Source: a virus
Taxonomy: Duplodnaviria; Caudoviricetes
IMG/VR virus record: IMGVR_UViG_3300033076_000814
Coordinates: 1 to 57,788 of that record
DNA length: 57,788 nucleotides
Direction: 5' to 3' (one strand)
Shown: piece by piece, positions 1 to 57,788 of the stretch
How positions within the stretch are numbered: position 1 is the stretch's first letter
Layout of the letters: every line of letters starts with the position of its first letter
Notes under the pieces: model-generated
The model's input: only the letters and a program-made list of their open reading frames with translations
Told to the model about the DNA's origin: nothing
Database searches by the model: none
Program-made: the position numbers and the translations under genes

Positions 1-41
1 GAAAGAGAAGAAGACCTCCTCCCCCCCGATCTTTCTCTTTC
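1..41. repeat. Left-terminal hairpin
   Basis: gaaagagaa (1-9) is the reverse complement of ttctctttc (33-41). Confidence 0.6.
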
Positions 42-128
42 AATATAGATCATACCCTCTATAACAAAAAAAAAGAATTTCTTATTATTATTTTTTATTA
101 TTTTTTATTTTTTTTCTGAAAATTTTGT

Positions 129-136
129 TATTTTTG
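129..136 (+). promoter_or_regulatory. Bacteroidota -7 promoter element (TAnnTTTG)
   Basis: TATTTTTG upstream of the first operon. Confidence 0.55.
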
Positions 137-141
137 CTCTC

Positions 142-317
142 ACGCCAATGATTAAGAGATGAAGAAAATCGAAAAAAAATTATTTAGAAGTCAAAAATTG
201 CTCAAAGACATATTTGATGCAACCCAATTCCCATTGTTCCCAGTAAACTCTTGTTTATGGTTAATCATTGGCGTTTTTAATCCATTTTAAACATTACTGG
301 GGCAATGGGAAGCATCA
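142..317 (+). promoter_or_regulatory. Structured 5' leader with two crossing inverted repeats, one covering the ORF1 start codon
   Basis: 142-155 pairs perfectly with 261-274; 215-246 pairs with 294-317, which includes ATG 305. Confidence 0.6.
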
Positions 318-1219
318 GAAAACAACAAAAGAGGGTATCTGGCTTAAAAAAGTACAATCGAATAGTTAGCACCTTAGTTAAGGATCATAAAAAAAAGGGT
401 GAAACTTATGATTTAAGAGAGGTTCGGAAGATTGCCAGTAGTCTTTATCCTAATTTTAAAGAAACGCCATTAAAAGGGATTAGAAAGAGAGATATTCTTT
501 CTGCAACTCCAAAATCATTATTATCTTCCCAGAGAGGTTTTCAAAAACCATCAAAAGAAGAACCATCATACACATTACCTCCAGAATTTACTGATCCAAA
601 TGAAAGATATTATTATGATTTGGCAGATTTACTTGGATTAATTGAAACTGAAATACCAAATGATGTATTTTTTATATCAGAACTTGCTGGTTCAGAGGGT
701 TTAATTATTCGAGGTGGAACAAAACTTGAACCATCTGCCGAAGCATTTTATGTCAATAATTTTCAAAATTTAATAGCTTATTTGGATAAGCAACGCCAAT
801 CTGGGCAATTTAAAGATGATAGTGGTGGAGATTTTAGAATACCTTGTACTCCAGCAAAATTTGATAACAAAAACAAACATTGGGTTAGTAAAATAATTCT
901 TGTTGATGCGGATGGAAATAAATTAGGATCAGATGGTTTTGATCCAGAAGCATCAAGAATAATGGATGCTTTTAATCCAGATCAAAAGTATGCCTCCGAA
1001 CCAGCACCAACGAAACCTAAATCAACAAAGAAAGCACCAGAACCAACTGGGGGAATGTCACCAGAAGAAATTAGAGTTAGAAGCAAGGAAGCGGAAAATG
1101 TTGAGTTCAATCAAGATATAGAAGCAATTAAACTCGGAATATTTGGTGCTGGTACGCCAGAACAACAGAAAAAAGCATTTTTAGATAAATGGACAAAAAG
1201 AGGAAGATTTAAAGCATAA
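305..1219 (+). CDS. Hypothetical protein with basic N-terminus (possible terminal or DNA-binding protein)
   Basis: 304 aa ORF, first gene of the left end. Confidence 0.75.
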   Translation: MGSIRKQQKRVSGLKKYNRIVSTLVKDHKKKGETYDLREVRKIASSLYPNFKETPLKGIRKRDILSATPKSLLSSQRGFQKPSKEEPSYTLPPEFTDPNERYYYDLADLLGLIETEIPNDVFFISELAGSEGLIIRGGTKLEPSAEAFYVNNFQNLIAYLDKQRQSGQFKDDSGGDFRIPCTPAKFDNKNKHWVSKIILVDADGNKLGSDGFDPEASRIMDAFNPDQKYASEPAPTKPKSTKKAPEPTGGMSPEEIRVRSKEAENVEFNQDIEAIKLGIFGAGTPEQQKKAFLDKWTKRGRFKA

Positions 1220-1222
1220 AAA

Positions 1223-1513
1223 ATGGGAAGATTAACCGAAGCATTTGGATTTATTAATGTTGAACCCTCAAAATTCAATGGGTTATGGGTGCAAGATAAT
1301 ATGACATCATTATCAGTTACTCCAGCTTTAAAAAAAATTAGATTAGAAAATCTCTCATTGATCCGAAAAGAAAAAAAAGAAGTTATTTCTAATGAATTAA
1401 AAGAGAGGGAAAAGAAATTGGAGGTTATGGATTATTTGGCTGATCTTCAAGCAATGGAAATGGGATTAATCTCTAAAAAACAATTTGAATTAAAGCATGG
1501 ATCATTAGCATAG
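1223..1513 (+). CDS. Hypothetical protein
   Basis: 96 aa ORF directly after ORF1; C-terminus (DLQAMEMGLISKKQF) weakly resembles the ORF1 C-terminus. Confidence 0.7.
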   Translation: MGRLTEAFGFINVEPSKFNGLWVQDNMTSLSVTPALKKIRLENLSLIRKEKKEVISNELKEREKKLEVMDYLADLQAMEMGLISKKQFELKHGSLA

Positions 1514-1544
1514 TTTGATTTTTTAAAATTTTAAATGAATAAGT

Positions 1545-1745
1545 ATGAGTTCTAACTCCAAAACAAGTATCTCAAAATCGAGATACTATCTTCATCGAAT
1601 GGTTAAAAAACACAGATTAGATGTTCGTCTGGTCGTTCAGAAAAGAACCATTTATGTTAAGCATTACAATTTTGTTCCAGCCTTAAATGATCCATACATC
1701 AAAAGATTGCTGGATTTAGGATATTCTTTACAAACTGAAATTTAA
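1545..1745 (+). CDS. Hypothetical protein
   Basis: 66 aa ORF in operon. Confidence 0.65.
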   Translation: MSSNSKTSISKSRYYLHRMVKKHRLDVRLVVQKRTIYVKHYNFVPALNDPYIKRLLDLGYSLQTEI

Positions 1746-1749
1746 GCAA

Positions 1750-2103
1750 ATGAAAGAGTTTGATATTAAACAATTCAATCCAAATCCAAAAACAGAAATC
1801 TCTGTTCAGAAAAAGCAACAAATAGAGAGGGAGTATATGGGTAGTATTAATCCGTATAATGGTCATCATATTTGGGAAATAAATCCAGAAAATTTAGAGA
1901 TAAATTTGGCTATGGAAATAAAAAAGGATACAATTGAATTTGTGCATAACTATAAAAAAGTCAATACGCCAAACAAAGAAATATTATTTAGAAAAGGTTT
2001 TTTTTATGTATCGGCAATCAATAAAAAAAATGCATTGAAAAAATATTTGAAAGGAACTAATGGTAGTAAGAAATACGGAATATTACCCATTAAATTGTTT
2101 TAG
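1750..2103 (+). CDS. Hypothetical protein
   Basis: 117 aa ORF in operon. Confidence 0.7.
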   Translation: MKEFDIKQFNPNPKTEISVQKKQQIEREYMGSINPYNGHHIWEINPENLEINLAMEIKKDTIEFVHNYKKVNTPNKEILFRKGFFYVSAINKKNALKKYLKGTNGSKKYGILPIKLF

Positions 2104-2126
2104 TAACCAATAATAAATAAATAAGT

Positions 2127-2717
2127 ATGAGTAAAAAGTATGTTAAAAAACCAGTTGTCATTGATGCAATCCAATGGAATGGAGAAAACATTGAAGAAGT
2201 ATTGAGATTTAGTGATAAATGTTACTACAATGGAACAACACTAAAGATTAATACATTGGAGGGTATTCATGTCGCATCAAAAGGAGATTTTATCATTAAA
2301 GGTATAAAGGGTGAATTTTATCCATGTAAGCCAGATATTTTTGAAATGACTTACGATGATTTTTCAGAACCAAAAGAAATCCAAGTTCCTCCAATTAAAT
2401 CACTTCATAACACAACATCAAATGGTGCAAAAAAGAATGTTAAAGACATCAAATTCTGGGGTGATGGTGATTTGTTCCAACTAATTTCAAAAGCATCAAG
2501 TGAAGCAGAGGGTTGGATGAAGTCAACAAAAGCAATGGAAATTGAAAATATTGGTTGTGTTGTTCAAGTTACAACGCAACAAAGAAATCCAGATGGATCG
2601 TATGCTATTTCGGATGCAGTCACTTTTGTTCCAAATGCAACTATCATTTCAGAAATTAATGAAAATGAGGAAGTTATTTCAAGGAAGTTAGTAAACCCTA
2701 AAAAAGTTGAATATTAA
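2127..2717 (+). CDS. Conserved phage protein (KKPVVIDAIQW / GEFYPCKPDIF family) fused to a second domain
   Basis: KYVKKPVVIDAIQWNG...TLEG...GDFIIKGIKGEFYPCKPDIFEMTY is a common phage hypothetical motif. Confidence 0.75.
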   Translation: MSKKYVKKPVVIDAIQWNGENIEEVLRFSDKCYYNGTTLKINTLEGIHVASKGDFIIKGIKGEFYPCKPDIFEMTYDDFSEPKEIQVPPIKSLHNTTSNGAKKNVKDIKFWGDGDLFQLISKASSEAEGWMKSTKAMEIENIGCVVQVTTQQRNPDGSYAISDAVTFVPNATIISEINENEEVISRKLVNPKKVEY

Positions 2718-2749
2718 TCTATCAAAAATCAATTTTTAAATCAACAAAT

Positions 2750-3421
2750 ATGAAGTATTTAAACAATGGCGTTCAAGTAAACGCAATTCAATGGAATGGT
2801 CAAAACAAAGATGAGATCATCAGATTTTTTGGAGATGATCCAACAAAGATGGATTATCAATCTGCTAATGGGATATACATGATTTATGGAGATCAATTGT
2901 ATTTGCGTATGGCAAATGGTCAGTTGATGGTTAATATAGGTGATTATGTAGTTCAGACACCTCGCCTTACTTACTATCCATGCAATCCAAATGATTTTGA
3001 AAGGGATCATAAGCCGATTGGAGAAAGTCAAGAAAAAATGTTAGCACAAGACATTCCAGCAGTTGATCCAATAGCAATGTTAAAGCAGTTTAACGAAGTG
3101 AGTATCGAGAGTATCGAAACCTCGCCAATTAATGTTTCTATTCTGGAGGGTAAATATCTTGTGATGAAACAAGGTCAAATCCATTTATGTTTTTACCCAG
3201 ATCAATTTGTTTTGCTTCAAAAAACAATTAATCAAATTGTAAATGGTTTGAATGGTGTTGTTGAAGAACCAGAACCAACCCCAGAAGAAAAACAAGTATC
3301 TGCTGATCCATCAAATACAGAAACAGAATTTGAGTGGGATGTAAAAGCACCAGAAGTGGATAATACAACTCCAGAAGATTTAGCTGGATTGAGCAAAAAC
3401 GATAACGAAGAAAATAAATAG
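2750..3421 (+). CDS. Paralogue of the preceding protein with acidic C-terminus
   Basis: VNAIQWNGQN...GDYVV...YYPCNPNDF. Confidence 0.7.
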   Translation: MKYLNNGVQVNAIQWNGQNKDEIIRFFGDDPTKMDYQSANGIYMIYGDQLYLRMANGQLMVNIGDYVVQTPRLTYYPCNPNDFERDHKPIGESQEKMLAQDIPAVDPIAMLKQFNEVSIESIETSPINVSILEGKYLVMKQGQIHLCFYPDQFVLLQKTINQIVNGLNGVVEEPEPTPEEKQVSADPSNTETEFEWDVKAPEVDNTTPEDLAGLSKNDNEENK

Positions 3422-3424
3422 GTT

Positions 3425-3940
3425 ATGGCAAAGCAACAAGGTAAACCAGTAAATCCGATTGATGAAGAAATCAAATCGGAAATGACAAAATCCTCTCCAG
3501 TTCCTCCAGTTGAGGAGAGTAAAAGTATGGAAACATTTGAACAAGAAATAGATGTTAAATATGATGGAAATGATCCAAACCCATTTGCTGATCCATCCGA
3601 ACCAGTAGATGTAATTCCGCTTCCAGAAAGAGAGATAATTCTTCCAAAAAGATATTTTGTTTCGGAATGTTTATACAGACCTACAAATGTTGAAAGAGGT
3701 GAATATGATTTCTCTGAATTTTTAATTGACATGGAAACAATCCAATCGATTGAAAAAATATTTCCAGAAAGATTGCTTGATTTTGGAGTAGGTGAGAAAG
3801 AGGCGGAATTGAACAATATGATGGATGGATGTATTATTTATGCATCAGCATTTGCAGAAGAAATGATTGTTCTTGATTATTCATTTGAAGAATTAATCCA
3901 AAACTTAATTGAATATCGTGGCAACGAAACAAGTAAGTGA
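3425..3940 (+). CDS. Acidic hypothetical protein
   Basis: 171 aa ORF; contains a 35-bp repeat also found in the 18219-22715 gene. Confidence 0.7.
   Translation: MAKQQGKPVNPIDEEIKSEMTKSSPVPPVEESKSMETFEQEIDVKYDGNDPNPFADPSEPVDVIPLPEREIILPKRYFVSECLYRPTNVERGEYDFSEFLIDMETIQSIEKIFPERLLDFGVGEKEAELNNMMDGCIIYASAFAEEMIVLDYSFEELIQNLIEYRGNETSK
3479..3513 (+). repeat. 35-bp exact direct repeat, copy 1 (copy 2 at 21429-21463)
   Basis: gaaatgacaaaatcctctccagttcctccagttga at both sites, encoding EMTKSSPVPPVE. Confidence 0.9.
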
Positions 3941-4691
3941 ATTTGATTACCAGAGATTACTCGCTCTCCAGATAGCGAACAAAAATCCGTTTTCAGAACA
4001 TTTCAGAGGATCAAGAAAAACTTTGATTGTATTTGGTAGGGAAGTTTGTACTTCGTTATCTGGAGGTGATACTCTGGATATTGGTGATATTTCTGATCGT
4101 CAATTTAAATCCTTTCTTGGATCATTCAAGAGAGGGTTGTATGCCCAATTTCAGAAACATCCAGAATTAATCAACCTACAAGTTGATTTTGCTGGAATGT
4201 CAAAAGGAAAAAACAAAAAAGAATTTCAGAAAATCAGAAACTTCTCATATTATTGGAACATTGATTTGTCATCTGCATACTGGCAAATAGGACATAGGTT
4301 GGGATATGTTTCTGATAGTTTTTACTCAAAGTATATTGATCGTAATGAATATAAAGCGGTTAAGCGTTTATGTTTTTCTTTCCTATCCAGAACCAACTGG
4401 AGAGAATATAATCTTTTAGATGAAACATTTATCATTAACTGCGATAATACAATAGAACGCCAATGTTATAAAAATGTCCGAAAGGAATTGTACCGAATAA
4501 TATCTGGTGCATTGCAAATAGCTGGTGATGATTATATAGATTTCAACATTGATGCAATAAGTGTTTCTAAGTCTAAGAAAAATGAAATACTTGACTATTT
4601 TAAATCATTGAATTTAGATGTAAAAGTCAATAGAATTACCAAAGTCAATGATTATCAGATAGAAACAAAAGGTCGTATCCGAAATTTCTAA
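3918..4691 (+). CDS. Miniature family-B DNA polymerase-like palm protein (no exonuclease domain)
   Basis: Motif A-like WNIDLSSAYWQ, motif B-like YKAVKRLCFSFL and motif C-like DFNIDAISV in the expected order; start at GTG 3918 or TTG 3909. Confidence 0.55.
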   Translation: MATKQVSEFDYQRLLALQIANKNPFSEHFRGSRKTLIVFGREVCTSLSGGDTLDIGDISDRQFKSFLGSFKRGLYAQFQKHPELINLQVDFAGMSKGKNKKEFQKIRNFSYYWNIDLSSAYWQIGHRLGYVSDSFYSKYIDRNEYKAVKRLCFSFLSRTNWREYNLLDETFIINCDNTIERQCYKNVRKELYRIISGALQIAGDDYIDFNIDAISVSKSKKNEILDYFKSLNLDVKVNRITKVNDYQIETKGRIRNF

Positions 4692-4759
4692 TGTTGAAAA
4701 CTAACATATCATTGTTGAAAACTCAAAAATAATTTTCTTGCGTAATTAAAACTAAATGG

Positions 4760-4767
4760 TAACTTTG
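4760..4767 (+). promoter_or_regulatory. Bacteroidota -7 promoter element
   Basis: TAACTTTG with TTG at 4738-4740, in an intergenic gap. Confidence 0.65.
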
Positions 4768-4775
4768 TTCCATAA

Positions 4776-5093
4776 ATGTTTAAAAAACGCCAAATGAACA
4801 AAATTGACCAAATGACTTTTACTTGCGAATTAGTTTCGGAAACAAGTATGTCACCAGTTAGCAAATCTTTAGGAGTAAGAAAAAGCATCATGACTTTGTA
4901 TGCTTTTGAAAATGATCCAAATTATTATTTTATTGAATGGGAGATACCAACTCTGGATAAATGTGAAAACATAGGTATCTGGTGTGAAGATGGTACAAAA
5001 GTAATTTGTGACTATGACGGAGTTTTTTCCTTATCAGAATTTGCTATTGAGTTTTTGCAGAAAAACGGATTTGACACATCATACGCAGAATAA
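4776..5093 (+). CDS. Hypothetical protein
   Basis: 105 aa ORF; a later ATG may be the true start. Confidence 0.7.
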   Translation: MFKKRQMNKIDQMTFTCELVSETSMSPVSKSLGVRKSIMTLYAFENDPNYYFIEWEIPTLDKCENIGIWCEDGTKVICDYDGVFSLSEFAIEFLQKNGFDTSYAE

Positions 5094-5308
5094 TGAGAAA
5101 AGGATTGTTTTATTACAACACATTGTCACCAGAAGAAGCAAAGCTATTTGATGACAATTTTATTCCAAGAAAAGGTGGTTGTACCAAAGATCAATATTTA
5201 AATCGATCATTTATTTCAATGAGAGAATTTATACTATCTGCATTTATGTGGAATACAACTCCAGAGGGATTTTACTTCTGGAGTGAAATATCAGAAAGAA
5301 ATATTTAA
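5093..5308 (+). CDS. Hypothetical phage protein (FxWxxTPEGxxFW motif)
   Basis: 71 aa ORF with stop/start overlap. Confidence 0.7.
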   Translation: MRKGLFYYNTLSPEEAKLFDDNFIPRKGGCTKDQYLNRSFISMREFILSAFMWNTTPEGFYFWSEISERNI

Positions 5309-5337
5309 TAGTCATTAAATACCAAATAATAAATCAC

Positions 5338-5568
5338 ATGAATAAGTATCAAAGAAAGCAACTCGAAACCATTATGGAGAAAATAGATGAGTTGAAATCC
5401 GAACTGGAAAACATCAGAGATGATGAGCAAGAAAAACTTGATAATACTCCAGAAAACCTCCAGAATAGCGAAAGATATTGCAATATGGAAGCATCAACAT
5501 CATCATTGGATGATGCAATAGACAATCTTCAAAGTGCCTATGATGATATTTCAACCTCAATGGAATAA
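5338..5568 (+). CDS. Coiled-coil phage protein
   Basis: DDEQEKLDNTPENLQNSER, a common small helical phage protein motif. Confidence 0.7.
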   Translation: MNKYQRKQLETIMEKIDELKSELENIRDDEQEKLDNTPENLQNSERYCNMEASTSSLDDAIDNLQSAYDDISTSME

Positions 5569-5612
5569 TAGGCATATAATACCAAGTAAACAATCAAAAC
5601 AAATAAATAGAG

Positions 5613-6419
5613 ATGGAAACAAAAATCCAAAAATCAAAACGCAGAGATTACCAATTGGTTGATCCTCGAAACATTATTATCCGAGAAAACTTTAATGTTA
5701 GAACGGATATGGGTGACATTGAAACATTAATGACTTCAATTGTGGAAAGTGGTCTTCAAATACCAATTAAAGCAAAAAAGGTTCGTGGATCAGATGATCA
5801 ATGGGAGGTTATCGATGGACACCGAAGAATTATGGCAATTCATCTTGCAATTGAGTATGGTCACGAAATCGATTTTGTAGAAGTGTTGCCGTATCAAGGC
5901 AAGGAAGACGATGAAGTTTTTTCAATGCTTATTACTGGTGTTGGTCAAAAGCCATTGTCGGAAATGGAACAAGCAGAGGGTATTGCCAGATTAATGCAAT
6001 TTGGACATAAGCCAGAAGATATTGCGAAGCGTATGGGAAAATCAACTCCTCATGTGTATTATCTGATTAAATTAAATTCTCTACCAGAGAAATATAAGCA
6101 GTTGATCCGAGATGGGTATATTTCTGGATATGCTATGCTTGAAATCATCGAAAATAATCCAGTAGAAGATTGGGAAGAAAAAGTTGAAAATGCCATTGCA
6201 AATGCTCAAAAGTCATCAAAAAATGGCGAGGTTAAAAAAGCAACCGCAAAGGATTTGGCTGAAAAAAAATTAAAGCCAATTGAGAAACTTCGTGACCTTG
6301 TAATTTATTTGGATGAAAATAGCATCGAAAACGACAAGGCAACAATTGTTCGTGAAGTATGGGAACGAATAAATTGCGATGAAACATTGGATGATTTAAT
6401 CATGATAATTGAAAGCTAA
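5613..6419 (+). CDS. ParB/Srx N-terminal domain protein with HTH
   Basis: NFNVR...SIVESGLQIPI...VIDGHRRIMA...LSEMEQAEGIARL...IAKRMGKS. Confidence 0.85.
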   Translation: METKIQKSKRRDYQLVDPRNIIIRENFNVRTDMGDIETLMTSIVESGLQIPIKAKKVRGSDDQWEVIDGHRRIMAIHLAIEYGHEIDFVEVLPYQGKEDDEVFSMLITGVGQKPLSEMEQAEGIARLMQFGHKPEDIAKRMGKSTPHVYYLIKLNSLPEKYKQLIRDGYISGYAMLEIIENNPVEDWEEKVENAIANAQKSSKNGEVKKATAKDLAEKKLKPIEKLRDLVIYLDENSIENDKATIVREVWERINCDETLDDLIMIIES

Positions 6420-6660
6420 TATGAAAGGCTGGTGCAAAATAATTGAAACCGAAACACATGATGTTTTGGTTTCAAGAAGTTCAAAAGATGAAAAGGAAGT
6501 TATTGAGGTTACAATTCAAACAGAGATTTGTGAGGTTACTCAAACTTTAGGGTTCAATGAGGATGTCGAAAAAGCCGATAAGGTTTTTAAAGAAAAAATT
6601 GATCATGATTATTGTGTTGCTTTCATCGAAGCGGTTATGAAAGATTTTGAAATCTCTTAA
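6409..6660 (+). CDS. Hypothetical protein
   Basis: 83 aa ORF; ATG 6421 is an alternative start. Confidence 0.65.
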   Translation: MKANMKGWCKIIETETHDVLVSRSSKDEKEVIEVTIQTEICEVTQTLGFNEDVEKADKVFKEKIDHDYCVAFIEAVMKDFEIS

Positions 6661-6671
6661 TTACACATACA

Positions 6672-7058
6672 ATGAAAAAACCAAGAAAAAAGAAAGAGAT
6701 TGATTTTGGTATTTATCAGCACAATCTTTTTACCCAGATGCAATATGGAAAAGATAAAATCCTATGGCTTCTAACCAAGTTTCCAAAGACCAGAGATGAT
6801 GATAGTTTGCTTTATGCTTATTATATCATTTATGAAGTTGGTTCTGGTGATTTTGAAAAAGGAAAGAAACAACTGGAGGGTATGACTGCATTAAAATGGC
6901 TTCGAGAGTTTGCTGATCATGAATACATGAATTATGCATCATTGATCAGAGCCAGAAGACTTATCCAAGCAGAACCGATTTTTGCTCATTTGCGAGGTGA
7001 AAAATATGTTGAACGCCAAGTTGCAGATGAGTTCTTCAAGAAAAATATTAACAAGTAA
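6672..7058 (+). CDS. Hypothetical phage protein
   Basis: FPKTRDDDSLL...SLIRARRLIQ motif. Confidence 0.7.
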   Translation: MKKPRKKKEIDFGIYQHNLFTQMQYGKDKILWLLTKFPKTRDDDSLLYAYYIIYEVGSGDFEKGKKQLEGMTALKWLREFADHEYMNYASLIRARRLIQAEPIFAHLRGEKYVERQVADEFFKKNINK

Positions 7059-7070
7059 AAATTTTAAAAA

Positions 7071-7508
7071 ATGTCAAAAGGCAAAATTCAGAGCATAAAT
7101 CATGTAAGCAACTGGAAAGCAGATGATGGAACAATGTATTACTATCATCTTGTTGAAATAGCAAATGGAGATAAAGGAAAAGCACCTTTTAAATCAATGG
7201 ATCAATATAAGGTTGGAGATACAATCGAGTACGATATTATTGGTGATAGAATGAAAATTACCAAATCATCTCCTACCGCAGAAAAACCACAATCGACTGG
7301 AGGTTATGGCAAAGCACCTCGAAATTATCAATCAAATGGTAAACGATCACCAGAAGATTATTTAGGCTTCATTTATGGTTACGCAAAAGACATACATATT
7401 GCCGAGATACAAGCAACTGGCAAAAAAGTTCCTTTAGCAAACTTGAAAAAGAATGTGGAGGAAATGTATGCTCATATTCAAGAGTTGTTAAACGCAGAAA
7501 ATAAATAA
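7071..7508 (+). CDS. Possible single-stranded DNA-binding (OB-fold) protein
   Basis: Beta-rich N-terminus ending YKVGDTIEY, flexible linker, replication-module context. Confidence 0.45.
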   Translation: MSKGKIQSINHVSNWKADDGTMYYYHLVEIANGDKGKAPFKSMDQYKVGDTIEYDIIGDRMKITKSSPTAEKPQSTGGYGKAPRNYQSNGKRSPEDYLGFIYGYAKDIHIAEIQATGKKVPLANLKKNVEEMYAHIQELLNAENK

Positions 7509-7511
7509 CCA

Positions 7512-7778
7512 ATGAAAAAAGTTAGCATCATTATTTTGTTGTTTCTGCAATCATGTGTTTCTCAAAGTACGATTGATTCCATCAAAGTAGGGCAATTTTA
7601 TGAATATGGGAAAAATCCTTTTGAGCGTGATACTTTAAAAATCATAGCAATTAAAGAGGATTATGCCAAATATTATTCTTTTAAGAAAGACACAACTTAC
7701 ACAGACAGACTTGGATTTATTGCAATGGCTATTACGGATGGAGATTGTGTATTAATCACAAAAAAAACAGACAAATGA
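7512..7778 (+). CDS. Putative lipoprotein
   Basis: MKKVSIIILLFLQSC signal peptide with lipobox Cys. Confidence 0.65.
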   Translation: MKKVSIIILLFLQSCVSQSTIDSIKVGQFYEYGKNPFERDTLKIIAIKEDYAKYYSFKKDTTYTDRLGFIAMAITDGDCVLITKKTDK

Positions 7779-7981
7779 ATAATTCAAAAAAGAAAGTATT
7801 TATACTGGAGGTAATTCAAGACGAACAAGACCATACTGGTTTTGGTTTGCAAATTAGAACTCAAATTGATGGTTTTAATCCATTGCAATTAATTGGTATT
7901 CTGGAAATGAAAAAAGCAGAGATAATTGCAGAAATGAAGCCGACAAAGAAGTTTAATCCTCGAAATCCAAATGTAAATTAA
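7775..7981 (+). CDS. Hypothetical protein
   Basis: ATG 7775 overlaps the upstream stop (ATGA). Confidence 0.65.
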   Translation: MNNSKKKVFILEVIQDEQDHTGFGLQIRTQIDGFNPLQLIGILEMKKAEIIAEMKPTKKFNPRNPNVN

Positions 7982-7982
7982 A

Positions 7983-8348
7983 ATGAAAAGATGTACTGGT
8001 TGTGGTGCTTACGAAGACGAAATGCCACAAATGAAAGAACAAAATCCAAATATGTTGGCTTGTTGTCCAGATAGTAGTTTCAAAGACATTACTCCTATGC
8101 GAGAACTGAAAAAGTATTTACTGGATGAATTACCAAAATTCAAAAAATTGGCATCCGCACCAATAAGTGAGGATCAAATGGAAAGTGTTTTAAAAGGTTT
8201 GATCGAGGATATTGATAAACGATTTATTCCATTAGAAAAAGATCATTTGAGAGAGGCGGTAATTCTGGGGCATAATTGCAGTCATATCTTAAATGTAAAT
8301 GGATTGGCAAATGCTTATTTGGACAATCGATACAACAACGATTTGTAA
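7983..8348 (+). CDS. Hypothetical protein with N-terminal Cys motif
   Basis: CTGC...ACCP. Confidence 0.65.
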   Translation: MKRCTGCGAYEDEMPQMKEQNPNMLACCPDSSFKDITPMRELKKYLLDELPKFKKLASAPISEDQMESVLKGLIEDIDKRFIPLEKDHLREAVILGHNCSHILNVNGLANAYLDNRYNNDL

Positions 8349-8402
8349 AAAAAATCGAAACTATAATAGTAAGTGATATAAGTATTAAAAACGCCAAGAG
8401 AA

Positions 8403-8618
8403 ATGAGTAATGAAAAATTAACTTCGGTTGAAAAGATGCAATTGGCTATTTCATTCGTAACTGGACATTTGGTATCTCCAGATCAAGCCAGTAAGATAAT
8501 CGATACATTATCGATTTTGAAAGATCATCCAGATGATTTTAGTATTGCAATGGCAAAAGAAAAATTGAATTTCACCCCTCCAAAAAATCAAAACGATGAA
8601 TGTAAAGCAACTTGCTGA
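8403..8618 (+). CDS. Hypothetical protein
   Basis: 71 aa ORF. Confidence 0.6.
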   Translation: MSNEKLTSVEKMQLAISFVTGHLVSPDQASKIIDTLSILKDHPDDFSIAMAKEKLNFTPPKNQNDECKATC

Positions 8619-8979
8619 TCAAGAATATAAAAAATCAGAACTTCCAAAAGATGCATTAATTCAATCGGTATTTGAAATAGCATTTGAATTGGGTTATAAG
8701 GCTGGACAAGTAAGACCTCCAGCCTCTATTGGAATGATTACAAATTTTCAGTTAGAACTTGAAAGTAATAATGCATTAAGAGATATTATTTGTATGCAGA
8801 GCCGAATGGATCAAAATGTTTATTACAAGATGCTTTCAGAATTTATAATCGAGCAGACTGCATTAAGTAGAAATTATAAGGATTTAGCAGATGTTCAAAA
8901 TCATTTCCGAAACTGGGTTCGTAAAAAAATCCAAGACAATCCTAATGTCACAAGATCATCTGATGCTGGAAGATTATGA
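8596..8979 (+). CDS. Possible replication initiator or helicase-loader-like protein
   Basis: C-terminal EF...Q...Y...HFRNWVRK; overlaps the dnaB start. Confidence 0.45.
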   Translation: MNVKQLADQEYKKSELPKDALIQSVFEIAFELGYKAGQVRPPASIGMITNFQLELESNNALRDIICMQSRMDQNVYYKMLSEFIIEQTALSRNYKDLADVQNHFRNWVRKKIQDNPNVTRSSDAGRL

Positions 8980-10577
8980 AACAAAAAATTGTCATACAAT
9001 CTGAATTTACTTCTGAACATTCTTTGAAAATTGAGCAGTTAGTTTTAGGTGCTATTTTAATTGACAAAGAGGCAATTCATGTTGTTGCAAAAGATTTTCA
9101 AATTAAGTTGTTTGATCATGAGCCTCATCAAATAATTGCAGAAGCAATCATTAAACTGCATCTGGCATCAAAGCCAATTGATTTATTGACATTGACAAAT
9201 TATTTGATCAAAGAGCAAAGTTTAGAAAGAATTGGAGGCGTTTCTGTAATCAGCAATTTAACCAGCAATGTGGCTGGTTCTACAAATATTGAATATCATC
9301 TTCGATTGCTTCAAGAGTTTTGGTTAAAGAAATACATTTCGGATATGTGTTCTGCAACTCAACTTCAATTAATCGAATACAAAAGAGATGTGTTTGATGT
9401 TTATTCTGATCTTCAAAATAATCTGGACAATGCCTTAAAAGACATAATAACAACAGAAATATCTCCTATCAATGAGGTTCATATTGATATGGTTAAATCT
9501 GGGTATGAAATTGTAGATGGAAAAGGAACTTCTGGAGTGCCAACTGGACTTCAAAGATTTGATATTCTCACAAATGGTTTTCAGCCATCAGATTTGATCA
9601 TATTGGCTGGAAGAACATCGATGGGTAAGACCGCATTTTCAATATCTATTTTGATTAAGCCATGCATAGATGATAAAATTCCAGTTGCCGTTTTTTCATT
9701 GGAGATGTCTAAGGAGCAATTAACTGGTAGGGTGCAATCAATTTTATCAAAAGTTAATGTTTCCAAGATTGTAAAAAAGCAATTGACATTTGACGAAATT
9801 ACGCATATACACAACAAATGTAAAGTTCTGGCAGATGCCCCTATGTTCATTGACGATACTGCAAATATTTCTCTATTGGAATTGAAATCTAAAAGCCGAA
9901 AATTGGTTCGAGAAAAAGGTGTAAAAATGATTGTAATTGATTATCTACAATTAATGCGATCTGGATTAAAAACCACATCCAGAGAACAAGAGGTTGCAGA
10001 AATTTCTAAAGGATTAAAAGCTATTGCGAAAGAACTCAACATACCAGTAATTGCATTATCTCAATTATCCAGAGGTGTAGAACAAAGACAAGGTTCAAAA
10101 AAACCAATGCTTTCCGATCTTCGAGATAGTGGTCAGATAGAGCAAGATGCCGACATGGTGTTATTTTGTTTTAGACCAGAATATTACAATCAAACAGAAT
10201 ACGATTGGTTTGGTGTAAATCTGGATACTCGAAATTTGTTTATGCTGATCGTGGCAAAGCATAGAAATGGTGTGCTTGGTGAAATTCCGCTTAATTTCTT
10301 TGGAGAACACACCTATGTAACCAACCATTCCGATACTTATAGCCTTTATCCTACATCAAATAATGAGAGTATGCAAACACCATCATACCCAAAAATAAAT
10401 AGTATTGAAACACCAGATTTATCTTACTTTAATGGTGCGAATATGCCAAGAAATATTAACTTTGAAAATGATAATGAAAGTACGAAAGTACCAAATGAAG
10501 ATGGTCAAATTGATATGGATGGTATGAGATTGCCTTATAAAGACGATAATGATATGCTGGATAATACCCCATTTTAA
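8976..10577 (+). CDS. dnaB: Replicative DNA helicase DnaB
   Basis: EQLVLGAIL, Walker A LAGRTSMGKT, FSLEMS, VIDYLQL, ALSQLSR, DLRDSGQIEQDAD, AKHRNG. Confidence 0.97.
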   Translation: MKQKIVIQSEFTSEHSLKIEQLVLGAILIDKEAIHVVAKDFQIKLFDHEPHQIIAEAIIKLHLASKPIDLLTLTNYLIKEQSLERIGGVSVISNLTSNVAGSTNIEYHLRLLQEFWLKKYISDMCSATQLQLIEYKRDVFDVYSDLQNNLDNALKDIITTEISPINEVHIDMVKSGYEIVDGKGTSGVPTGLQRFDILTNGFQPSDLIILAGRTSMGKTAFSISILIKPCIDDKIPVAVFSLEMSKEQLTGRVQSILSKVNVSKIVKKQLTFDEITHIHNKCKVLADAPMFIDDTANISLLELKSKSRKLVREKGVKMIVIDYLQLMRSGLKTTSREQEVAEISKGLKAIAKELNIPVIALSQLSRGVEQRQGSKKPMLSDLRDSGQIEQDADMVLFCFRPEYYNQTEYDWFGVNLDTRNLFMLIVAKHRNGVLGEIPLNFFGEHTYVTNHSDTYSLYPTSNNESMQTPSYPKINSIETPDLSYFNGANMPRNINFENDNESTKVPNEDGQIDMDGMRLPYKDDNDMLDNTPF

Positions 10578-10580
10578 TTT

Positions 10581-11102
10581 ATGGAACTTAAAGACCAAAG
10601 AATAGAAGCGTTAAAATTAATTGTATGTGAATACTACAAAGTATCTCCATCGATTTTAGATGATCCATCTAATAAAATACCCAAACCATTTTTGCGACAA
10701 ATGATTTCTTATTTTGCAAATACGATGTTGAATATTACCCAGCAGTCACTTGCTGATTATTGGAATAAAAAAACTCATGCATCGATTTGTACATCAATCA
10801 ATAATGTCCGAAATAACATGGATGTTAATAAAAGATTGAGATTTGAAGTTCAAGACTTGACAAGAATTATTAATGAAAAAGGTATTTCAGAAAAATCACC
10901 GAAGAACAATGAATGGTATCGGTTTATCGATCTAAATAATTTTGTTCTGGCAACATCTGGATCAAAAGCAATATTGATGGTAAACTTAACTCCAGAAGAA
11001 ATTGAAAATTTAAAACTTCAAGACTGGAACATTGAGCCTCAAAATAATACTGGTAAGTTTTATTACACCAGACTAAAGCAAGTAAACAATCAAAACAAAT
11101 AA
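10581..11102 (+). CDS. DnaA domain IV (C-terminal HTH)-like DNA-binding protein
   Basis: IVCEYYKVS...RQMISYF...SLADYWNKKTHASI resembles the DnaA C-terminal domain. Confidence 0.6.
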   Translation: MELKDQRIEALKLIVCEYYKVSPSILDDPSNKIPKPFLRQMISYFANTMLNITQQSLADYWNKKTHASICTSINNVRNNMDVNKRLRFEVQDLTRIINEKGISEKSPKNNEWYRFIDLNNFVLATSGSKAILMVNLTPEEIENLKLQDWNIEPQNNTGKFYYTRLKQVNNQNK

Positions 11103-11104
11103 AT

Positions 11105-11311
11105 ATGGATTACATTACTGGAAACAGAATTAACGCTATTCTTTACGAAAAGAATATGACAAGAGCCGAATTGATCGATAAACTTGGTATTGATCCAAGT
11201 TTCATGGCGAAGATCATCAATAACAAGAAAAAGAACCTTAATGTGACAACTGCGGTTAAAATTGCAAGAGCATTGGATTATCCAGTTGATGTTGTTTTTA
11301 TTTTTGACTAA
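11105..11311 (+). CDS. Cro/C1-type HTH regulator
   Basis: MTRAELIDKLGIDPSFMAKIINNKK...TAVKIARALDYPVDVVF. Confidence 0.85.
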   Translation: MDYITGNRINAILYEKNMTRAELIDKLGIDPSFMAKIINNKKKNLNVTTAVKIARALDYPVDVVFIFD

Positions 11312-11321
11312 ATTTCAGAAA

Positions 11322-11525
11322 ATGAATTATGTAATCGATCTCCTCCAGAAACGACTGGATCACGAATTAAAAGAATTAGATGTAGCTAATCAAATGTTGC
11401 AAGGTAGAGGGTTCTCGATGCCAAAGGATACGCAAGATGCATTTGAAAAAAGCAGAGAAATAGCATACGAAAGAATACCTCAACTGAAAGAAGCAATCGA
11501 AATAATTAAAAGACATCATCAATGA
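11322..11525 (+). CDS. Hypothetical protein
   Basis: ATG 11322 within track ORF 11262-11525. Confidence 0.6.
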   Translation: MNYVIDLLQKRLDHELKELDVANQMLQGRGFSMPKDTQDAFEKSREIAYERIPQLKEAIEIIKRHHQ

Positions 11526-11674
11526 AATTCAAAGTAGGTCAAAAAGTAAAGTTTAATAACGATGTAGGAGTTATTGAAGAAATACATAATGTAAGAACAA
11601 AAACTTACAAGGTTGTTTTTGATGGCAGATTTACATTTTACATTAAAGAGAAATATTTAGAATTACATGAGTAA
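11522..11674 (+). CDS. Small SH3/KOW-like protein, 50 aa (not in ORF track)
   Basis: MKFKVGQKVKFNNDVGVIEEI...; fills the gap, overlaps both neighbours. Confidence 0.65.
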   Translation: MKFKVGQKVKFNNDVGVIEEIHNVRTKTYKVVFDGRFTFYIKEKYLELHE

Positions 11675-12152
11675 AAGTTCTCTGGGGCAACTATGGATCA
11701 ATGAGGGTGTTGTAACTCCAATTATTGAGAAGAAATTTGAACTGGATTATTCCAGAAAATTTTTTGTTTTCGATGTTGTTCCGATGGGTGCGGTTCGTAT
11801 GTCACAATCTGATAGATGGAGGACTAATCCTAATCATTCTGATCCGAACAAAAGACAAAGACCAGAAGTATCAAGATATTTCCATTTTAAGGATGTTGTA
11901 AGGAGGCAAAGCAAAGAAATGAACTACATTCAAGGAGATACTCTGGATATAGTTTTCTGCGTTCCCATGCCATCAAGCTGGAGTAAAAAGAAACAACTCC
12001 AAATGAATAAAATGCCAGTTAAAACCAGACCAGATATTGACAATTATGTAAAAGCATTTTTGGATGCTTTACTGATTGAAGATAACAATATCTGGATGGC
12101 AAAAGCTGAAAAAAGATACGCATTTAGCGGATCAATAATTGTTTATCAATAA
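11667..12152 (+). CDS. rusA: RusA-family Holliday junction resolvase
   Basis: PMGAVRM...VPMPSSWSKKK...RPDIDNYVKAFLDAL..EDNNIW...EKRY. Confidence 0.85.
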   Translation: MSKSSLGQLWINEGVVTPIIEKKFELDYSRKFFVFDVVPMGAVRMSQSDRWRTNPNHSDPNKRQRPEVSRYFHFKDVVRRQSKEMNYIQGDTLDIVFCVPMPSSWSKKKQLQMNKMPVKTRPDIDNYVKAFLDALLIEDNNIWMAKAEKRYAFSGSIIVYQ

Positions 12153-12168
12153 ATTAAAATTTTAAATC

Positions 12169-12426
12169 ATGAGTATGTTGGAAAGCATTGTCGAGTATTA
12201 TGATGGACTTGGCGAAGAAATTTTAAAAGCGGATGGATTAGACGAAGCGGTAATCGGTGTTGAATTTGCATCTGGTAGATTAGTTTATTCAAAGCAAAAA
12301 ATAATTGACATTTTAATGTCTGATGGAGAAACCTCATTGGAGGATGCAATTGATCATTATGACTACAACATTGTTGGAAGTTATGTTGGCGAACAAACGC
12401 CAATTTATGTGGATGATATGTTTTAA
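12169..12426 (+). CDS. Conserved phage hypothetical protein
   Basis: ADGLDEAVIG...YNIVGSYVGEQTP motif. Confidence 0.75.
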   Translation: MSMLESIVEYYDGLGEEILKADGLDEAVIGVEFASGRLVYSKQKIIDILMSDGETSLEDAIDHYDYNIVGSYVGEQTPIYVDDMF

Positions 12427-12442
12427 TGATAATACCATAAAT

Positions 12443-12757
12443 ATGAAATTTGAATACGCAAACTTGTGGAAAGAGGATGGCATTTTTATTCCGCTACCAA
12501 TGATTATTTTTCACAAAAAAGATCACGAAAGAGGAATAGCCTTTGGTTGGTTAATCTGGGGATTTGAAATGAGTTTTGATAAAGAACCAGAACCAGAAAG
12601 ATTTGTAAGGTGTAATCATCCAATTCCAAGACTTTTAACGAAAGGTAAGAACTACCAGATAATCAAAACCAAATTAGAGTTTTATGTAGTAAAAAGAGAT
12701 GATGGTTCTATTGATAGGGTAGATAAATCAAGGTTTTCAGAGCCTTTTGAATATTAG
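12443..12757 (+). CDS. Hypothetical protein
   Basis: ATG 12443 within track ORF 12323-12757. Confidence 0.6.
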   Translation: MKFEYANLWKEDGIFIPLPMIIFHKKDHERGIAFGWLIWGFEMSFDKEPEPERFVRCNHPIPRLLTKGKNYQIIKTKLEFYVVKRDDGSIDRVDKSRFSEPFEY

Positions 12758-12777
12758 GAATGATAATACCATATAAT

Positions 12778-12812
12778 AAAAAAAAAGAGGAGCAAATAAA
12801 CTCCTCTTTTTT
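12778..12812. terminator. Bidirectional intrinsic terminator
   Basis: aaaaaagaggag-loop-ctcctctttttt between convergent operons. Confidence 0.85.
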
Positions 12813-12869
12813 CTTTTAAACCGCTATTTGACAGATAGCAACCAAAGTTTCGACAAGCAAATATAACAA

Positions 12870-13361
12870 TTATTTTATTGTTGTGCTAACTGAATTATCT
12901 GGTTTTGTGATCGTAAATTCAACTCTACGATTTGCCTCTCTACCAGCCTCCGTTTTATTGTCAGCAATTGGTTTTGCTTCACCCAAACCATCCGAAGTAA
13001 CTGATGTTGCTAAAACACCTTTGGAGATTAAATAATCCGCAACTGCTTTTGCTCTGGCTTTAGAAAGTTTTAAGTTAAATTCAGCCGATCCTTTATCATC
13101 TGTATGTCCAACAATCGATAATTTCCATTCTGGTTTTTTAACCAATACAGAAGCCAATTTATCCAAACTTGGAAACGAAGATGGATTGATGATTGACTTT
13201 CCAAATTCAAAAGTCAAATTATCAAAAGTTGACTGGAGAACTTCATCTTCCTTTACATCTTTTTTTCTACTTTGAAGATAGGCGTAAATTCCTACTCCAA
13301 GTAAAAGAACAACTGCTCCAACAAGCAGAATGTTGTTAGTATTATCTTTTTTTTGAGCCAT
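12870..13361 (-). CDS. Membrane-anchored OmpA-like peptidoglycan-binding protein
   Basis: N-terminal TM; IVGHTDDKGSAEFNLKLSKARAKAV...GREANRRVEF. Confidence 0.92.
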   Translation of the reverse strand: MAQKKDNTNNILLVGAVVLLLGVGIYAYLQSRKKDVKEDEVLQSTFDNLTFEFGKSIINPSSFPSLDKLASVLVKKPEWKLSIVGHTDDKGSAEFNLKLSKARAKAVADYLISKGVLATSVTSDGLGEAKPIADNKTEAGREANRRVEFTITKPDNSVSTTIK

Positions 13362-14062
13362 TATGCAGTTATTTTATCGTTAATAACAATATCTAATGCT
13401 CCGTTTTTGCCAAGCATTTTTTCAACATAAGTTTTGGTAGTTGAGGGAATGTTTGCTAAAACACCTTTTAAGTCTTTTGTTGCAATACCATTCTTTTTAA
13501 ATCCACCAATACCCCAATTGTATTTAGCAATAATTCTATCCATGCGTATTTTTCCATCTGGATCAGTTCCCCATGCCTCATCGATGTATTGCCCAAGAAT
13601 TATTGATCCGATCAGAATATTCAACTCTGGCTTAACCAAATCAGCTTGTGTAATTGTTCTGGTATTTCCTTTGGCATCAAATGTAATTCCAAATTTAGCC
13701 AAAGCATCTTTTTCAACTTGCGATAATCTTGATTTGCCATTCTTTCCGACAAATTCTCTTGTTAAAACAAAATCTGGATTTCCTTTACCGCCAGCATACA
13801 ATCTGTTCCATTGCATTAAGCCTTGTGTGTTTGAATTAGAACCTCCAGCAGTAGGATTTCCCCCACTTTCCACTTGTGTAAAAGCTAAAAGAATTTCTGC
13901 TGGAACTTTTGATGTTTCCGCATACTTTTTAAAGTATGTTCCATAGTTTGCCCATGTTTTTTGAAGTTCTTTTTTTAAACCATCTCTTGTTTTGTACCAA
14001 GTTGTTGGGGAAGTCAAAACAACTGGTGAAACAACTGGTGCATTTAATGATAATGTAGCCAT
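13361..14062 (-). CDS. Lytic transglycosylase (SLT domain)
   Basis: VESGGNP, QGLMQW, LNILIG, AKYNWG motifs. Confidence 0.85.
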   Translation of the reverse strand: MATLSLNAPVVSPVVLTSPTTWYKTRDGLKKELQKTWANYGTYFKKYAETSKVPAEILLAFTQVESGGNPTAGGSNSNTQGLMQWNRLYAGGKGNPDFVLTREFVGKNGKSRLSQVEKDALAKFGITFDAKGNTRTITQADLVKPELNILIGSIILGQYIDEAWGTDPDGKIRMDRIIAKYNWGIGGFKKNGIATKDLKGVLANIPSTTKTYVEKMLGKNGALDIVINDKITA

Positions 14063-14078
14063 TTTTTTAAAATTTTAA

Positions 14079-14231
14079 TTACACCATTGAGGGTGATCCA
14101 TTCAACAATATTTTACGATCATTCTTCTGTGGATCGTCTGATTTAGTGCGGTTTTTAGTGTAAATATAATATCCTCCAACCGCTACTCCGATAAGCAATA
14201 CGCCTAATAGTAATTTTGTGTTTGTACTCAT
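14079..14231 (-). CDS. Small membrane protein, 50 aa (not in ORF track)
   Basis: MSTNTKLLLGVLLIGVAVGGYYIYTKNRTK... Confidence 0.7.
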   Translation of the reverse strand: MSTNTKLLLGVLLIGVAVGGYYIYTKNRTKSDDPQKNDRKILLNGSPSMV

Positions 14232-14252
14232 TTTTCCGAAATTTAGTAATTA

Positions 14253-14260
14253 CAAATTTA
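14253..14260 (-). promoter_or_regulatory. Bacteroidota -7 promoter element for the SLT/OmpA operon
   Basis: TAAATTTG on the minus strand, 22 nt before ATG 14231. Confidence 0.65.
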
Positions 14261-14342
14261 CAATTTAATGAATACCAATACAAGTAAGTAGGAAATCTCC
14301 TTTAATTTCATTAAAATTGCATTAATTTTAAACACAATCACT

Positions 14343-16742
14343 TTGGCACAAATTAAAGAAACATCTGATGCAAAAAAGGGTGGATTGTTTGTAGGAAAAT
14401 CACATAAAGATGGTGGTATTCCAGCAATCGTTACCGATACTGGGCAACCGATAGAAGTTGAGGGCGGAGAAGCTATTATCAACAAGGAAGCAACTGCAAA
14501 ACATTGGAAAGAATTAAGCGAGATAAATCAATCTGCTGGTAATGGTGTTCCAATTCCTCCTCCATCATCTGTTCAAGAAATGGAAGAAAAATTTGCCAAA
14601 GGTGGGAAATTAACAAACCCAGAAAAAAAAGAGATTTACGATAAATGGAAATCTTTGGTCAACATGACTGCATCCGAACTTCGCAGATATTATCACACAA
14701 AAGATGGTAAAGAAAGTGGTTTGACAAAAGCGGAAGCCGAAGAACATGGTATTTCATCTGGCAGAGAAAGTGCCGAATGGATCATGAAAATGAAAAAGGT
14801 AAACTGGAAAAAATGGACACCAGAAATGTGGATTTGGGCAACAAAACAGATTTCTTTCATTTCCAGAATGTCTGGCATTAAGGGTGATTTGTACGATGAC
14901 AAAAAACAAAAAACAAGAAAGCATAAAGCATTGCTTATCTGGGGGCATAATCCAAAGAAATCCAGTTCGGTAAAACTGGAGCATGGAGGACAATTAGCAC
15001 CAAAAGGTGATAACAATAAAAACAGAAAATGGAAAGTTCGTTTTCATCTCGGTGCTGGTAAGGATTTTATGAAATGGAAAGTTGAAAATGCAGATTTAAA
15101 ATCTGTTCATTTCTATGAACCAGAGAAAGTTCAAATACGGATGACGAATTGTAAACTAACCAATTCCCCAGCAACCGCACAAAAAATATTTTCTGGTGAA
15201 ATCAATAAATCTCCAATTGCATGGGTAAATTGTGAAAAAGCCGAAGTTGATGAAACAATTGATCCAGTAAATTTGGCTGAAAGAATTTCTTACAATCCAA
15301 GAAAATCTCCTTATTGGCTGGATGCTGATGGAAACATTATCGACAACTTTATTTTTGATCATTTAATCACTTTTGGTCGAAGCGTTTATTATGATGATGG
15401 TACAGATGTTTATGAAGTTGGCGGATGGGTTGATGAGTTTGCAGAGGGAGGTAATATTTCCAAAGAAGAAAAATTTGACAAAGGCGGTATTGCTGGATTA
15501 AAAGCCATGTTGCCATTTGTGTCTGGATCAGAAAAAGATGATCTTATTGCGGAAATATCCAGATTGGAAACAGAAGAAATGTCATCAAGTGAAACTCCAA
15601 AAACTAAGACATCAAAATCTCTCCCAGAACCAGCAAAAGTAGATAAAATGATTAGTCAAATTAACCAAAAATATCTTCATCAAGCGGAAGTGATTTTAGG
15701 AGCATCAAGTACCAATGAGCAAAGAAAATTATTGTTGGATTGGATACTTGATCCATCTCAAAATGTTAAGGTTATAATTGCTTTTTCTGGAGGTAAGGAT
15801 AGTGTTGCTATGGTTTTAAGAGCAATCTATGAGTTTAAGATACCTAAGCATCAAATTGAATTATGGCATCACGAAGTAGATGGAATGGGTGAGAATATTT
15901 GGGATTGGAAATGTACTCCATCATATTGCAAGGCATTTGCTAAAGCAATGGGAGTTCCAATTTTGTTTTCTTATGCAGATGGCGGAATTACAAAGGAAAT
16001 TTATAAGGAAAATGGATTTTTACAGCCAGTTTACTTTCAGCAAGAACAAGATGGTGAATATCAGCGTGTTGATCCGAGAGGTTGGGAAAGTGACAGAGGC
16101 ACAAAACGAAATTTCCCAGCAGTAAATTCATCATTGTTAACAAGATGGTGTAGTGGTGTGGTTAAGGTTGATGTAATGAGCAAAGCCATTAACAATTCAC
16201 CTCGATTTGATCAAGCTAATCTTGTTATAATGACTGGTGAAAGAAGATCAGAGAGTACCAACAGATCAAAGTATAAGGAAATTGAAAAATATCGTAACTC
16301 AACAAAAAAGCGAAAAGCAATTACATGGAGATCAGTTATTGACTTAACTGAAAAAGAAGTGTGGGATTTGTATGAAAAACATAAAATTCAGCCTCATCCT
16401 TGTTACGAACTTGGTTGGGGTAGATGTTCATGCCAAATTTGTATTTTTAACGGCAAGGATACATGGTCATCAGTCAATGAGATTGATCCTAAAAAGATTG
16501 AAAAAATTGCTTCTATTGAGAATGATATAGGCAAAACTCTTTACGCAAAAAGGGTAAAGAAAAAAGTAGTTACCGAAAACATTTATGAAGCAAGGGTAAA
16601 TAAGGGTAAATCTTTTATTGATCCAGTAATTTTAAAGCGTTGGGGTAAAGAGGCATTGGGAGAGTTTGTTTCTCCTATTTTTGTCCAAGAATGGAAATTG
16701 CCGAAAGGTGCATTTAGTGAAGAACAAGCTGGAGCAAATTAA
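14343..16742 (+). CDS. Modular protein: GxSH..GG/EVEGGE domain, DUF3140-like domain, unknown domain, PAPS-reductase-like PP-loop enzyme
   Basis: TTG start; LVNMTASEL...SGRES...WGHNP; IAFSGGKDS, RWCSGVVK, GERRSES..R, HPCYELGWGRCSCQICIF. Confidence 0.8.
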   Translation: MAQIKETSDAKKGGLFVGKSHKDGGIPAIVTDTGQPIEVEGGEAIINKEATAKHWKELSEINQSAGNGVPIPPPSSVQEMEEKFAKGGKLTNPEKKEIYDKWKSLVNMTASELRRYYHTKDGKESGLTKAEAEEHGISSGRESAEWIMKMKKVNWKKWTPEMWIWATKQISFISRMSGIKGDLYDDKKQKTRKHKALLIWGHNPKKSSSVKLEHGGQLAPKGDNNKNRKWKVRFHLGAGKDFMKWKVENADLKSVHFYEPEKVQIRMTNCKLTNSPATAQKIFSGEINKSPIAWVNCEKAEVDETIDPVNLAERISYNPRKSPYWLDADGNIIDNFIFDHLITFGRSVYYDDGTDVYEVGGWVDEFAEGGNISKEEKFDKGGIAGLKAMLPFVSGSEKDDLIAEISRLETEEMSSSETPKTKTSKSLPEPAKVDKMISQINQKYLHQAEVILGASSTNEQRKLLLDWILDPSQNVKVIIAFSGGKDSVAMVLRAIYEFKIPKHQIELWHHEVDGMGENIWDWKCTPSYCKAFAKAMGVPILFSYADGGITKEIYKENGFLQPVYFQQEQDGEYQRVDPRGWESDRGTKRNFPAVNSSLLTRWCSGVVKVDVMSKAINNSPRFDQANLVIMTGERRSESTNRSKYKEIEKYRNSTKKRKAITWRSVIDLTEKEVWDLYEKHKIQPHPCYELGWGRCSCQICIFNGKDTWSSVNEIDPKKIEKIASIENDIGKTLYAKRVKKKVVTENIYEARVNKGKSFIDPVILKRWGKEALGEFVSPIFVQEWKLPKGAFSEEQAGAN
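15474..15520 (+). repeat. 47-bp direct repeat, copy 1 (copy 2 at 17054-17100, one mismatch)
   Basis: tttgaYaaaggcggtattgctggattaaaagccatgttgccatttgt encodes FDKGGIAGLKAMLPFV in both genes. Confidence 0.9.
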
Positions 16743-16744
16743 TT

Positions 16745-18217
16745 ATGGAATATATCAAATCTTTATTGGCACAAGGGTATGAATTAGGTGAATTACCTAA
16801 AGACTTAAAAGAAGCAGTTGAATTAATTTTTTCTGCTCCAAATCGAACTTCCAGAATAGAAGCATTAGATTACACAACATTGTGTGCTATTCGTGAAATC
16901 AGACCAACCGATCCGAGAATAGAAAACTTGTTTAACATTTCAGACCTTGTTGCATCAACGCAAGAGAACAATGGATTTAATACAAATATCGAATTTAAGC
17001 CAGAGGTTAATTTGATTTCAAATCCAGTAACACAAGAGCCAATTGAAAGTAAGTTTGATAAAGGCGGTATTGCTGGATTAAAAGCCATGTTGCCATTTGT
17101 TTCAAAGGAAGAAATGGAGATTATTAAAGCCGAAATCACCAGACTGGAGAGTATTAGCGTTGATAAAGATATTCCATCAACAATGGTTGGAAACACATCG
17201 CAGTTTGAAGTTTTTACCGAAGTAATGCAAGTGGATTTAACTCCTCAAAATGTTGCTGATCATTTAAAGTCGGAAAGACAAAAAAATCCAGAACCGCAGT
17301 TGACATTATTGTCATTTGGCGGTGGTCAAGATAGCTGGGCAATGTTATACAAATTGATTTTTGATCCAAAGTTTAAAAAGAAGTATGCTCCAAAAGATTT
17401 GGTGGTTGTTATGTCTGATACTGGCAATGAGCATCCTTACACATACAAAGGTGTAAAAGAAGCGGAAGCCTTGTGTAAAAAGCACAATATTCCATTTAAA
17501 TTTTTAAAAAATGACATGGGGTATCATACAGAGGGTTGGATGTCATTAAAAGCAAACTTGATCCGAAACAAAGTAATTCTTTCTGCAACAATGGGTTCAA
17601 AACCATGCACATCTGCCTTAAAGATCAATCCTTTGGATAAGTATTTAAGAGAATTTATGTGCGATAAATATGGTTTTGAAAATTTATCCGCACCAACAAG
17701 TTGGAAATCTTACGAAGACAAGTTTGGAACTAAAGTTCGTGTACTAATTGGTTTTGCGAAAGACGAAGAAATGAGAGCCATTAAAAGCATAAAAGTTCTT
17801 CATACTCTACCGAAGTACAAGCAAAGACATTTCCAATATGTTTTTCCATTAATTGAGGAGGGTTGGAATAGACAATCAGCACAAGACATTATTACGCAGT
17901 ATCACCCATATCTTATTCCTCCATCAAACTGCATGATCTGTTTTTATCAATCTGATCAAGAATTGATTTGGCTGGAAAGAAATCATCCAGAAGAATTTTA
18001 TGAATGGGTTGAGATGGAAAAGGCAAAATTAGATAGATTTGCCAATGATCCAAATGTCAAAAATAATGGGGTTTATGGTGCGGTTAATTTGCTTCAAAAA
18101 CTGGAAATGGCAAAGGATAAAAAAGATGGAAATGGTGTTCGTCTTGGTGATTATACTGATGAGCAACTTTGGGAATATAAAATGTCGCATGGTCATTGCG
18201 TAAAATCAAGTTTTTAA
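16745..18217 (+). CDS. Second PAPS-reductase-like (PP-loop, Cys-cluster) protein with N-terminal extension
   Basis: LSFGGGQDS, SDTGNEHP.TY, PCTSALKI.P, IGF..DE..R, FPLIE, PPSNCMICFYQ. Confidence 0.8.
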   Translation: MEYIKSLLAQGYELGELPKDLKEAVELIFSAPNRTSRIEALDYTTLCAIREIRPTDPRIENLFNISDLVASTQENNGFNTNIEFKPEVNLISNPVTQEPIESKFDKGGIAGLKAMLPFVSKEEMEIIKAEITRLESISVDKDIPSTMVGNTSQFEVFTEVMQVDLTPQNVADHLKSERQKNPEPQLTLLSFGGGQDSWAMLYKLIFDPKFKKKYAPKDLVVVMSDTGNEHPYTYKGVKEAEALCKKHNIPFKFLKNDMGYHTEGWMSLKANLIRNKVILSATMGSKPCTSALKINPLDKYLREFMCDKYGFENLSAPTSWKSYEDKFGTKVRVLIGFAKDEEMRAIKSIKVLHTLPKYKQRHFQYVFPLIEEGWNRQSAQDIITQYHPYLIPPSNCMICFYQSDQELIWLERNHPEEFYEWVEMEKAKLDRFANDPNVKNNGVYGAVNLLQKLEMAKDKKDGNGVRLGDYTDEQLWEYKMSHGHCVKSSF

Positions 18218-18218
18218 G

Positions 18219-21200
18219 ATGGAAGTTTTTAAATATAACGATGTTCTTGGTGGCATCATTGAAAGAAGACCAAATGGTTTGGTTGATGTAGATTTTGCTG
18301 GAACAATTTTAACTCTACATGAGAGTGAAAACGAATTTAAGTCAATCGAACCTCCAGTTGATGCTCCAGAGTTCAAAACTGGAGGGGAAATCAAATCCGA
18401 CAAAGATGTTTACGAAAATGGCAACTTACAAATCCGATATTTGGGAAATGATGTTGCTTACTACAAGCGTTTGAATAACGAATGGAAGTTTTTGTCATCA
18501 GACGAATTACAGAAGCTACATGAGGGTACAAAACATGAGATGGAGCATAAATCTACAATAGAAGTTTTTAAAAGAAACAATGTTCCGACACCTATAATAG
18601 CATCGTTTATTGCATGGGATCATATCTCTGAAACACCAGACTATTATTCTAAACTGGATAAAGCAATTCCAGAACCAGAAAAAAAATTTGACGATGGCGG
18701 AATGACTGGAGATGTTCAACCAAACCCAGAACCAAATCCAGAGGAAGAAAAAATGCTCATTCAATCCAAAATAAAAGAGGAATTGAATAGTGTTGATTTT
18801 CACAAAAAAATGATCGTAGTTTTCGCTTCCGAACTTGAAAGTTTAAATGAGGAAAGAGAAGCAGTAGTTGAGAAATACAGACATCTCAAATATCCAGAAA
18901 ATCAAGACAGATATAAAAAAACCGATGAAATCGACAAGAAAATTATTCCTTTAACGAAAGTAATTGAGTATGCTAAAAATTGTCTAAAATGTCTTGAAAA
19001 CAAGGGTACTTTAAGATCGTTTACAGACATGAAAGGTGTTTCTCATAATTTGATAAGTGACTGGAGAGATGTTCCAACAGATAACATCATGTTTAATGAG
19101 GAAACTATACTTGTTGATCCAGTTCCAGTTTTTATACCAATTTTTGATGAAACATTATTAAAGCGTAGAGCATTTATCATGGATGCTATTCGATTATCTC
19201 CAGATACTTATATTGTTTCTACTGATGCGTATGATAGTAAAGAAACCCCTCAATTTTATTCCAAATTCGTACTTGTGACTTTGGATCAGTTGGTGTTGAT
19301 TTCAGATTATTATTTCAAAAAAGTTAAAGCCAAATTAAAAGCGGAAGCCGAAAATAAAACTTTAAAACAAGAGCAATATTATGATAGTTTGCCAGAGGCA
19401 ACCAGAGAAAGACATTTCAATCAAGCTAATTTCTATTTTAGCCTACCAGCTAATGTAAAGAAAAAGATCACCAAAGAAGATTGGGAAAAATTGGATTTAG
19501 CTGGTAAAGAAAAAGTTTACAAGCCATTTAAAAGATATGGTTCTGAAAGAATTACATCATCTCTGGAAGCTGATAAAATGTATAATAGTTTTCACAATAT
19601 GTATGAGAGGTTTATAAACCCAAATGCAGTTGTTCAAGTTGAAAAAGGTCAAAGATATGCTGATCCAGAAGTTTGGGCATATTGGAAAACTTTTAGAGAG
19701 ATGATGGATTTTAAAATTAAAGACATCCAATCTCAAAGAGCATACTTAAATGAAGCCTACGCAACTGCGGTAGAAACTTCATTTGGCGAAAGCAATACCT
19801 CAACAATTTTACAAGAAAATTATGGGGTATTAGTTAAAAGGCAAAATGGAGATAAAATCAATTCGATTGAAATTACCCAGATTGAAACTGCTTTAATCAA
19901 GGTTTATTCTGCTTATGGCAATTGCCGAAGAATAGCATTAAAAGACAATATTAAAGTTTCTCATACTGGAAACAGATTAGTTTTTGGAACAAAAGCAGTT
20001 GGTATTTATCATCCAACAATGCACACAATATCTTCTTCGATGAAGTATGGAGATAGGCAGTTTCAAATGACAATGGCACATGAATTTGCTCATTTTATCG
20101 ACAATTTTATCGGTATGTCAAATGGTAAAATGTATGCATCTGGGGAATATGAAAGTATAGCTGGAAAAATTGCATTTACTTTTAGAAACAATATGAATAA
20201 ACCAAAAAGCCAGCAAAGTGATTACATTAATTCTACCCAAGAATGTTTCGCAAGAGCATTAGAGCAATACTTTACTTTAGAAGAACTTGGTGAGGATGCT
20301 GGTTTATCCTTTTCATACAAAGAATTGAAAAAAGTAACTCCAATAAGCAATGGAGATGATTTTGTTTCTTTAGAAAAATTTGACACATTAATTAGACCAT
20401 TAATAGTTGAATTTTTTGAAACTTACAAAGACATATTTGATAAAACAATTGATGTTAGTGTTCCAGAGAAACCTCTGGAAATAGAAGAACAAGATTTGAA
20501 AGAAGTTGAACCAGAACCGATACAATCAATAGAACCATCAACAAATGAAATAGATGAACTCCCAAATGCTATTAAAGGATTAGAAGCCTATTTGCCTTAT
20601 GCTCCAGAAAGCGAAAAAATGGAAGTGGTTGATGCAATCAAAGGTCTAAAAGCATCTTTGAAATTGATGTCGGAATTTCCATCAACTTCTCCAGTATCAA
20701 CTTTGGATAAAACATTTGAAAGCGAAGTAGCTAATTTAAAAAATGTGAGTGATAAAGAGTTGTCGGATCAACTAAGACAAAGCAATAAATCTTTAAAGCA
20801 CTACGAAGAAGAATATGCTTCAAATATGGTTGATTATTATAAGCAATTTATTGCGGAAATTAAAGCAGAGCAATTAAGAAGAAAAAAATCCTCTCCAGTT
20901 CCAAAAGGTGAGAGAAATTATTTAAAAGAAGCAAAAGATTTCTTTATGGAGGCTGGTTTTATTGAAGACTTAAATTCTGATCCAAAACATTATGTAGTTG
21001 AATTGATCAATGCGATGGACAAGCCTTTCAGAACAAAATCGGAAAAAGAAGCCGAACAATATTTTATCGAAATGGGTTTCATCGAAGACCTTTCTACTGA
21101 TCAAAGATTTTATGTTGAAAAACTTATTGAAAACTCAAAAGCTAAAAAATCCACAGATCAACCAGTAAAAGCTGATATTTCTAATGAGGTAAAGTATTTT

Positions 21201-22715
21201 AGTTTGAATGATGATCAAGGTCGAAGATTTTTGATGATAGTTGGTGATAAAAGTAAGATAAACTTACCGAAAGAGGGTGAAGAACAATTTGATCAATTAG
21301 GTTTCTGGACATCTCCTCAATTGGGATTTAATAGGTTAATGACAACTTATTTCAAGGATGAGGAATTAATGAAAAAAAATATTAATTCTAAATACCATAA
21401 TCAAATAGAATTTATCAAAGAGGTGTCTGAAATGACAAAATCCTCTCCAGTTCCTCCAGTTGAAGAAAAGAAGAAACAAATTGATGGAGAACCATCTGAT
21501 CCAGCTTATTTAATGACTTTGGATGAGTACCAGCAAAAGGTTACTCCATTGATGAAAGAATACCGAAAATGGCAAAAGAAAAATGAAAAATGGTTTCTCC
21601 CAACTAATTACAATGGTTTGTTAATTGTTGATTTACAAGAGGTCATTGATCGTTTAAATGCTGGTAAAGAGTATGGTCACTTCTATATCCACAAAGGTGA
21701 GAGTTATTCAGAAAAAAAATCACCAGAACAACAAGCAAGATATTGGTTTAGTTATTACAAAACCAGAAATTTTGATGATAATTTTAGTATTGAAGCAACT
21801 CCTCAAAACATTTTGGATGAGAAGCGTAATTTCATGGAAAAATTCAGTCAGTTTTTTACTGAAAAAGAAATTGAAAGTAGTGTTGAGAAAGATGAATTAA
21901 ATTCACCAAAACGATCTATACGCAGAGCAATAGACAATGGCACATATAAACGCCTTTTAGAAGCCAAAGCAGTTACTCTGGAGCAACTTGAAAAAGTTAC
22001 TGGATCAGTCGGTGTAAGGATACCAAAAAGCGTATTCTCCAAGTCAACTCAAAACCAAATGGATTATGAGAAAAAACTTGGTGAATTGATGCGTAATCTA
22101 CCAAAACAAAGCGTTGATCAAATGAAAAACATGATTGACAAAATTCTTGAATACTCTGAACCTTTGTCGGTAGAAATTTATACATTAGAATTTGAAAGAT
22201 ATTCCAAAATAATCAAACAAGTTTATGAGGAAAAACGAATGACTTTGGATGATTTGATGATGAAATTGCCAATGGCACAAGATGTGTTGACTTATTCAAT
22301 TAGTCGTGAAAGACCTTTAGGAAGTAGGGAAGCAATTGTATTTGTTGAGAATATTCAAATTAAACCAGATTGGCAATTAAAATTGGCAAATCATGTGAAA
22401 GAGTATGTTGAATATTTAAAATACAAAATGATTCTCGCTTTCATGTCAAATTTTGATAAAATTACGATGCCGATTATTTCAATTACGATGCTCGATTTAT
22501 CTTTAAAAAATGGTGCGTTCTCTGGTGACTTTAGATTTACATTTGAAAACGGAAGCAGTTTCAATTTTACATTCCGATCAGTTAAGGCTGGAGGTTTTAA
22601 TATTCAAGTCTTACATTACAGATATATTTCTGATTTTGCCGATGTAAAACTGGCTGATGGATCAAAGGGAGGAACATCCTTATACGAAATAATTAAGAAT
22701 TTCTCTAAAAAATAA
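18219..22715 (+). CDS. Large polyvalent protein with DUF5661-like module and LPD1-like zincin domain
   Basis: GTKHEMEH...IAWDHISETPDYYSKL; AHEFAHFIDN...YINSTQECFARALEQY; duplicated GFIEDL helix; C-terminal AGGFNIQVLHYRY. Confidence 0.7.
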   Translation: MEVFKYNDVLGGIIERRPNGLVDVDFAGTILTLHESENEFKSIEPPVDAPEFKTGGEIKSDKDVYENGNLQIRYLGNDVAYYKRLNNEWKFLSSDELQKLHEGTKHEMEHKSTIEVFKRNNVPTPIIASFIAWDHISETPDYYSKLDKAIPEPEKKFDDGGMTGDVQPNPEPNPEEEKMLIQSKIKEELNSVDFHKKMIVVFASELESLNEEREAVVEKYRHLKYPENQDRYKKTDEIDKKIIPLTKVIEYAKNCLKCLENKGTLRSFTDMKGVSHNLISDWRDVPTDNIMFNEETILVDPVPVFIPIFDETLLKRRAFIMDAIRLSPDTYIVSTDAYDSKETPQFYSKFVLVTLDQLVLISDYYFKKVKAKLKAEAENKTLKQEQYYDSLPEATRERHFNQANFYFSLPANVKKKITKEDWEKLDLAGKEKVYKPFKRYGSERITSSLEADKMYNSFHNMYERFINPNAVVQVEKGQRYADPEVWAYWKTFREMMDFKIKDIQSQRAYLNEAYATAVETSFGESNTSTILQENYGVLVKRQNGDKINSIEITQIETALIKVYSAYGNCRRIALKDNIKVSHTGNRLVFGTKAVGIYHPTMHTISSSMKYGDRQFQMTMAHEFAHFIDNFIGMSNGKMYASGEYESIAGKIAFTFRNNMNKPKSQQSDYINSTQECFARALEQYFTLEELGEDAGLSFSYKELKKVTPISNGDDFVSLEKFDTLIRPLIVEFFETYKDIFDKTIDVSVPEKPLEIEEQDLKEVEPEPIQSIEPSTNEIDELPNAIKGLEAYLPYAPESEKMEVVDAIKGLKASLKLMSEFPSTSPVSTLDKTFESEVANLKNVSDKELSDQLRQSNKSLKHYEEEYASNMVDYYKQFIAEIKAEQLRRKKSSPVPKGERNYLKEAKDFFMEAGFIEDLNSDPKHYVVELINAMDKPFRTKSEKEAEQYFIEMGFIEDLSTDQRFYVEKLIENSKAKKSTDQPVKADISNEVKYFSLNDDQGRRFLMIVGDKSKINLPKEGEEQFDQLGFWTSPQLGFNRLMTTYFKDEELMKKNINSKYHNQIEFIKEVSEMTKSSPVPPVEEKKKQIDGEPSDPAYLMTLDEYQQKVTPLMKEYRKWQKKNEKWFLPTNYNGLLIVDLQEVIDRLNAGKEYGHFYIHKGESYSEKKSPEQQARYWFSYYKTRNFDDNFSIEATPQNILDEKRNFMEKFSQFFTEKEIESSVEKDELNSPKRSIRRAIDNGTYKRLLEAKAVTLEQLEKVTGSVGVRIPKSVFSKSTQNQMDYEKKLGELMRNLPKQSVDQMKNMIDKILEYSEPLSVEIYTLEFERYSKIIKQVYEEKRMTLDDLMMKLPMAQDVLTYSISRERPLGSREAIVFVENIQIKPDWQLKLANHVKEYVEYLKYKMILAFMSNFDKITMPIISITMLDLSLKNGAFSGDFRFTFENGSSFNFTFRSVKAGGFNIQVLHYRYISDFADVKLADGSKGGTSLYEIIKNFSKK

Positions 22716-22726
22716 CAATAATTGAA

Positions 22727-22734
22727 TAACTTTG
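22727..22734 (+). promoter_or_regulatory. Bacteroidota -7 promoter element
   Basis: TAACTTTG 15 nt before ATG 22750. Confidence 0.6.
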
Positions 22735-22749
22735 CTTAAATACTATCTC

Positions 22750-23874
22750 ATGACAAAGGCAGAATTAGAACAAACGATTAAAGATATAGAGGGTGGAATT
22801 GCATCCCCAAGTGTTCCAGAAAAGTTCAAGGTAAATATGCGTTCCCAGTTGGAAATGCTTAAAGGAAAATTGGCAGAAATGACCAATAAACCAGCAGAAA
22901 AAAAGAAGACTTCTGTATCTAAAATGAGTACATCTGCTTCTGGTGGTAACGATATTTCACCGATTGATTTGTATGAAGATTATTATGTAAAGGGGTATGA
23001 AAATTCAGCTATGAATTTTGCCTATGTTCCAGATTTCAAAGGTGTAAAAACAATTTCAGCATATTCAATGGGTTTGTCGGATGGTAAAAGCCGAAATAAA
23101 AAATCATTTGATGCATTTGAAAAAGCAATTAATGAACTTCCAAAAACTACCTCTCCGAAAAGAAAATCAAATGATAAATCATTTATGAGTGATTTTAGAG
23201 AAAAAAAGAAACCAGAAGATGCAAGGGTAATTGCTGAATACCTTATTGATCAGTTCAATAAAGGAATGGATGAGATGGAACTGGAAGATAGTTCTGATGT
23301 TCTGGGAAATCAAGAAAAGCAAGAAAAACTTATTAAATTTTTAAATAGACGAATAGTTCCTTTTTACAAGGAAGATGGTCTATCAGAAGATGTTAGAGAT
23401 ATTTTAGAGGATGAAAATTATCATCTTTTAAATGAGTATTTAGGTTTGTCTGGTTTATATGGAGCAGAAACTCAAAAATACTATTTGACTTTCAAGAAAA
23501 AGCATGGTGGAGCAGACTGGAAAAAGAAACAACTTAATCCAGAATATTTTGGTTTAAAGGCGGAAGCCGATGAGCCAGAACCAAAGAAAAAGGGAGTTCC
23601 GCTTCCGAAAGATAAGCAGTCAAATGAAGATGACTACGATTGTGATGAGTTGATTGAAAAAGAAAAGCAACGCAGAGCAAAAGCCAAAGAAAGAGCCTTA
23701 AAGCCAAAGAAAACAGAGGCTACAAAAAACAAAGAAAAACTTGAAAAAGTCTTTGAAAATGTCAAAGAAAGAGCAATGGAAGAAGAAGTTTCCAAAGCTG
23801 AATTGGAGAAATTGATTTCCAGTACAGAAACTTTATTGAAGATGTTAAAAGACAAACTTGCAAAATTTAAATAA
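22750..23874 (+). CDS. Charged hypothetical protein
   Basis: In-frame ATG 22750 of track ORF 22732-23874. Confidence 0.7.
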   Translation: MTKAELEQTIKDIEGGIASPSVPEKFKVNMRSQLEMLKGKLAEMTNKPAEKKKTSVSKMSTSASGGNDISPIDLYEDYYVKGYENSAMNFAYVPDFKGVKTISAYSMGLSDGKSRNKKSFDAFEKAINELPKTTSPKRKSNDKSFMSDFREKKKPEDARVIAEYLIDQFNKGMDEMELEDSSDVLGNQEKQEKLIKFLNRRIVPFYKEDGLSEDVRDILEDENYHLLNEYLGLSGLYGAETQKYYLTFKKKHGGADWKKKQLNPEYFGLKAEADEPEPKKKGVPLPKDKQSNEDDYDCDELIEKEKQRRAKAKERALKPKKTEATKNKEKLEKVFENVKERAMEEEVSKAELEKLISSTETLLKMLKDKLAKFK

Positions 23875-26800
23875 ATGGAATTTAAAGTCATTTTTACCAA
23901 TGGCAGACAAACTTTTGTTGATGCCGATAATGAAAAAGAATTGCGTTCAGAATTGAACAAAGTCAAATCTACATTTGATTGTGAGATCAAAAAAGTAGCA
24001 CCTATGGATGAAGAAAAATTCTCACTTGGAGGATTTCTTACTGGATCAGCAATTGGTGTTGCTTTAGCATCGTTTTTTGGTGTTGAAAAAAAGAACCTTT
24101 CCAGAGATCGAAAGTTTGTTAATAAAGCACAAGGTCACGAAAAGTCTTATGCTAAAGGAACAAGTCGTACTGGATACAAAGGCAATAAAAAATTTGAAAC
24201 TGGCGGTGGTGTAGATGACTTTAATCCAAGATCATTTACCTTACTGGAATTGGATCATTTTTTCAAATTTGGAGGCATCAATGAACTTTATGAGTTTCAA
24301 GACATTTCAATCGTTTATTTGAAAACTGGAGATTTCAGAAATGCTCTTAATAAAGCGACAATTCTTGTTGATGGCGTTTCTATGGATAAGAAGAATAAAT
24401 GGGCAACAACAAAGTTGACAATTTCAGATTATGGTCAATTAGAAATGCAAAAAGGTTCTGAAAACCTTTATCTGGATATGATTGTTTATCCAGTAGATGA
24501 GGATAAGGAATTAACTTTGTCTATTTACACGAAAGAAAACCATCAAGGATTAAAAGCGTTTTCAAAAATGCTTATTGAAAAGTTTAAAACTGGTGGTGGA
24601 GTAGATAAACCAAAAGCAGATGACAATATCAAGGATATTTTGATAATTGACGAGGATAAAAAAGAGGTTAGTTTACCAATGGGATATGGATTTTCTCCGA
24701 AAGATAATTCCATTATCAAAAAAGCAAAAAGTTGGGCAAGAAAAAACCAATATAATTTTAAGTTTTCTGGAAAAATTTATACGCCAGATGGAAAAGTTTT
24801 GGATAGAGATTTCCATGTTGTAGATATAGATAATTTCACCAATGACAAAGAAGATTATGTGAGGGGTTCTTTCTACACAAAATCAGAGGCAGAAAAATGG
24901 CAAAAATTTTACAATAATAATCCAGAAGCCAAGAAACACGAAATAATGACCACAGAAGAAATCAAGTTGAAGCACAAAGATTTTGGTCAATCATATAAAA
25001 CTGGCGGAAAAGCCAAAGAACAACTTTATCATATTACCGCATTTGATAAAAATGTTGGCGAAAGAAGACAAGTTTTTGCTCCTTATGATTTAGATTTTAT
25101 CAATCAAATATTTGAAAAACAATTCTCAAAACCTAATCCAGAAATAGACTGGCTTTCTGATTTTAAAATTGAGCCTTTTGTAAAAGAGCCATCAGTTAAA
25201 AAACACAAGCCAGAGAATGTTATATTTAAGTTTTCAAGAGCATTGGGATCATACGAACTTGCTCAAAATGGATTTCCGTATAATATTGCCATCGATCAAG
25301 ATGGTTATTATTTGGAATTATGGAATAACATCGGTCTTAGTAAAGATCAAATGATGACCAAATTCAAAAAAGCAGTTGGTAAGGCTGATTTTGAAAAGCA
25401 TTTTGATGGTTTTGTTGATAATAAGTTTAAAACTGGCGGTAAAATACCATCAGATTATATTTACAAAGAAGTTTATGATTATGTGATTGGTGGTGATAGA
25501 CCAAAATCAATTGAAACATTGAAAAAACAAGTTGATGCATTTGCCAAAAAAGAAAATTTATCTGTATCTGAAATTTATCAAGACACATTAGATGTTCGGG
25601 AATCCAGTTCGCAATTTAAAACTGGAGGTGGTGTTGGAAAGTACGAATACAAAACAATTGACACAAGGTCGGCATCTGGATTAAAAGAAGCGGAACGATT
25701 AAAGGCAGATGGATGGAAAATTATCTCAACTGGTTTTAACACTATCCAATTTGAAAGACTAAAAAATACAAACATGGCAAAAAAACATAGTAAGGGCGGT
25801 TTAGCTGGACAATCCGCAAAAGTCGAGTTTTTATCGGAAGAATTTGCAACAGAAGAATTGATTAATGAATTAAAAGAAAAAGCTGGTATTACTGGTAATT
25901 CTACTGGAGATGTTCCAGTAATTGCATTTGCATATACGGATTATGGAGGCAGTTTCCTTGACAAAGTTGCAATTCAGTATTTTCAAGAAAACTATCCAGA
26001 TAATATTGTAACAGAAGTTACTGGATGGGGTGGTGAAAATGCCTTTGTATTTGGTGAGCCAGCACAAGAATGGATGGAAAGCACAGAAGATTATCCATTA
26101 GGTTTTGAAGACTTTGAGGAGTTCTACACGAACAAAGAATATGAAGCTGAAATGGAGGGGTTTGAATATTTCATTGACAATGAACTTTCAACCGATGAAT
26201 ATGTGTATGATCGTGACGAATTATTGTCTTGGTTGGGAGAAAACAGAGGGGGTTACTTTAGTGTGACTACGCAAGGTCTTGACTACTCTACCGATGATCT
26301 TATGGAAGCGGTAATGGAAAGTGGTTTGGTTGCCAAAATGAGTGGTGATGAAGAATTTGGTCGTGGTGGTTCTGCTGGTCGATCATTGGTTGTTTCGTAT
26401 TCAAGTTATTTTGATTACAATAAATACGATACCGATGTTATTTCAAAAGTAGTTCGTGAAAACGGAGGAAAAGATGTTCATTTGGAGAACGATAGAGGTT
26501 GGTCAAATCAGCCAGAAGTTGTTGTTTTCAAAGGTGACAAAAATCGAATTGAAAGAGCATTAAATGATGCTTTTGGTACGGAGTACATTCGTGTATCTGA
26601 AAAAGATTGGAGAAGTAAGAAATTTGCAACTGGAGGTGTGAGTTCAATGGCTATGGCTGGGGCATCTCCTCAATTGGCAATTGCTAATGAGGTTTCAAAT
26701 AAGTTACCAGCAACAACATCTGCTATTGATCAGAGAATTGCCGAAAGGATACATCCATCTCGATCAAAATGGGAAGACAGAGGTTTGGATAATTATGTTC

Positions 26801-29073
26801 CTCAACCATACGGAAAGGGATACCCAGAGCATCTCCCTTATGCTAACACACAAGCACCTATGTACGCTAAAGGTGGATCAGTAGGTCAAGAAATTACATT
26901 CCGCCATTGGTCTGGTGATACAAAGCATGGAACTATCGTGGAAATTTTCCCAGATGGAAGTTTAGATGTTTCTTGTGGATTTGGACATTGCCTTGTTTCT
27001 CCATCGGAAGTGATTTCTGGTGCTGAAAAAATGGCGAGAGGTTCAAAAATTGATGAGTTCAATGACATCATGGAAAACAATGTGATTACAGAGCAACAAA
27101 TCAATTTGATTAAAACTCGATTGAACTCTGGGAAATTAAAAACCGATGCAGAGATTGTTCAATACATTTGGGATAATACTCCAGATTTAACTCCAGAACA
27201 AAATCGTAAAGGAATTGAGTTCTTAATGAACTTGTACAAAACTCCTACTGGAAAAGAACGATCAAATCATGTTTTTGGTTATCGTGAACAAGAGGCATTG
27301 GATAATTTTGATCATTTTTCTTTGGCTGGTTTCCATGATGCTTCAAAATATGGACAAAGACCATATTATATTCCGATGTATGATGTTTGGATGAAAGATG
27401 GAGATTATGGCTTCCAATACTACTACGATGGACAAGTAAACATTGTCGGTGGTAAAGGAATGAAAACTGCTGGATCATCAGAGCCTTATTCAAAACAATT
27501 TTTCAGCAAAGGAAATTGGGAAAAGATTACTGCTTACTTAAACAAGCGTTATTCTAAAGATGAAACTGATGAAATTTTAGGATCAAGATTAATGCGAATG
27601 ACTGGGGGTGATAATTACACATCATTTGTTAAATTCTACAATGAATATAAAAGTGAGTTTGACAAAGTTGCATCAAGATATGCTAAAGGCGGTTCTGCTG
27701 GTCGTACAAATGATCGAAACCATGTGAATAAGTCACAACCTTATGAAGTTAATTATGCTCAAAGACATGAGGGGCGTACTGGATACAAAGGCAATACCAA
27801 ATTTGCTGGAGGTGGAACAATTCCAACCCCTACTTATTCAGAATTAACTCGTGGAAATCAATTTGTGTTTGAGCCAAATGAGAATAATTATGTGAGTATT
27901 TATTTGGAACATCGTGTATATCAAGTAAGTGGTTTCTTAAACAATAAAAAATTCTGGGAAAGTTTTGAAACATTTGGCGAAGCGAAAAAATATTTTTTAG
28001 ACCAATGTAAAAAAATGTCTGGAGTAAAATTTGCTGGAGGAGGAACAATTGATAATGATGCAGTTCGTGAATTGCAATTGTTCTTGGAAAACGATGGTGA
28101 CTTGTATCGTCAAAAAATTGTTCCAATTCAAAAGAACCTTATGACCAAATTAGCACAAGGCAAATATGATCATGAAATGGCGCAAAAGCTATTCATGTAT
28201 TTGGTTCAAGATGCTGATAAGAAATATCAAAAAGAATTTGGATCATCTTCATCTGGTTATATGCTTTCAATGGCTTCCAGAAAAGAATTGTGCAAAATCC
28301 TTGAAGAAGAATTTTATGCTGGTGCAAAAGATGGTGAGTTTGATGAGTACATACCAAAAAAATATTCTGGATCAACTATCAAATACAAAACTGGCGGTGG
28401 TGTTAGGAAAGCACCATTTAAAGTTGGTGACATGGTGTACTCATATCAAAATCCAAATGATAAAATGAGGGTTTCTTTTGTTGATGATAGAGGTGTTCAA
28501 GATGGTGTGGATTATGGCTGGGGAATTAAGGTCGCTTTAAAAACGGATGCTGATGGAAATTATGATCCAAAAGGTACTTATTCCAAAAGTAGTAAGTGGA
28601 TGTCACAAAATAGTGTTAGTAAAACCAAAAAAGAAAAATATTCTGATGGCGGAACTACGAAATTGAGTTATAAAATCGTTGAGGGTTATGATCATTTAAA
28701 AGGAAAACCACTATTCCATGTTGTTGGCGTAGATAATGATTATGTCGGTGAATATCACATGACAAAAGCGGAAGCCGAAAGTGAAATGAAATCTTTAAAT
28801 GGTACAAAATTTGGTCGAGGTGGTTCAACTGATAATCCAAAAAAACCGATTGAATTTAAGTCTTCAAACTTACTTTATCATGGTAAGGGAAAAGATTTAA
28901 AAGGTCAAAGAGTGGTTCGTATTTCGTTCCCATCTGGTAGAGCATGGAGTATCCAGACAAATGGTAATTTACCAAAAACTCATTCGGATGGTTATGATGA
29001 AAAAGAAATCAACGAATTTGTTAAAGAATTTGGATCAGATACTCAAAAGAAACGATTAAAAATCTACAAGTGA
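23875..29073 (+). CDS. 1732-aa modular polyprotein-like protein with about 16 [FY]xxGG linkers
   Basis: KFETGGG, KFKTGGG, YKTGG, FGRGG, FATGG, YAKGG, FAGGG, YSDGG spaced roughly every 60-150 aa. Confidence 0.75.
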   Translation: MEFKVIFTNGRQTFVDADNEKELRSELNKVKSTFDCEIKKVAPMDEEKFSLGGFLTGSAIGVALASFFGVEKKNLSRDRKFVNKAQGHEKSYAKGTSRTGYKGNKKFETGGGVDDFNPRSFTLLELDHFFKFGGINELYEFQDISIVYLKTGDFRNALNKATILVDGVSMDKKNKWATTKLTISDYGQLEMQKGSENLYLDMIVYPVDEDKELTLSIYTKENHQGLKAFSKMLIEKFKTGGGVDKPKADDNIKDILIIDEDKKEVSLPMGYGFSPKDNSIIKKAKSWARKNQYNFKFSGKIYTPDGKVLDRDFHVVDIDNFTNDKEDYVRGSFYTKSEAEKWQKFYNNNPEAKKHEIMTTEEIKLKHKDFGQSYKTGGKAKEQLYHITAFDKNVGERRQVFAPYDLDFINQIFEKQFSKPNPEIDWLSDFKIEPFVKEPSVKKHKPENVIFKFSRALGSYELAQNGFPYNIAIDQDGYYLELWNNIGLSKDQMMTKFKKAVGKADFEKHFDGFVDNKFKTGGKIPSDYIYKEVYDYVIGGDRPKSIETLKKQVDAFAKKENLSVSEIYQDTLDVRESSSQFKTGGGVGKYEYKTIDTRSASGLKEAERLKADGWKIISTGFNTIQFERLKNTNMAKKHSKGGLAGQSAKVEFLSEEFATEELINELKEKAGITGNSTGDVPVIAFAYTDYGGSFLDKVAIQYFQENYPDNIVTEVTGWGGENAFVFGEPAQEWMESTEDYPLGFEDFEEFYTNKEYEAEMEGFEYFIDNELSTDEYVYDRDELLSWLGENRGGYFSVTTQGLDYSTDDLMEAVMESGLVAKMSGDEEFGRGGSAGRSLVVSYSSYFDYNKYDTDVISKVVRENGGKDVHLENDRGWSNQPEVVVFKGDKNRIERALNDAFGTEYIRVSEKDWRSKKFATGGVSSMAMAGASPQLAIANEVSNKLPATTSAIDQRIAERIHPSRSKWEDRGLDNYVPQPYGKGYPEHLPYANTQAPMYAKGGSVGQEITFRHWSGDTKHGTIVEIFPDGSLDVSCGFGHCLVSPSEVISGAEKMARGSKIDEFNDIMENNVITEQQINLIKTRLNSGKLKTDAEIVQYIWDNTPDLTPEQNRKGIEFLMNLYKTPTGKERSNHVFGYREQEALDNFDHFSLAGFHDASKYGQRPYYIPMYDVWMKDGDYGFQYYYDGQVNIVGGKGMKTAGSSEPYSKQFFSKGNWEKITAYLNKRYSKDETDEILGSRLMRMTGGDNYTSFVKFYNEYKSEFDKVASRYAKGGSAGRTNDRNHVNKSQPYEVNYAQRHEGRTGYKGNTKFAGGGTIPTPTYSELTRGNQFVFEPNENNYVSIYLEHRVYQVSGFLNNKKFWESFETFGEAKKYFLDQCKKMSGVKFAGGGTIDNDAVRELQLFLENDGDLYRQKIVPIQKNLMTKLAQGKYDHEMAQKLFMYLVQDADKKYQKEFGSSSSGYMLSMASRKELCKILEEEFYAGAKDGEFDEYIPKKYSGSTIKYKTGGGVRKAPFKVGDMVYSYQNPNDKMRVSFVDDRGVQDGVDYGWGIKVALKTDADGNYDPKGTYSKSSKWMSQNSVSKTKKEKYSDGGTTKLSYKIVEGYDHLKGKPLFHVVGVDNDYVGEYHMTKAEAESEMKSLNGTKFGRGGSTDNPKKPIEFKSSNLLYHGKGKDLKGQRVVRISFPSGRAWSIQTNGNLPKTHSDGYDEKEINEFVKEFGSDTQKKRLKIYK

Positions 29074-38194: not shown

Positions 38195-38227
38195 AAAGGC
38201 AGAGGCAGTAGCCTTTGCCTTTTTTTT
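38195..38227 (+). terminator. Intrinsic terminator
   Basis: aaggcagaggc-agta-gcctttgcctt followed by a T run. Confidence 0.9.
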
Positions 38228-38241
38228 ATTAAATTCAAATC

Positions 38242-38781
38242 ATGAAGACAAGAAAGCCAGAGAGAACAGATGAAAAAAAGAAGCGTATTACCTTACTTGG
38301 GGTAATTGCTAATGGATCAACTTCTGATGCAAGAAAATTGTTGAAGAAATATGATCAGCCAGATGCAATCAATCATGAGGATTTGGAGTACAAGTTGACT
38401 AAACTTTATTACGATACTCCAGATAAACTGGCACTTGAAAAAGAACTTGCGGAAATCCATCCGCACAAAGATTTTATCACAAAATATATCAAGCCAGAAC
38501 CGATCAAAGAAGAAACAATTTTGGATGAAAAATTTTCAACAAGCCAAGCTATTGGGTGTAGATGTAACCAAATTGGTTGTCCAGATTGCGAGGATCGTTT
38601 AGGTAGAACAAAAAAATCCAATGCTTGTGGATGTTCCTCATTTGAGGGAAATTCCAACGCTAATGGATCAGCAATTACAACAGAGCCATCGAACAAAGAA
38701 ATGGCTATTGGTAGTGGTATTTTATTGGTGGGAATGTTAGGAATAATTACTATATTCGCATTAAGTATCAATAAACAATGA
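38242..38781 (+). CDS. Cys-rich protein with C-terminal TM anchor
   Basis: EIHPHKD; CRC...CPDC...SNACGCSSFEGNSNANG; C-terminal TM. Confidence 0.7.
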   Translation: MKTRKPERTDEKKKRITLLGVIANGSTSDARKLLKKYDQPDAINHEDLEYKLTKLYYDTPDKLALEKELAEIHPHKDFITKYIKPEPIKEETILDEKFSTSQAIGCRCNQIGCPDCEDRLGRTKKSNACGCSSFEGNSNANGSAITTEPSNKEMAIGSGILLVGMLGIITIFALSINKQ

Positions 38782-39230
38782 TTGTAGTTGCAAAAGAAGA
38801 TTTACCAGTTTTAATCAACAATGACGAACATCGTAATTTCGTTGAAACTGACAAAATAATTCCGAAAGGAACAACCCTTGATGGTGAATTTATGAACATA
38901 AAAGGGTTAAGGAGAGGAAAAGAGTTTACCTATCGAGTTTTTAAAGACAAAGATGGGATTATTGTTTACGAAAAAAATATAGAACCTATGATGAAGTTTT
39001 CAAAAGCAGAGGGTGACACAAGAGTAATTGATATGCCAAGTGTAAAAGGAAACGCAAGAACTCATGCAATTGTTTCTGGTGTTTCTGGTGTAATTGCATT
39101 TGCAGTTGCAAAGCGTATGGGCAAAACTAATAAATCAGCATTTATTATTGCTGGTGTTACTGCCTTAGTTGGGTATGGTGTTGCCTCAATGGTTACATCT
39201 CAAAAGAACATTACTTACAAAAACGCATAA
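38778..39230 (+). CDS. Membrane protein with two C-terminal TM helices
   Basis: Hydrophobic helices after FSKAEG. Confidence 0.7.
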   Translation: MIVVAKEDLPVLINNDEHRNFVETDKIIPKGTTLDGEFMNIKGLRRGKEFTYRVFKDKDGIIVYEKNIEPMMKFSKAEGDTRVIDMPSVKGNARTHAIVSGVSGVIAFAVAKRMGKTNKSAFIIAGVTALVGYGVASMVTSQKNITYKNA

Positions 39231-39231
39231 A

Positions 39232-40467
39232 ATGGATTACAATACTATTGAAATCAATTTAGAGCCATCTGGATCAGCCGAAACAAGAGTTTCTACATCT
39301 TATGAAGATGCGTTTCTTGGAGGTAGTTCAGAGGAAATGTCCAATGCCAAAGGTAAGGGCAGAGCCAGAAGAAAAAAACGCAAATTAGAAAAGATTTCTA
39401 ACAAGCGTGAAGTTCGTACTGAAAGACGAAAGCTGAAAGGTGATCGTGATGAAGAACGCATTGCGAGAAGAAAAAAACGCAAATCTGGAAGACAAGATAT
39501 TCGTGATGATCAGCAAGATGCCAGAATGTCACGAAGAAACAAACGCAGAGAAGATCGTGAAAATCGTAAAGGTAATGAGCCAGAAACAGACGAAGACGAA
39601 GAAGAAGTAAAAACTACTCCAGACACATCGGAAGACGAAGACGAAGATACTGGAACTGATAGTGGTTCTTACACATCGGAAGACGAAGACGAAGATACTG
39701 GATCAGAAGATGATGGATCAGACGAAGAAACGGATGACGAAGAAACGGATGACGAAGAAGAAAACTTCTCTGGTCGTAATTATGACTTTGATGGTGAAGC
39801 GGATGGATTTATTTCAGAAGCAACTGGAGAAAGTGGTATTCCCCCAATTATTCAAGAGATTTGCATGAAGATCGAATGGAATAATGAAATGTTAATGCGT
39901 TTGGCACAACAAAAGAAAAAAATGTTGGCTGATGGTCGTGATGTTTCAAAAGTTGACGATGCAATCAATAACAAATTTGATCGTGTTCAACAATTAGAGG
40001 GTAAACTTGAAAACTTTACTGGTGCTGATGGAAGAAAGGCGGTTTCTGGACACCAAGTTCTTAAAGCGAAAAAAATTGCCAGAAAAGAAAGAATTGAGAA
40101 AGTTGGCAATGTTATTCCTCCAGTTTTGTTATCAAAATTGTTGAAAAAAGGTATTTCAAAAGCACAAGCACAAAAATGGTGGTCAACCAAAGGGAAACAT
40201 CGTTTTGGAAAAGCTAAATCAAGTTTTGATGGTGCTGATGATTTACAAGATAGAGTAATTTTTACCGATGAGCCAGTTGATGTATCTAACTGGGGTTCTC
40301 CAGCACATGATATTGATATTGATTTGGGTGCAAATGGTGGTTTCGAGCCAATGTCTTTCGCTACTGGAGAAAAATCAAATAATTTTTGGAAATCATTGAT
40401 CATTGGAGTAGTTGTTGGTGGAACATTAATTTATGTTGTCCGCAAGTACAAATTACTTAAAGGATAA
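39232..40467 (+). CDS. Protein with Arg/Lys-rich and Asp/Glu-rich tracts and C-terminal TM (possible DNA-condensing membrane protein)
   Basis: ATG 39232; KGRARRKKRK tract, EDED repeats, TM SLIIGVVVGGTLIYVVRKYK. Confidence 0.7.
   Translation: MDYNTIEINLEPSGSAETRVSTSYEDAFLGGSSEEMSNAKGKGRARRKKRKLEKISNKREVRTERRKLKGDRDEERIARRKKRKSGRQDIRDDQQDARMSRRNKRREDRENRKGNEPETDEDEEEVKTTPDTSEDEDEDTGTDSGSYTSEDEDEDTGSEDDGSDEETDDEETDDEEENFSGRNYDFDGEADGFISEATGESGIPPIIQEICMKIEWNNEMLMRLAQQKKKMLADGRDVSKVDDAINNKFDRVQQLEGKLENFTGADGRKAVSGHQVLKAKKIARKERIEKVGNVIPPVLLSKLLKKGISKAQAQKWWSTKGKHRFGKAKSSFDGADDLQDRVIFTDEPVDVSNWGSPAHDIDIDLGANGGFEPMSFATGEKSNNFWKSLIIGVVVGGTLIYVVRKYKLLKG
39623..39702 (+). repeat. 32-bp direct repeat x2 in an acidic coding tract
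   Basis: acacatcggaagacgaagacgaagatactgga at 39623 and 39671. Confidence 0.9.
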
Positions 40468-40470
40468 ACC

Positions 40471-40746
40471 ATGATCTCGGTTTACAAAACGCTATACAAC
40501 CCATACAATCCTAATGCTGAATATCAAAAGCAACATGGGGTATGGGTTAAAAGGCTAAAAGGCAGTAAAGGAGCATGGAATACTCTTGATCCAGATGGAG
40601 CAAAAATATTGGATAAACTTTTCAAGGGAAAGGGTAAATTATTTTTTTATTCGGATACTTTGAAATATGGTTCAATAGCAATCATCTTAGGAATTGGAAT
40701 TTACGCATATACCAAATTTGGCAAAAATGTATCAAATAAGAAATAA
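40471..40746 (+). CDS. Small protein with C-terminal TM anchor
   Basis: YGSIAIILGIGIYAYTK. Confidence 0.7.
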   Translation: MISVYKTLYNPYNPNAEYQKQHGVWVKRLKGSKGAWNTLDPDGAKILDKLFKGKGKLFFYSDTLKYGSIAIILGIGIYAYTKFGKNVSNKK

Positions 40747-41338
40747 GCATAACAGAATAATGGCAAAAATGGGAGAGGTTATGGCACATAACCATTCTGA
40801 TTTTGTTGATATGCTGGATACTGCAAATGTTTCTGCATCTGAATACGATGCCCCAGAAGTTCTGGCGGAAAAATATGTCGATGAACTACCTCATAATGAT
40901 CAGTTAAGAGTTTTGACTGCTTACATGGTAGCTGATAAGGATGCATCCAACTTTGATGGGAATATTTCCAATGATGATGTGTATGCAAATTTTAATGCTA
41001 TTCATGATTATTGGAATAATGATGATTTCTCAAATGCTGGAGGCGTTGTTGGTGCAATTGCTGGGGCAGTTGGTGAGGGTGCGAAACTTGGAGGTAAAAT
41101 TGTTGAGGGGAGGCAAAATAAGAAGTATGGAGCAACAAATGTTGCCCAGAAAAAAGCGGATGCAAAACAAGAACTTTTGAAATCAGTTATTGCTCAAAAA
41201 CAAGCCAAAGCAGAAGCAGAAAAGCAAAAAGCCGAAGCCAAATCTAAAACTACCAGAATGATAATCATTGGAGGCAGTATCTTGTTTGGTTTAATAGCCA
41301 TAGGAACTACTATCTATTTTGTAAGAAAAAGAAAATGA
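40727..41338 (+). CDS. C-terminally anchored protein with internal SNAGG motif and amphipathic Gly-rich segment
   Basis: FSNAGGVVGAIAGAVGEGAKLGG; TM followed by RKRK; start at 40727 or 40760. Confidence 0.7.
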   Translation: MYQIRNKHNRIMAKMGEVMAHNHSDFVDMLDTANVSASEYDAPEVLAEKYVDELPHNDQLRVLTAYMVADKDASNFDGNISNDDVYANFNAIHDYWNNDDFSNAGGVVGAIAGAVGEGAKLGGKIVEGRQNKKYGATNVAQKKADAKQELLKSVIAQKQAKAEAEKQKAEAKSKTTRMIIIGGSILFGLIAIGTTIYFVRKRK

Positions 41339-41442
41339 GAAAGGTTTTATCTTTTATTGCGGTTGCTGGATTGCTTTATGCAGTTTATAAAACTTATCAA
41401 ACCCAGAAAAGTAAAAGGGTTGAAATTAAAATTATTGATTAA
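41335..41442 (+). CDS. Small membrane protein, 35 aa (not in ORF track)
   Basis: MRKVLSFIAVAGLLYAVYKTYQ...; overlaps both neighbours. Confidence 0.65.
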   Translation: MRKVLSFIAVAGLLYAVYKTYQTQKSKRVEIKIID

Positions 41443-41771
41443 TGAAAACAAAAAATATTTTAGTAATTACTGGGGTTGCTCTTTTGATTGCTGGTGGTGT
41501 TTACTACTTTGCAGTAATTAAAAAAAGATCAACAGAGGCACAATTCGATGCTTTTAAAGATAAGTCATTGAAAACTGGATGGGATATGTTTCTGAAAGTT
41601 ACTCCAGAAAAAGAAGCCGAAGTAAAAATGAAGTGGTTAAAAAACTTAACCAAATCAGAGGCAGAAAAATTGATTGAACTGGCTTCAAAAAAGGAAAAAG
41701 AAATGTCGGTTTCCGAGTTAATGGAAACAAAACAATTGATTTCCAAATGGCTTAATGGATCAAAAAAATAA
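41442..41771 (+). CDS. N-terminally anchored membrane protein
   Basis: ILVITGVALLIAGGVYYFAVIKKR. Confidence 0.7.
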   Translation: MKTKNILVITGVALLIAGGVYYFAVIKKRSTEAQFDAFKDKSLKTGWDMFLKVTPEKEAEVKMKWLKNLTKSEAEKLIELASKKEKEMSVSELMETKQLISKWLNGSKK

Positions 41772-41777
41772 ACAAGG

Positions 41778-42287
41778 ATGAAAAAGACTTATATTTTAAC
41801 AAGAGATATAAATTGTCCAGTAGTTGCAACTGGAGGAACTGCTCATAAGCAAACCCAGATGCGAATGAAAAGATTTCGCAAAGGTCAACTTATTCAAGGT
41901 GAGTTAAAACATTCTAACAATCAACCAGCGTTTATTTTGGTTGGTCGTATGTGTGTTATTCCAATTGATGCAGTTAAAGAAATTCAAGGCAAGGATGTGA
42001 CTTCAAAATTTTCTGGATCAGACATGGATCAAAAGAAAACTCCAGTTCAACCAGCACCACTTCAAAGTAGTAATCCAAAAGTAAAATACATGGATGCATT
42101 ATTGATTGGAGGGTTAATTGGTTTTATTGCAGTTCATTTTGCAGAGAAAAAAGGATACATTACCTCCGAAGACAATAAGAACAAAATGTATGGTGCAATC
42201 GGTGGTGCTATTTTAGGAGCATACTTAGTGTATCGTCATGAGAGTTCAAAGAAAGTTGTTATTAACAAACCAGTTCCGAAACAATGA
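41778..42287 (+). CDS. Membrane protein with two C-terminal TM helices
   Basis: ALLIGGLIGFIAV and MYGAIGGAILGAYLVY. Confidence 0.7.
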   Translation: MKKTYILTRDINCPVVATGGTAHKQTQMRMKRFRKGQLIQGELKHSNNQPAFILVGRMCVIPIDAVKEIQGKDVTSKFSGSDMDQKKTPVQPAPLQSSNPKVKYMDALLIGGLIGFIAVHFAEKKGYITSEDNKNKMYGAIGGAILGAYLVYRHESSKKVVINKPVPKQ

Positions 42288-42631
42288 TTACAATAGAAAC
42301 AAAAAAACCAGTATATTCTAATGCTGGAGGCAAAACTCCAGAACAGAAAAAAGCCAACCGCCAAAAGGCATTGGATCAAACAAGAAAAATTTACACAAAA
42401 GGTAAAGAAACTGGTATTCTTGCTGGTGTTGAAAATTTATTCTTAGGCAACAAAAATCCAATGGGATCAGCAGATACTTATTCTGGTGATGGTAGTGGAT
42501 CAGATGATAAATCTGGTAAAGACAAAACACCAATGAACCCAGCTTTAAAATGGGGGTTAATTGTTGGTGGTGTTGCGGTTGTAGGTGTAGCAGTATGGTA
42601 CTTCGGTTTCCGTACTAAAAAATCAGCTTAA
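42284..42631 (+). CDS. C-terminally anchored membrane protein
   Basis: PVYSNAGG near the N-terminus; TM WGLIVGGVAVVGVAVWYF. Confidence 0.7.
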   Translation: MITIETKKPVYSNAGGKTPEQKKANRQKALDQTRKIYTKGKETGILAGVENLFLGNKNPMGSADTYSGDGSGSDDKSGKDKTPMNPALKWGLIVGGVAVVGVAVWYFGFRTKKSA

Positions 42632-42635
42632 TATC

Positions 42636-43412
42636 ATGGAACAAAAATGGGAAACGAATGGCAGAGCCATGTCGCTTGATGTTTCTATCAAATGCGAGGG
42701 TAAATGCCGTTTTAGAGTAATTGCTTCTGATTTTAAGAAGAACTCAAAGTATGCAGATCGTACTATTGAGGTTTCTGGTTTTAGAACTATCTATCTTTCG
42801 TTTCCTACATCTCCGCAAGAGATGAGAATAGTTGTAACTCCAATTGATAATAAAGTTGATTACATAGTAAACATTAAGGAAAGAACCCTTAAAACTTATG
42901 CAATCACTACCGATGCTGAAACAAAAAAGTTCGTTAAATTTGCCCAGCAGTTTACTGCACAATGCGGATATGAACAAGCATCTCCAAGAGGGCGTTATTT
43001 TACGAATGGTGACAAGTATTTTAAAATTAAATACTTCCCATACATAACGCAAGATGGTAAGGTGTCAACAACTCCAGCCAGAATTGGACATACAACTGGA
43101 ACAATTGAAGTTTCAAAGGCACACATGGATCGTTACACAATTGCTATGCGTATGTGTATTTTGCTTCATGAGTTCTCTCATGTGTATAGAAATCCAAAAA
43201 TGGATTTGGCAATTGAAAACGAAGTTGGAGCAGACTTAAATGCCTTGTATATTTACTTGGGATTAGGCTATTCCAAAGTCGATGCTATTTATGTGTTTGC
43301 GAATGTGTTTTTAAAAGCACAGACAAGAGGAAATATGGATCGCATGAGAAAAATCATGGATTACATTAAAAGATTTGAAAACGAAGAATTTGCAAAAATT
43401 CGCACTATATGA
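42636..43412 (+). CDS. Zincin (gluzincin-type) metallopeptidase, candidate maturation protease
   Basis: ILLHEFSHVY followed by ENEVGADLNA (HExxH...ExxAD). Confidence 0.7.
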   Translation: MEQKWETNGRAMSLDVSIKCEGKCRFRVIASDFKKNSKYADRTIEVSGFRTIYLSFPTSPQEMRIVVTPIDNKVDYIVNIKERTLKTYAITTDAETKKFVKFAQQFTAQCGYEQASPRGRYFTNGDKYFKIKYFPYITQDGKVSTTPARIGHTTGTIEVSKAHMDRYTIAMRMCILLHEFSHVYRNPKMDLAIENEVGADLNALYIYLGLGYSKVDAIYVFANVFLKAQTRGNMDRMRKIMDYIKRFENEEFAKIRTI

Positions 43413-44371
43413 GAAATTGGGGTGAACATATTGATGATTGGGGTAATGAAGATTACGACAATCTTTTTTCTATGGGAGAAGATAACCTTGACGATTTCGA
43501 TGGTGAAGCCGAAAATGATGATGATTTAATGGAAATAACAGAGATTGATTTCAGTAATATCTCTGGAAAAACCAAGAAAGAAAAACTCAAAAAGATCACC
43601 AGAAAAACCACAAAAGCGAAGATAGTTCCGAAAAAAAAAAGATTGCAACATCCGACACAAAAAACAAAGCGGATAGTTGCTAATCCTAATGAGGTCATTA
43701 AGTTTAAAAATCAAAAGGGTAAAACGACAAATACACAGATCAGACTTCCAGATAATCGAGAAGTAATGATTACTGGGGTAAATAGTTTTATCTTGACACA
43801 AGATGATAAAAACAATGCTCAAAAGAATATTGGATACTATAAAGGTGAAAAATTAAGTGAGTTAGTATTGATTTTTAACAATACAACTCCGAATGATTTA
43901 GACATTGAATTATTCAACCCATCTTCGCCTTTAGATTTTCTTTACTCAACAAGCCAGAACTTGAATAATCAAATTTTGGTTAACGGAAATACGGATGTTT
44001 CTTACTCTGATCTTTTGTTTAATTTGTTGGCAAACCCAACAATTATTCCAAATGCAAAATTTGTCGTATCTGGAGTTCAAAAACAAGCACAGATAAATCA
44101 GCCAATGATTTTCCGCAACAAAAATATTTCCAGCTTTCAAAAAATCATGCCGATCCAAAATGCATTAAACATTGACATTGATCAGCAACAAAAAGATATT
44201 TTGTACTGGAACATTGAAGAAACTTTAAACAGAGTGTTCATTCCAGATGGGATGGACACAATGAAGTATAAAGTTCTTGCTGGAAATTCGGTAATTTTTG
44301 GCTTTTACTATAAACAAATCCAACTAAAAAAAGTATTTTGGGAGGAAGCAAGAAATAAAGGTATATTGTAA
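43409..44371 (+). CDS. Paralogue of the capsid candidate with acidic and basic N-terminal extensions
   Basis: LIFNNTT..DLDIELF...SYSDLL...KF...Q..Q...QQQKDIL...DG aligns by eye with 37433-38173. Confidence 0.55.
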   Translation: MRNWGEHIDDWGNEDYDNLFSMGEDNLDDFDGEAENDDDLMEITEIDFSNISGKTKKEKLKKITRKTTKAKIVPKKKRLQHPTQKTKRIVANPNEVIKFKNQKGKTTNTQIRLPDNREVMITGVNSFILTQDDKNNAQKNIGYYKGEKLSELVLIFNNTTPNDLDIELFNPSSPLDFLYSTSQNLNNQILVNGNTDVSYSDLLFNLLANPTIIPNAKFVVSGVQKQAQINQPMIFRNKNISSFQKIMPIQNALNIDIDQQQKDILYWNIEETLNRVFIPDGMDTMKYKVLAGNSVIFGFYYKQIQLKKVFWEEARNKGIL

Positions 44372-46617
44372 TGGAGTTGAATAGCACATTTTATGCAAAT
44401 GTTTCCAGAACCATTAGTGGTCTGGCAAATGTAGTATTTCCAAATGATGTAATTATCGTTTGTGATACATCATTGGGTGCGGTTAATCTTTTACTTGCAG
44501 ACATTCCATCTGGAGCATGGAACACAACTTATAAGTTGTATGTTCAAGATAATGGTTCTGCATCTACCAACAATATCACCATTACCGCACCAACTGGTTA
44601 TACCATAAATGGTCAACCAACTTTGGTTATTAGTTCGGATAATGCAAATGCAATTATTCGTATTGCACAAGACAAATCTTATTTAGCAGTTTTGACATCT
44701 GGTTCTGGAGGTGGTTTGGCAGTTTTAAATCAATCAATACCTTTGGTTGCATCTGCCACCTCAATGAATTTTTTGGGTATTGAAGCATCCGCAGTTGGAT
44801 CGGCAGTAACAATAAAAAATGCGTTCATTTCTGGTTCTTTGGCGGATATTAGTATTTTGATTTCAAATAATGAATTAATACCAAATCAATGGTACAACAT
44901 TCAAGATGCATTTTATGGCTATTTTAACCATAAGTTTAATGTGTATGTTCCAGCCATATCAAGTAATGGTTTGAGCAACTTTGGAATTGGAGAATTTTTT
45001 GATGCAGATTATGAACAACAAGGTGATTATTCTGGAGTTTCTGGCTATGCTGGACAATTGGGTATTTGGACAAATTCTCTTACACCAGTCATAGGAAATG
45101 TTTGTATTTGGAATAATTTACATTATGTCAATAATACTGGTGTGAACACGATAATTGATCCATCTTCTGATCCAACTAATTGGTCTGAATTACCATACTC
45201 ATCAAAAAATGGATACATTGTTGTTTATGATCAAATCATTTATGGATTTAAAAACAGAATTTGGTTTAGAAAAGATAAATTCAACAATGAAGTAGAGCAT
45301 TACGATATTGTAGGATTAACTTCTTTCGATAGATTTCCATTTGGAAATGGAAAGGTGTTTAGCAATAAAGTTTTGAATAATTCTTATTGGAATTTCTGTA
45401 ATACAATTATTGCATCAGATGTTCAAAATAATACTTTGCTCCACACCGAGTTGTATTGGACAACATTAGCAAATGTTAAGACTTGCTCATCCAATAATTT
45501 TACTGGAACAATAAGACCTTTGGATTGGAGAAATGGTCATCCAGAACTCCAAATAATGCAAAACAATTTCAGTTTTTGTCAAGGGGTTTCATTTCTTGAA
45601 AATTGCAAACTTGAACTAAACAATTTTGTAAATTCATCAATTGCATTAACACTAAAAGGATGCATTGTTTCCAGTAATTCAACAATTGGATCATCTATTG
45701 GTTTTGAAAAAACACATTCGATTTTTAGTCGTAACAATTTGATTTATTCAAATTGGGTAATGACTACATCATCTGGATCAGAAACAGATAATAATGTGGA
45801 AAATAGTCAGATTAATATTGGAACAAATGATGGTATTATTCAATATAATAACATTAATCAGTTTTCAACTTTAACTATAACATCAATAACTGCATCTGGA
45901 TTGCTTAATTATAACACCATTACTGGCAAAACAAGTTTTGGTATGGCAAGTTTGGATGCAAACTTTGGGGCATCTGGAGTAAAAGGAACTGGGAATACTT
46001 TTAGTAATTGTGATATTCAAATATCAACATTTATTGGTGAATTTTTTGCGAATACAATGGTTCAAATACAAATTATCATTAATAAATTTACTGGAACTAT
46101 TGCGAGATGTGAATTTTTCGGATCAAGTCAAATTACCATTGAGGACATGACCAATAAAACAATGATTGGTATTCAAGCTAAACAATTTATTTATGGATCA
46201 ATTGGTTATGTGATGCCTCAAAGTTATACTGGTGGAGTTTATTTAAATGGATTAGCAACAATTAATTGTACAATCGATTGCTCTGATCCAGCAATATATG
46301 ATTTGCCAAGTCAAACATTGATTATACCAACTGAATTAAGAAGTTGGGGTGGTATTTTTACATTGTCAAACGCAAATGGCTTAACCATAAAAAAAGTATT
46401 AAATACTACCGAAGATGCTCCGTACACATTTTTTAATGATAATGGTTCGACAACTTTTAGCACAACAAATGTTGCTGGTGCGGTAAATGGTGAAATGATC
46501 AGTAATGTTATTCCAACTGGATTTACAATAAATTATAGGCTAAATGGTTCAGACTACATTGTTACTAATCGTGTCGGATTGTTGGTGGCGTTAACTGAAA
46601 TAAATATCTTTATATAA
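44371..46617 (+). CDS. Probable spike/receptor-binding protein with beta-helix-like Asn/Ser/Thr-rich repeats
   Basis: 748 aa, low charge, recurring xNNx/NT turns; N-terminus resembles the 47457 and 47884 proteins. Confidence 0.55.
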   Translation: MELNSTFYANVSRTISGLANVVFPNDVIIVCDTSLGAVNLLLADIPSGAWNTTYKLYVQDNGSASTNNITITAPTGYTINGQPTLVISSDNANAIIRIAQDKSYLAVLTSGSGGGLAVLNQSIPLVASATSMNFLGIEASAVGSAVTIKNAFISGSLADISILISNNELIPNQWYNIQDAFYGYFNHKFNVYVPAISSNGLSNFGIGEFFDADYEQQGDYSGVSGYAGQLGIWTNSLTPVIGNVCIWNNLHYVNNTGVNTIIDPSSDPTNWSELPYSSKNGYIVVYDQIIYGFKNRIWFRKDKFNNEVEHYDIVGLTSFDRFPFGNGKVFSNKVLNNSYWNFCNTIIASDVQNNTLLHTELYWTTLANVKTCSSNNFTGTIRPLDWRNGHPELQIMQNNFSFCQGVSFLENCKLELNNFVNSSIALTLKGCIVSSNSTIGSSIGFEKTHSIFSRNNLIYSNWVMTTSSGSETDNNVENSQINIGTNDGIIQYNNINQFSTLTITSITASGLLNYNTITGKTSFGMASLDANFGASGVKGTGNTFSNCDIQISTFIGEFFANTMVQIQIIINKFTGTIARCEFFGSSQITIEDMTNKTMIGIQAKQFIYGSIGYVMPQSYTGGVYLNGLATINCTIDCSDPAIYDLPSQTLIIPTELRSWGGIFTLSNANGLTIKKVLNTTEDAPYTFFNDNGSTTFSTTNVAGAVNGEMISNVIPTGFTINYRLNGSDYIVTNRVGLLVALTEINIFI

Positions 46618-46638
46618 ATTTAAAATTTTAAAAATCAG

Positions 46639-47151
46639 ATGGCACAAAGTAAATGGGAAAAAGCAAGAGAAGTTTATACAAATCTTGATCCAAGAATAAG
46701 ACTTGTTGTTCAATTAGGATCGGTTGCTCTGGCAACATATATTGTTTACAAAGTCATCAAAGCTGGTAAACAAGCTAAATATGATAAATCCAATCGTAAT
46801 GAAATCCAAGCAAGTTCAAATGAACTTCAAGTTCTTAACCAGAACCCAGCAACGAAACAAAAAATAAGCAATGCACAAGCATCTGCATTTGCAAACAAAC
46901 TTTTTGCTTCAATGAATGGAAAAGGAACTTACGAAAATGAGATTATTTCGGTTTTCCGTAATATTTATAATGATGCAGATTTCCTTGCAATTCAAAAAGC
47001 GTTTGGAACTCGAACAATTGAAAGCCGAACATATTTTGTTCCAGATTTTAGAGGAACACTAATTCCTTGTTTGGCAGATGAACTTGATAGTGATTACACT
47101 AAACAGATCAACGAAATTTTAAGACGCAAAAAAATTAAGTACAGAGTATAA
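46639..47151 (+). CDS. Membrane-anchored protein with an annexin-like repeat
   Basis: ANKLFASMNGKGTYENEIISVF...FLAIQKAFG...TLIPCLADELDSDY matches the annexin repeat pattern. Confidence 0.6.
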   Translation: MAQSKWEKAREVYTNLDPRIRLVVQLGSVALATYIVYKVIKAGKQAKYDKSNRNEIQASSNELQVLNQNPATKQKISNAQASAFANKLFASMNGKGTYENEIISVFRNIYNDADFLAIQKAFGTRTIESRTYFVPDFRGTLIPCLADELDSDYTKQINEILRRKKIKYRV

Positions 47152-47161
47152 TTTTAATTCA

Positions 47162-47169
47162 TATATTTG
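47162..47169 (+). promoter_or_regulatory. Bacteroidota -7 promoter element
   Basis: TATATTTG 21 nt before ATG 47191. Confidence 0.55.
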
Positions 47170-47190
47170 TTTAACTAAAAAAAAAGAAAA

Positions 47191-47409
47191 ATGGCTTTTA
47201 TTCAAGACACAACCGCTAAAATTAAAGCGAACCCTTTATCAACTCTAACTGGTGGAGTTGCTGGATTTTTCATTGCCAAAAAAGTAATGAAAACGCCAAA
47301 CAAATATTACATGGTAGGTGCAATCATTGTTGGGGCATTAGCTGGTGCAATGATTTCTGCTTCTGTAAAGACAAAATCTGCTTCAAAATCCGTTGAGGTT
47401 AAAGCGTAA
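47191..47409 (+). CDS. Small Gly-rich two-TM membrane protein
   Basis: TLTGGVAGFFIA and MVGAIIVGALAGAMI. Confidence 0.7.
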   Translation: MAFIQDTTAKIKANPLSTLTGGVAGFFIAKKVMKTPNKYYMVGAIIVGALAGAMISASVKTKSASKSVEVKA

Positions 47410-47456
47410 ATAAATAAGTATTAGGAAATTATTTTAAAATTTAAAAATTAGAAAAC

Positions 47457-47879
47457 ATGGCTTTCGTTCCAAATTCTACAATGCAAAACCAAGCATTTGC
47501 AGTTATTCAGTTTGGTGTTGCAATTGCACCAACACTACAAGCACCAACCTTATTGACTTGTACAGACAATCAAGGCAATACAATCAAAAAAACAATTCTT
47601 GAAGTTGATGCTTCTGGAGGTCAAATTGACATTATGCTTCCAAGTATTGCAAGTTTGTCAAATGACTTAAACTGCGAAATTGATGTGGTTATTATTGAGG
47701 GTACTGGTGCGATCAATATTTTATCAAATATCGATCTTGGTACTGGTGTTCCATCTGGGGATACTATTGGTCAAACTGCAAATTTAAACATTGCTGGTGC
47801 AACATATACGATTGGTGCAGTTTTGACTTTTAAACCAGCTTATGAGGGGTTCTGGTCTTATTCTGTAACAGAGAATTAA
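47457..47879 (+). CDS. Beta-rich structural protein, tandem paralogue 1
   Basis: TCTDNQGNTIKKTILEVDASGG...FKPAYEGFWSYSVTEN. Confidence 0.7.
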   Translation: MAFVPNSTMQNQAFAVIQFGVAIAPTLQAPTLLTCTDNQGNTIKKTILEVDASGGQIDIMLPSIASLSNDLNCEIDVVIIEGTGAINILSNIDLGTGVPSGDTIGQTANLNIAGATYTIGAVLTFKPAYEGFWSYSVTEN

Positions 47880-47883
47880 GATA

Positions 47884-48294
47884 ATGCCAATCTATATTCC
47901 GATACAAAATCAATCTTTTATTAAGGTAGTTTCCTCTGGGGCAATTGCTCCAGAGGTAAATATGCCTTGCCTATTTACTTGCTTAGACAATCAAGGAAAT
48001 ACCATTAAAAAAACCATAGTAGAAATTGATGCTTCTGCTGGAGAGGTTTTTACTATGCTTCCAAGTATTGAAAGTTTGGCAAATGATTTGGATTGTGAAA
48101 TTAGTTGCATCATACTCGATAATTCAAACATTGTAAATTTTATCTCGTTTGATGATGGGGTAACACCTCCAGTAGATTTAATAGGTCAATCAACCAATTT
48201 ATCTATTGTGGCTGGAACTTATCATGCTGGTGTTGTAATAACATTTAAACCAGCTTATGATGGTTACTGGACATATTCTGTAACTGAAAATTAA
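47884..48294 (+). CDS. Beta-rich structural protein, tandem paralogue 2
   Basis: TCLDNQGNTIKKTIVEIDASAG...FKPAYDGYWTYSVTEN. Confidence 0.7.
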   Translation: MPIYIPIQNQSFIKVVSSGAIAPEVNMPCLFTCLDNQGNTIKKTIVEIDASAGEVFTMLPSIESLANDLDCEISCIILDNSNIVNFISFDDGVTPPVDLIGQSTNLSIVAGTYHAGVVITFKPAYDGYWTYSVTEN

Positions 48295-48298
48295 AAAC

Positions 48299-49150
48299 AT
48301 GGCACAGACAAAAACAAAGAAATCAAAAAAAGTATTAGTAATTGCTGGGGTAATCATCCTTGCAGTTGGCGGATACTTTGGTTATAAATATATCAAAGGC
48401 AAAAAAGATAAGAAAAAAGCCGAAGAAGAAGCCAAACGCCAAGAAGAACAAGCTAAAATTGATGCTCAAAATGTATCAACTGGTTCTGGTTCTGGTTCTG
48501 GTTCTGCTGGTTCTGGTTCTGCAACTTATTCTGCCAATCCATTTAAGTCTGCAACTGAATTGACTAATTTTCAAAAATGGGTTCTTGAAAAGAAAAAGGA
48601 TACAACAATTTTAGGTAATGCTGGTGCTGATGGTAAGTGGGGTAAAAACTCCGCATCTGCTTGGAACAAGTACGGAAAGGAATATCTTGGTTCTGGATCA
48701 ACTGCTGGAGAAAGCGGATCAGTTCCAGAGGCAGATATTAAAACTATTGTCAATTATGGTAGAGGTGCAAAATCAGACCGAACATATATTGCCAAAACAA
48801 AATACCCATCTTTCTTTACAGAATGGGCGAAAGCTATTCGCAAAAGACTTGAAAGCGGAGGCAAAGCATACACTACTTTTATTTGGTACAACCAAATTTA
48901 TGATAGCTATTATGGTAATCAAGTTGCCTCAAAACTATTGATGGGTAAAATTGCTTTTGCGAGAAATGGTTGTAAAATCAGAAAATCTCCAAAACAATCT
49001 GGGGAATATATTTTGACAACAAAAGATGCAAGTCTTGGTCAAATAGTTTCTTGGAGATACAATGTTGCTGAAAATCTTTTGTATGTAAAAACAGACAAAT
49101 ATTCAGATGGATATGGCTGGGCAAAATATCAATACATTTATACCAACTAA
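48299..49150 (+). CDS. N-anchored protein with peptidoglycan-binding-like motif and GS linker
   Basis: TM; GSGSGSGS; FQKWV...GADGKWGKNSASAW. Confidence 0.55.
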   Translation: MAQTKTKKSKKVLVIAGVIILAVGGYFGYKYIKGKKDKKKAEEEAKRQEEQAKIDAQNVSTGSGSGSGSAGSGSATYSANPFKSATELTNFQKWVLEKKKDTTILGNAGADGKWGKNSASAWNKYGKEYLGSGSTAGESGSVPEADIKTIVNYGRGAKSDRTYIAKTKYPSFFTEWAKAIRKRLESGGKAYTTFIWYNQIYDSYYGNQVASKLLMGKIAFARNGCKIRKSPKQSGEYILTTKDASLGQIVSWRYNVAENLLYVKTDKYSDGYGWAKYQYIYTN

Positions 49151-49151
49151 T

Positions 49152-49658
49152 ATGCAAGCAACAAGATTTATGTTATCCAATGGATTAAGTGAACTTAATC
49201 ATGGTGTTTATCATGATGTTTCACCTTATTCATGTGCTGATGGATCAAACATCAACAATGAGGATGAATTTGCAATGTCCGATGAAATAATGCTCGAATT
49301 TTCTAATGCCTCTGGTAAAAAGAGAAAAAAGAAAAAGAAAAGCCGAACTGGATTGGCTGGAATGAGGGATCGTAGGGATGCCAGACAAAAATCCAGACAA
49401 GATGCAAGAGATCGTAAATTGAAAATTAAGGAAAAGGAAGCAGAAACTCAAAATAAGACTGCCGAAGCCTTAAACAAGGTTGATCCAGCAGAGCAAAAGT
49501 TGATGGAGGAGTTGGCAACTGGCAGTAAAGATGCCAAAGCAGACGATAAAAAGGGCATGAGTAAAGGTTTGAAAATTGGTCTGATTGTCGGTGCAGTAGT
49601 GGTTGCTGGAGTTGTAACAATTCTTGTGATCAGAAAAATAAAAGCAAAAAAAAAGTAA
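49152..49658 (+). CDS. Basic C-terminally anchored membrane protein
   Basis: YSCADG, FSNASGKKRKKKKK; TM IGLIVGAVVVAGVVTILVI. Confidence 0.7.
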   Translation: MQATRFMLSNGLSELNHGVYHDVSPYSCADGSNINNEDEFAMSDEIMLEFSNASGKKRKKKKKSRTGLAGMRDRRDARQKSRQDARDRKLKIKEKEAETQNKTAEALNKVDPAEQKLMEELATGSKDAKADDKKGMSKGLKIGLIVGAVVVAGVVTILVIRKIKAKKK

Positions 49659-49676
49659 CTAAATAAATCGAGTAAA

Positions 49677-50384
49677 ATGATTGATGTAGAAACAACTGCT
49701 CCAGTATTTTCCTATGCTGATGGCAATACCAAAAAAGAATTTAAAACTGATCGTAAATCAGTTAGAGCATTACGAAAGGTAGGGAGAAAAGCAAAGCGAA
49801 ATGCAAGAAAGCTAAAGCGTGTCAAGTTGCGTAATGGCAAAACTGCTATGGTTTATGTCTTAACAAGATTAAAGCCAGTAAAAAAATCTGGTGCTGATGA
49901 AAGTTTATCGATCCAGTATGTAAAAACATATCCAGATAATACGACAAGCGTTGTGTTAGCGGAAGATGTTGTAAAAACTACTGATGGCAAATTTTTTGAC
50001 AAAAATGAAGTAGCAAAAGCCTTTGGCGTGGAAAAATCTGCGGTTACTCAACAGATGATTGATCGTTACATTATTCCAGTTGCTCCAACAACCGAAGCAT
50101 CTCCAACAACAACCGAAGTTCAAAAATCTCCAACTTCTGATGCTGGGGTGATTGTTCCAGAAGAAAAAGTTGTAATGGATGAGGATGGTAATCCATACGT
50201 TTCTGATGATTTAAAAGCAGATGGTGAAATTCTTGGATCAGATGATGTGAAAGAAGATGACAAGAAAGCACAAGGCGGTATGACAAAAAATCAAAAGATT
50301 GTTCTTTGGGTTGGTGTCGGACTTGCGGTTGTAATTATCGGAGTTGTCGTTTATCGAAAAATGTCAAGCAATAAAGGTAAATAA
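49677..50384 (+). CDS. C-terminally anchored membrane protein
   Basis: PVFSYADG, basic tract, TM IVLWVGVGLAVVIIGVVVY. Confidence 0.7.
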   Translation: MIDVETTAPVFSYADGNTKKEFKTDRKSVRALRKVGRKAKRNARKLKRVKLRNGKTAMVYVLTRLKPVKKSGADESLSIQYVKTYPDNTTSVVLAEDVVKTTDGKFFDKNEVAKAFGVEKSAVTQQMIDRYIIPVAPTTEASPTTTEVQKSPTSDAGVIVPEEKVVMDEDGNPYVSDDLKADGEILGSDDVKEDDKKAQGGMTKNQKIVLWVGVGLAVVIIGVVVYRKMSSNKGK

Positions 50385-50482
50385 TGAAGATTAATTCGTC
50401 AAAATTGATCCTTATTGCCTATGGCGGTATTGCATTAAGTTATGCTATCCTTTTTTATGTAAAATATAAGGATAAGCATTAG
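50384..50482 (+). CDS. Small membrane protein, 32 aa (not in ORF track)
   Basis: MKINSSKLILIAYGGIALSYAILFYVKYKDKH. Confidence 0.6.
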   Translation: MKINSSKLILIAYGGIALSYAILFYVKYKDKH

Positions 50483-50543
50483 TTTTGTTTAAAGCATGAT
50501 CATTAAAAATTGAGGTATGTTTTGTTTTAATTTGTTTGGTAGT

Positions 50544-50954
50544 ATGAAGACCAGTATAGCATTGAAGATTATGTTACCTACACTAACAATTAGTTTTTGT
50601 ATGTCTTATTTTATGCAAGTAGCGTTTCCTTATTGGGAACAATATCTTGCTTTAACTTTGGTGATTTTGCTGGATGGTTTTTTTGGTGTAATTGCTGGAG
50701 TGAAGCGAGAGGGTTTTAAAACATTTAAAGCCTTAAAAATGTTTAAATCAATGTTTACTTGGATGTTAGTGTTAACAACTGCATTGGTAACGGAAAAGGC
50801 GTTTCCATACGCATCATGGCTATCTGAAACATTTATGTTGCCAGTTATTGTTTTTTATCTGATTTCAGCATTAAAAAATGCCAGCTATTCTGGATTTATT
50901 AAAATTGAAGTTGTGAACAAGATCATGGAGAAAATCGATCAACATAAAAATTAA
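50544..50954 (+). CDS. Holin (phage holin 4/TcdE-like)
   Basis: LVILLDGFFGVIAG...three TM...ISALKNA..G; start at 50544 or 50517. Confidence 0.7.
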   Translation: MKTSIALKIMLPTLTISFCMSYFMQVAFPYWEQYLALTLVILLDGFFGVIAGVKREGFKTFKALKMFKSMFTWMLVLTTALVTEKAFPYASWLSETFMLPVIVFYLISALKNASYSGFIKIEVVNKIMEKIDQHKN

Positions 50955-50956
50955 TT

Positions 50957-51466
50957 ATGAAAGTTGAAAGAAAATATTTAATTGCTGGTTTGATAGGTGC
51001 GTTTACCTTGACTGGGGCATATATGTACTTGCAAGTCAAAAAAATCCTTAATTATACATTGAATTTTATCGGTGCAAGAAATGTAACTATTTCGGCAACT
51101 GGTGTAACCGCAGATTTCGTTTACGAATATCAAAACAAGGCAGACATTGATGTAACCCTTGCTACACAAGAATATGAAGTCTGGATCAATGGTGTTTTTT
51201 ACACTACATTGAGAAATGATAATCCAACTCTTTTAAAAGGAGGTCAAAAGTCTTCAATTGTTGTGAAAATGGATTTGGATTATAAGGAATTGGCAAAAAC
51301 ATTGAAGACAAATTATCTAACTTTAATTGCTCATCCTCAAAACATCAAGATTGTTACCAAAATGAAATGGAAAGCTAAATATGGCATTTTTAAAATTCCA
51401 GTTAGCTATGATTGGGAAGTGACATTGAAGCAAATTATGGGGTGGTATTTACCTAATAAGAAATAA
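50957..51466 (+). CDS. LEA_2/WHy-like membrane-anchored protein
   Basis: N-terminal TM; YQNKADIDVTL....YEVWING beta-sandwich pattern. Confidence 0.55.
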   Translation: MKVERKYLIAGLIGAFTLTGAYMYLQVKKILNYTLNFIGARNVTISATGVTADFVYEYQNKADIDVTLATQEYEVWINGVFYTTLRNDNPTLLKGGQKSSIVVKMDLDYKELAKTLKTNYLTLIAHPQNIKIVTKMKWKAKYGIFKIPVSYDWEVTLKQIMGWYLPNKK

Positions 51467-51468
51467 GT

Positions 51469-51750
51469 ATGAGTAATAATTATCAATCAATATTTACTTT
51501 ACCAAAAGCCAATATCACCATCGATCCATCATGGGGTATTTTAAGATTAGAAATATTAAGTTCAAAGCCACAAGAGATTATTTTTAAAATGTTAGGTAAT
51601 TGTGTTTTGGGTAATGAGGATCAAGGCAATCAATCCAGCGAGGAAATTGCTTTAAATACTCCTTATGTAATTCAGTCTTTGGGAAATACTCCTTTAGGGA
51701 ACATAAAAATAACCGCAGAAGAGGGTTGTGTAATTGTTGCTTATAAATGA
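51469..51750 (+). CDS. Small beta-rich protein, paralogue of the next gene
   Basis: ITIDPSWGILRLEIL vs LLIDPSFALTKLSIVL. Confidence 0.65.
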   Translation: MSNNYQSIFTLPKANITIDPSWGILRLEILSSKPQEIIFKMLGNCVLGNEDQGNQSSEEIALNTPYVIQSLGNTPLGNIKITAEEGCVIVAYK

Positions 51751-52010
51751 TTTCTCAAAAGATTTGGACATACGAACTTTCTGCTGGATCACTTTTGATT
51801 GATCCCAGCTTCGCATTAACAAAGTTGTCCATAGTTCTTCAATCTGGTACTGGAACAATTCAAGGATCAGAGATTGCTGGGGGAATTACCTCTACTCCAG
51901 TTTCTTTAGTCATTGGTATGCCAGTTTTAGTTGATGGCTATGGATCAACACCGATCTCTGATTATTTAATTAATACAACTGGGGTTGTAGCGTTAATTGG
52001 TAAGAAATGA
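51747..52010 (+). CDS. Small beta-rich structural protein
   Basis: 87 aa, overlapping start/stop. Confidence 0.65.
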   Translation: MISQKIWTYELSAGSLLIDPSFALTKLSIVLQSGTGTIQGSEIAGGITSTPVSLVIGMPVLVDGYGSTPISDYLINTTGVVALIGKK

Positions 52011-52570
52011 GTTTCGGATTTACTGGAGGTGTTATTGGCGGTTCTGTCATACCCACAACTAACTTTGGATTGTTTACCCAAATTGAAAACGGAACTCCAG
52101 TTGAAAATACAATTACAGAAACCTCAATAGTTGGTGTTGGAATAGGAACTTTATCAGTTCCAGCAAATACCTTTAAGATTGGAGATACTTTTCATCTCAA
52201 AATATGTGGTGTTTTAAATTCAAAAAACAACCAAACATTGACCATAAAACTTCATGCTAATGGAATTGACATCGGAACAACTGGTGTAATTCAATTGGCA
52301 ACAACTACTGCAAGAATTTGGGAATTATCCGCAGATTTTACAATTAGGAATATTGGCGGTTTAGGTGTGGCAAGTTTGCTTACAAATGGGCAGTTTTTTT
52401 ATCAAAAAAATGCCTCAACAACTTATGAGGGTGTTTCTTTTCTAAATTTGGATACAACTACTTTTGATACTGAAATTCTGAATACTTTGGATGTGGTTGC
52501 ACAATGGGGTTTTGCTGATCCATTGAATAGCATTTATACCAGTCAATTGGTACTGAATAAAGTTTTTTGA
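52007..52570 (+). CDS. Beta-rich structural protein (possible spike or vertex component)
   Basis: Thr/Gly-rich; LSVPANTFKIGD. Confidence 0.6.
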   Translation: MSFGFTGGVIGGSVIPTTNFGLFTQIENGTPVENTITETSIVGVGIGTLSVPANTFKIGDTFHLKICGVLNSKNNQTLTIKLHANGIDIGTTGVIQLATTTARIWELSADFTIRNIGGLGVASLLTNGQFFYQKNASTTYEGVSFLNLDTTTFDTEILNTLDVVAQWGFADPLNSIYTSQLVLNKVF

Positions 52571-52589
52571 TTTATTCATTGATAATTGT

Positions 52590-52597
52590 TATTTTTG
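52590..52597 (+). promoter_or_regulatory. Bacteroidota -7 promoter element
   Basis: TATTTTTG 25 nt before ATG 52623. Confidence 0.5.
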
Positions 52598-52622
52598 TTG
52601 TAAATCAATTAAATAAATAAGT

Positions 52623-52859
52623 ATGTTAGGAAGTTTGATGAACTCATTAGTGGATAGTGTAGGTATCGTTACCGAAAAAATCCAAACAACTCTGGATGAT
52701 CTTTCAGAGGAATTAAATGAACCAGATCACAAGAATATCTGGATTACAATTAAGGCAATCAATGAAGATCGTGAATTTGTTTGTCAAGTTTTCCACAGAA
52801 AATCAACTGGTATCGAGTATGTCCGAGATGTAACAATCAAAGAAATTGTTGATAAATAA
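52623..52859 (+). CDS. Hypothetical protein
   Basis: 78 aa ORF. Confidence 0.65.
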   Translation: MLGSLMNSLVDSVGIVTEKIQTTLDDLSEELNEPDHKNIWITIKAINEDREFVCQVFHRKSTGIEYVRDVTIKEIVDK

Positions 52860-53218
52860 TGGATACTCCAGTAACATCTAAACAACAAGGTGTAATCATC
52901 GGAATTATTCTTGTCTTTTTGTTGCTGATAACAATTTTGGTGAATGTGATTAAAAACAATCAGCATGAAGATTTTGTGCAAAAATTTGTTGAAAAACAAC
53001 AACACCAAATAGATAGCAGTTATCGTGCATCGGAAAGAAAAATTGATAGTTTGATGGTGTTGATCCAGAACAATAAAAAGCAACTGGATGAAATTCAGAA
53101 ATCCAAACAAGAAATACGATTAGTTTATGTTGAAAAAGATGCTAAAATTGATACTCTTGGGTATGTGGGCATTGTTAATATGTTCAAAAGCATATTCGCA
53201 AAAGGCGGTATTAACTGA
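52859..53218 (+). CDS. Spanin-like protein (N-terminal TM plus coiled coil)
   Basis: TM VIIGIILVFLLLITILV, then coiled coil; overlaps the next gene. Confidence 0.5.
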   Translation: MDTPVTSKQQGVIIGIILVFLLLITILVNVIKNNQHEDFVQKFVEKQQHQIDSSYRASERKIDSLMVLIQNNKKQLDEIQKSKQEIRLVYVEKDAKIDTLGYVGIVNMFKSIFAKGGIN

Positions 53219-53561
53219 TGGTGATACATCAATTTGTTTTTCAGTTGATCAAGCGAGATTTATTTTAAAGCAAATTAATCATCTGGATTATCTGGATACT
53301 TTATGTGAACTTCAAAAAGAAGAAATTGAATTGTGGAAAACAAATTCTTTTGATCTGGAGAAGATTATTATAGAAAGGCAATATCAGATCAAATTAAAGG
53401 ATGATGCCATCCAGTTAAAACAATTGAGCCTTGATCGACAATTAGAAATTAATAATACACAAAAGAAACTGATTAGAAAGGAGAGGTTTCAGAAAAATGT
53501 AGCTATAATCTGCGGATCGGTAGCTACTGGTGTCATGACTTACTTATTTATAACAAAGTGA
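53139..53561 (+). CDS. Overlapping partner of the spanin-like protein (signal peptide, coiled coil, C-terminal TM)
   Basis: MLKLILLGMWALLICSKAYSQ; 80-nt overlap with the upstream gene. Confidence 0.5.
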   Translation: MLKLILLGMWALLICSKAYSQKAVLTDGDTSICFSVDQARFILKQINHLDYLDTLCELQKEEIELWKTNSFDLEKIIIERQYQIKLKDDAIQLKQLSLDRQLEINNTQKKLIRKERFQKNVAIICGSVATGVMTYLFITK

Positions 53562-53585
53562 TTTGGTGTAAAAAGGTAAAGCAGT

Positions 53586-53624
53586 AAAAAAAAAATCCAG
53601 AGTTAATCATACTCTGGATTTTTT
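53586..53624. terminator. Bidirectional intrinsic terminator
   Basis: aaaaaatccagagt-taatcat-actctggatttttt where + and - operons converge. Confidence 0.85.
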
Positions 53625-53854
53625 GTTTTAGTAAATTTTTCAATTTTGTTTTTGTTCACAAGAGGAAGTTTTGCTCTTGGTATTTTTTTATGCCTTTTTA
53701 TTCGATCTAAGGAACTTTCTACTGGCACAAGTTCTCTCAATCCAAAACCAACTATTAAACCATCTACAATCTCATCTGGTGACACATTATGTTCCTTTGA
53801 CATTTCGATAAGAAAAGCATGGGTTAAATCATTCAATTCAATTTCTATTTTCAT
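53603..53854 (-). CDS. Hypothetical protein (possible ribbon-helix-helix)
   Basis: MKIEIELNDLTHAFLIEMSKEHNVSPDEIV pattern. Confidence 0.55.
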   Translation of the reverse strand: MKIEIELNDLTHAFLIEMSKEHNVSPDEIVDGLIVGFGLRELVPVESSLDRIKRHKKIPRAKLPLVNKNKIEKFTKTKNPEYD

Positions 53855-54041
53855 TTCTATTGTTTTTTATCATTAAGTAATTTTCCACACACCGAATTTT
53901 ATGACTTAATCGATCATAAGGATTTACCATATTATCCGATTTCCAATATTCTGCATCTCGACATTCTCTCCAGTCGGAAATGGTGAAGTTTTTTGTAAGT
54001 GATCCAAACTGACTATTCAGCTTCATCATCGTGTAATCCAT
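53838..54041 (-). CDS. Hypothetical protein
   Basis: 67 aa ORF in the minus-strand operon. Confidence 0.6.
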   Translation of the reverse strand: MDYTMMKLNSQFGSLTKNFTISDWRECRDAEYWKSDNMVNPYDRLSHKIRCVENYLMIKNNRNENRN

Positions 54042-54255
54042 ACTGATTATTGTTTAAGGTTACTACTGCTTCATAAATAGTCTGATCTTTGGTTATTCCA
54101 TCAGCCAGAAGATTTATAAGTTCTCTTTTAGTGCTTTTATGTACCGATGTTCCAAACCTTTTTGCAAGTTTGCGAACTTGTACTCTGGATGCTTTATTAG
54201 TTTTGATCAAACCCATTATTTCATCGCAAAATAAATCTAATTCTCTGTTCTCCAT
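54013..54255 (-). CDS. Hypothetical protein
   Basis: 80 aa ORF. Confidence 0.6.
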   Translation of the reverse strand: MENRELDLFCDEIMGLIKTNKASRVQVRKLAKRFGTSVHKSTKRELINLLADGITKDQTIYEAVVTLNNNQYGLHDDEAE

Positions 54256-54638
54256 TCCATTAAAAGTTTATTGCTGATTTTATAATAAGGTGCTGATTTT
54301 GGATCAGAACTGCAAAGAACAACCTTGTTAATAAGATGTATCTTATGTAGTTTGTAAATTACTCTCCAAACTTGTTTTCGTGTTAATGAATAGCCATCCA
54401 ATTTGATAAAAAAGTAAAGATGATTGCTGGTAAATTTACCTTTATCCAGAAAATATTTACGCATTACATTCAGAGCAATTGAAGTATGAGCCAACTTTTT
54501 TAACTCTACTGGATCAGACAAGTCATAATCTAAAAATGTCCAATCATTTTTGGGTTCTTCTCTGGGTGTTAATTTGGTCTTCTTTCTAAGGAAACGATAC
54601 CTAAAATACCAAACCATGTTTAAAAAAAATCTTTTCAT
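54237..54638 (-). CDS. Hypothetical protein (possible winged helix)
   Basis: LTRKQVWRVIYKLHKIHLINKV...YYKI. Confidence 0.55.
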   Translation of the reverse strand: MKRFFLNMVWYFRYRFLRKKTKLTPREEPKNDWTFLDYDLSDPVELKKLAHTSIALNVMRKYFLDKGKFTSNHLYFFIKLDGYSLTRKQVWRVIYKLHKIHLINKVVLCSSDPKSAPYYKISNKLLMEWRTEN

Positions 54639-54657
54639 ATTTCTACTTTAATTGTTA

Positions 54658-54753
54658 TTACCATCTAAAACCATTCAAGGCATAATCAAACCATACCACA
54701 AAACAAATTGCTACTACGATACAAATGATTATTTCAATAATTTCCTCTTTCAT
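54658..54753 (-). CDS. Small membrane protein, 31 aa (not in ORF track)
   Basis: MKEEIIEIIICIVVAICFVVWFDYALNGFRW. Confidence 0.5.
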   Translation of the reverse strand: MKEEIIEIIICIVVAICFVVWFDYALNGFRW

Positions 54754-54765
54754 AGTTTCTTTAAA

Positions 54766-55086
54766 TTATTGTAATCGTAAAGACTTAAACCAATTAAGTA
54801 GTAAGTTCTTTCCCCCTAATGAATAACTCCATTCACCAGTAAACATAAAATGAACTGGTAAGAAAACCAGCATTAGGATCATAAGAATAATTGCCAGAGG
54901 TAAAGTTAATCTGATCCAAAAAGGAACTGGCGTTTTTTCTTCATAATAAAAATCCATTTTTAACTCTTGAAATCTATCGCAAAGTTCTTCGCTATCTATT
55001 TTAGATAATTCTGGAAATACTTTTTTAAAGTTGGGCATATAGTTAGCATAACCATTTGACCATGTTCTTTTTAACTTGTTGTACAT
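54766..55086 (-). CDS. Membrane protein
   Basis: WIRLTLPLAIILMILMLVFLPVHFMFTG. Confidence 0.7.
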   Translation of the reverse strand: MYNKLKRTWSNGYANYMPNFKKVFPELSKIDSEELCDRFQELKMDFYYEEKTPVPFWIRLTLPLAIILMILMLVFLPVHFMFTGEWSYSLGGKNLLLNWFKSLRLQ

Positions 55087-55097
55087 ACTACGATTAT

Positions 55098-55316
55098 TTA
55101 TTTAAACAAAATTTTAGCAGATGGGATTGTTCCATTAAATGCTCTTACCCATGACATACCAACTATTTCAAATTCAACTTTGCTTCCATCAACTCCATCC
55201 TTATTAAGTTGATCAACCGAAGCATTATTTACTTTTAGAATTTTGACTTGATCTTCGCCAAATTCATAAACTACTACCCATTCTTTCTGGGGTGTTAAAC
55301 ACAATGTTCCTACCAT
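55098..55316 (-). CDS. Hypothetical protein
   Basis: 72 aa ORF. Confidence 0.65.
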   Translation of the reverse strand: MVGTLCLTPQKEWVVVYEFGEDQVKILKVNNASVDQLNKDGVDGSKVEFEIVGMSWVRAFNGTIPSAKILFK

Positions 55317-55882
55317 TATTTATCAATTTGTTTATGATGAGTAACGCTACTGATTCCCTCCATCATGTTAAGCATTTTCCAAATCTTTTCTTTTTCTTCT
55401 TTGGTTAAAGGTTTTTCATCTTGATCATCCTTATCATCAGTAGGTTTTGAATAAAGTTTATTTTTTTGAACAAAAGCCTCATAAAAAATCTCCAGTTCAG
55501 ATTTGTAATGCTTCCAGAACAAATCAAGTTTAACCATAAATTCAGAAAACAAATGGGGTTCAATATTTTCAATAAAATAACTTATATGATTAGGTTTTTT
55601 TACATATTTGAATTGACCAAATTCACAACCATATTTTACTCTTTTACCAACAACACTACTTAATATTTGGCTTATAAATTTGTTAGGAACTTCTTTGTGA
55701 ATATTAAATTCAAAATCTTTTCTTTCATTACCAGAGATGTCTTGCTCGGTGATCCCATACTTACGCATAATTAAAAGCAATTTATCTTGGGCATTTATCT
55801 TTTCACCATCAACGCCTTTGATTGATAATTCCTTTAATTTTCTTGCAAGTTCAATCCATTTTTCTTTACCAGAATTATCCAT
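55316..55882 (-). CDS. DUF2786-like N-terminal domain protein
   Basis: KLKELSIKGVDGEKINAQDKLLLIMRKYGIT; ATG 55882. Confidence 0.6.
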   Translation of the reverse strand: MDNSGKEKWIELARKLKELSIKGVDGEKINAQDKLLLIMRKYGITEQDISGNERKDFEFNIHKEVPNKFISQILSSVVGKRVKYGCEFGQFKYVKKPNHISYFIENIEPHLFSEFMVKLDLFWKHYKSELEIFYEAFVQKNKLYSKPTDDKDDQDEKPLTKEEKEKIWKMLNMMEGISSVTHHKQIDK

Positions 55883-55886
55883 CACC

Positions 55887-56261
55887 TTATTGTTTTTGCC
55901 ATAAAAAATTATCACAGAACTCCCCTTTACCAAGACTTGCACCAATCACCATTTGTCTTACAATAGGTGGGTATCCACCTTTTCTATTTATTGCCCTTTG
56001 AATGTAAATCATTTGATCAAACATATTTAAATTGGGAGGCAAAACTACACCACTTGTATAGCCACAATGGAAACTTCTACGGACATCTTCCTTGTCAAAC
56101 ATAGCCAGAGCATTGCCATCTGGATTTAAAACCAACACACCGCCCTCCGATGCAAACTCCATTACCGCACAAATTTTACCAATAAAATCATCTGGGTTTA
56201 ATGCACCTTTACAAGTTTTTGCATTGTAATTAATATGAGCAAATCCTACTATTTCCATCAT
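55887..56261 (-). CDS. Hypothetical protein
   Basis: 124 aa ORF. Confidence 0.7.
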   Translation of the reverse strand: MMEIVGFAHINYNAKTCKGALNPDDFIGKICAVMEFASEGGVLVLNPDGNALAMFDKEDVRRSFHCGYTSGVVLPPNLNMFDQMIYIQRAINRKGGYPPIVRQMVIGASLGKGEFCDNFLWQKQ

Positions 56262-56437
56262 TTATGAGATTTTTTATGGTGACAATACAATGGTTCAATA
56301 TTTGGAAATTTCATATAGAATTTCTTGATAGCAACCATCATATTGACTGCCTCAATGTTGATGCAATGTAGAATTTCAGCATCCTTATCTGGGTAGAAAG
56401 CAATGTGATAAATTGATAATGTGTCTTTTGTTGTCAT
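56258..56437 (-). CDS. Hypothetical protein, 59 aa (not in ORF track)
   Basis: MTTKDTLSIYHIAFYPD...; stop overlaps the next ATG. Confidence 0.55.
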   Translation of the reverse strand: MTTKDTLSIYHIAFYPDKDAEILHCINIEAVNMMVAIKKFYMKFPNIEPLYCHHKKSHK

Positions 56438-56441
56438 ACTT

Positions 56442-56645
56442 TTATTTTTTTAGCGTAATACAATAATCTACTATGCCTTTGCATATTTCACAATTCACTT
56501 TTTTGTGAGTTAATCTATAATCTCCACAAGTTCTATCATCTTGATCTAAAGTTAACCCACATAATGTATATCCAGCATTGAATGGCGGTGCTTCAAAATG
56601 AATACTACCTTTAAAATCCTCATTTTTTATAAATTCAATATTCAT
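56442..56645 (-). CDS. Small Cys/His zinc-binding protein
   Basis: H...TLCG...VNCEIC. Confidence 0.6.
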   Translation of the reverse strand: MNIEFIKNEDFKGSIHFEAPPFNAGYTLCGLTLDQDDRTCGDYRLTHKKVNCEICKGIVDYCITLKK

Positions 56646-56647
56646 GA

Positions 56648-57088
56648 TTAAGAATTTAAATTGTTTGCTTTATTGCTCCATCTGGTTTTATTACCAGCAC
56701 CAGATAAGCCTAAATTTTTTCCAATCTCTTTTCGATGTGCTTGGAACTCTGGAGATGAAAACCTTGAAGTCAAAACTAATCTTGTTTGCTCCGAAAGTTT
56801 ATCTCTGGTTCTTCCTTGACCTCCTTTTTTAAATCTCGATTTCTCACCATTGGCAATAAGATTCTTCCCAATTACAAGATCATAGTTTTCTAATGCTTTT
56901 ATTCTGCTTTTTTCAGCACTTTCTAAACTACAAATCCCTCTCCCCAGATCAAATCCAAATTGAATTTTATAATCCTTTTCAGACATTTCATGTTTCTGTC
57001 GTACATGGGAAATTACTCGGTTAAAACTTTTTCCACAAATTTCACAAATGGGTTTTCCATCTGGATCGTATTCAATAATTCCGTACAT
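56648..57088 (-). CDS. Ros/MucR-like C2H2 zinc-finger protein
   Basis: ICEICGKSFNRVISHVRQKHEMSEKDYKIQFG. Confidence 0.6.
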   Translation of the reverse strand: MYGIIEYDPDGKPICEICGKSFNRVISHVRQKHEMSEKDYKIQFGFDLGRGICSLESAEKSRIKALENYDLVIGKNLIANGEKSRFKKGGQGRTRDKLSEQTRLVLTSRFSSPEFQAHRKEIGKNLGLSGAGNKTRWSNKANNLNS

Positions 57089-57090
57089 AA

Positions 57091-57249
57091 TTAATTATTA
57101 AAGGTTCTAATTGTTTCTATTATCGCAATTAAAAGATTGAGGCATCCAGCGACAATCCCAGCAGTAACTTCATATTGATCTATGCGTGATGATGCTAAAT
57201 AAAATGATCCAATCGCAATTGAATACCAAAAAATAAGTATCAATATCAT
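57091..57249 (-). CDS. Small two-TM membrane protein, 52 aa (not in ORF track)
   Basis: MILILIFWYSIAIGSFYLASS...AGIVAGCLNLLIAII. Confidence 0.5.
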   Translation of the reverse strand: MILILIFWYSIAIGSFYLASSRIDQYEVTAGIVAGCLNLLIAIIETIRTFNN

Positions 57250-57277
57250 AAAATAAATTTTTATATTAAAAGGTGGA

Positions 57278-57484
57278 TTAATTCCAAGATACTTGATGTT
57301 TAAGTATCTCTACCGCACAAGAAAAATGTGCATAGTTGTAAATGTCCAAATCTCTTTGTTGACAAATTCTTTTGATTGCCAGAACAAAACCCCAGTAGTC
57401 ATGTTCAGCCATGTTGCTAACATCTTTGTTTGCAGTTCCAAGATAACTAACTTGGATCATTCTCGGTTGTTTACTATTGCTCAT
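57278..57484 (-). CDS. Hypothetical protein, first gene of the right-end operon
   Basis: 68 aa ORF downstream of a promoter element. Confidence 0.65.
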   Translation of the reverse strand: MSNSKQPRMIQVSYLGTANKDVSNMAEHDYWGFVLAIKRICQQRDLDIYNYAHFSCAVEILKHQVSWN

Positions 57485-57504
57485 AATTGCTCAATTAATA
57501 TTAA

Positions 57505-57512
57505 CAAATATA
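57505..57512 (-). promoter_or_regulatory. Bacteroidota -7 promoter element for the right-end operon
   Basis: TATATTTG on the minus strand, 20 nt before ATG 57484. Confidence 0.65.
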
Positions 57513-57698
57513 CTTATTTATTTCTTTTATTTATGGTACAAACATACCAATAAATGTTTATAAGTAAATATGAATAATGTTAATAAATATAAAAGTTATT
57601 AACAATTACATACTTAAAAGAAGAAAAAAAGAGAAAAATGGCTTTAGCCATAGACATTGAAAGAGAGTAAGTATTACCCTTGAAAGAAAAACGAGGGC

Positions 57699-57725
57699 GA
57701 ACTATCTGGAATTTCCAGATAGTTC
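57699..57725. repeat. 27-bp palindrome near the right end
   Basis: gaactatctggaa-t-ttccagatagttc, perfect 13-bp arms. Confidence 0.9.
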
Positions 57726-57788
57726 AAAGGAGATTGAATGAGATCAAAAGAGATTGAGTAAAGAGTGAATGAGAGTGATTAAGGAGGA

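What the first reader, a model, noticed from the sequence alone, without database searches (positions are those of the whole stretch)
1..57788. A large tailless, membrane-containing Bacteroidota virus, possibly an undescribed lineage
Seen: no recognisable terminase, portal, HK97 capsid or tail; a compact FtsK/HerA-type ATPase (34540-35370); about 20 small TM proteins; holin and spanin-like genes; TAnnTTTG promoters. Known: P9/A32-type ATPase plus many small membrane proteins characterise PRD1-like and sphaerolipovirus-like viruses, whose bacterial members are typically well under 58 kb. Inference: an unusually large relative that also encodes DnaB, RusA and ParB-like replication functions.
Basis: partly seen in the sequence, partly recalled or inferred. 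Interest (0 to 1): 0.85.

Follow-up and report, generated by a model that had tools for sequence, protein, structure and literature searches.

The report
Large tailless-type jelly-roll freshwater phage
This 58-kb contig looks like the nearly whole genome of an uncultured lake-water virus of Bacteroidota that builds its particle with jelly-roll coat-type proteins, a small packaging-type ATPase and many membrane proteins instead of tailed-phage genes, and it is several times larger than the cultured bacterial viruses of that type.

Summary
The window is a whole IMG/VR record.

Completeness:
- Six of 10 related contigs start at the same first gene.
- Several contigs end in the same purine-rich region.
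- So about 58 kb is probably near-complete, despite CheckV's estimate of 48%.

No tailed-phage genes:
- All 40 ORFs of at least 150 aa were scanned with Pfam or PHROGs. None matched terminase, portal, HK97 capsid or tail.
- Six-frame searches were also empty, with positive controls.

Particle module: a block at about 31.7-53.6 kb is conserved in 9 of 9 relatives. It holds:
- a 276-aa P-loop ATPase, only weakly HerA/DUF87-like;
- a 246-aa protein whose confident AlphaFold model is a single jelly roll;
- a 320-aa paralogue (hhalign 96%);
- an HExxH protein;
- a 748-aa protein of unknown role;
- many tail-anchored membrane proteins.

Other genes: holin, endolysins, DnaB, RusA and ParB are confirmed.

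Host: signals point to Bacteroidota.

Limits: no sequence similarity to P23-77 or PRD1 was found. The capsid role, the internal membrane and taillessness are inferred.

Novelty: there is no cultured relative, and four literature searches found no description. Earlier follow-ups of this scan reached the same reading on at least 8 other genomes.

The parts
1..304 (.). Left terminal non-coding region with a C-run (15-27). It is the homologous contig start in relatives.
   Evidence: G000, G002 and G006 start within about 15 nt of a CCTCC/C-run motif, and G001 starts about 65 nt further in. The first gene lies 143-305 nt from the left end in 6 of 10 contigs. No DTR or ITR was found.
305..12757 (+). 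Early/replication arm: ParB-like 5613-6419, DnaB helicase 8976-10577, DnaA_C-like HTH 10581-11102, RusA 11667-12152, and many small ORFs without family.
   Evidence: PHROG 19 DnaB 2.2e-99. ParB HTH 2e-9. Bac_DnaA_C 7e-7 (below the cut-off) and RusA 2.8e-12.
12870..14062 (-). OmpA-like peptidoglycan-binding protein (12870-13361) and SLT lytic transglycosylase (13361-14062).
   Evidence: Pfam OmpA 2.9e-22 and SLT 3.1e-10.
14343..30142 (+). Five large multidomain proteins (799, 490, 1498, 380 and 316 aa, plus one of 1732 aa at 23875-29073). Two carry PAPS-reductase-like domains. The block is rich in [FY]xxGG motifs. They are candidate 'polyvalent', possibly virion-delivered proteins.
   Evidence: PHROG 424 PAPS reductase 1.7e-29 and 4.5e-33, and PHROG 22901 2.9e-44. 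Pfam PAPS_reduct, DUF3140, DUF5661 and DUF6496. 28 of the 30 [FY]xxGG motifs of the proteome lie here, against 7.2 +/- 2.9 expected for the whole proteome.
30155..31622 (+). Lysis enzymes: a GH19-type endolysin (30155-30856) and an endolysin-associated domain protein (30930-31622).
   Evidence: PHROG 181 endolysin 2.1e-39, and PHROG 3000 / 33083 endolysin 4e-39 / 9e-16. Pfam Glyco_hydro_19 2e-5.
31665..34536 (.). Four core genes upstream of the ATPase: 31665-32234 (+), 32610-32885 (-), 32976-33407 (+, weak HTH hits) and 33409-34536 (+, 375 aa, helical).
   Evidence: Homologues are present in 9 of 9 relatives. AF2 of the 375-aa protein: pLDDT 68.6, almost all helices, and no Foldseek PDB hit at E <= 0.001. 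It stays next to the ATPase and jelly-roll gene in the distant relatives L066 and L069.
34540..35370 (+). Candidate genome-packaging ATPase, 276 aa. It has an N-terminal Walker A (GxxGVGKT), an hhhFDxNxEY strand and an hhhhED Walker B.
   Evidence: 66-80% identical in 11 IMG/VR relatives. Invariant motifs appear in a 15-sequence alignment. Pfam DUF87/HerA 5e-4, below the cut-off. Atlas neighbour clusters carry DUF87 (11-20% of members) or Zot (13-14%). No PDB sequence hit.
35387..35617 (+). Small protein with two hydrophobic segments, directly after the ATPase. It is a candidate packaging-vertex membrane protein.
   Evidence: Hydrophobic segments 5-23 and 43-61. Homologues by BLAST in 3 of 9 relatives. 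The role is inferred by analogy with PRD1 P20/P22 (gene order seen).
37433..38173 (+). Candidate major capsid protein, 246 aa: an acidic, disordered N-terminal arm, a conserved [MF][SD][YF]A[SDG]G motif, then a single jelly-roll domain (about 58-220).
   Evidence: AF2 with 132 sequences: pLDDT 87 overall and about 98 over residues 60-220, an all-beta sandwich. Foldseek top hits are jelly-roll capsid proteins of picorna-like and tymo-like viruses, but also CBM16, C1q/TNF and PRD1 P5. There were 0 PDB hits at E <= 1e-3 and 30 BFVD hits at E <= 1e-3. 55-76% identity in 9 of 9 relatives. The gene is flanked by terminator-like hairpins at 37005-37031 and 38201-38222, with TAnnTTTG at 37094.
38242..42631 (+). 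Run of mostly tail-anchored membrane proteins: 38242, 38778, 39169, 40694, 41442, 41778 and 42284.
   Evidence: C-terminal hydrophobic segments. 38242, 38778, 40694 and 41778 are present in 9 of 9 relatives. No Pfam or PHROG family was found, apart from a weak holin-like hit.
42636..43412 (+). HExxH protein (258 aa), a candidate zinc metalloprotease for virion maturation.
   Evidence: H178, E179 and H182 are invariant in 7 of 7 aligned sequences. Present in 9 of 9 relatives at 48-74% identity. No Pfam, PHROG or NCBIfam hit. The protease role is inferred.
43409..44371 (+). Second jelly-roll protein (320 aa): a charged N-terminal arm plus a domain homologous to that of the 246-aa protein. It is a candidate second capsid or vertex protein.
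   Evidence: hhalign of the 132-sequence profile of the 246-aa family against this family: probability 96.2%, E 2.5e-9, residues 61-201 against 150-302. The shallow profiles gave 50%, E 1.6e-4. Present in 9 of 9 relatives.
44371..46617 (+). 748-aa core protein with an N-terminal hydrophobic segment. Its role is unknown; a host-recognition spike or fibre is a guess.
   Evidence: Present in 9 of 9 relatives. The nearest models by structure in the Atlas are fibre or tail-spike-like clusters (PTL_trimer, Peptidase_S74, Phage_tail_fib, Mtd_N). All have TM below 0.5, on a model of pTM 0.44, so this is only a lead.
46639..53561 (+). Further small membrane proteins and the lysis cassette: holin 50517-50954 and a lipoprotein/spanin-like protein 52859-53218.
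   Evidence: Hydrophobic segments. Holin: Pfam 22.6 bits against a cut-off of 22.2, and PHROG 199 3.9e-5. PHROG 462 lipoprotein 5.9e-4 and Rz-like spanin 3.7e-3.
53603..57249 (-). Leftward block of small genes, including a Ros/MucR-like regulator (56648-57088). It is poorly conserved among relatives.
   Evidence: Pfam ROS_MUCR 6.7e-6. 0-1 relatives share each gene. GC skew is reversed here.
57700..57788 (.). Right terminal region: an 11-bp-stem palindrome (57700-57724) followed by a 64-nt purine-rich tract that runs to the contig end.
   Evidence: DNA fold -10.2 kcal/mol, z -3.64, 0 of 200 shuffles as good. G001 has the same layout (z -7.08). The right ends of G000, G001, G002 and G005 are all purine-rich.

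Best explanation
The window is the complete or nearly complete genome, about 58 kb, of an uncultured freshwater virus that most likely infects Bacteroidota. It belongs to a large, diverse, apparently undescribed lineage.

Proposed mechanism (steps marked as shown or inferred):
1. The shell is built from the 246-aa single jelly-roll protein (fold shown, role inferred). Its 320-aa paralogue is a second capsid or vertex protein (homology shown, role inferred).
2. The shell lies over an internal lipid membrane that carries the many tail-anchored small proteins of the 38-53 kb block (inferred).
3. DNA is pumped in by the 276-aa P-loop ATPase, through a vertex that includes the adjacent small membrane protein (inferred).
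4. The HExxH protein trims structural proteins at the recurring [FYM]S[NYCF][AF]xG motif. One such cut would remove the acidic N-terminal arm of the coat protein (motif enrichment shown, cleavage inferred).
5. The 748-aa protein may be the receptor-binding spike (a guess).
6. The 15.8-kb block of giant multidomain proteins with PAPS-reductase-like domains and [FY]xxGG linkers may be packaged and delivered to the host (inferred).
7. Replication uses DnaB, RusA and ParB-like functions (genes shown).
8. Release uses a holin, a GH19 endolysin and spanin-like proteins (holin and endolysin shown, spanin weak).
For: Completeness:
- A homologue of the first gene starts 143-305 nt from the left end in 6 of 10 contigs from different assemblies.
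- The left ends of G000, G002 and G006 share a C-run motif. The right ends of G000, G001, G002 and G005 are all purine-rich. G000 and G001 have a palindrome at the same distance from the right end.
- The longest contigs holding coat-protein homologues cluster at 54-62 kb.
- CheckV rates the 48.5-kb and 51-kb relatives at 89% and 86%.

No tailed-phage machinery:
- There were 0 such hits in 58 ORFs scanned.
- Six-frame searches in the window were empty.
- Terminase_6N and Phage_capsid gave 0 of 5 in relatives totalling 346 kb.

Jelly roll:
- The AF2 model has pLDDT of about 98 over residues 60-220.
- Its best Foldseek neighbours are viral jelly-roll capsid proteins.
- The paralogue is supported by hhalign at 96.2%.

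The 246-aa protein behaves like a major coat gene:
- After the ATPase it is among the most conserved genes, at 55-76% identity, similar to the HExxH protein.
- It forms its own transcription unit between two terminator-like hairpins.
- Its family has 788 clusters at 50% identity.

Conserved trio: the 375-aa-like protein, a jelly-roll protein and the ATPase stay together in distant relatives, one of them on a 123-kb contig.

Membrane proteins: 24 of 87 ORFs have hydrophobic segments, many of them C-terminal anchors inside the conserved block.

Viral rather than plasmid: a holin and endolysins are present, and there is no hit in the plasmid collection.

Host:
- 5 of 9 MAG contigs with the coat gene are labelled Bacteroidota.
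- SD-like 4-mers precede 3 of 87 genes, against an 11.5% background.
- TAnnTTTG is enriched in intergenic DNA.

Habitat: short contigs of a freshwater metagenome run match without differences in 7 of the 8 listed pieces.
Against: - CheckV estimates 48% completeness for this record and 37-61% for five relatives. No terminal repeat of either kind was found, so the topology and true ends are unproven.
- The fold matches are weak and generic: 0 PDB hits at E <= 1e-3, and TM scores of 0.2-0.36. They include non-capsid jelly rolls such as CBM16, C1q/TNF and PRD1 spike P5.
- The ATPase's HerA/DUF87 hit is below Pfam's cut-off, and it has no PDB sequence relative.
- Profile comparison with the P23-77 ATPase, VP16 and VP17 and with PRD1 P9 found nothing beyond Walker A.
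- The nearest Atlas models to the 748-aa protein are tail-fibre-like, though all have TM below 0.5.
- Automatic labels of the related Atlas clusters say Uroviricota.
- The membrane is inferred only from a crude hydrophobicity scan.
- No virion, proteome or host datum exists.
Confidence: 0.6

Rival explanations
1. It is a strongly diverged tailed phage (Caudoviricetes). Its terminase, portal, HK97-fold capsid and tail genes either escape the profile libraries or lie on a missing half of the genome. The jelly-roll proteins would then be fibre or decoration proteins.
For: - CheckV gives 48% completeness.
- Related Atlas clusters carry the automatic label Uroviricota.
- The nearest Atlas models to the 748-aa protein are tail-fibre or tail-spike-like, all with TM below 0.5.
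- The Foldseek neighbours of the jelly roll include C1q/TNF-like and Mtd-like phage fibre domains.
- The 432-aa and 748-aa core proteins were not folded here.
Against: - Large terminase is normally easy to detect. It gave 0 hits in the window and in 5 relatives of 56-84 kb, with positive controls.
- Phage_capsid and Phage_portal also gave none.
- Six of 10 contigs start at the same gene, which argues against a missing half.
- After the ATPase the jelly-roll protein is among the most conserved genes, unlike receptor-binding proteins.
- The only ATPase in the conserved block is a 276-aa P-loop protein with no nuclease domain.
Confidence: 0.13
2. It is a virus with another particle type: pleomorphic or enveloped, or assembled at the membrane by a Zot-like ATPase. 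The many membrane proteins would form an envelope, and the jelly-roll proteins would be spikes rather than an icosahedral shell.
For: - 13-14% of members of two neighbouring Atlas clusters of the ATPase carry Pfam Zot.
- 48299 has a weak PHROG 'Zot-like' hit, E 3.8e-4.
- 24 of 87 ORFs have hydrophobic segments.
- The jelly-roll fold is generic.
Against: - From my own knowledge, 58 kb of dsDNA is far above the known Zot-dependent filamentous phages and the pleomorphic bacterial viruses.
- Two conserved jelly-roll paralogues next to a small P-loop ATPase match the layout seen in the P23-77 record, which has the order ATPase, VP15, VP16, VP17.
- The coat-like gene has its own transcription unit and very high conservation.
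Confidence: 0.1
3. It is a non-viral mobile element, a plasmid or conjugative/integrative element of Bacteroidota, wrongly classed as viral. The ATPase would serve DNA transfer and the membrane proteins would form a secretion apparatus.
For: - ParB, DnaB, an SLT transglycosylase and an OmpA-like protein are present.
- Giant multidomain proteins with PAPS-reductase-like domains also occur on conjugative elements (my recollection of the polyvalent-protein literature).
- There are weak TrwB_AAD_bind (E 0.0068) and PilI (E 0.0064) hits.
Against: - No relaxase, VirB4 or coupling-protein family reached a cut-off in any ORF of at least 150 aa.
- A holin and two endolysin-type proteins are present.
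- The ATPase has no tblastn match among 72,556 plasmid records.
- The larger relatives show no chromosomal flanks.
- The contig ends are defined and conserved.
Confidence: 0.07

Closest known systems
Halopanivirales (kingdom Helvetiavirae): Thermus phage P23-77 (Matshushitaviridae) and the haloarchaeal Sphaerolipoviridae and Simuloviridae
   Same: - A small P-loop ATPase lies upstream of two related single jelly-roll proteins, inside a block rich in small membrane and structural proteins.
- P23-77 also encodes a PAPS reductase, a lysozyme and a transglycosylase (record annotation).
- No tailed-phage genes are present.
   Different: - The genome is 58 kb, against 17 kb for P23-77 and 16-19 kb and about 30 kb for the two archaeal families (abstracts listed).
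- There is no detectable sequence or profile similarity of the ATPase or the jelly-roll proteins.
- The two jelly-roll genes are about 5 kb apart, not adjacent.
- This genome has an HExxH core protein and recurring candidate cleavage motifs.
- It has a 15.8-kb block of giant proteins.
- Replication is DnaB-based.
- The host is Bacteroidota.
Tectiviridae (PRD1) and other bacterial double jelly-roll viruses (Bamfordvirae)
   Same: - The packaging ATPase is followed by small membrane proteins and the coat gene, the same order as P9, P20, P3, P22 in the PRD1 record.
- There are many small membrane proteins.
- A transglycosylase and a holin are present.
- No tail genes are present.
   Different: - No double jelly-roll protein was found. 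The coat candidate is a single jelly roll, and the 375-aa protein is helical.
- There are no inverted terminal repeats.
- No protein-primed DNA polymerase B hit appeared in any scan.
- The genome is four times longer than PRD1's 14,927 bp.
- The ATPase resembles P9 only at Walker A.
Maturation by a virion protease at short consensus sites, as in adenoviruses and African swine fever virus (recalled, not from a call)
   Same: Short motifs recur in structural and large proteins: [FYM]S[NYCF][AF]xG occurs 9 times against 0.18 expected, and [FY]xxGG occurs 30 times against 7.2 expected. A conserved putative protease gene lies inside the structural block.
   Different: The candidate enzyme here is an HExxH protein, not a cysteine protease of the adenain type. 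Cleavage has not been shown.
Polyvalent proteins of phages and conjugative elements (Iyer, Burroughs, Anand, de Souza and Aravind 2017, recalled, not read here)
   Same: Very large proteins string together unrelated small domains, including PAPS-reductase-like ones.
   Different: Most domains here match no family. Packaging and delivery are not shown.

Membership tests
Halopanivirales / Helvetiavirae (sphaerolipovirus-like) | Two major capsid proteins, each with one jelly-roll domain | tested here: inconclusive
   The 246-aa protein is a confident single jelly roll. The 320-aa protein has a homologous domain (hhalign 96.2%). Their roles as shell proteins are not shown.
Halopanivirales / Helvetiavirae (sphaerolipovirus-like) | Jelly rolls standing vertical to the capsid surface | not testable with these tools
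Halopanivirales / Helvetiavirae (sphaerolipovirus-like) | Detectable homology of the coat proteins and ATPase to family members | tested here: not met
   hhalign against the P23-77 ATPase, VP16 and VP17 gave probabilities of 3.1%, 0.1% and 0.4%.
Halopanivirales / Helvetiavirae (sphaerolipovirus-like) | Internal lipid membrane | not testable with these tools
   Only indirect evidence exists: 24 of 87 ORFs have hydrophobic segments.
Tectiviridae / Bamfordvirae of bacteria | [quoted passage not shown] | tested here: not met
   None was found. The coat candidate has one jelly roll and the 375-aa protein is helical. Pfam and PHROGs gave no capsid hit. The 432-aa and 748-aa proteins were not folded.
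Tectiviridae / Bamfordvirae of bacteria | Linear genome with inverted terminal repeats and a protein-primed family B polymerase (Tectiviridae) | tested here: not met
   There is no ITR: 62 of 200 terminal bases agree, which is chance level. No polymerase B hit appeared in Pfam, PHROGs or NCBIfam, including for 3909-4691.
FtsK/HerA-superfamily packaging ATPases of tailless viruses (P9/A32-like) | Membership of the clade by sequence or structure | tested here: inconclusive
   Walker A, an hhhFDxNxEY strand and an hhhhED motif are conserved. Pfam DUF87 scored 20.6 bits against a cut-off of 23.2. There was no PDB hit. Similarity to P9 and P23-77 ORF13 is limited to Walker A.
Caudoviricetes (tailed phages) | Large terminase, portal and HK97-fold capsid protein | tested here: not met
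   There were 0 hits in 58 ORFs. Six-frame searches gave 0 at E <= 1 with positive controls. Relatives gave 0 of 5.
Conjugative plasmids / integrative conjugative elements | Relaxase, VirB4-type ATPase and coupling protein | tested here: not met
   No such Pfam family reached its cut-off in any ORF of at least 150 aa. The only trace is TrwB_AAD_bind, E 0.0068, over 58 residues at the Walker A of the 276-aa ATPase. There was no plasmid match.

The most novel reading that the evidence does not exclude
The contig represents a lineage at family level or far above: large (48 to over 120 kb) tailless bacterial viruses whose coat family arose independently of the known Helvetiavirae proteins.
- The coat family comprises 788 clusters at 50% identity.
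- Some members carry two or three copies of the domain in one chain.
- The lineage would combine a jelly-roll shell and internal membrane with two features otherwise known from eukaryotic large DNA viruses: protease-driven maturation at short consensus motifs, and delivery of giant multidomain proteins.
- It would be a common but overlooked predator of freshwater Bacteroidota, now filed by default under tailed phages.
Probability: 0.35. Interest if true: 0.88.

Novelty: new variant of a known kind. Interest (0 to 1): 0.75.

Why it matters
- **Size range.** The cultured tailless jelly-roll phages I could check are small: 15-17 kb and up to about 30 kb for the archaeal families (abstracts). They are also thought to be rare in sequence collections. 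A 58-kb member of a group that reaches beyond 84 kb would greatly extend that range. A distant relative lies on a 123-kb contig.
- **Misclassification.** It would show that automated pipelines file such viruses under tailed phages and give them misleading completeness estimates.
- **Capsid evolution.** It would add a large new coat-protein family to the debate on how jelly-roll capsids evolved. That family includes members with two or three domains in one chain.
- **Ecology.** It would add a so far uncounted source of mortality for freshwater Bacteroidota.

Tried and rejected
**Structure comparison**
The ATPase and the 320-, 432- and 748-aa proteins were not folded by me.

**Profile and database searches that found nothing useful**
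- PDB profile searches with the ATPase (11 and 15 sequences), the 246-aa family and the 320-aa family gave only chance-level rows.
- NCBIfam on 10 core or large proteins gave nothing usable.
- The ATPase had no match in phages or plasmids, and the coat protein had none in phages.
- The 1498-aa protein matches only a 28% stretch of three Leptospira phage records.

**Complex prediction**
- The two jelly-roll domains together scored 0.00, which the tool reports as no verdict. I do not use it either way.

**Read laying on the left 6 kb**
- All four runs are kept as short contigs.
- None covers bases 1-200, and the tool skipped 1-119 as repeat.
- So nothing can be said about the physical end or about circularity.

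**Two- and three-domain relatives of the coat protein**
- Two scans of IMG/VR found none.
- The metagenome scan returned 12 loci. In the 5 I examined (L061, L063, L064, L066, L069) the jelly-roll genes were separate ORFs, not two-domain chains.

**Readings I rejected**
- A TAnnTTTG excess over the whole window: 81 matches against 88.8 expected.
- A stable left-end hairpin as a general feature: z -2.74 in the window but 0.04 in G002.
- The 375-aa protein as a double jelly-roll or HK97 capsid: it is helical.

**Literature**
- Four searches found no description of this lineage.
- I read passages of PMC5894146. For all other papers I saw only the search listing and the start of the abstract.
- Supplements were not consulted. 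Lists of contigs in supplements of metagenomic virus surveys could include relatives.

Full report
**What the window is.** The 57,788-base window is one whole IMG/VR virus record, classed 'linear' with a CheckV completeness of 48%. It is 31-37% G+C. It is almost entirely coded on the + strand up to about 53.6 kb, followed by a leftward block. It has no tRNA. I called 87 non-overlapping ORFs of 50 aa or more.

**Is it a fragment?** This matters, because 'no terminase' means little for half a genome.
- The ATPase gene found 11 related IMG/VR loci among 22 pattern matches, on contigs of 19-84 kb.
- I fetched nine relatives in full: G001-G007 from IMG/VR, and two MAG contigs, G008 (61 kb) and G009 (88 kb).
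- In 6 of the 10 contigs (G000, G001, G002, G006, G007, G008) a homologue of the first gene starts 143-305 nt from the left contig end.
- G000, G002 and G006 begin within about 15 nt of a CCTCC/C-run motif. G001 begins about 65 nt further in.
- The right ends of G000, G001, G002 and G005 all run out in a purine-rich tract. In G000 and G001 a strong palindrome sits at the same distance from that end.
- The longest contigs that carry homologues of the 246-aa protein cluster at 54-62 kb.
- CheckV rates the 48.5-kb and 51-kb relatives at 89% and 86%.
- Against this, CheckV gives 37-61% for G000-G005, and I found no direct or inverted terminal repeat.
- Read laying could not help. No contig of four runs covers bases 1-200.
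- I conclude that about 58 kb is probably the near-complete genome, and that G002 at 73 kb, with the same ends, is a larger collinear relative. Whether the DNA is linear with fixed ends, or a circle that assemblers break in the purine-rich region, is open.

**What is not there.**
- Pfam on 50 ORFs and PHROGs on 40 ORFs cover 58 distinct ORFs, including all 40 of at least 150 aa. They gave no terminase, portal, HK97-type capsid, tail tube, sheath or baseplate family at E <= 0.01.
- Six-frame searches of the window for Terminase_6N, Phage_capsid and Phage_portal gave 0 hits at E <= 1, while 4-8 of 14 control genomes did hit.
- Terminase_6N and Phage_capsid were also absent from 5 of 5 relatives totalling 346 kb.
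- No relaxase, VirB4 or coupling protein reached a cut-off.
- The ATPase has no match in 72,556 plasmid records or 50,697 phage records, and the 246-aa protein has none in the phage records.

**What is there: replication and lysis genes.**
- DnaB (2e-99), a ParB-like HTH protein, a DnaA_C-like HTH protein and RusA.
- An OmpA-like protein and an SLT transglycosylase on the minus strand.
- A Ros/MucR-like regulator.
- A GH19 endolysin (PHROG 181, 2e-39), a second endolysin-linked domain protein, and a holin that just passes Pfam's cut-off.
- Two weak spanin-like hits.

**What is there: the giant proteins.** Five large ORFs at 14343-30142 take up 27% of the genome.
- Two of them carry PAPS-reductase-like domains.
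- They hold 28 of the 30 [FY]xxGG motifs of the proteome, against 7.2 +/- 2.9 expected.

**The conserved block.** Thirteen ORFs have homologues in 9 of 9 relatives: 31665, 32610(-), 32976, 33409, 34540, 37433, 38242, 38778, 40694, 41778, 42636, 43409 and 44371.

- **ATPase (34540, 276 aa).** It is the most conserved gene, at 55-80% identity.
  - It has an N-terminal Walker A, an hhhFDxNxEY strand and an hhhhED motif, invariant or nearly so in 15 sequences down to 34% identity.
  - Its only family signal is a sub-threshold DUF87/HerA hit.
  - Its neighbour clusters in the ESM Atlas have DUF87 on 11-20% and Zot on 13-14% of members.
- **Coat candidate (37433, 246 aa).** It is 55-76% identical across relatives.
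  - With a 132-sequence alignment, AlphaFold gave pLDDT of about 98 over residues 60-220 and an all-beta sandwich.
  - Foldseek found no PDB hit at E <= 1e-3.
  - The best rows are almost all jelly rolls: capsid proteins of picorna-like viruses and tymoviruses, but also CBM16, C1q/TNF domains and PRD1 spike P5.
  - In BFVD, 30 hits reach E <= 1e-3, mostly picorna-like capsid proteins.
  - So the fold is a single jelly roll. The capsid role is inferred.
  - The arguments for that role are its conservation, its own transcription unit between two terminator-like hairpins, its place near the ATPase, and the size of its family: 625 proteins by word search and 788 clusters at 50% identity by full HMM search.
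- **Second jelly-roll protein (43409, 320 aa).** It carries a homologous domain: hhalign 96.2%, E 2.5e-9 over 139 columns.
- **The 375-aa protein (33409).** It lies just before the ATPase and was the best remaining candidate for a hidden capsid or portal. Its model is almost entirely helical, with mean pLDDT 68.6 and pTM 0.37, so part of it is poorly determined. It has no structural match.
- **HExxH protein (42636).** The motif is invariant, but the protein matches no known family.
- **The 748-aa protein (44371).** It has only low-TM, fibre-like neighbours in the Atlas.
- **Hydrophobic segments.** 24 of 87 ORFs have them. Inside the block they are typically C-terminal anchors.
- **Candidate cleavage motif.** [FYM]S[NYCF][AF]xG occurs 9 times against 0.18 expected, and 8 of the 9 lie in 37433-50384. 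In the coat protein it sits, conserved in 9 of 9 sequences, between the disordered acidic arm and the jelly roll. That is what a maturation cleavage site would look like.

**Distant relatives.** A 9-kb contig (L066) and a 123-kb contig (L069) keep the same trio: a 375-aa-like protein, a jelly-roll protein and the ATPase at 35-41% identity. Some family members in the protein library have two or three copies of the jelly-roll domain in one chain. Their genomic context could not be seen.

**Host and habitat.**
- Nine MAG contigs carry the coat gene, out of 48 pattern matches. Five are labelled Bacteroidota (Saprospira, Saprospiraceae, Flavobacteriaceae and two unclassified). One is labelled Clostridiaceae and three are archaeal MAGs. 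Binning of a low-GC virus contig is weak evidence.
- SD-like 4-mers precede only 3 of 87 genes, against an 11.5% background, and an A-rich tract lies at -14 to -10.
- TAnnTTTG is enriched in intergenic DNA, 11 against 5.0 +/- 2.1, but not overall.
- Both features fit what I know of Bacteroidota expression signals. That knowledge is recalled, not from a call.
- A freshwater metagenome run holds short contigs identical to the window.

**Comparison with known groups.**
- The layout resembles P23-77, which has the order ATPase, VP15, small and large single jelly-roll coat proteins, and also a PAPS reductase, a lysozyme and a transglycosylase.
- It also resembles PRD1, with the order P9, P20, P3, P22.
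- Profile comparison finds no homology beyond Walker A. The genome is 3.4 to 3.9 times longer. The two jelly-roll genes are not adjacent. There is no ITR or polymerase B. The HExxH gene, the motifs and the giant proteins have no counterpart in those records.
- So it works like a sphaerolipovirus-type virus, but I cannot file it as a member of Halopanivirales or Tectiviridae.

**Novelty.** Four literature searches gave no description of such a lineage. I read passages of only one paper, and supplements were closed.

**Earlier notes of this scan.** Follow-up agents reached the same reading on at least 8 other genomes of this lineage. First-stage notes on this window proposed the jelly-roll pair and the two motifs. 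I treated these as leads and re-tested them here. They are not independent evidence.

**Verdict.** My best explanation, at 0.6, is a near-complete genome of a large tailless-type, probably membrane-containing jelly-roll virus of freshwater Bacteroidota from an undescribed lineage. The main rival is a diverged tailed phage or a fragment (0.13).

Noticed in passing
window 14343-30142: [FY]xxGG occurs 30 times in the proteome against 7.2 +/- 2.9 in residue shuffles. 28 of the 30 lie in the five giant ORFs, 17 of them in the 1732-aa protein alone. They look like linkers or cleavage sites between domains.
   Followed up: partly
window 37433-50384: [FYM]S[NYCF][AF]xG occurs 9 times against 0.18 expected. 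8 of the 9 lie in proteins of the structural block. In the coat candidate the motif is conserved in 9 of 9 relatives, just before the jelly roll. The HExxH gene 42636-43412 lies in the same block.
   Followed up: partly
window 57700-57788; L047 16600-16689: A perfect 11-bp-stem palindrome lies 64 nt before the right contig end and is followed by a purine-rich tract (z -3.64). The relative G001 has a different palindrome at the same distance (z -7.08). It may be a cis element of the genome end or origin.
   Followed up: partly
window 1-40: The first 40 bases can fold into a hairpin, with purine and pyrimidine arms around a C-run loop (z -2.74). The same is not seen in G002 (z 0.04). Joined head to tail, the last bases of the window (GGAGGA) and bases 15-21 (CCTCCTC) would also pair; I saw this by eye and did not test it.
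   Followed up: partly
G004 (L026 1-111 and L029, about 620 nt from the right end): The first 111 bases of the 64.8-kb relative recur as a perfect inverted copy near its other end. This is either an assembly artefact or a real inverted repeat.
   Followed up: no
proteins P0159, P0196, P0254, P0244 (two copies) and P0215 (three copies): Members of the coat-protein family have two or three jelly-roll domains in one chain and a shared ENKKWW C-terminal tail. No relative was found in IMG/VR, so their genomes are unknown.
   Followed up: partly
L069 (metagenome contig of 123,105 bases): A distant relative lies on a 123-kb contig. It has the same trio of 375-aa-like protein, jelly-roll protein and ATPase (36% identity), and a 1542-aa protein. 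The lineage may therefore include much larger genomes.
   Followed up: partly
window 3909-4691 and 305-1219: The first gene and the 260-aa protein that another note calls a miniature PolB are each shared by 5 of 9 relatives. They match no Pfam, PHROG or NCBIfam family, so the polymerase idea has no support from profiles.
   Followed up: partly
window 18219-22715, residues 268-684: Part of the 1498-aa protein is 29-40% identical to unannotated or hypothetical regions of three Leptospira phage records, and it matches PHROG 22901 (2.9e-44).
   Followed up: no
L009 (IMG/VR record whose name carries a giant-virus MAG label): One relative of 19 kb is filed in IMG/VR under a giant-virus MAG name. This suggests that such contigs have been binned with eukaryotic giant viruses.
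   Followed up: no

What the first reader, a model, noticed from the sequence alone, without database searches (positions are those of the whole stretch)
305..57484. Proteome appears to lack Ala-Ala, Gly-Pro, Pro-Gly and Thr-Val
Seen: reading the translated ORFs by eye I found no AA, GP, PG or TV dipeptide, while VT, AG and PA are common. These four dipeptides necessarily create GCNGC, GGNCC, CCNGG and ACNGT. Known: these are type II restriction sites (Fnu4HI, Sau96I, ScrFI and HpyCH4III specificities). Inference: restriction avoidance is strong enough to constrain protein sequence, and it predicts the host's R-M repertoire.
Basis: partly seen in the sequence, partly recalled or inferred. Interest (0 to 1): 0.8.

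Follow-up and report, generated by a model that had tools for sequence, protein, structure and literature searches.

The report
Phage genome stripped of restriction sites
This phage contig has lost every copy of dozens of short DNA words of the kind that bacterial restriction enzymes cut, so completely that its proteins can no longer contain Ala-Ala, Gly-Pro, Pro-Gly, Thr-Val and a few other residue pairs.

Summary
The window is a whole 57,788-bp viral contig (GC 33%, about 48% complete). GCNGC, GGNCC, CCNGG and ACNGT each occur 0 times (50-114 expected). AA, GP, PG and TV are 0 in about 18,000 residues (39-56 expected each). PW, WP and AxxA are also 0, forced by CCNNGG, GGCC and GCN7GC.

Roughly 40-50 motif classes are eliminated, including CTAG, CCGG, GGCC, CGCG, CAGG, CCTTC, GAATTC, GATATC and GAAN4TTC. 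Other palindromes (CAATTG, TGCA, ATGCAT) are normal and GATC is enriched.

- **Selection acts on DNA.** No synonymous-codon shuffle (0 of 200) reaches zero, and codon choice depends on context.
- **A relative shows the same zeros.** A contig about 77% identical differs at 3,017 of 13,277 bases, yet neither gained a site. Permuted substitutions give 159±12.
- **Missing dipeptides track avoided sites.** This holds contig by contig, and GC-matched controls are normal.

The best reading is extreme passive restriction-site avoidance in a phage lineage of a Bacteroidota-like host (no Shine-Dalgarno, A-rich start context). No methyltransferase was found in this half. The host and its enzymes were not identified, so the predicted repertoire is untested. 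I rate it a new, extreme variant of a known strategy.

The parts
1..57788 (.). Whole contig: region free of about 40-50 short motif classes. Zero counts include GCNGC, GGNCC, CCNGG, ACNGT, CTAG, CCGG, GGCC, CGCG, CGNCG, CGNNCG, CCNNGG, GGNNCC, GCN7GC, CAGG/CCTG, CCTTC, CTCAG, GTCTC, CAGTG, GAGCT, GAATTC, GATATC, CATATG, AAGCTT, AGTACT, CTTAAG, TTCGAA, ACATGT, GAAN4TTC and CCAN5TGG.
   Evidence: counts against mononucleotide, dinucleotide and maximal-order Markov expectations; synonymous shuffles.
305..57553 (.). Predicted proteome (83 ORFs, 67 on + and 16 on -) with no AA, AxxA, GP, PG, TV, PW or WP.
8976..10577 (+). DnaB-type replicative helicase, used as the marker gene. After the Walker A motif it reads GKT-AFS where more distant homologues read GKT-AAA, and TL at residue 72 where they have TV.
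   Evidence: (PF03796 1e-92).
14343..18217 (+). Two adjacent PAPS-reductase-like proteins (799 and 490 aa) of the DndC/SspD/BrxP kind of PP-loop ATP-pyrophosphatase. They may be a DNA-modification module and a second anti-restriction layer (inferred).
   Evidence: BrxP 5e-13; SspD 1.5e-11; DndC 3e-4.
50197..50200 (.). The only ACGT site in the window.
28180..28183 (.). The only GCGC site in the window.
25597..25604 (.). Surviving CGGG and GAATC (GANTC) together in the 1732-aa gene. The other four GANTC survivors start at 7575, 22430, 55352 and 56860 (all GAWTC).
12870..14062 (-). OmpA-domain lipoprotein-like gene and SLT transglycosylase gene, which indicate a host with peptidoglycan and probably an outer membrane.
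1064..20497 (+). Stretch syntenic with L085, an independent metagenome contig about 77% identical in nucleotides, which has the same zeros.

Best explanation
This is a tailed phage of an SD-less, most likely Bacteroidota, host. Its lineage evades restriction passively: it carries no copy of the words that the host population's sequence-specific nucleases recognise. These would be mainly Type II systems, probably also Type IIS/IIG/III systems with 4-6 specified bases. An unmethylated genome with no site cannot be cut, so the phage can move between strains with different R-M sets without first acquiring their methylation.

The pressure has been strong and long-lasting. Sites that no synonymous codon can avoid have been removed by changing the proteins. 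Ala-Ala and Ala-x-x-Ala (GCNGC, GCN7GC), Gly-Pro (GGNCC), Pro-Gly (CCNGG), Thr-Val (ACNGT), Pro-Trp (CCNNGG) and Trp-Pro (GGCC) are therefore forbidden.

Shown: the zeros, the DNA-level selection, its persistence across relatives, and the match between missing dipeptides and avoided sites. Inferred: that restriction enzymes are the selecting agent, and that the host is Bacteroidota.
For: 1. **Zeros.** About 17 motifs with four specified bases are at or near zero against 16-155 expected per strand. Further 5-mers, 6-mers and gapped palindromes are also at zero.
2. **Selective loss.** 47 of 64 six-base palindromes are absent. CAATTG (57), TTGCAA (44), TGATCA (44), TTTAAA (109), ATGCAT (26) and ATCGAT (26) are at or above expectation. 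Ten control motifs fall inside the synonymous-shuffle range.
3. **Non-palindromic words vanish in both orientations.** Examples are CAGG/CCTG 0, CCTTC/GAAGG 0 and GTCTC/GAGAC 0.
4. **Selection acts on DNA.** Ser TCN after Asp/Glu is 2 of 59, against 922 of 1,156 elsewhere (p 5e-35). CAG before G is 0 of 164, against 123 of 505 elsewhere. CTA before G is 0 of 425. In 0 of 200 shuffles with proteins and codon usage fixed did any of 29 motifs reach the observed count.
5. **Independent assemblies agree.** L085 (DnaB 82% identical) has the same zeros, plus AGCT 0/55, CTNAG 0/55 and GANTC 0/55. Over 13,277 aligned bases with 3,017 differences neither lineage has a forbidden site. Permuting the same substitutions gives 159±12 (minimum 125 of 300).
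6. **DnaB clade.** 29 DnaB proteins at 59% identity or more, from JGI, Logan and ENA assemblies, carry 7 forbidden pairs. 72 more distant ones carry 206.
7. **Missing dipeptides follow avoided sites.** L003 avoids GCNGC and GCN7GC but not ACNGT, giving AA 0/17, AxxA 0/17 and TV 10/16. L063 avoids ACNGT but not GCNGC, giving TV 0/14 and AA 10/8. GC-matched controls are normal.
8. **Known specificities.** Passages of PMC11033074 list CTAG, GGNCC, CCNGG, CCGG and CCTTC as R-M specificities. A table in PMC4525171 gives Type III Mod motifs of 4-5 bases such as CCTGA, ACAGC and CGAG.
9. **No methyltransferase or endonuclease in the window.** Among 83 ORFs, Pfam gave 25 families in all and PADLOC 13, with none of these kinds.
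10. **Host signals.** SD-like motifs occur upstream of 2 of 83 genes, and A peaks lie at -14 to -11 and -4/-3. The introduction of PMC8710568 describes A-3, A-6, A-12 and A-13 and SD under-representation in Bacteroidia.
Against: - **No host or enzyme identified.** No host genome, methylome or restriction enzyme was linked to the phage, so the selecting agent is inferred.
- **Motifs with no recalled prototype.** For CGNCG, CGNNCG, CAGG as a bare 4-mer, GAGCT, GACCC, AGCCC, GTAN7TAC and GACNCT I can recall no prototype enzyme, and no call supplied one.
- **The number of motifs is very large.** Forty or more specificities is more than I would expect one strain to carry (my knowledge). The explanation therefore needs a diverse host population or a broad host range.
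- **Only half the genome is seen.** The contig is about 48% complete. The missing half could encode methyltransferases or contain sites.
- **GATC enrichment is not explained.** GATC is 267 against 217±10 in shuffles.
- **A possible modification module is present.** The DndC/SspD/BrxP-like gene pair means the phage may not be purely passive.
Confidence: 0.85

Rival explanations
1. Assembly, sequencing or synthetic artefact: the sites are missing from the record and not from the virus. Possible causes would be systematic miscalls at modified motifs or an engineered sequence.
For: The window is a single metagenome-derived contig classed as linear and about 48% complete. Its first 30 bases look odd (a poly-C run).
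Against: L085, an independent metagenome contig about 77% identical, shows the same zeros. DnaB proteins from many JGI, Logan and ENA assemblies lack the same dipeptides. Coding density is 93% with intact ORFs. Codon choice is coherently context dependent.
Confidence: 0.01
2. By-product of low GC content, codon usage or amino-acid composition.
For: GC is 33%, CpG is depleted (CG 1,932 against GC 3,394 on both strands), and many lost words are GC-rich.
Against: Shuffles that keep the proteins and codon usage give 10-135 sites per motif and never zero. AT-rich words also vanish (GAATTC, GATATC, CATATG, CTTAAG, GAAN4TTC). GC-matched control contigs keep AA, AxxA and TV near expectation.
Confidence: 0.01
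3. Mutational decay and not selection. Host methyltransferases methylate cytosines in these sites on phage DNA, and 5-methylcytosine deamination erodes them, as with CpG loss in vertebrates.
For: Many of the lost words are cytosine-rich palindromes of a kind listed as m5C motifs (GGNCC and CCNGG in PMC11033074).
Against: Decay cannot hold counts at exactly zero against protein-level constraint. Here conserved AAA and TV positions were changed. The expected deamination products CCAGG/CCTGG are themselves absent. Words without C in a methylatable context also vanish; I recall them as adenine-methylated (GAATTC, GATATC, GANTC, CTGAAG). Substitutions between lineages never create a site, which requires selection.
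Confidence: 0.03
4. Self versus non-self by absence. The phage, or a helper element, encodes nucleases that cut these words in host DNA, and the phage genome is site-free to spare itself.
For: Most ORFs have no family assignment, including proteins of 1,498 and 1,732 aa. Half the genome is unseen.
Against: No endonuclease of R-M type was detected. Dozens of specificities would need dozens of enzymes. The avoided sets differ between relatives in the way host repertoires would.
Confidence: 0.04
5. General avoidance of short palindromes or hairpin-forming words for structural, packaging or replication reasons.
For: The series CC/GG, GG/CC and CG/CG with spacers of 0-2 bases are all at zero, which looks systematic.
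Against: Many palindromes are normal or enriched (GATC, TGCA, AATT, CAATTG, TTGCAA, ATGCAT, ATCGAT, TTTAAA). Non-palindromic words are lost too. Among the GC...GC spacings tested (0-12), only 0, 1, 2 and 7 are depleted. Relatives lose different sets.
Confidence: 0.03

Closest known systems
Restriction-site avoidance in phage genomes, a passive anti-restriction strategy. I read passages of the survey by Rusinov et al. 2018 (PMC6286503). The earlier work of Sharp 1986, Karlin 1992 and Rocha 2001 is recalled and was not read here.
   Same: Recognition words of sequence-specific host nucleases are under-represented in a dsDNA phage, with no need for phage methylation.
   Different: Here about 40-50 motif classes are at zero, not merely depleted, and they include many with only four specified bases. 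Non-synonymous escape has removed whole dipeptides from the proteome. The term 'amino acid' occurs 0 times in the survey's main text. Its passages also report GCNGC as mostly not avoided in its dataset, whereas it is absent here.
Single-motif extremes in cultured phages, such as Staphylococcus phage K lacking GATC and T7 lacking many six-base sites.
   Same: Complete absence of particular restriction sites from a whole phage genome.
   Different: In those cases one or a few motifs are involved, mostly avoidable by synonymous change. No proteome-wide dipeptide loss is reported to my knowledge.
CTAG and GGCC avoidance in haloarchaeal pL6-family plasmids (PMC11431627; search listing only).
   Same: Avoidance of short palindromes by a mobile element.
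   Different: Those are small plasmids with few motifs and archaeal hosts.
Phage-encoded methyltransferases and DNA hypermodification, the active anti-restriction strategies.
   Same: The same adversary, restriction enzymes.
   Different: No methyltransferase was found in the 83 ORFs. A weak D12 hint was rejected. A DndC/SspD/BrxP-like pair may add modification, but it was not shown to act on DNA.

Membership tests
Restriction-site avoidance (passive anti-restriction) | Specific short words are significantly under-represented relative to composition-aware expectation. | tested here: met
   zero counts against expectations of 16-155 per strand; 0 of 200 synonymous shuffles reach the observed counts.
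Restriction-site avoidance (passive anti-restriction) | The loss is selective. Other words of the same length and composition are not depleted. | tested here: met
   CAATTG, TTGCAA, TGCA, ATGCAT, ATCGAT, TCATGA, TTTAAA, AATT and CCN7GG fall within the shuffle range, and GATC is enriched.
Restriction-site avoidance (passive anti-restriction) | The avoided words are recognition sites of R-M systems. | tested here: inconclusive
   Passages of PMC11033074 list CTAG, GGNCC, CCNGG, CCGG and CCTTC as R-M specificities. PMC4525171 gives short Type III motifs. Enzyme names for the others are recalled; one search found none of six names in a review. For CGNCG, CGNNCG, bare CAGG, GAGCT and GTAN7TAC I recall no prototype.
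Restriction-site avoidance (passive anti-restriction) | The host or host population encodes the cognate restriction enzymes. | not testable with these tools
   The host was not identified, and REBASE and host methylomes are not available here.
Restriction-site avoidance (passive anti-restriction) | Purifying selection against site creation continues, and the avoided set varies between related lineages. | tested here: met
   0 new sites against 159±12 expected from 3,017 substitutions; a shared core plus lineage-specific motifs (ACNGT, CAGG and GANTC here; GATC in L003; AGCT and CTNAG in L085).
Phage of Bacteroidota (Bacteroidia-type expression signals) | Shine-Dalgarno is lacking, with A-3/A-6 and A-12/A-13 start context. 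| tested here: met
   SD-like motif in 2 of 83 genes, and A in 47-56 of 83 genes at -14 to -11 and 44-45 of 83 at -4/-3; 3% against a 9% background. The criterion comes from the introduction of PMC8710568.
Phage of Bacteroidota (Bacteroidia-type expression signals) | Sequence link to a Bacteroidota genome, such as a prophage, CRISPR spacer or close host homologue. | tested here: not met
   Searches found no relative in genome contigs. One search gave only a 0.86 feature-score lead to a Bacteroidota OmpA cluster. Spacer matching is not possible with these tools.
Methyltransferase-based anti-restriction | The phage encodes a DNA methyltransferase. | tested here: not met
   Searches found none among 83 ORFs. 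A D12 hint at 49107-49655 (E 0.004, below the cut-off) had no PHROG or PDB support. Only about half the genome is present.

The most novel reading that the evidence does not exclude
The list of forbidden words is a faithful negative imprint of the pan-immune R-M repertoire of an uncultured Bacteroidota host population. It covers 40 or more specificities, some of them not yet described (bare CAGG/CCTG, CGNCG, CGNNCG, GAGCT, GACCC, AGCCC, GTAN7TAC, GACNCT).

The core of the list (GCNGC, GCN7GC, GGNCC, CCNGG, CCGG, GGCC, CTAG) has been enforced for so long that a whole phage clade, down to about 60% DnaB identity, has evolved functional proteomes without Ala-Ala, Ala-x-x-Ala, Gly-Pro or Pro-Gly.

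That would make such phages a sequence-only way to read out host restriction specificities. It would also make them a natural experiment in protein evolution under a reduced dipeptide vocabulary.
Probability: 0.35. Interest if true: 0.8.

Novelty: new variant of a known kind. Interest (0 to 1): 0.72.

Why it matters
Restriction avoidance is usually described as a statistical depletion that phages achieve through synonymous changes. Here it is absolute, and it covers dozens of words, many with only four specified bases. It also reaches into protein sequence: seven residue pairs, among them the normally very common Ala-Ala and Ala-x-x-Ala, are forbidden across a whole phage clade.

- **Strength and persistence of restriction pressure.** It shows how strong, diverse and persistent this pressure can be in natural, probably Bacteroidota, populations.
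- **Predicting specificities.** It offers a sequence-only way to predict restriction specificities, possibly new ones, of uncultured hosts.
- **Protein evolution.** It provides a natural dataset on how conserved motifs adapt when particular dipeptides are unavailable. One example is DnaB GKT-AAA becoming GKT-AFS.
- **Practical use.** Such DNA should resist most commercial four- and six-base cutters. Its design rules could guide restriction-proof vectors for hard-to-transform Bacteroidota.

Tried and rejected
- **Close phage relatives in the phage collection:** megablast found nothing. By protein, DnaB reaches at most 42% identity, mostly to unannotated faecal contigs and Gram-positive phages. 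The 1,498-aa protein is 29% identical to Leptospira phages. The PAPS-reductase-like protein is at most 27% identical, with the best E-value to Planktothrix phage PaV-LD. The 375-aa protein has no match. ParB is about 29-32% identical to many phages. None of these anchors a host.
- **Relatives in IMG/VR:** a single-protein DnaB query found none. The alignment query returned only hits of 51% identity or less (after one search gave no answer).
- **Genome collection:** two scans with P0001 and P0040 found nothing.
- **Cluster look-up:** it gave no organism names.
- **tRNAs:** none.
- **Dam-type methyltransferase as the reason GATC is spared:** the Pfam hint (E 0.004) was not supported by PHROGs or PDB sequences. 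I rejected it.
- **Enzyme names:** a find for six names in PMC4081073 returned nothing, so the names remain recalled.
- **Literature on dipeptide loss through restriction avoidance:** six searches found none. Supplementary files were not consulted.
- **Not used:** structure prediction, complex prediction, sequencing-run search and the representative-protein search. They would not bear on the question.
- **A correction to my notes:** one notebook entry gives '58 of 69 loci with 0-2 avoided'. Recounting one search gives 56 of 66 DnaB-panel loci of 8 kb or more.

Full report
**What the window is.** The window is an entire viral contig of 57,788 bases. It is classed as linear and estimated about 48% complete. 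GC is 33.4%, with purine excess on the + strand. A greedy ORF set gives 83 genes (67 on +, 16 on -) covering 93% of the sequence. No tRNA was found.

Recognisable genes are:
- a DnaB helicase;
- a ParB-like protein, two DnaA-C HTH proteins, RusA, an OmpA-domain protein, an SLT transglycosylase, an endolysin and a holin;
- two adjacent PAPS-reductase-like proteins.

Most other ORFs match no family. This is a tailed phage of a bacterium with peptidoglycan and probably an outer membrane.

GCNGC, GGNCC, CCNGG and ACNGT are all absent, against 50, 57, 57 and 114 expected per strand from dinucleotide frequencies. In 17,988 residues AA, GP, PG and TV are 0, against 51.8, 38.9, 38.9 and 56.3 expected. 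VT (56), AG (78) and PA (31) are ordinary. Because the four words are palindromes that are absent from the DNA, the result does not depend on gene calling.

**It is far larger than reported.** Counting both strands against dinucleotide expectation:
- Also at zero are CGCG, CGNCG and CGNNCG (32 each), GCN7GC (100), CCGG, CCNNGG, GGCC and GGNNCC (122 each), CAGG/CCTG (261) and CTAG (266).
- Nearly gone are ACGT 2/229, GCGC 2/100, GANTC 10/423 and CCCG 2/63.
- Partly depleted are GCNNGC 12/100 and CTNAG 42/266.

Maximal-order Markov expectations, which discount shorter forbidden words, reveal further zeros:
- Five-base words: CCTTC (70), CTCAG (35), GTCTC (30), CAGTG (29), GAGCT (18), GACCC (16) and AGCCC (16).
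- Six-base words: GAATTC (49), GGATCC (34), GATATC (26), CATATG (24), GAATGC (19), CTGAAG (17.5), CTTGAG (17), and ACATGT, TTCGAA, AGTACT and AAGCTT (about 16 each).

Gapped palindromes are lost too: GAAN4TTC 0/62, CCAN5TGG 0/39 and GATN4ATC 2/62.

Of the 64 six-base palindromes 47 are absent. I count roughly 40-50 independent motif classes. This number is approximate, because degenerate specificities may merge some classes.

The extra motifs add forced peptide losses, all observed at zero: PW (CCNTGG), WP (TGGCC) and AxxA (GCN7GC, 51.8 expected).

**The loss is selective and acts on DNA.** The word spectrum is bimodal. CAATTG (57), TTGCAA (44), TGATCA (44), TTTAAA (109), ATGCAT (26), ATCGAT (26) and TCATGA (20) sit at or above expectation.

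I shuffled synonymous codons while keeping every protein and the overall codon usage. All 29 tested forbidden motifs reappeared: CAGG mean 135, ACGT 94, CTAG 68, ACNGT 63, CCGG 45. Zero was reached in 0 of 200 shuffles. Ten control motifs stayed within the shuffle range. GATC exceeded it, at 267 against 217±10 with a maximum of 242.

Codon choice depends on context exactly as site avoidance predicts:
- Ser is TCN after Asp/Glu in 2 of 59 cases, against 922 of 1,156 elsewhere (p 5e-35).
- Gln is CAG before a G in 0 of 164 cases, against 123 of 505 elsewhere.
- Leu is CTA before G in 0 of 425 cases.

**It is a lineage trait under continuing selection.** L085, an independent metagenome contig, has a DnaB 82% identical. 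It is syntenic with window 1064-20497 at about 77% nucleotide identity. It shows the same zeros and has additionally purged AGCT (0/55), CTNAG (0/55) and GANTC (0/55).

Over 13,277 ungapped aligned bases the two lineages differ at 3,017 positions, yet neither contains any of 33 forbidden patterns. Reassigning the same replacement bases among the same positions creates 159±12 sites, with a minimum of 125 in 300 permutations.

The DnaB search listed 120 homologues. The 29 at 59% identity or more, from JGI, Logan and ENA assemblies, carry 7 forbidden pairs in total. The 72 more distant ones (P0049-P0120) carry 206. P0030-P0048 were left out of this contrast. At conserved positions the clade reads GKT-AFS where 31-33 of the 72 read GKT-AAA, and TL where 34 of the 72 read TV.

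**Missing dipeptides track avoided sites in other contigs.** The DnaB alignment returned 80 IMG/VR loci. I dropped 14 that were under 8 kb and profiled 49 palindromic motifs in the remaining 66. Of these:
- 56 loci avoid 0-2 motifs;
- 2 avoid 3;
- 5 avoid 4-6;
- 3 avoid 10-12 (L063, L048, L038).

The window avoids 16. L003 and L004 are the same sequence, found through the 748-aa protein, and avoid 12.

L003 lacks GCNGC and GCN7GC but keeps ACNGT, and its proteome has AA 0/17, AxxA 0/17 and TV 10/16. L063 lacks ACNGT but keeps GCNGC, and has TV 0/14 and AA 10/8. GC-matched contigs without avoidance (L080, L021, L016, L015, L033) have these pairs near expectation. L003 also avoids GATC (0/35), which the window does not (285/202).

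**Host.** SD-like motifs precede 2 of 83 genes. A is enriched at -14 to -11 (47-56 of 83) and at -4/-3 (44-45 of 83). TAnnTTTG occurs 14 times in 3.9 kb of intergenic DNA, against about 4 by my rough estimate.

The introduction of PMC8710568 states that Bacteroidia generally lack SD, use A-3/A-6 and A-12/A-13, and under-represent SD-like sequences upstream of starts.

I checked SD use in the window and 30 loci that I selected: all those with 4 or more avoided motifs plus a sample of the rest. Ten of the 11 multi-site avoiders are SD-less (6% or fewer genes). Seven SD-less loci show little avoidance. The 14 SD-using loci show 0-3 avoided motifs, apart from L057 with 5.

No cultured relative, prophage or genome-resident copy was found. 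The host assignment therefore rests on expression signals plus a weak feature-based lead.

**Mechanism.** The best explanation is passive restriction evasion. A genome with no recognition word cannot be cleaved by the corresponding enzyme, whatever its methylation state. No methyltransferase or R-M endonuclease was detected among the 83 ORFs. A weak D12 hint was rejected.

Several forbidden words are documented R-M specificities in passages of PMC11033074: CTAG, GGNCC, CCNGG, CCGG and CCTTC. Type III Mod motifs can be as short as CGAG, CCTGA or ACAGC, according to a table in PMC4525171. That fits the loss of CAGG/CCTG and the near-loss of ACAGC (1/17.6).

The enzyme names usually attached to the other words are my recollection. 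They include Fnu4HI, Sau96I, ScrFI, HpyCH4III, MwoI, BsaJI, NlaIV, HinfI, XmnI and EcoRI. One search did not confirm any of the six names I searched for.

The variable part of the avoided set among relatives is what differing host repertoires would produce.

The rivals are contradicted or weak, as detailed in their own section. They are artefact, composition, methylation-driven decay, general palindrome avoidance, and a phage-encoded nuclease set.

**Novelty.** Restriction avoidance is well known. The survey PMC6286503 (passages read) treats it as a depletion ratio and does not mention amino acids. Six literature searches found no report of dipeptides eliminated from a phage proteome, nor of dozens of four- to six-base motifs at zero in one phage. 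I therefore class this as a new, extreme variant of a known strategy.

**Open points.**
- The host and its enzymes are unidentified.
- Half of the genome is unseen.
- Some forbidden words have no prototype known to me.
- GATC enrichment is unexplained.
- The DndC/SspD/BrxP-like pair may add a modification layer.

Noticed in passing
whole window; L085: GATC is over-represented, not avoided. It is 285 against 174-202 expected in the window and 135 against 55 in L085. In coding sequence it is 267 against 217±10 in synonymous shuffles, with a maximum of 242. GGATCC and AGATCT are nevertheless absent. Several other avoiding contigs (L003, L063, L048, L038) eliminate GATC. No Dam-type methyltransferase was found in this half of the genome.
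   Followed up: partly
window:14343-18217: Two adjacent PAPS-reductase-like proteins (799 and 490 aa) match the PADLOC models BrxP (5e-13), SspD (1.5e-11) and DndC (3e-4). These are ATP-pyrophosphatases of DNA-modification systems. The pair may be a phage DNA-modification module sitting just upstream of two very large unknown proteins (1,498 and 1,732 aa).
   Followed up: partly
L063, L048, L038, L003/L004 (IMG/VR loci): Other low-GC, SD-less viral contigs with only distant DnaB similarity (33-36% identity; L003/L004 came through a different protein) each eliminate 10-12 of 49 palindromic motifs. The sets differ, and the corresponding dipeptides are lost. The phenomenon may be common among phages of one SD-less host group.
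   Followed up: partly
L003 and L004: The same 16.8-kb sequence is held under two IMG/VR names, one of them carrying a giant-virus MAG label. Its content and motif profile look like a phage related to the window.
   Followed up: no
window:25597-28183: Several of the rare surviving sites lie in one gene, the 1732-aa ORF 23875-29073: CGGG at 25597, GAATC at 25600, GCCAGC at 26058 and GCGC at 28180. This may be a recently acquired or recently mutated segment.
   Followed up: no
window:1-45: The contig's 5' end carries a run of seven C and purine- and pyrimidine-rich stretches. It holds the only CCCG in the window. It may be a low-quality assembly end or a genome terminus.
   Followed up: no
window:18219-22715: Residues 268-684 of the 1,498-aa protein are 29% identical to proteins of Leptospira phages of the LE1 type. 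It also matches phrog_22901 of unknown function.
   Followed up: no
window:48299-49658: ORFs 48299-49150 and 49107-49658 overlap by 44 bases. The second has a C-terminal hydrophobic helix (the PDB hits are only to a transmembrane segment). The first has weak Zot-like and spanin-like PHROG hits. Together with the nearby holin at 50517-50954, they may form part of a lysis cassette.
   Followed up: no
whole proteome: PxxG is depressed (12 against 38.9). CCN7GG is about half of the dinucleotide expectation (64/122) but lies within the synonymous-shuffle range (29 against 27.9). Any pressure on that word therefore shows at the protein level and not in codon choice, or the effect is unrelated.
   Followed up: partly

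Follow-up and report, generated by a model that had tools for sequence, protein, structure and literature searches.

A miniature family B-type polymerase core and its partner gene at a fixed genome end of uncultured phages: a candidate minimal device for starting DNA synthesis

Introduction

How would a phage that encodes a DnaB-type helicase, and in which no known polymerase or primase family is detected, start the synthesis of its DNA? The question is raised by the viral record IMGVR_UViG_3300033076_000814 (Duplodnaviria; Caudoviricetes), which we analyzed over its whole length (57,788 nt, positions 1 to 57,788; hereafter called the window). Near its left end lies a gene for a 260-aa protein, here named mini-PolB, with three short motifs that recall those of family B DNA polymerases (PolBs). 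In PolBs, motif A reads DxxSLYPS and motif B reads Kx3NSxYG. Motif C reads YxDTDS and contains two aspartates (PMC5695915). Our analysis suggests that the miniature PolB and a partner gene, ORF1, constitute a novel, minimal system to initiate DNA synthesis.

Results

The gene for mini-PolB has the following features, with the secondary structure taken from the predicted model:

3909..4691, plus strand: mini-PolB gene (260 aa, TTG start, stop included; 32-nt overlap with the upstream ORF)
3909..4208, plus strand: N-terminal domain, residues 1 to 100 (a helix, three strands, and a long helix)
4257..4286, plus strand: motif A-like NIDLSSAYWQ, residues 117 to 126 (D119 ends the strand 114 to 120; Y124 at the predicted steric-gate position)
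4350..4391, plus strand: motif B-like helix YKAVKRLCFSFLSR, residues 148 to 161 (K149 is the conserved lysine; helix 146 to 158)
4542..4562, plus strand: motif C-like FNIDAIS, residues 212 to 218 (D215 at the turn of a hairpin formed by strands 209 to 213 and 216 to 219)
4623..4643, plus strand: strand with K239 and K245, located where PolBs have the KxY strand (strand 238 to 244)

As an earlier note on this DNA had described, an ORF of about 260 aa carries the three motifs in PolB order: DLSSAY (residues 119 to 124), K..KRL..S (149 to 157), and NIDAI (213 to 217), with 29 residues between D119 and K149 and 65 between K149 and D215. Among 430 candidates, 27 proteins of 222 to 262 aa matched mini-PolB at 39 to 90% identity, and an exhaustive phmmer search recovered 184 cluster representatives (50% identity) at an E value of ≤1e-3, with lengths of 65 to 323 aa among the 150 of the 184 matches listed. 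Because of these 27 proteins and 184 representatives, we consider mini-PolB the product of a real gene and not of a chance ORF.

We then counted the conservation of individual residues in the 144 full-length relatives (235 to 330 aa) of a set of 177, leaving out 33 fragments. D119 is invariant (144/144) and D215 is kept in 143 of the 144; K149 is found in 140, K245 in 137, W125 in 130, and K239 in 104. Position 124 is always aromatic (Y in 131 relatives, F in 8, and W in 5). Four residues after K149, position 153 is R in 80 relatives and N in 37, the latter giving Kx3N in distant subfamilies, and KLxRN is the consensus of subfamilies A4 and A5. Motif C contains a single aspartate, D215, instead of two: position 213 is occupied by N (83 relatives), R (22), or T (12), and D is never among the residues listed there.

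No Pfam family matched mini-PolB at an E value of ≤10, a Pfam scan of the 144 relatives at E ≤ 1 returned no PolB family, and the best match in PHROGs was not significant (E = 0.069). By tblastn, neither mini-PolB nor either of two distant relatives matched any of 50,697 phage records, and hence we found no cultured phage with the gene. The three nearest ESM Atlas clusters of the family are 100% viral, and contig L026, from a Saprospiraceae MAG, hints at a host. In our literature searches, no PolB-like protein of ∼260 aa accompanied by a partner gene came up; the supplementary tables of divergent polymerases of PMC7544198 and PMC11348598 may hold members. The one hit of a profile search of PDB sequences was rejected as a chance-level match (E = 0.021, to a 69-aa protein).

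The AlphaFold (AF2) model of mini-PolB (pLDDT 89.3, pTM 0.83) has a PolB-type right-hand palm. In a structural search of all against representatives, the phi29 polymerase came first (Z = 7.9, rmsd 5.4, 236 residues aligned), followed by archaeal PolB, Pol alpha, the herpes simplex virus (HSV) polymerase, RB69, and Pol II (Z = 6.6 to 7.8), with PolA (Z = 6.0) and a DGR reverse transcriptase (Z = 5.8) lower down; the tool itself ranks Z values of 7 to 9 as "middling". When the top 1000 Foldseek matches were re-aligned, 19 chains reached Z ≥ 8, and the best 50 rows were all PolBs or chains of a herpesvirus helicase-primase, which we take to be UL8. The best match (Z = 8.7, rmsd 3.2, 140 aligned) placed residues 98 to 258 of the model on residues 842 to 1072 of Pol alpha, and the N-terminal domain was reached only by loose whole-chain alignments with the phi29 polymerase and Pol II (each with Z = 7.9, rmsd 5.5). 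The longest alignments were those with the helicase-primase chains (best Z = 8.3, rmsd 4.3, 174 aligned; range Z = 8.0 to 8.3, 153 to 174 aligned). A search of BFVD gave 7 matches at E ≤ 1e-3, phage "DNA polymerase" entries among them.

Foldseek against the PDB yielded nothing at E ≤ 1e-3 for the model of mini-PolB or that of ORF1, and its weak list for mini-PolB was led by reverse transcriptases (best E = 2.4e-3, TM 0.23 to 0.26). The motif in mini-PolB is Y/F-N-I-D and not the YxDD of these enzymes, and the DGR reverse transcriptase scored 5.8 versus 7 to 8.7 for PolBs. Defense-type reverse transcriptases were among the lower-ranked fold relatives. By hhalign, comparison of mini-PolB with the phi29 polymerase (E = 0.17) or with a profile of 120 phi29-like sequences (E = 0.062) was not significant; the alignment pairs YNIDGI with YCDTDSI of phi29. 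The link of mini-PolB to PolBs is thus a structural one, seen in the predicted model, with no sequence-profile match (PF00136 or PF03175).

In the model, D119 at the end of its strand and D215 at the hairpin turn sit at canonical palm positions. Judged by topology and motif likeness, D119, D215, K149, and Y124 would be the equivalents of the PolB motif A, C, and B residues, the aspartate of motif A being followed by an aromatic residue five positions on. The earlier note had staked its reading on a polymerase palm in the predicted fold and on conservation of both aspartates, and both were found. It was also right about the exonuclease domain: only ∼100 residues precede the palm, none before N102 is conserved at ≥80% in the 144 relatives, and there is no Pfam match. 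This N-terminal domain may be what is left of an exonuclease, or it may stand in as a DNA-binding domain. All PolBs have far longer fingers than mini-PolB, and the thumb is absent, the protein ending 15 residues after K245 with one helix (residues 250 to 259).

We then looked into the surroundings of the gene, using related loci gathered with alignments A1, A4, A5, and A6. The left end of the window is organized as follows:

1..304: left terminal noncoding region (first 14 nt purine-rich, followed by a C/T-rich tract)
305..1219, plus strand: ORF1, the conserved partner and first gene of the genome (304 aa)
3425..3940, plus strand: accessory ORF between ORF1 and mini-PolB (171 aa)
7071..7508, plus strand: ORF3, third conserved gene of the left-end module (145 aa; alignment A7)

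A gene of the ORF1 family lies upstream of mini-PolB in 45 of the 48 loci with at least 1,200 nt of room, the gap between the two is ≤35 nt in 39 of 59 pairs, and the pairing persists down to mini-PolB identities of ∼20%. The accessory ORF was found only in the window and in relatives L003 and L004, which places it outside the core cassette. ORF3, directly downstream of mini-PolB in relatives (cluster c5, 14 loci), belongs to no family and has no PDB relative below an E value of 0.2. In locus L019, a tyrosine-recombinase-like gene occupies the slot of the partner.

In the model of ORF1 (pLDDT 78, pTM 0.48), a basic helix at the N terminus is followed by a central alpha/beta domain and, at the C terminus, by a helical hairpin. 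ORF1 has no Pfam, PHROG, or Atlas family, and its best structural match (Z = 6.1 over 63 residues of the helix pair) was rejected, leaving no match to a solved fold. Prediction of the complex of ORF1 and mini-PolB gave an ipSAE of 0.41 versus 0.00 for the best control, which weakly favors an interaction: of 80 solved complexes, 58 reach the mark applied, as do 2 of 110 mismatched pairs, and values of ≤0.60 occur in only 7 of the 80 and in the 2 mismatched pairs above the mark. At least 39% of contacts were common to the runs, and the partner had a pLDDT of at least 75. Of the earlier suggestion that ORF1 could be a terminal protein, a linkage to mini-PolB is supported; its identity as a terminal protein found no backing in the fold or in an invariant Ser, Thr, or Tyr, of which there is none in 65 relatives.

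In all 15 contigs of the window's subfamily, the mini-PolB gene points inward from a start that lies 107 to 3,909 nt from one end of the contig, an arrangement with a joint chance of ∼1e-13 if uniform placement is assumed. Both ends of the window coincide with both ends of relative G001, the left terminal region is partly common to the ends of L004 and L025, and the contig ends of relatives fall 126 to 437 nt before their ORF1. Fixed genome ends, in keeping with the linear genome of the earlier note, are supported by the position in the 15 contigs and by the ends shared with G001, and in the window's subfamily ORF1 and mini-PolB come first in the genome, at a fixed end. Coincident contig ends could also reflect a low-complexity region that breaks assembly rather than physical ends. 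Among the assembled contigs of sequencing run X3, one begins at window position 216 and none covers positions 1 to 215, and no loose end or joint at the left end is listed among the assembled contigs of the sequencing runs. The end position is not universal: in L043, L053, L063, L064, and L090 (a distant subfamily), at least 8 kb of sequence flanks the cassette on either side, and L019 also carries it internally, with 10 kb.

Between near and far ends, an inverted repeat of ≥12 nt was found in none of five records, nor was one of ≥30 nt found in the window, whose two 5' ends differ in sequence; assembled ends may miss the last bases, so that repeats as short as the 6 nt of phi29 could be lost to this search. 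A terminal hairpin (telomere), for which bases 1 to 8 would pair with bases 34 to 41, was rejected, the repeat being short and imperfect.

Further into the window, two genes bear on replication:

8976..10577, plus strand: DnaB-type replicative helicase (PF03796, E = 1.1e-92; PF00772, E = 6e-22)
10581..11102, plus strand: DnaA C-terminal-like helix-turn-helix protein (PF08299, E = 7.1e-07; 29.6 bits versus a Pfam cutoff of 31.5)

DnaB is conserved in 6 of 8 related loci, and the product of the second gene, going by its sequence, is a possible origin binder or helicase loader. We agree with the earlier note that DnaB comes without a recognizable primase or full polymerase: the window record, which CheckV rates as 48% complete (a rating given to three of the records), has no match to PF00136, PF00476, PF03175, PF07733, PF13155, PF13662, PF01807, or PF09250, and no PolA, PolB, PolB_2, Pol III alpha, Toprim_2, Toprim_4, DnaG zinc ribbon, or Prim-Pol family was detected in the five records searched.

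Around the cassettes of relatives, a DenV-like pyrimidine dimer glycosylase gene (Pyr_excise; PF03013, E = 1.6e-5) lies ≤4 kb upstream in 11 loci of subfamily A4 and two genes downstream of mini-PolB in L022, L023, and L024, amounting to 14 of 85 loci; PF03013 is absent from the window and four related records. A UvrD-type helicase is encoded downstream in L043 and L064, a C-5 cytosine methylase 2 kb downstream in L024, and in L019 mini-PolB stands beside three ORFs that we read, from their sequences, as DNA methyltransferases.

Discussion

We propose that mini-PolB is a catalytically competent, stripped-down core of a family B-type polymerase, consisting of a palm, a very short fingers insert, and the ∼100-residue N-terminal domain, with neither proofreading site nor thumb, and that it would form a two-protein unit with the ORF1 product. 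We regard an active nucleotidyltransferase as very probable and cooperation with ORF1 as probable. ORF1 probably supplies what is missing, either the holding of DNA and primer or the priming group itself. Because there is no thumb and there are no processivity domains, the unit would make only short DNA tracts; a thumbless core may even fail to hold a primer-template at all. Its likeliest job would be to start phage DNA synthesis, de novo as piPolBs do or with ORF1 as a protein primer, after which the phage DnaB and the host replicase would copy the 57-kb genome. This role in initiation we put forward tentatively, and the explanation as a whole, in which active mini-PolB and ORF1 start DNA synthesis, has the same tentative standing. 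Phages with DnaB and without a primase can use the host primase, as SPP1 does, so no priming gap needs to be filled.

The PolBs of pipolins (piPolBs) are full-size enzymes that need no partner, and we detected no sequence relation between them and mini-PolB. They provide a precedent for a PolB that primes (PMC5695915). Of the two aspartates of motif C they keep only the second, as mini-PolB does, and are described as active without the first (PMC7544198), and by analogy the single aspartate of mini-PolB does not exclude activity. Both also have an altered KxY strand with an extra upstream lysine, KH-X8-KTRG in piPolBs (PMC5695915) and K239-x5-K245 in mini-PolB, the latter lacking the TRG. In contrast to mini-PolB, piPolBs retain the exonuclease site, TPR1, and TPR2 (PMC5695915).

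A phage polymerase-like protein, divPolA2 of barbaviruses and Vibrio phages, likewise has an apparently active palm and lacks thumb and exonuclease, and the fold of its N-terminal domain is not a known one (PMC11348598). Its palm is of the PolA/RNAP type, however, it has 430 aa (L002:25469-26761), and hhalign found no significant relation between its family and mini-PolB (E = 0.43). Genomes with divPolA2 also carry a regular PolB, and the available part of PMC11348598 reports no conserved partner.

The earlier note went further and made the protein an end-patching or protein-priming enzyme for a linear genome. In this form of initiation, mini-PolB would attach the first dNMP to ORF1, acting as a terminal protein, at the genome end, or mini-PolB would patch the ends, and host Pol III would copy the rest. 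The arrangement does resemble phi29, where the gene for the terminal protein (266 aa) is immediately followed by that for the polymerase, both lying no more than 3.7 kb from the left end of the linear genome: the 304-aa ORF1 is of terminal-protein size, has no family, and lies upstream of a gene for a protein with a PolB-type palm, for which the phi29 polymerase is the top structural match, with the pair coming first at a fixed end. In phi29, the polymerase and free terminal protein associate as a heterodimer (PMC3351185), as the complex prediction (0.41 versus 0.00) would weakly favor for mini-PolB and ORF1, and the DNA-binding N-terminal domain of the phi29 terminal protein (PMC4357725) finds a parallel in the basic N-terminal helix of ORF1. 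Against this, mini-PolB has 260 aa and not 572, without exonuclease site, TPR1, TPR2, or thumb, and TPR1 and TPR2, described as the hallmark of protein-primed PolBs (PMC5695915), cannot fit into it. It does not match PF03175, the family of the phi29 and PRD1 type, and it belongs to a 57-kb genome with its own DnaB. Moreover, ORF1 resembles no solved chain and has no invariant Ser, Thr, or Tyr (65 relatives), inverted terminal repeats of ≥12 nt were not found in any of five records, the two 5' ends differ, and the cassette of a distant subfamily lies at least 8 kb from both ends. End patching or protein priming is not borne out by these results, and we consider it unlikely, both as a reading of the locus and as the form that initiation would take. 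A variant that fits the missing repeats, in which ORF1 represents a novel type of terminal protein and mini-PolB the smallest known protein-priming polymerase, priming at an end without long inverted repeats and handing the 3' end to the host replicase and the phage DnaB, is less likely still; if true, it would combine protein priming with helicase-driven replication, a hybrid not described for any virus.

About as unlikely as protein priming is that the pair fills small gaps in short-patch repair, such as those left when a DenV-like glycosylase cuts phage DNA damaged by UV. Mini-PolB would then be a PolB-fold counterpart of the small viral repair polymerases, such as Pol X of African swine fever virus, which is very small, lacks proofreading, performs short-patch synthesis, has a family X (Pol beta-like) fold, and, in contrast to the proposed unit, acts alone. 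A thumbless, nonprocessive core without proofreading suits gap filling, the glycosylase gene ≤4 kb away in 14 loci points to repair instead of initiation, and the UvrD-type helicase of L043 and L064 agrees with it. But 14 of 85 loci is a limited link, missing from the window and four related records, and repair leaves unexplained both the strict pairing with ORF1 and the position of the first genes at the end in 15 of 15 contigs.

That position, ahead of the replication genes, would also suit early host takeover or counter-defense, in which ORF1 and mini-PolB, entering first, would have no part in replication and would instead weaken a host defense through a nucleic acid or nucleotide product that they synthesize or modify. 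The methyltransferase-like ORFs of L019, the methylase of L024, and the defense-type reverse transcriptases among lower-ranked fold relatives can be cited in its favor, whereas the conserved aromatic residue at position 124, like the set of PolB-type motifs, speaks for dNTP addition of the ordinary, templated kind and DnaB and other replication genes follow the module in 6 of 8 loci, which makes this reading improbable.

UL8 has a PolB-like fold without an active site, is ∼750 aa long, and has lost the catalytic residues. It is a protein of eukaryotic viruses that, like mini-PolB, belongs to a helicase-centered initiation setting, and a dead PolB relic bridging DnaB to host factors in its manner would suit a phage with a helicase and no primase and the long alignments with the helicase-primase chains (up to Z = 8.3, 174 aligned), but it is highly improbable because the residues expected to be catalytic are the best conserved of the protein (D119 in 144/144, D215 in 143/144), unexpected of a relic.

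Returning to the active two-protein unit, what is new here is the pairing with ORF1, the fixed-end position in the 15 contigs, and the missing polymerase and primase families in five related records. If active, mini-PolB would undercut every other enzyme with a family B palm in size by a wide margin, with ∼160 residues of palm and stub fingers, and exonuclease, thumb, and long fingers would all be dispensable when a separate partner protein is present. This would bear on the origin of polymerases from a bare palm and on the start of replication in phages that encode neither polymerase nor primase. The family is large, with its 184 cluster representatives, and absent from Pfam and PHROGs. A polymerase core of 30 kDa could interest enzyme engineers, and the cassette is a compact and cheap target for biochemistry. 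The left-end module of ORF1, mini-PolB, and ORF3 can also serve as a marker for widespread uncultured phages, possibly of Bacteroidota, in freshwater and wetland samples.

A conserved small protein with family B polymerase-like motifs

The mini-PolB gene, encoding a small protein that resembles family B DNA polymerases (PolBs), is real. Its open frame carries DLSSAY at residues 119 to 124, K..KRL..S at 149 to 157, and NIDAI at 213 to 217. The start overlaps the end of the preceding 171-codon ORF by 32 nt, and the TTG codon is credible because the N terminus aligns with those of relatives beginning at the same position.

Features of the replication region of the window
305-1219, + strand: ORF1, 304 aa, partner gene matching no family
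3909-4691, + strand: mini-PolB open frame, 260 codons, TTG start
5613-6419: ParB-like protein, downstream of mini-PolB
8976-10577: DnaB (PF03796, E value 1.1e-92)
10581-11102: DnaA C-terminal-like HTH protein, below the Pfam cut-off
11667-12152: RusA, downstream of mini-PolB

A word-indexed search (430 candidates) yielded 27 relatives of 222 to 262 aa with 39 to 90% identity, four of them on contigs of 56.7 to 58.4 kb. Searching 1.84 billion representatives exhaustively with phmmer gave 184 matches at an E value of ≤1e-3, 83 of which pass 1e-10 and 32 of which pass 1e-30; the best 150 of the 184 have 65 to 323 aa and include no fused or long form.

Conservation was evaluated in an alignment of 144 proteins (235 to 330 aa, from a total of 177, with 33 fragments left out). 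D119 was invariant (144/144), D215 was present in 143 (Asn in the remaining one) and K149 in 140 (otherwise 3 Arg and 1 Gln), and residue 124 was aromatic in all 144 (131 Y, 8 F, and 5 W). W125 (130/144), G132 (135), N189 (137), R191 (129), and K245 (137) were also conserved, and no position N-terminal to N102 reached 80%. K149 was better conserved than K152, the second lysine pointed out in the earlier note, which was K or R in 128/144; at position +4 from K149, 80 proteins have R and 37 have N. In two distant subfamilies, the K149 motif reads KLxRN and the other two motifs are (V/I)D(V/I)xH(C/A)YWR and YR(T/V)DG.

From what is known of PolBs, and by likeness of topology and motifs, we infer that the best conserved residues are those expected for catalysis. 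Presumably, D119 and D215 hold two metals, K149 contacts the incoming triphosphate, aromatic residue 124 excludes ribonucleotides, and K245 touches the primer end. The article describing piPolB (PMC5695915) deals with both the steric gate and the KxY strand. An active piPolB likewise has a single motif C aspartate (PMC7544198), and the one found in mini-PolB is compatible with activity.

Predicted fold and relation to PolBs

An AlphaFold2 model built on a 28-sequence alignment (pLDDT 89.3, pTM 0.83) places D119 at the end of strand 114-120, followed by three short helices, the third of which (146-158) bears K149; after these come a small hairpin and a long helix (181-208). The turn joining strands 209-213 and 216-219 contains D215; this hairpin is followed by a helix, a strand (238-244) leading up to K245, and a single final helix. 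In the model, the elements are ordered as in the palm of a right-hand polymerase whose fingers insert is very short.

Foldseek found no match to the model in the PDB at an E value of ≤1e-3, the weak matches being a mixture of PolBs and reverse transcriptases. In structural alignment to every representative chain, the best match was phi29 polymerase (Z 7.9, rmsd 5.4, 236 aligned), ahead of an archaeal PolB (Z 7.8) and Pol alpha (7.7). Herpes simplex virus (HSV) polymerase and a herpesvirus helicase-primase chain both scored 7.4, RB69 scored 7.0, and E. coli Pol II scored 6.6; the scores of a PolA and a DGR reverse transcriptase were 6.0 and 5.8. Upon re-alignment of Foldseek's best 1000 chains, 19 had Z ≥8, the best match being Pol alpha 842-1072 against model residues 98-258 (Z 8.7, rmsd 3.2, 140 aligned), and every one of the best 50 rows was a PolB or a herpesvirus helicase-primase chain. 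Since Z scores of 7 to 8 are common for models lacking a true match, as the alignment tool itself cautions, we place weight on the uniform match list and on the fact that the entire palm is covered, rather than on the score. Among predicted viral structures, seven matches had an E value of ≤1e-3, three of them "DNA polymerase" entries of uncultured siphoviruses, and a 290-aa crustacean virus protein entered as "divergent family B DNA polymerase" fell just over the line (1.3e-3). In the ESM Atlas, mini-PolB belongs to all-viral clusters without Pfam families; the nearest named clusters, which are leads only, have PF03175 and PF00136 in 10% of members (scores 0.87 and 0.85).

No Pfam family matched mini-PolB or recurred among its 144 relatives, and a profile search of PDB sequences was empty apart from one chance-level match. 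The hhalign comparisons with phi29 polymerase (E value 0.17, setting YNIDGI against phi29 YCDTDSI), with a 120-sequence phi29-like profile (0.062), and with divPolA2 (0.43) were not significant. Exonuclease residues and a thumb are absent, and the protein is too short for TPR insertions. Mini-PolB is a structural relative of family B cut down to its core and, by the family's own criteria, is not a member. The earlier note had described an ORF of ~260 aa with three PolB-like motifs and no exonuclease domain, and the frame, motif positions, relatives, and lack of exonuclease residues all agree with it. Its polymerase reading also survives, the predicted palm being of PolB type (at middling Z scores) and both aspartates being conserved.

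An analogue from another family is divPolA2, a 430-aa thumbless PolA-like protein with an N-terminal domain of unknown fold, described together with divPolA1 in PMC11348598. A survey of PolB diversity (PMC7544198) removed fragments of <200 residues and named the divergent groups PhiKZ, PolB_SITDG, and PolB_CDTDS. Our full-text literature search found no PolB-like protein of ~260 aa with a partner gene.

An ORF1-family gene accompanies mini-PolB

The structure model of ORF1 (pLDDT 78, pTM 0.48) had no match among solved folds. The window's subfamily has 13 IMG/VR loci, and in 10 of them an HMM of ORF1 relatives matched the ORF upstream of mini-PolB; in an eleventh (L006), a 270-aa ORF occupies the slot and was recruited on HMM iteration, and the remaining two contigs begin at or within mini-PolB. 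We pooled 85 loci, all from uncultured genomes (the window, IMG/VR subfamily loci, a single MAG contig, and, via the distant subfamily, 69 loci from metagenomes), and assigned the ORF1 family by BLAST clustering and iterated HMM. The gene was found upstream of mini-PolB in 45/48 loci with at least 1200 nt of room (all except L019, L079, and L090), with a gap of ≤35 nt in 39/59 pairs, and the pairing persists with mini-PolB identity down to ~20%. In the window, six small ORFs are inserted between the two genes.

Complex prediction for ORF1 and mini-PolB gave an ipSAE of 0.41 (runs 0.41, 0.40, and 0.48; best control 0.00), with contacts agreeing by at least 39% between runs and a partner pLDDT of at least 75. 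The calibration mark is reached by 58/80 solved complexes and 2/110 mismatched pairs, and values of ≤0.60 comprise only 7/80 solved complexes plus both passing mismatches; the prediction supports the complex weakly. Across 65 ORF1 relatives, G204 is the sole invariant residue; Y17, Y35, and Y103 are Tyr in most and Phe or Leu in some, and there is no universal hydroxyl residue.

Two adjacent ORFs (2127-2717 and 2750-3421) have in common an N-terminal domain that matches PHROG 419/1810, whose function is unknown, and that has a weak match to a nucleotide pyrophosphohydrolase PHROG as well; copies of it occur elsewhere in relatives L004, L007, L008, and L010. A 41-nt stretch of the accessory ORF just upstream of mini-PolB (3476-3516) is 95% identical to 21426-21466 in a 1498-aa ORF, the two thus having a short peptide in common; contigs of other runs break or diverge there, with loose ends at 3479-3513.

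Position at genome ends

The window's subfamily is represented by 15 contigs: the window itself, 13 from IMG/VR, and one of 61 kb from the bin of a Saprospiraceae MAG. In every one of these, mini-PolB reads inward and starts 107 to 3909 nt from a contig end, a placement with a joint probability of ~1e-13 if positions are uniform; in ten, ORF1 begins 126 to 437 nt from that end. The window's first bases are similar to those of L004 and L025, and the far ends of the window and related record G001 are collinear within some tens of bases. We read the coincident ends, as seen in assemblies (the runs being contigs), as the fixed physical ends of a ~57-kb genome; alternatively, a low-complexity tract would have to break assembly at the same place in every member. 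IMG/VR classes the subfamily's records as linear without end repeats, and no inverted repeats of ≥12 nt between near and far ends were found in five records. In a second subgroup (mini-PolB of 297 to 350 aa, partner of 310 aa), the gene lies 0.3 to 1.6 kb from contig ends in 8 loci.

Both ends of the window (1-42 and 57729-57788) are purine-rich on the top strand, and base pairing is possible between 1-8 and 34-41, which would enclose a C-rich loop. At their far ends, the window, G001, and G002 all read as pyrimidine-rich and of low complexity, with short reiterations. In eight distant-subfamily contigs (L042, L044, L046, L047, L054, L058, L066, and L069), mini-PolB reads outward with the contig end 0.05 to 4.7 kb downstream; these contig ends may be places where assembly broke in a variable region, or the gene may be linked to an end in a different arrangement. 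The binning of complete-looking relative L026 (61,413 nt) with Saprospiraceae (Bacteroidota) hints at the host. Pieces of 151 to 241 nt identical to the window occur in a freshwater metagenome run, and near-identical ones in a wetland run (X1 and X2).

Replication genes and distant loci

DnaB is conserved in 6/8 related loci. None of PF00476, PF03175, PF07733, PF13155, PF13662, PF01807, and PF09250 was found in the window's record or four relatives, and PF00136 was absent from all six records searched, control genomes being positive every time. The gene content previously noted, DnaB without a recognizable primase or full polymerase, thus holds at the profile level, with three records rated 48% complete.

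The sole IMG/VR match with A4 and A5, alignments of distant mini-PolB subfamilies, was the 170-kb viral contig L019, which has an internal mini-PolB gene, no ORF1 homologue, and no PolA or PolB family. Read by eye, the locus (9025-10744) has in the partner slot an ORF resembling a tyrosine recombinase, preceded by three DNA methyltransferase-like ORFs. Five metagenome contigs of 40 to 101 kb (L043, L053, L063, L064, and L090) have at least 8 kb on either side of the cassette. There, two genes for NAD-dependent sugar epimerases/dehydratases come first, then the gene for a Pyr_excise (DenV-like) glycosylase and three small genes of unknown function, and finally the ORF1-like gene and mini-PolB; a UvrD-type helicase lies further along in the distant subfamily. 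This DenV-like pyrimidine-dimer glycosylase (PF03013) lies ≤4 kb upstream of the cassette in 11 loci, including L043 and L064, whereas in L022, L023, and L024 it is found downstream, two genes away, i.e., on different sides in two subfamilies. The internal cassettes and glycosylase neighbors therefore indicate that some lineages have the cassette at an end, with a repair link in others.

Proposed function

A thumbless core can hardly be processive; that a partner gene is almost always present suggests that the core is completed by ORF1. We favor mini-PolB and ORF1 as an active two-protein unit that would produce short DNA. In the window's phage group, the unit would be used at the start of DNA synthesis, because the cassette heads the replication module, the genome has no primase or polymerase family, and piPolB shows that a PolB palm is able to prime; the primer might be made either de novo or on ORF1.

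The main rival is gap-filling repair by the pair, to which the glycosylase neighbors of other lineages point; no PF03013 glycosylase was found in the window or four relatives. Protein priming with ORF1 as terminal protein, proposed in the earlier note, is another alternative: the gene order favors it, since in phi29, too, the gene of the terminal protein immediately precedes that of the polymerase within 3.7 kb of the left end, but no terminal repeats were found, ORF1 has no universal hydroxyl residue, and cassettes are internal in the distant subfamily, all of which speak against it. We consider less likely an early counter-defense role or a dead scaffold, whose best conserved residues would be those expected for catalysis.

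Other features of the window

Adjacent paralogous ORFs at 14343-16742 (799 aa) and 16745-18217 (490 aa), with a common 98-nt stretch of 79% identity, match PAPS-reductase-like families (PHROG 424, E values 1.7e-29 and 4.5e-33; PF01507, 8.7e-10); IbrA/IbrB-type modules are known pairs of ParB-like and PAPS-reductase-like proteins. No terminase, portal, or capsid family was recognized among the ORFs scanned, and the structural module is therefore very divergent. The only Pfam match of the giant ORFs at 18219-22715 (1498 aa) and 23875-29073 (1732 aa) is a subthreshold DUF5661. A tandem duplication at 47457-48304, with repeats of 131 and 124 nt that are 72 to 78% identical and ~420 nt apart, covers a pair of neighboring ORFs that encode 140 and 136 aa.
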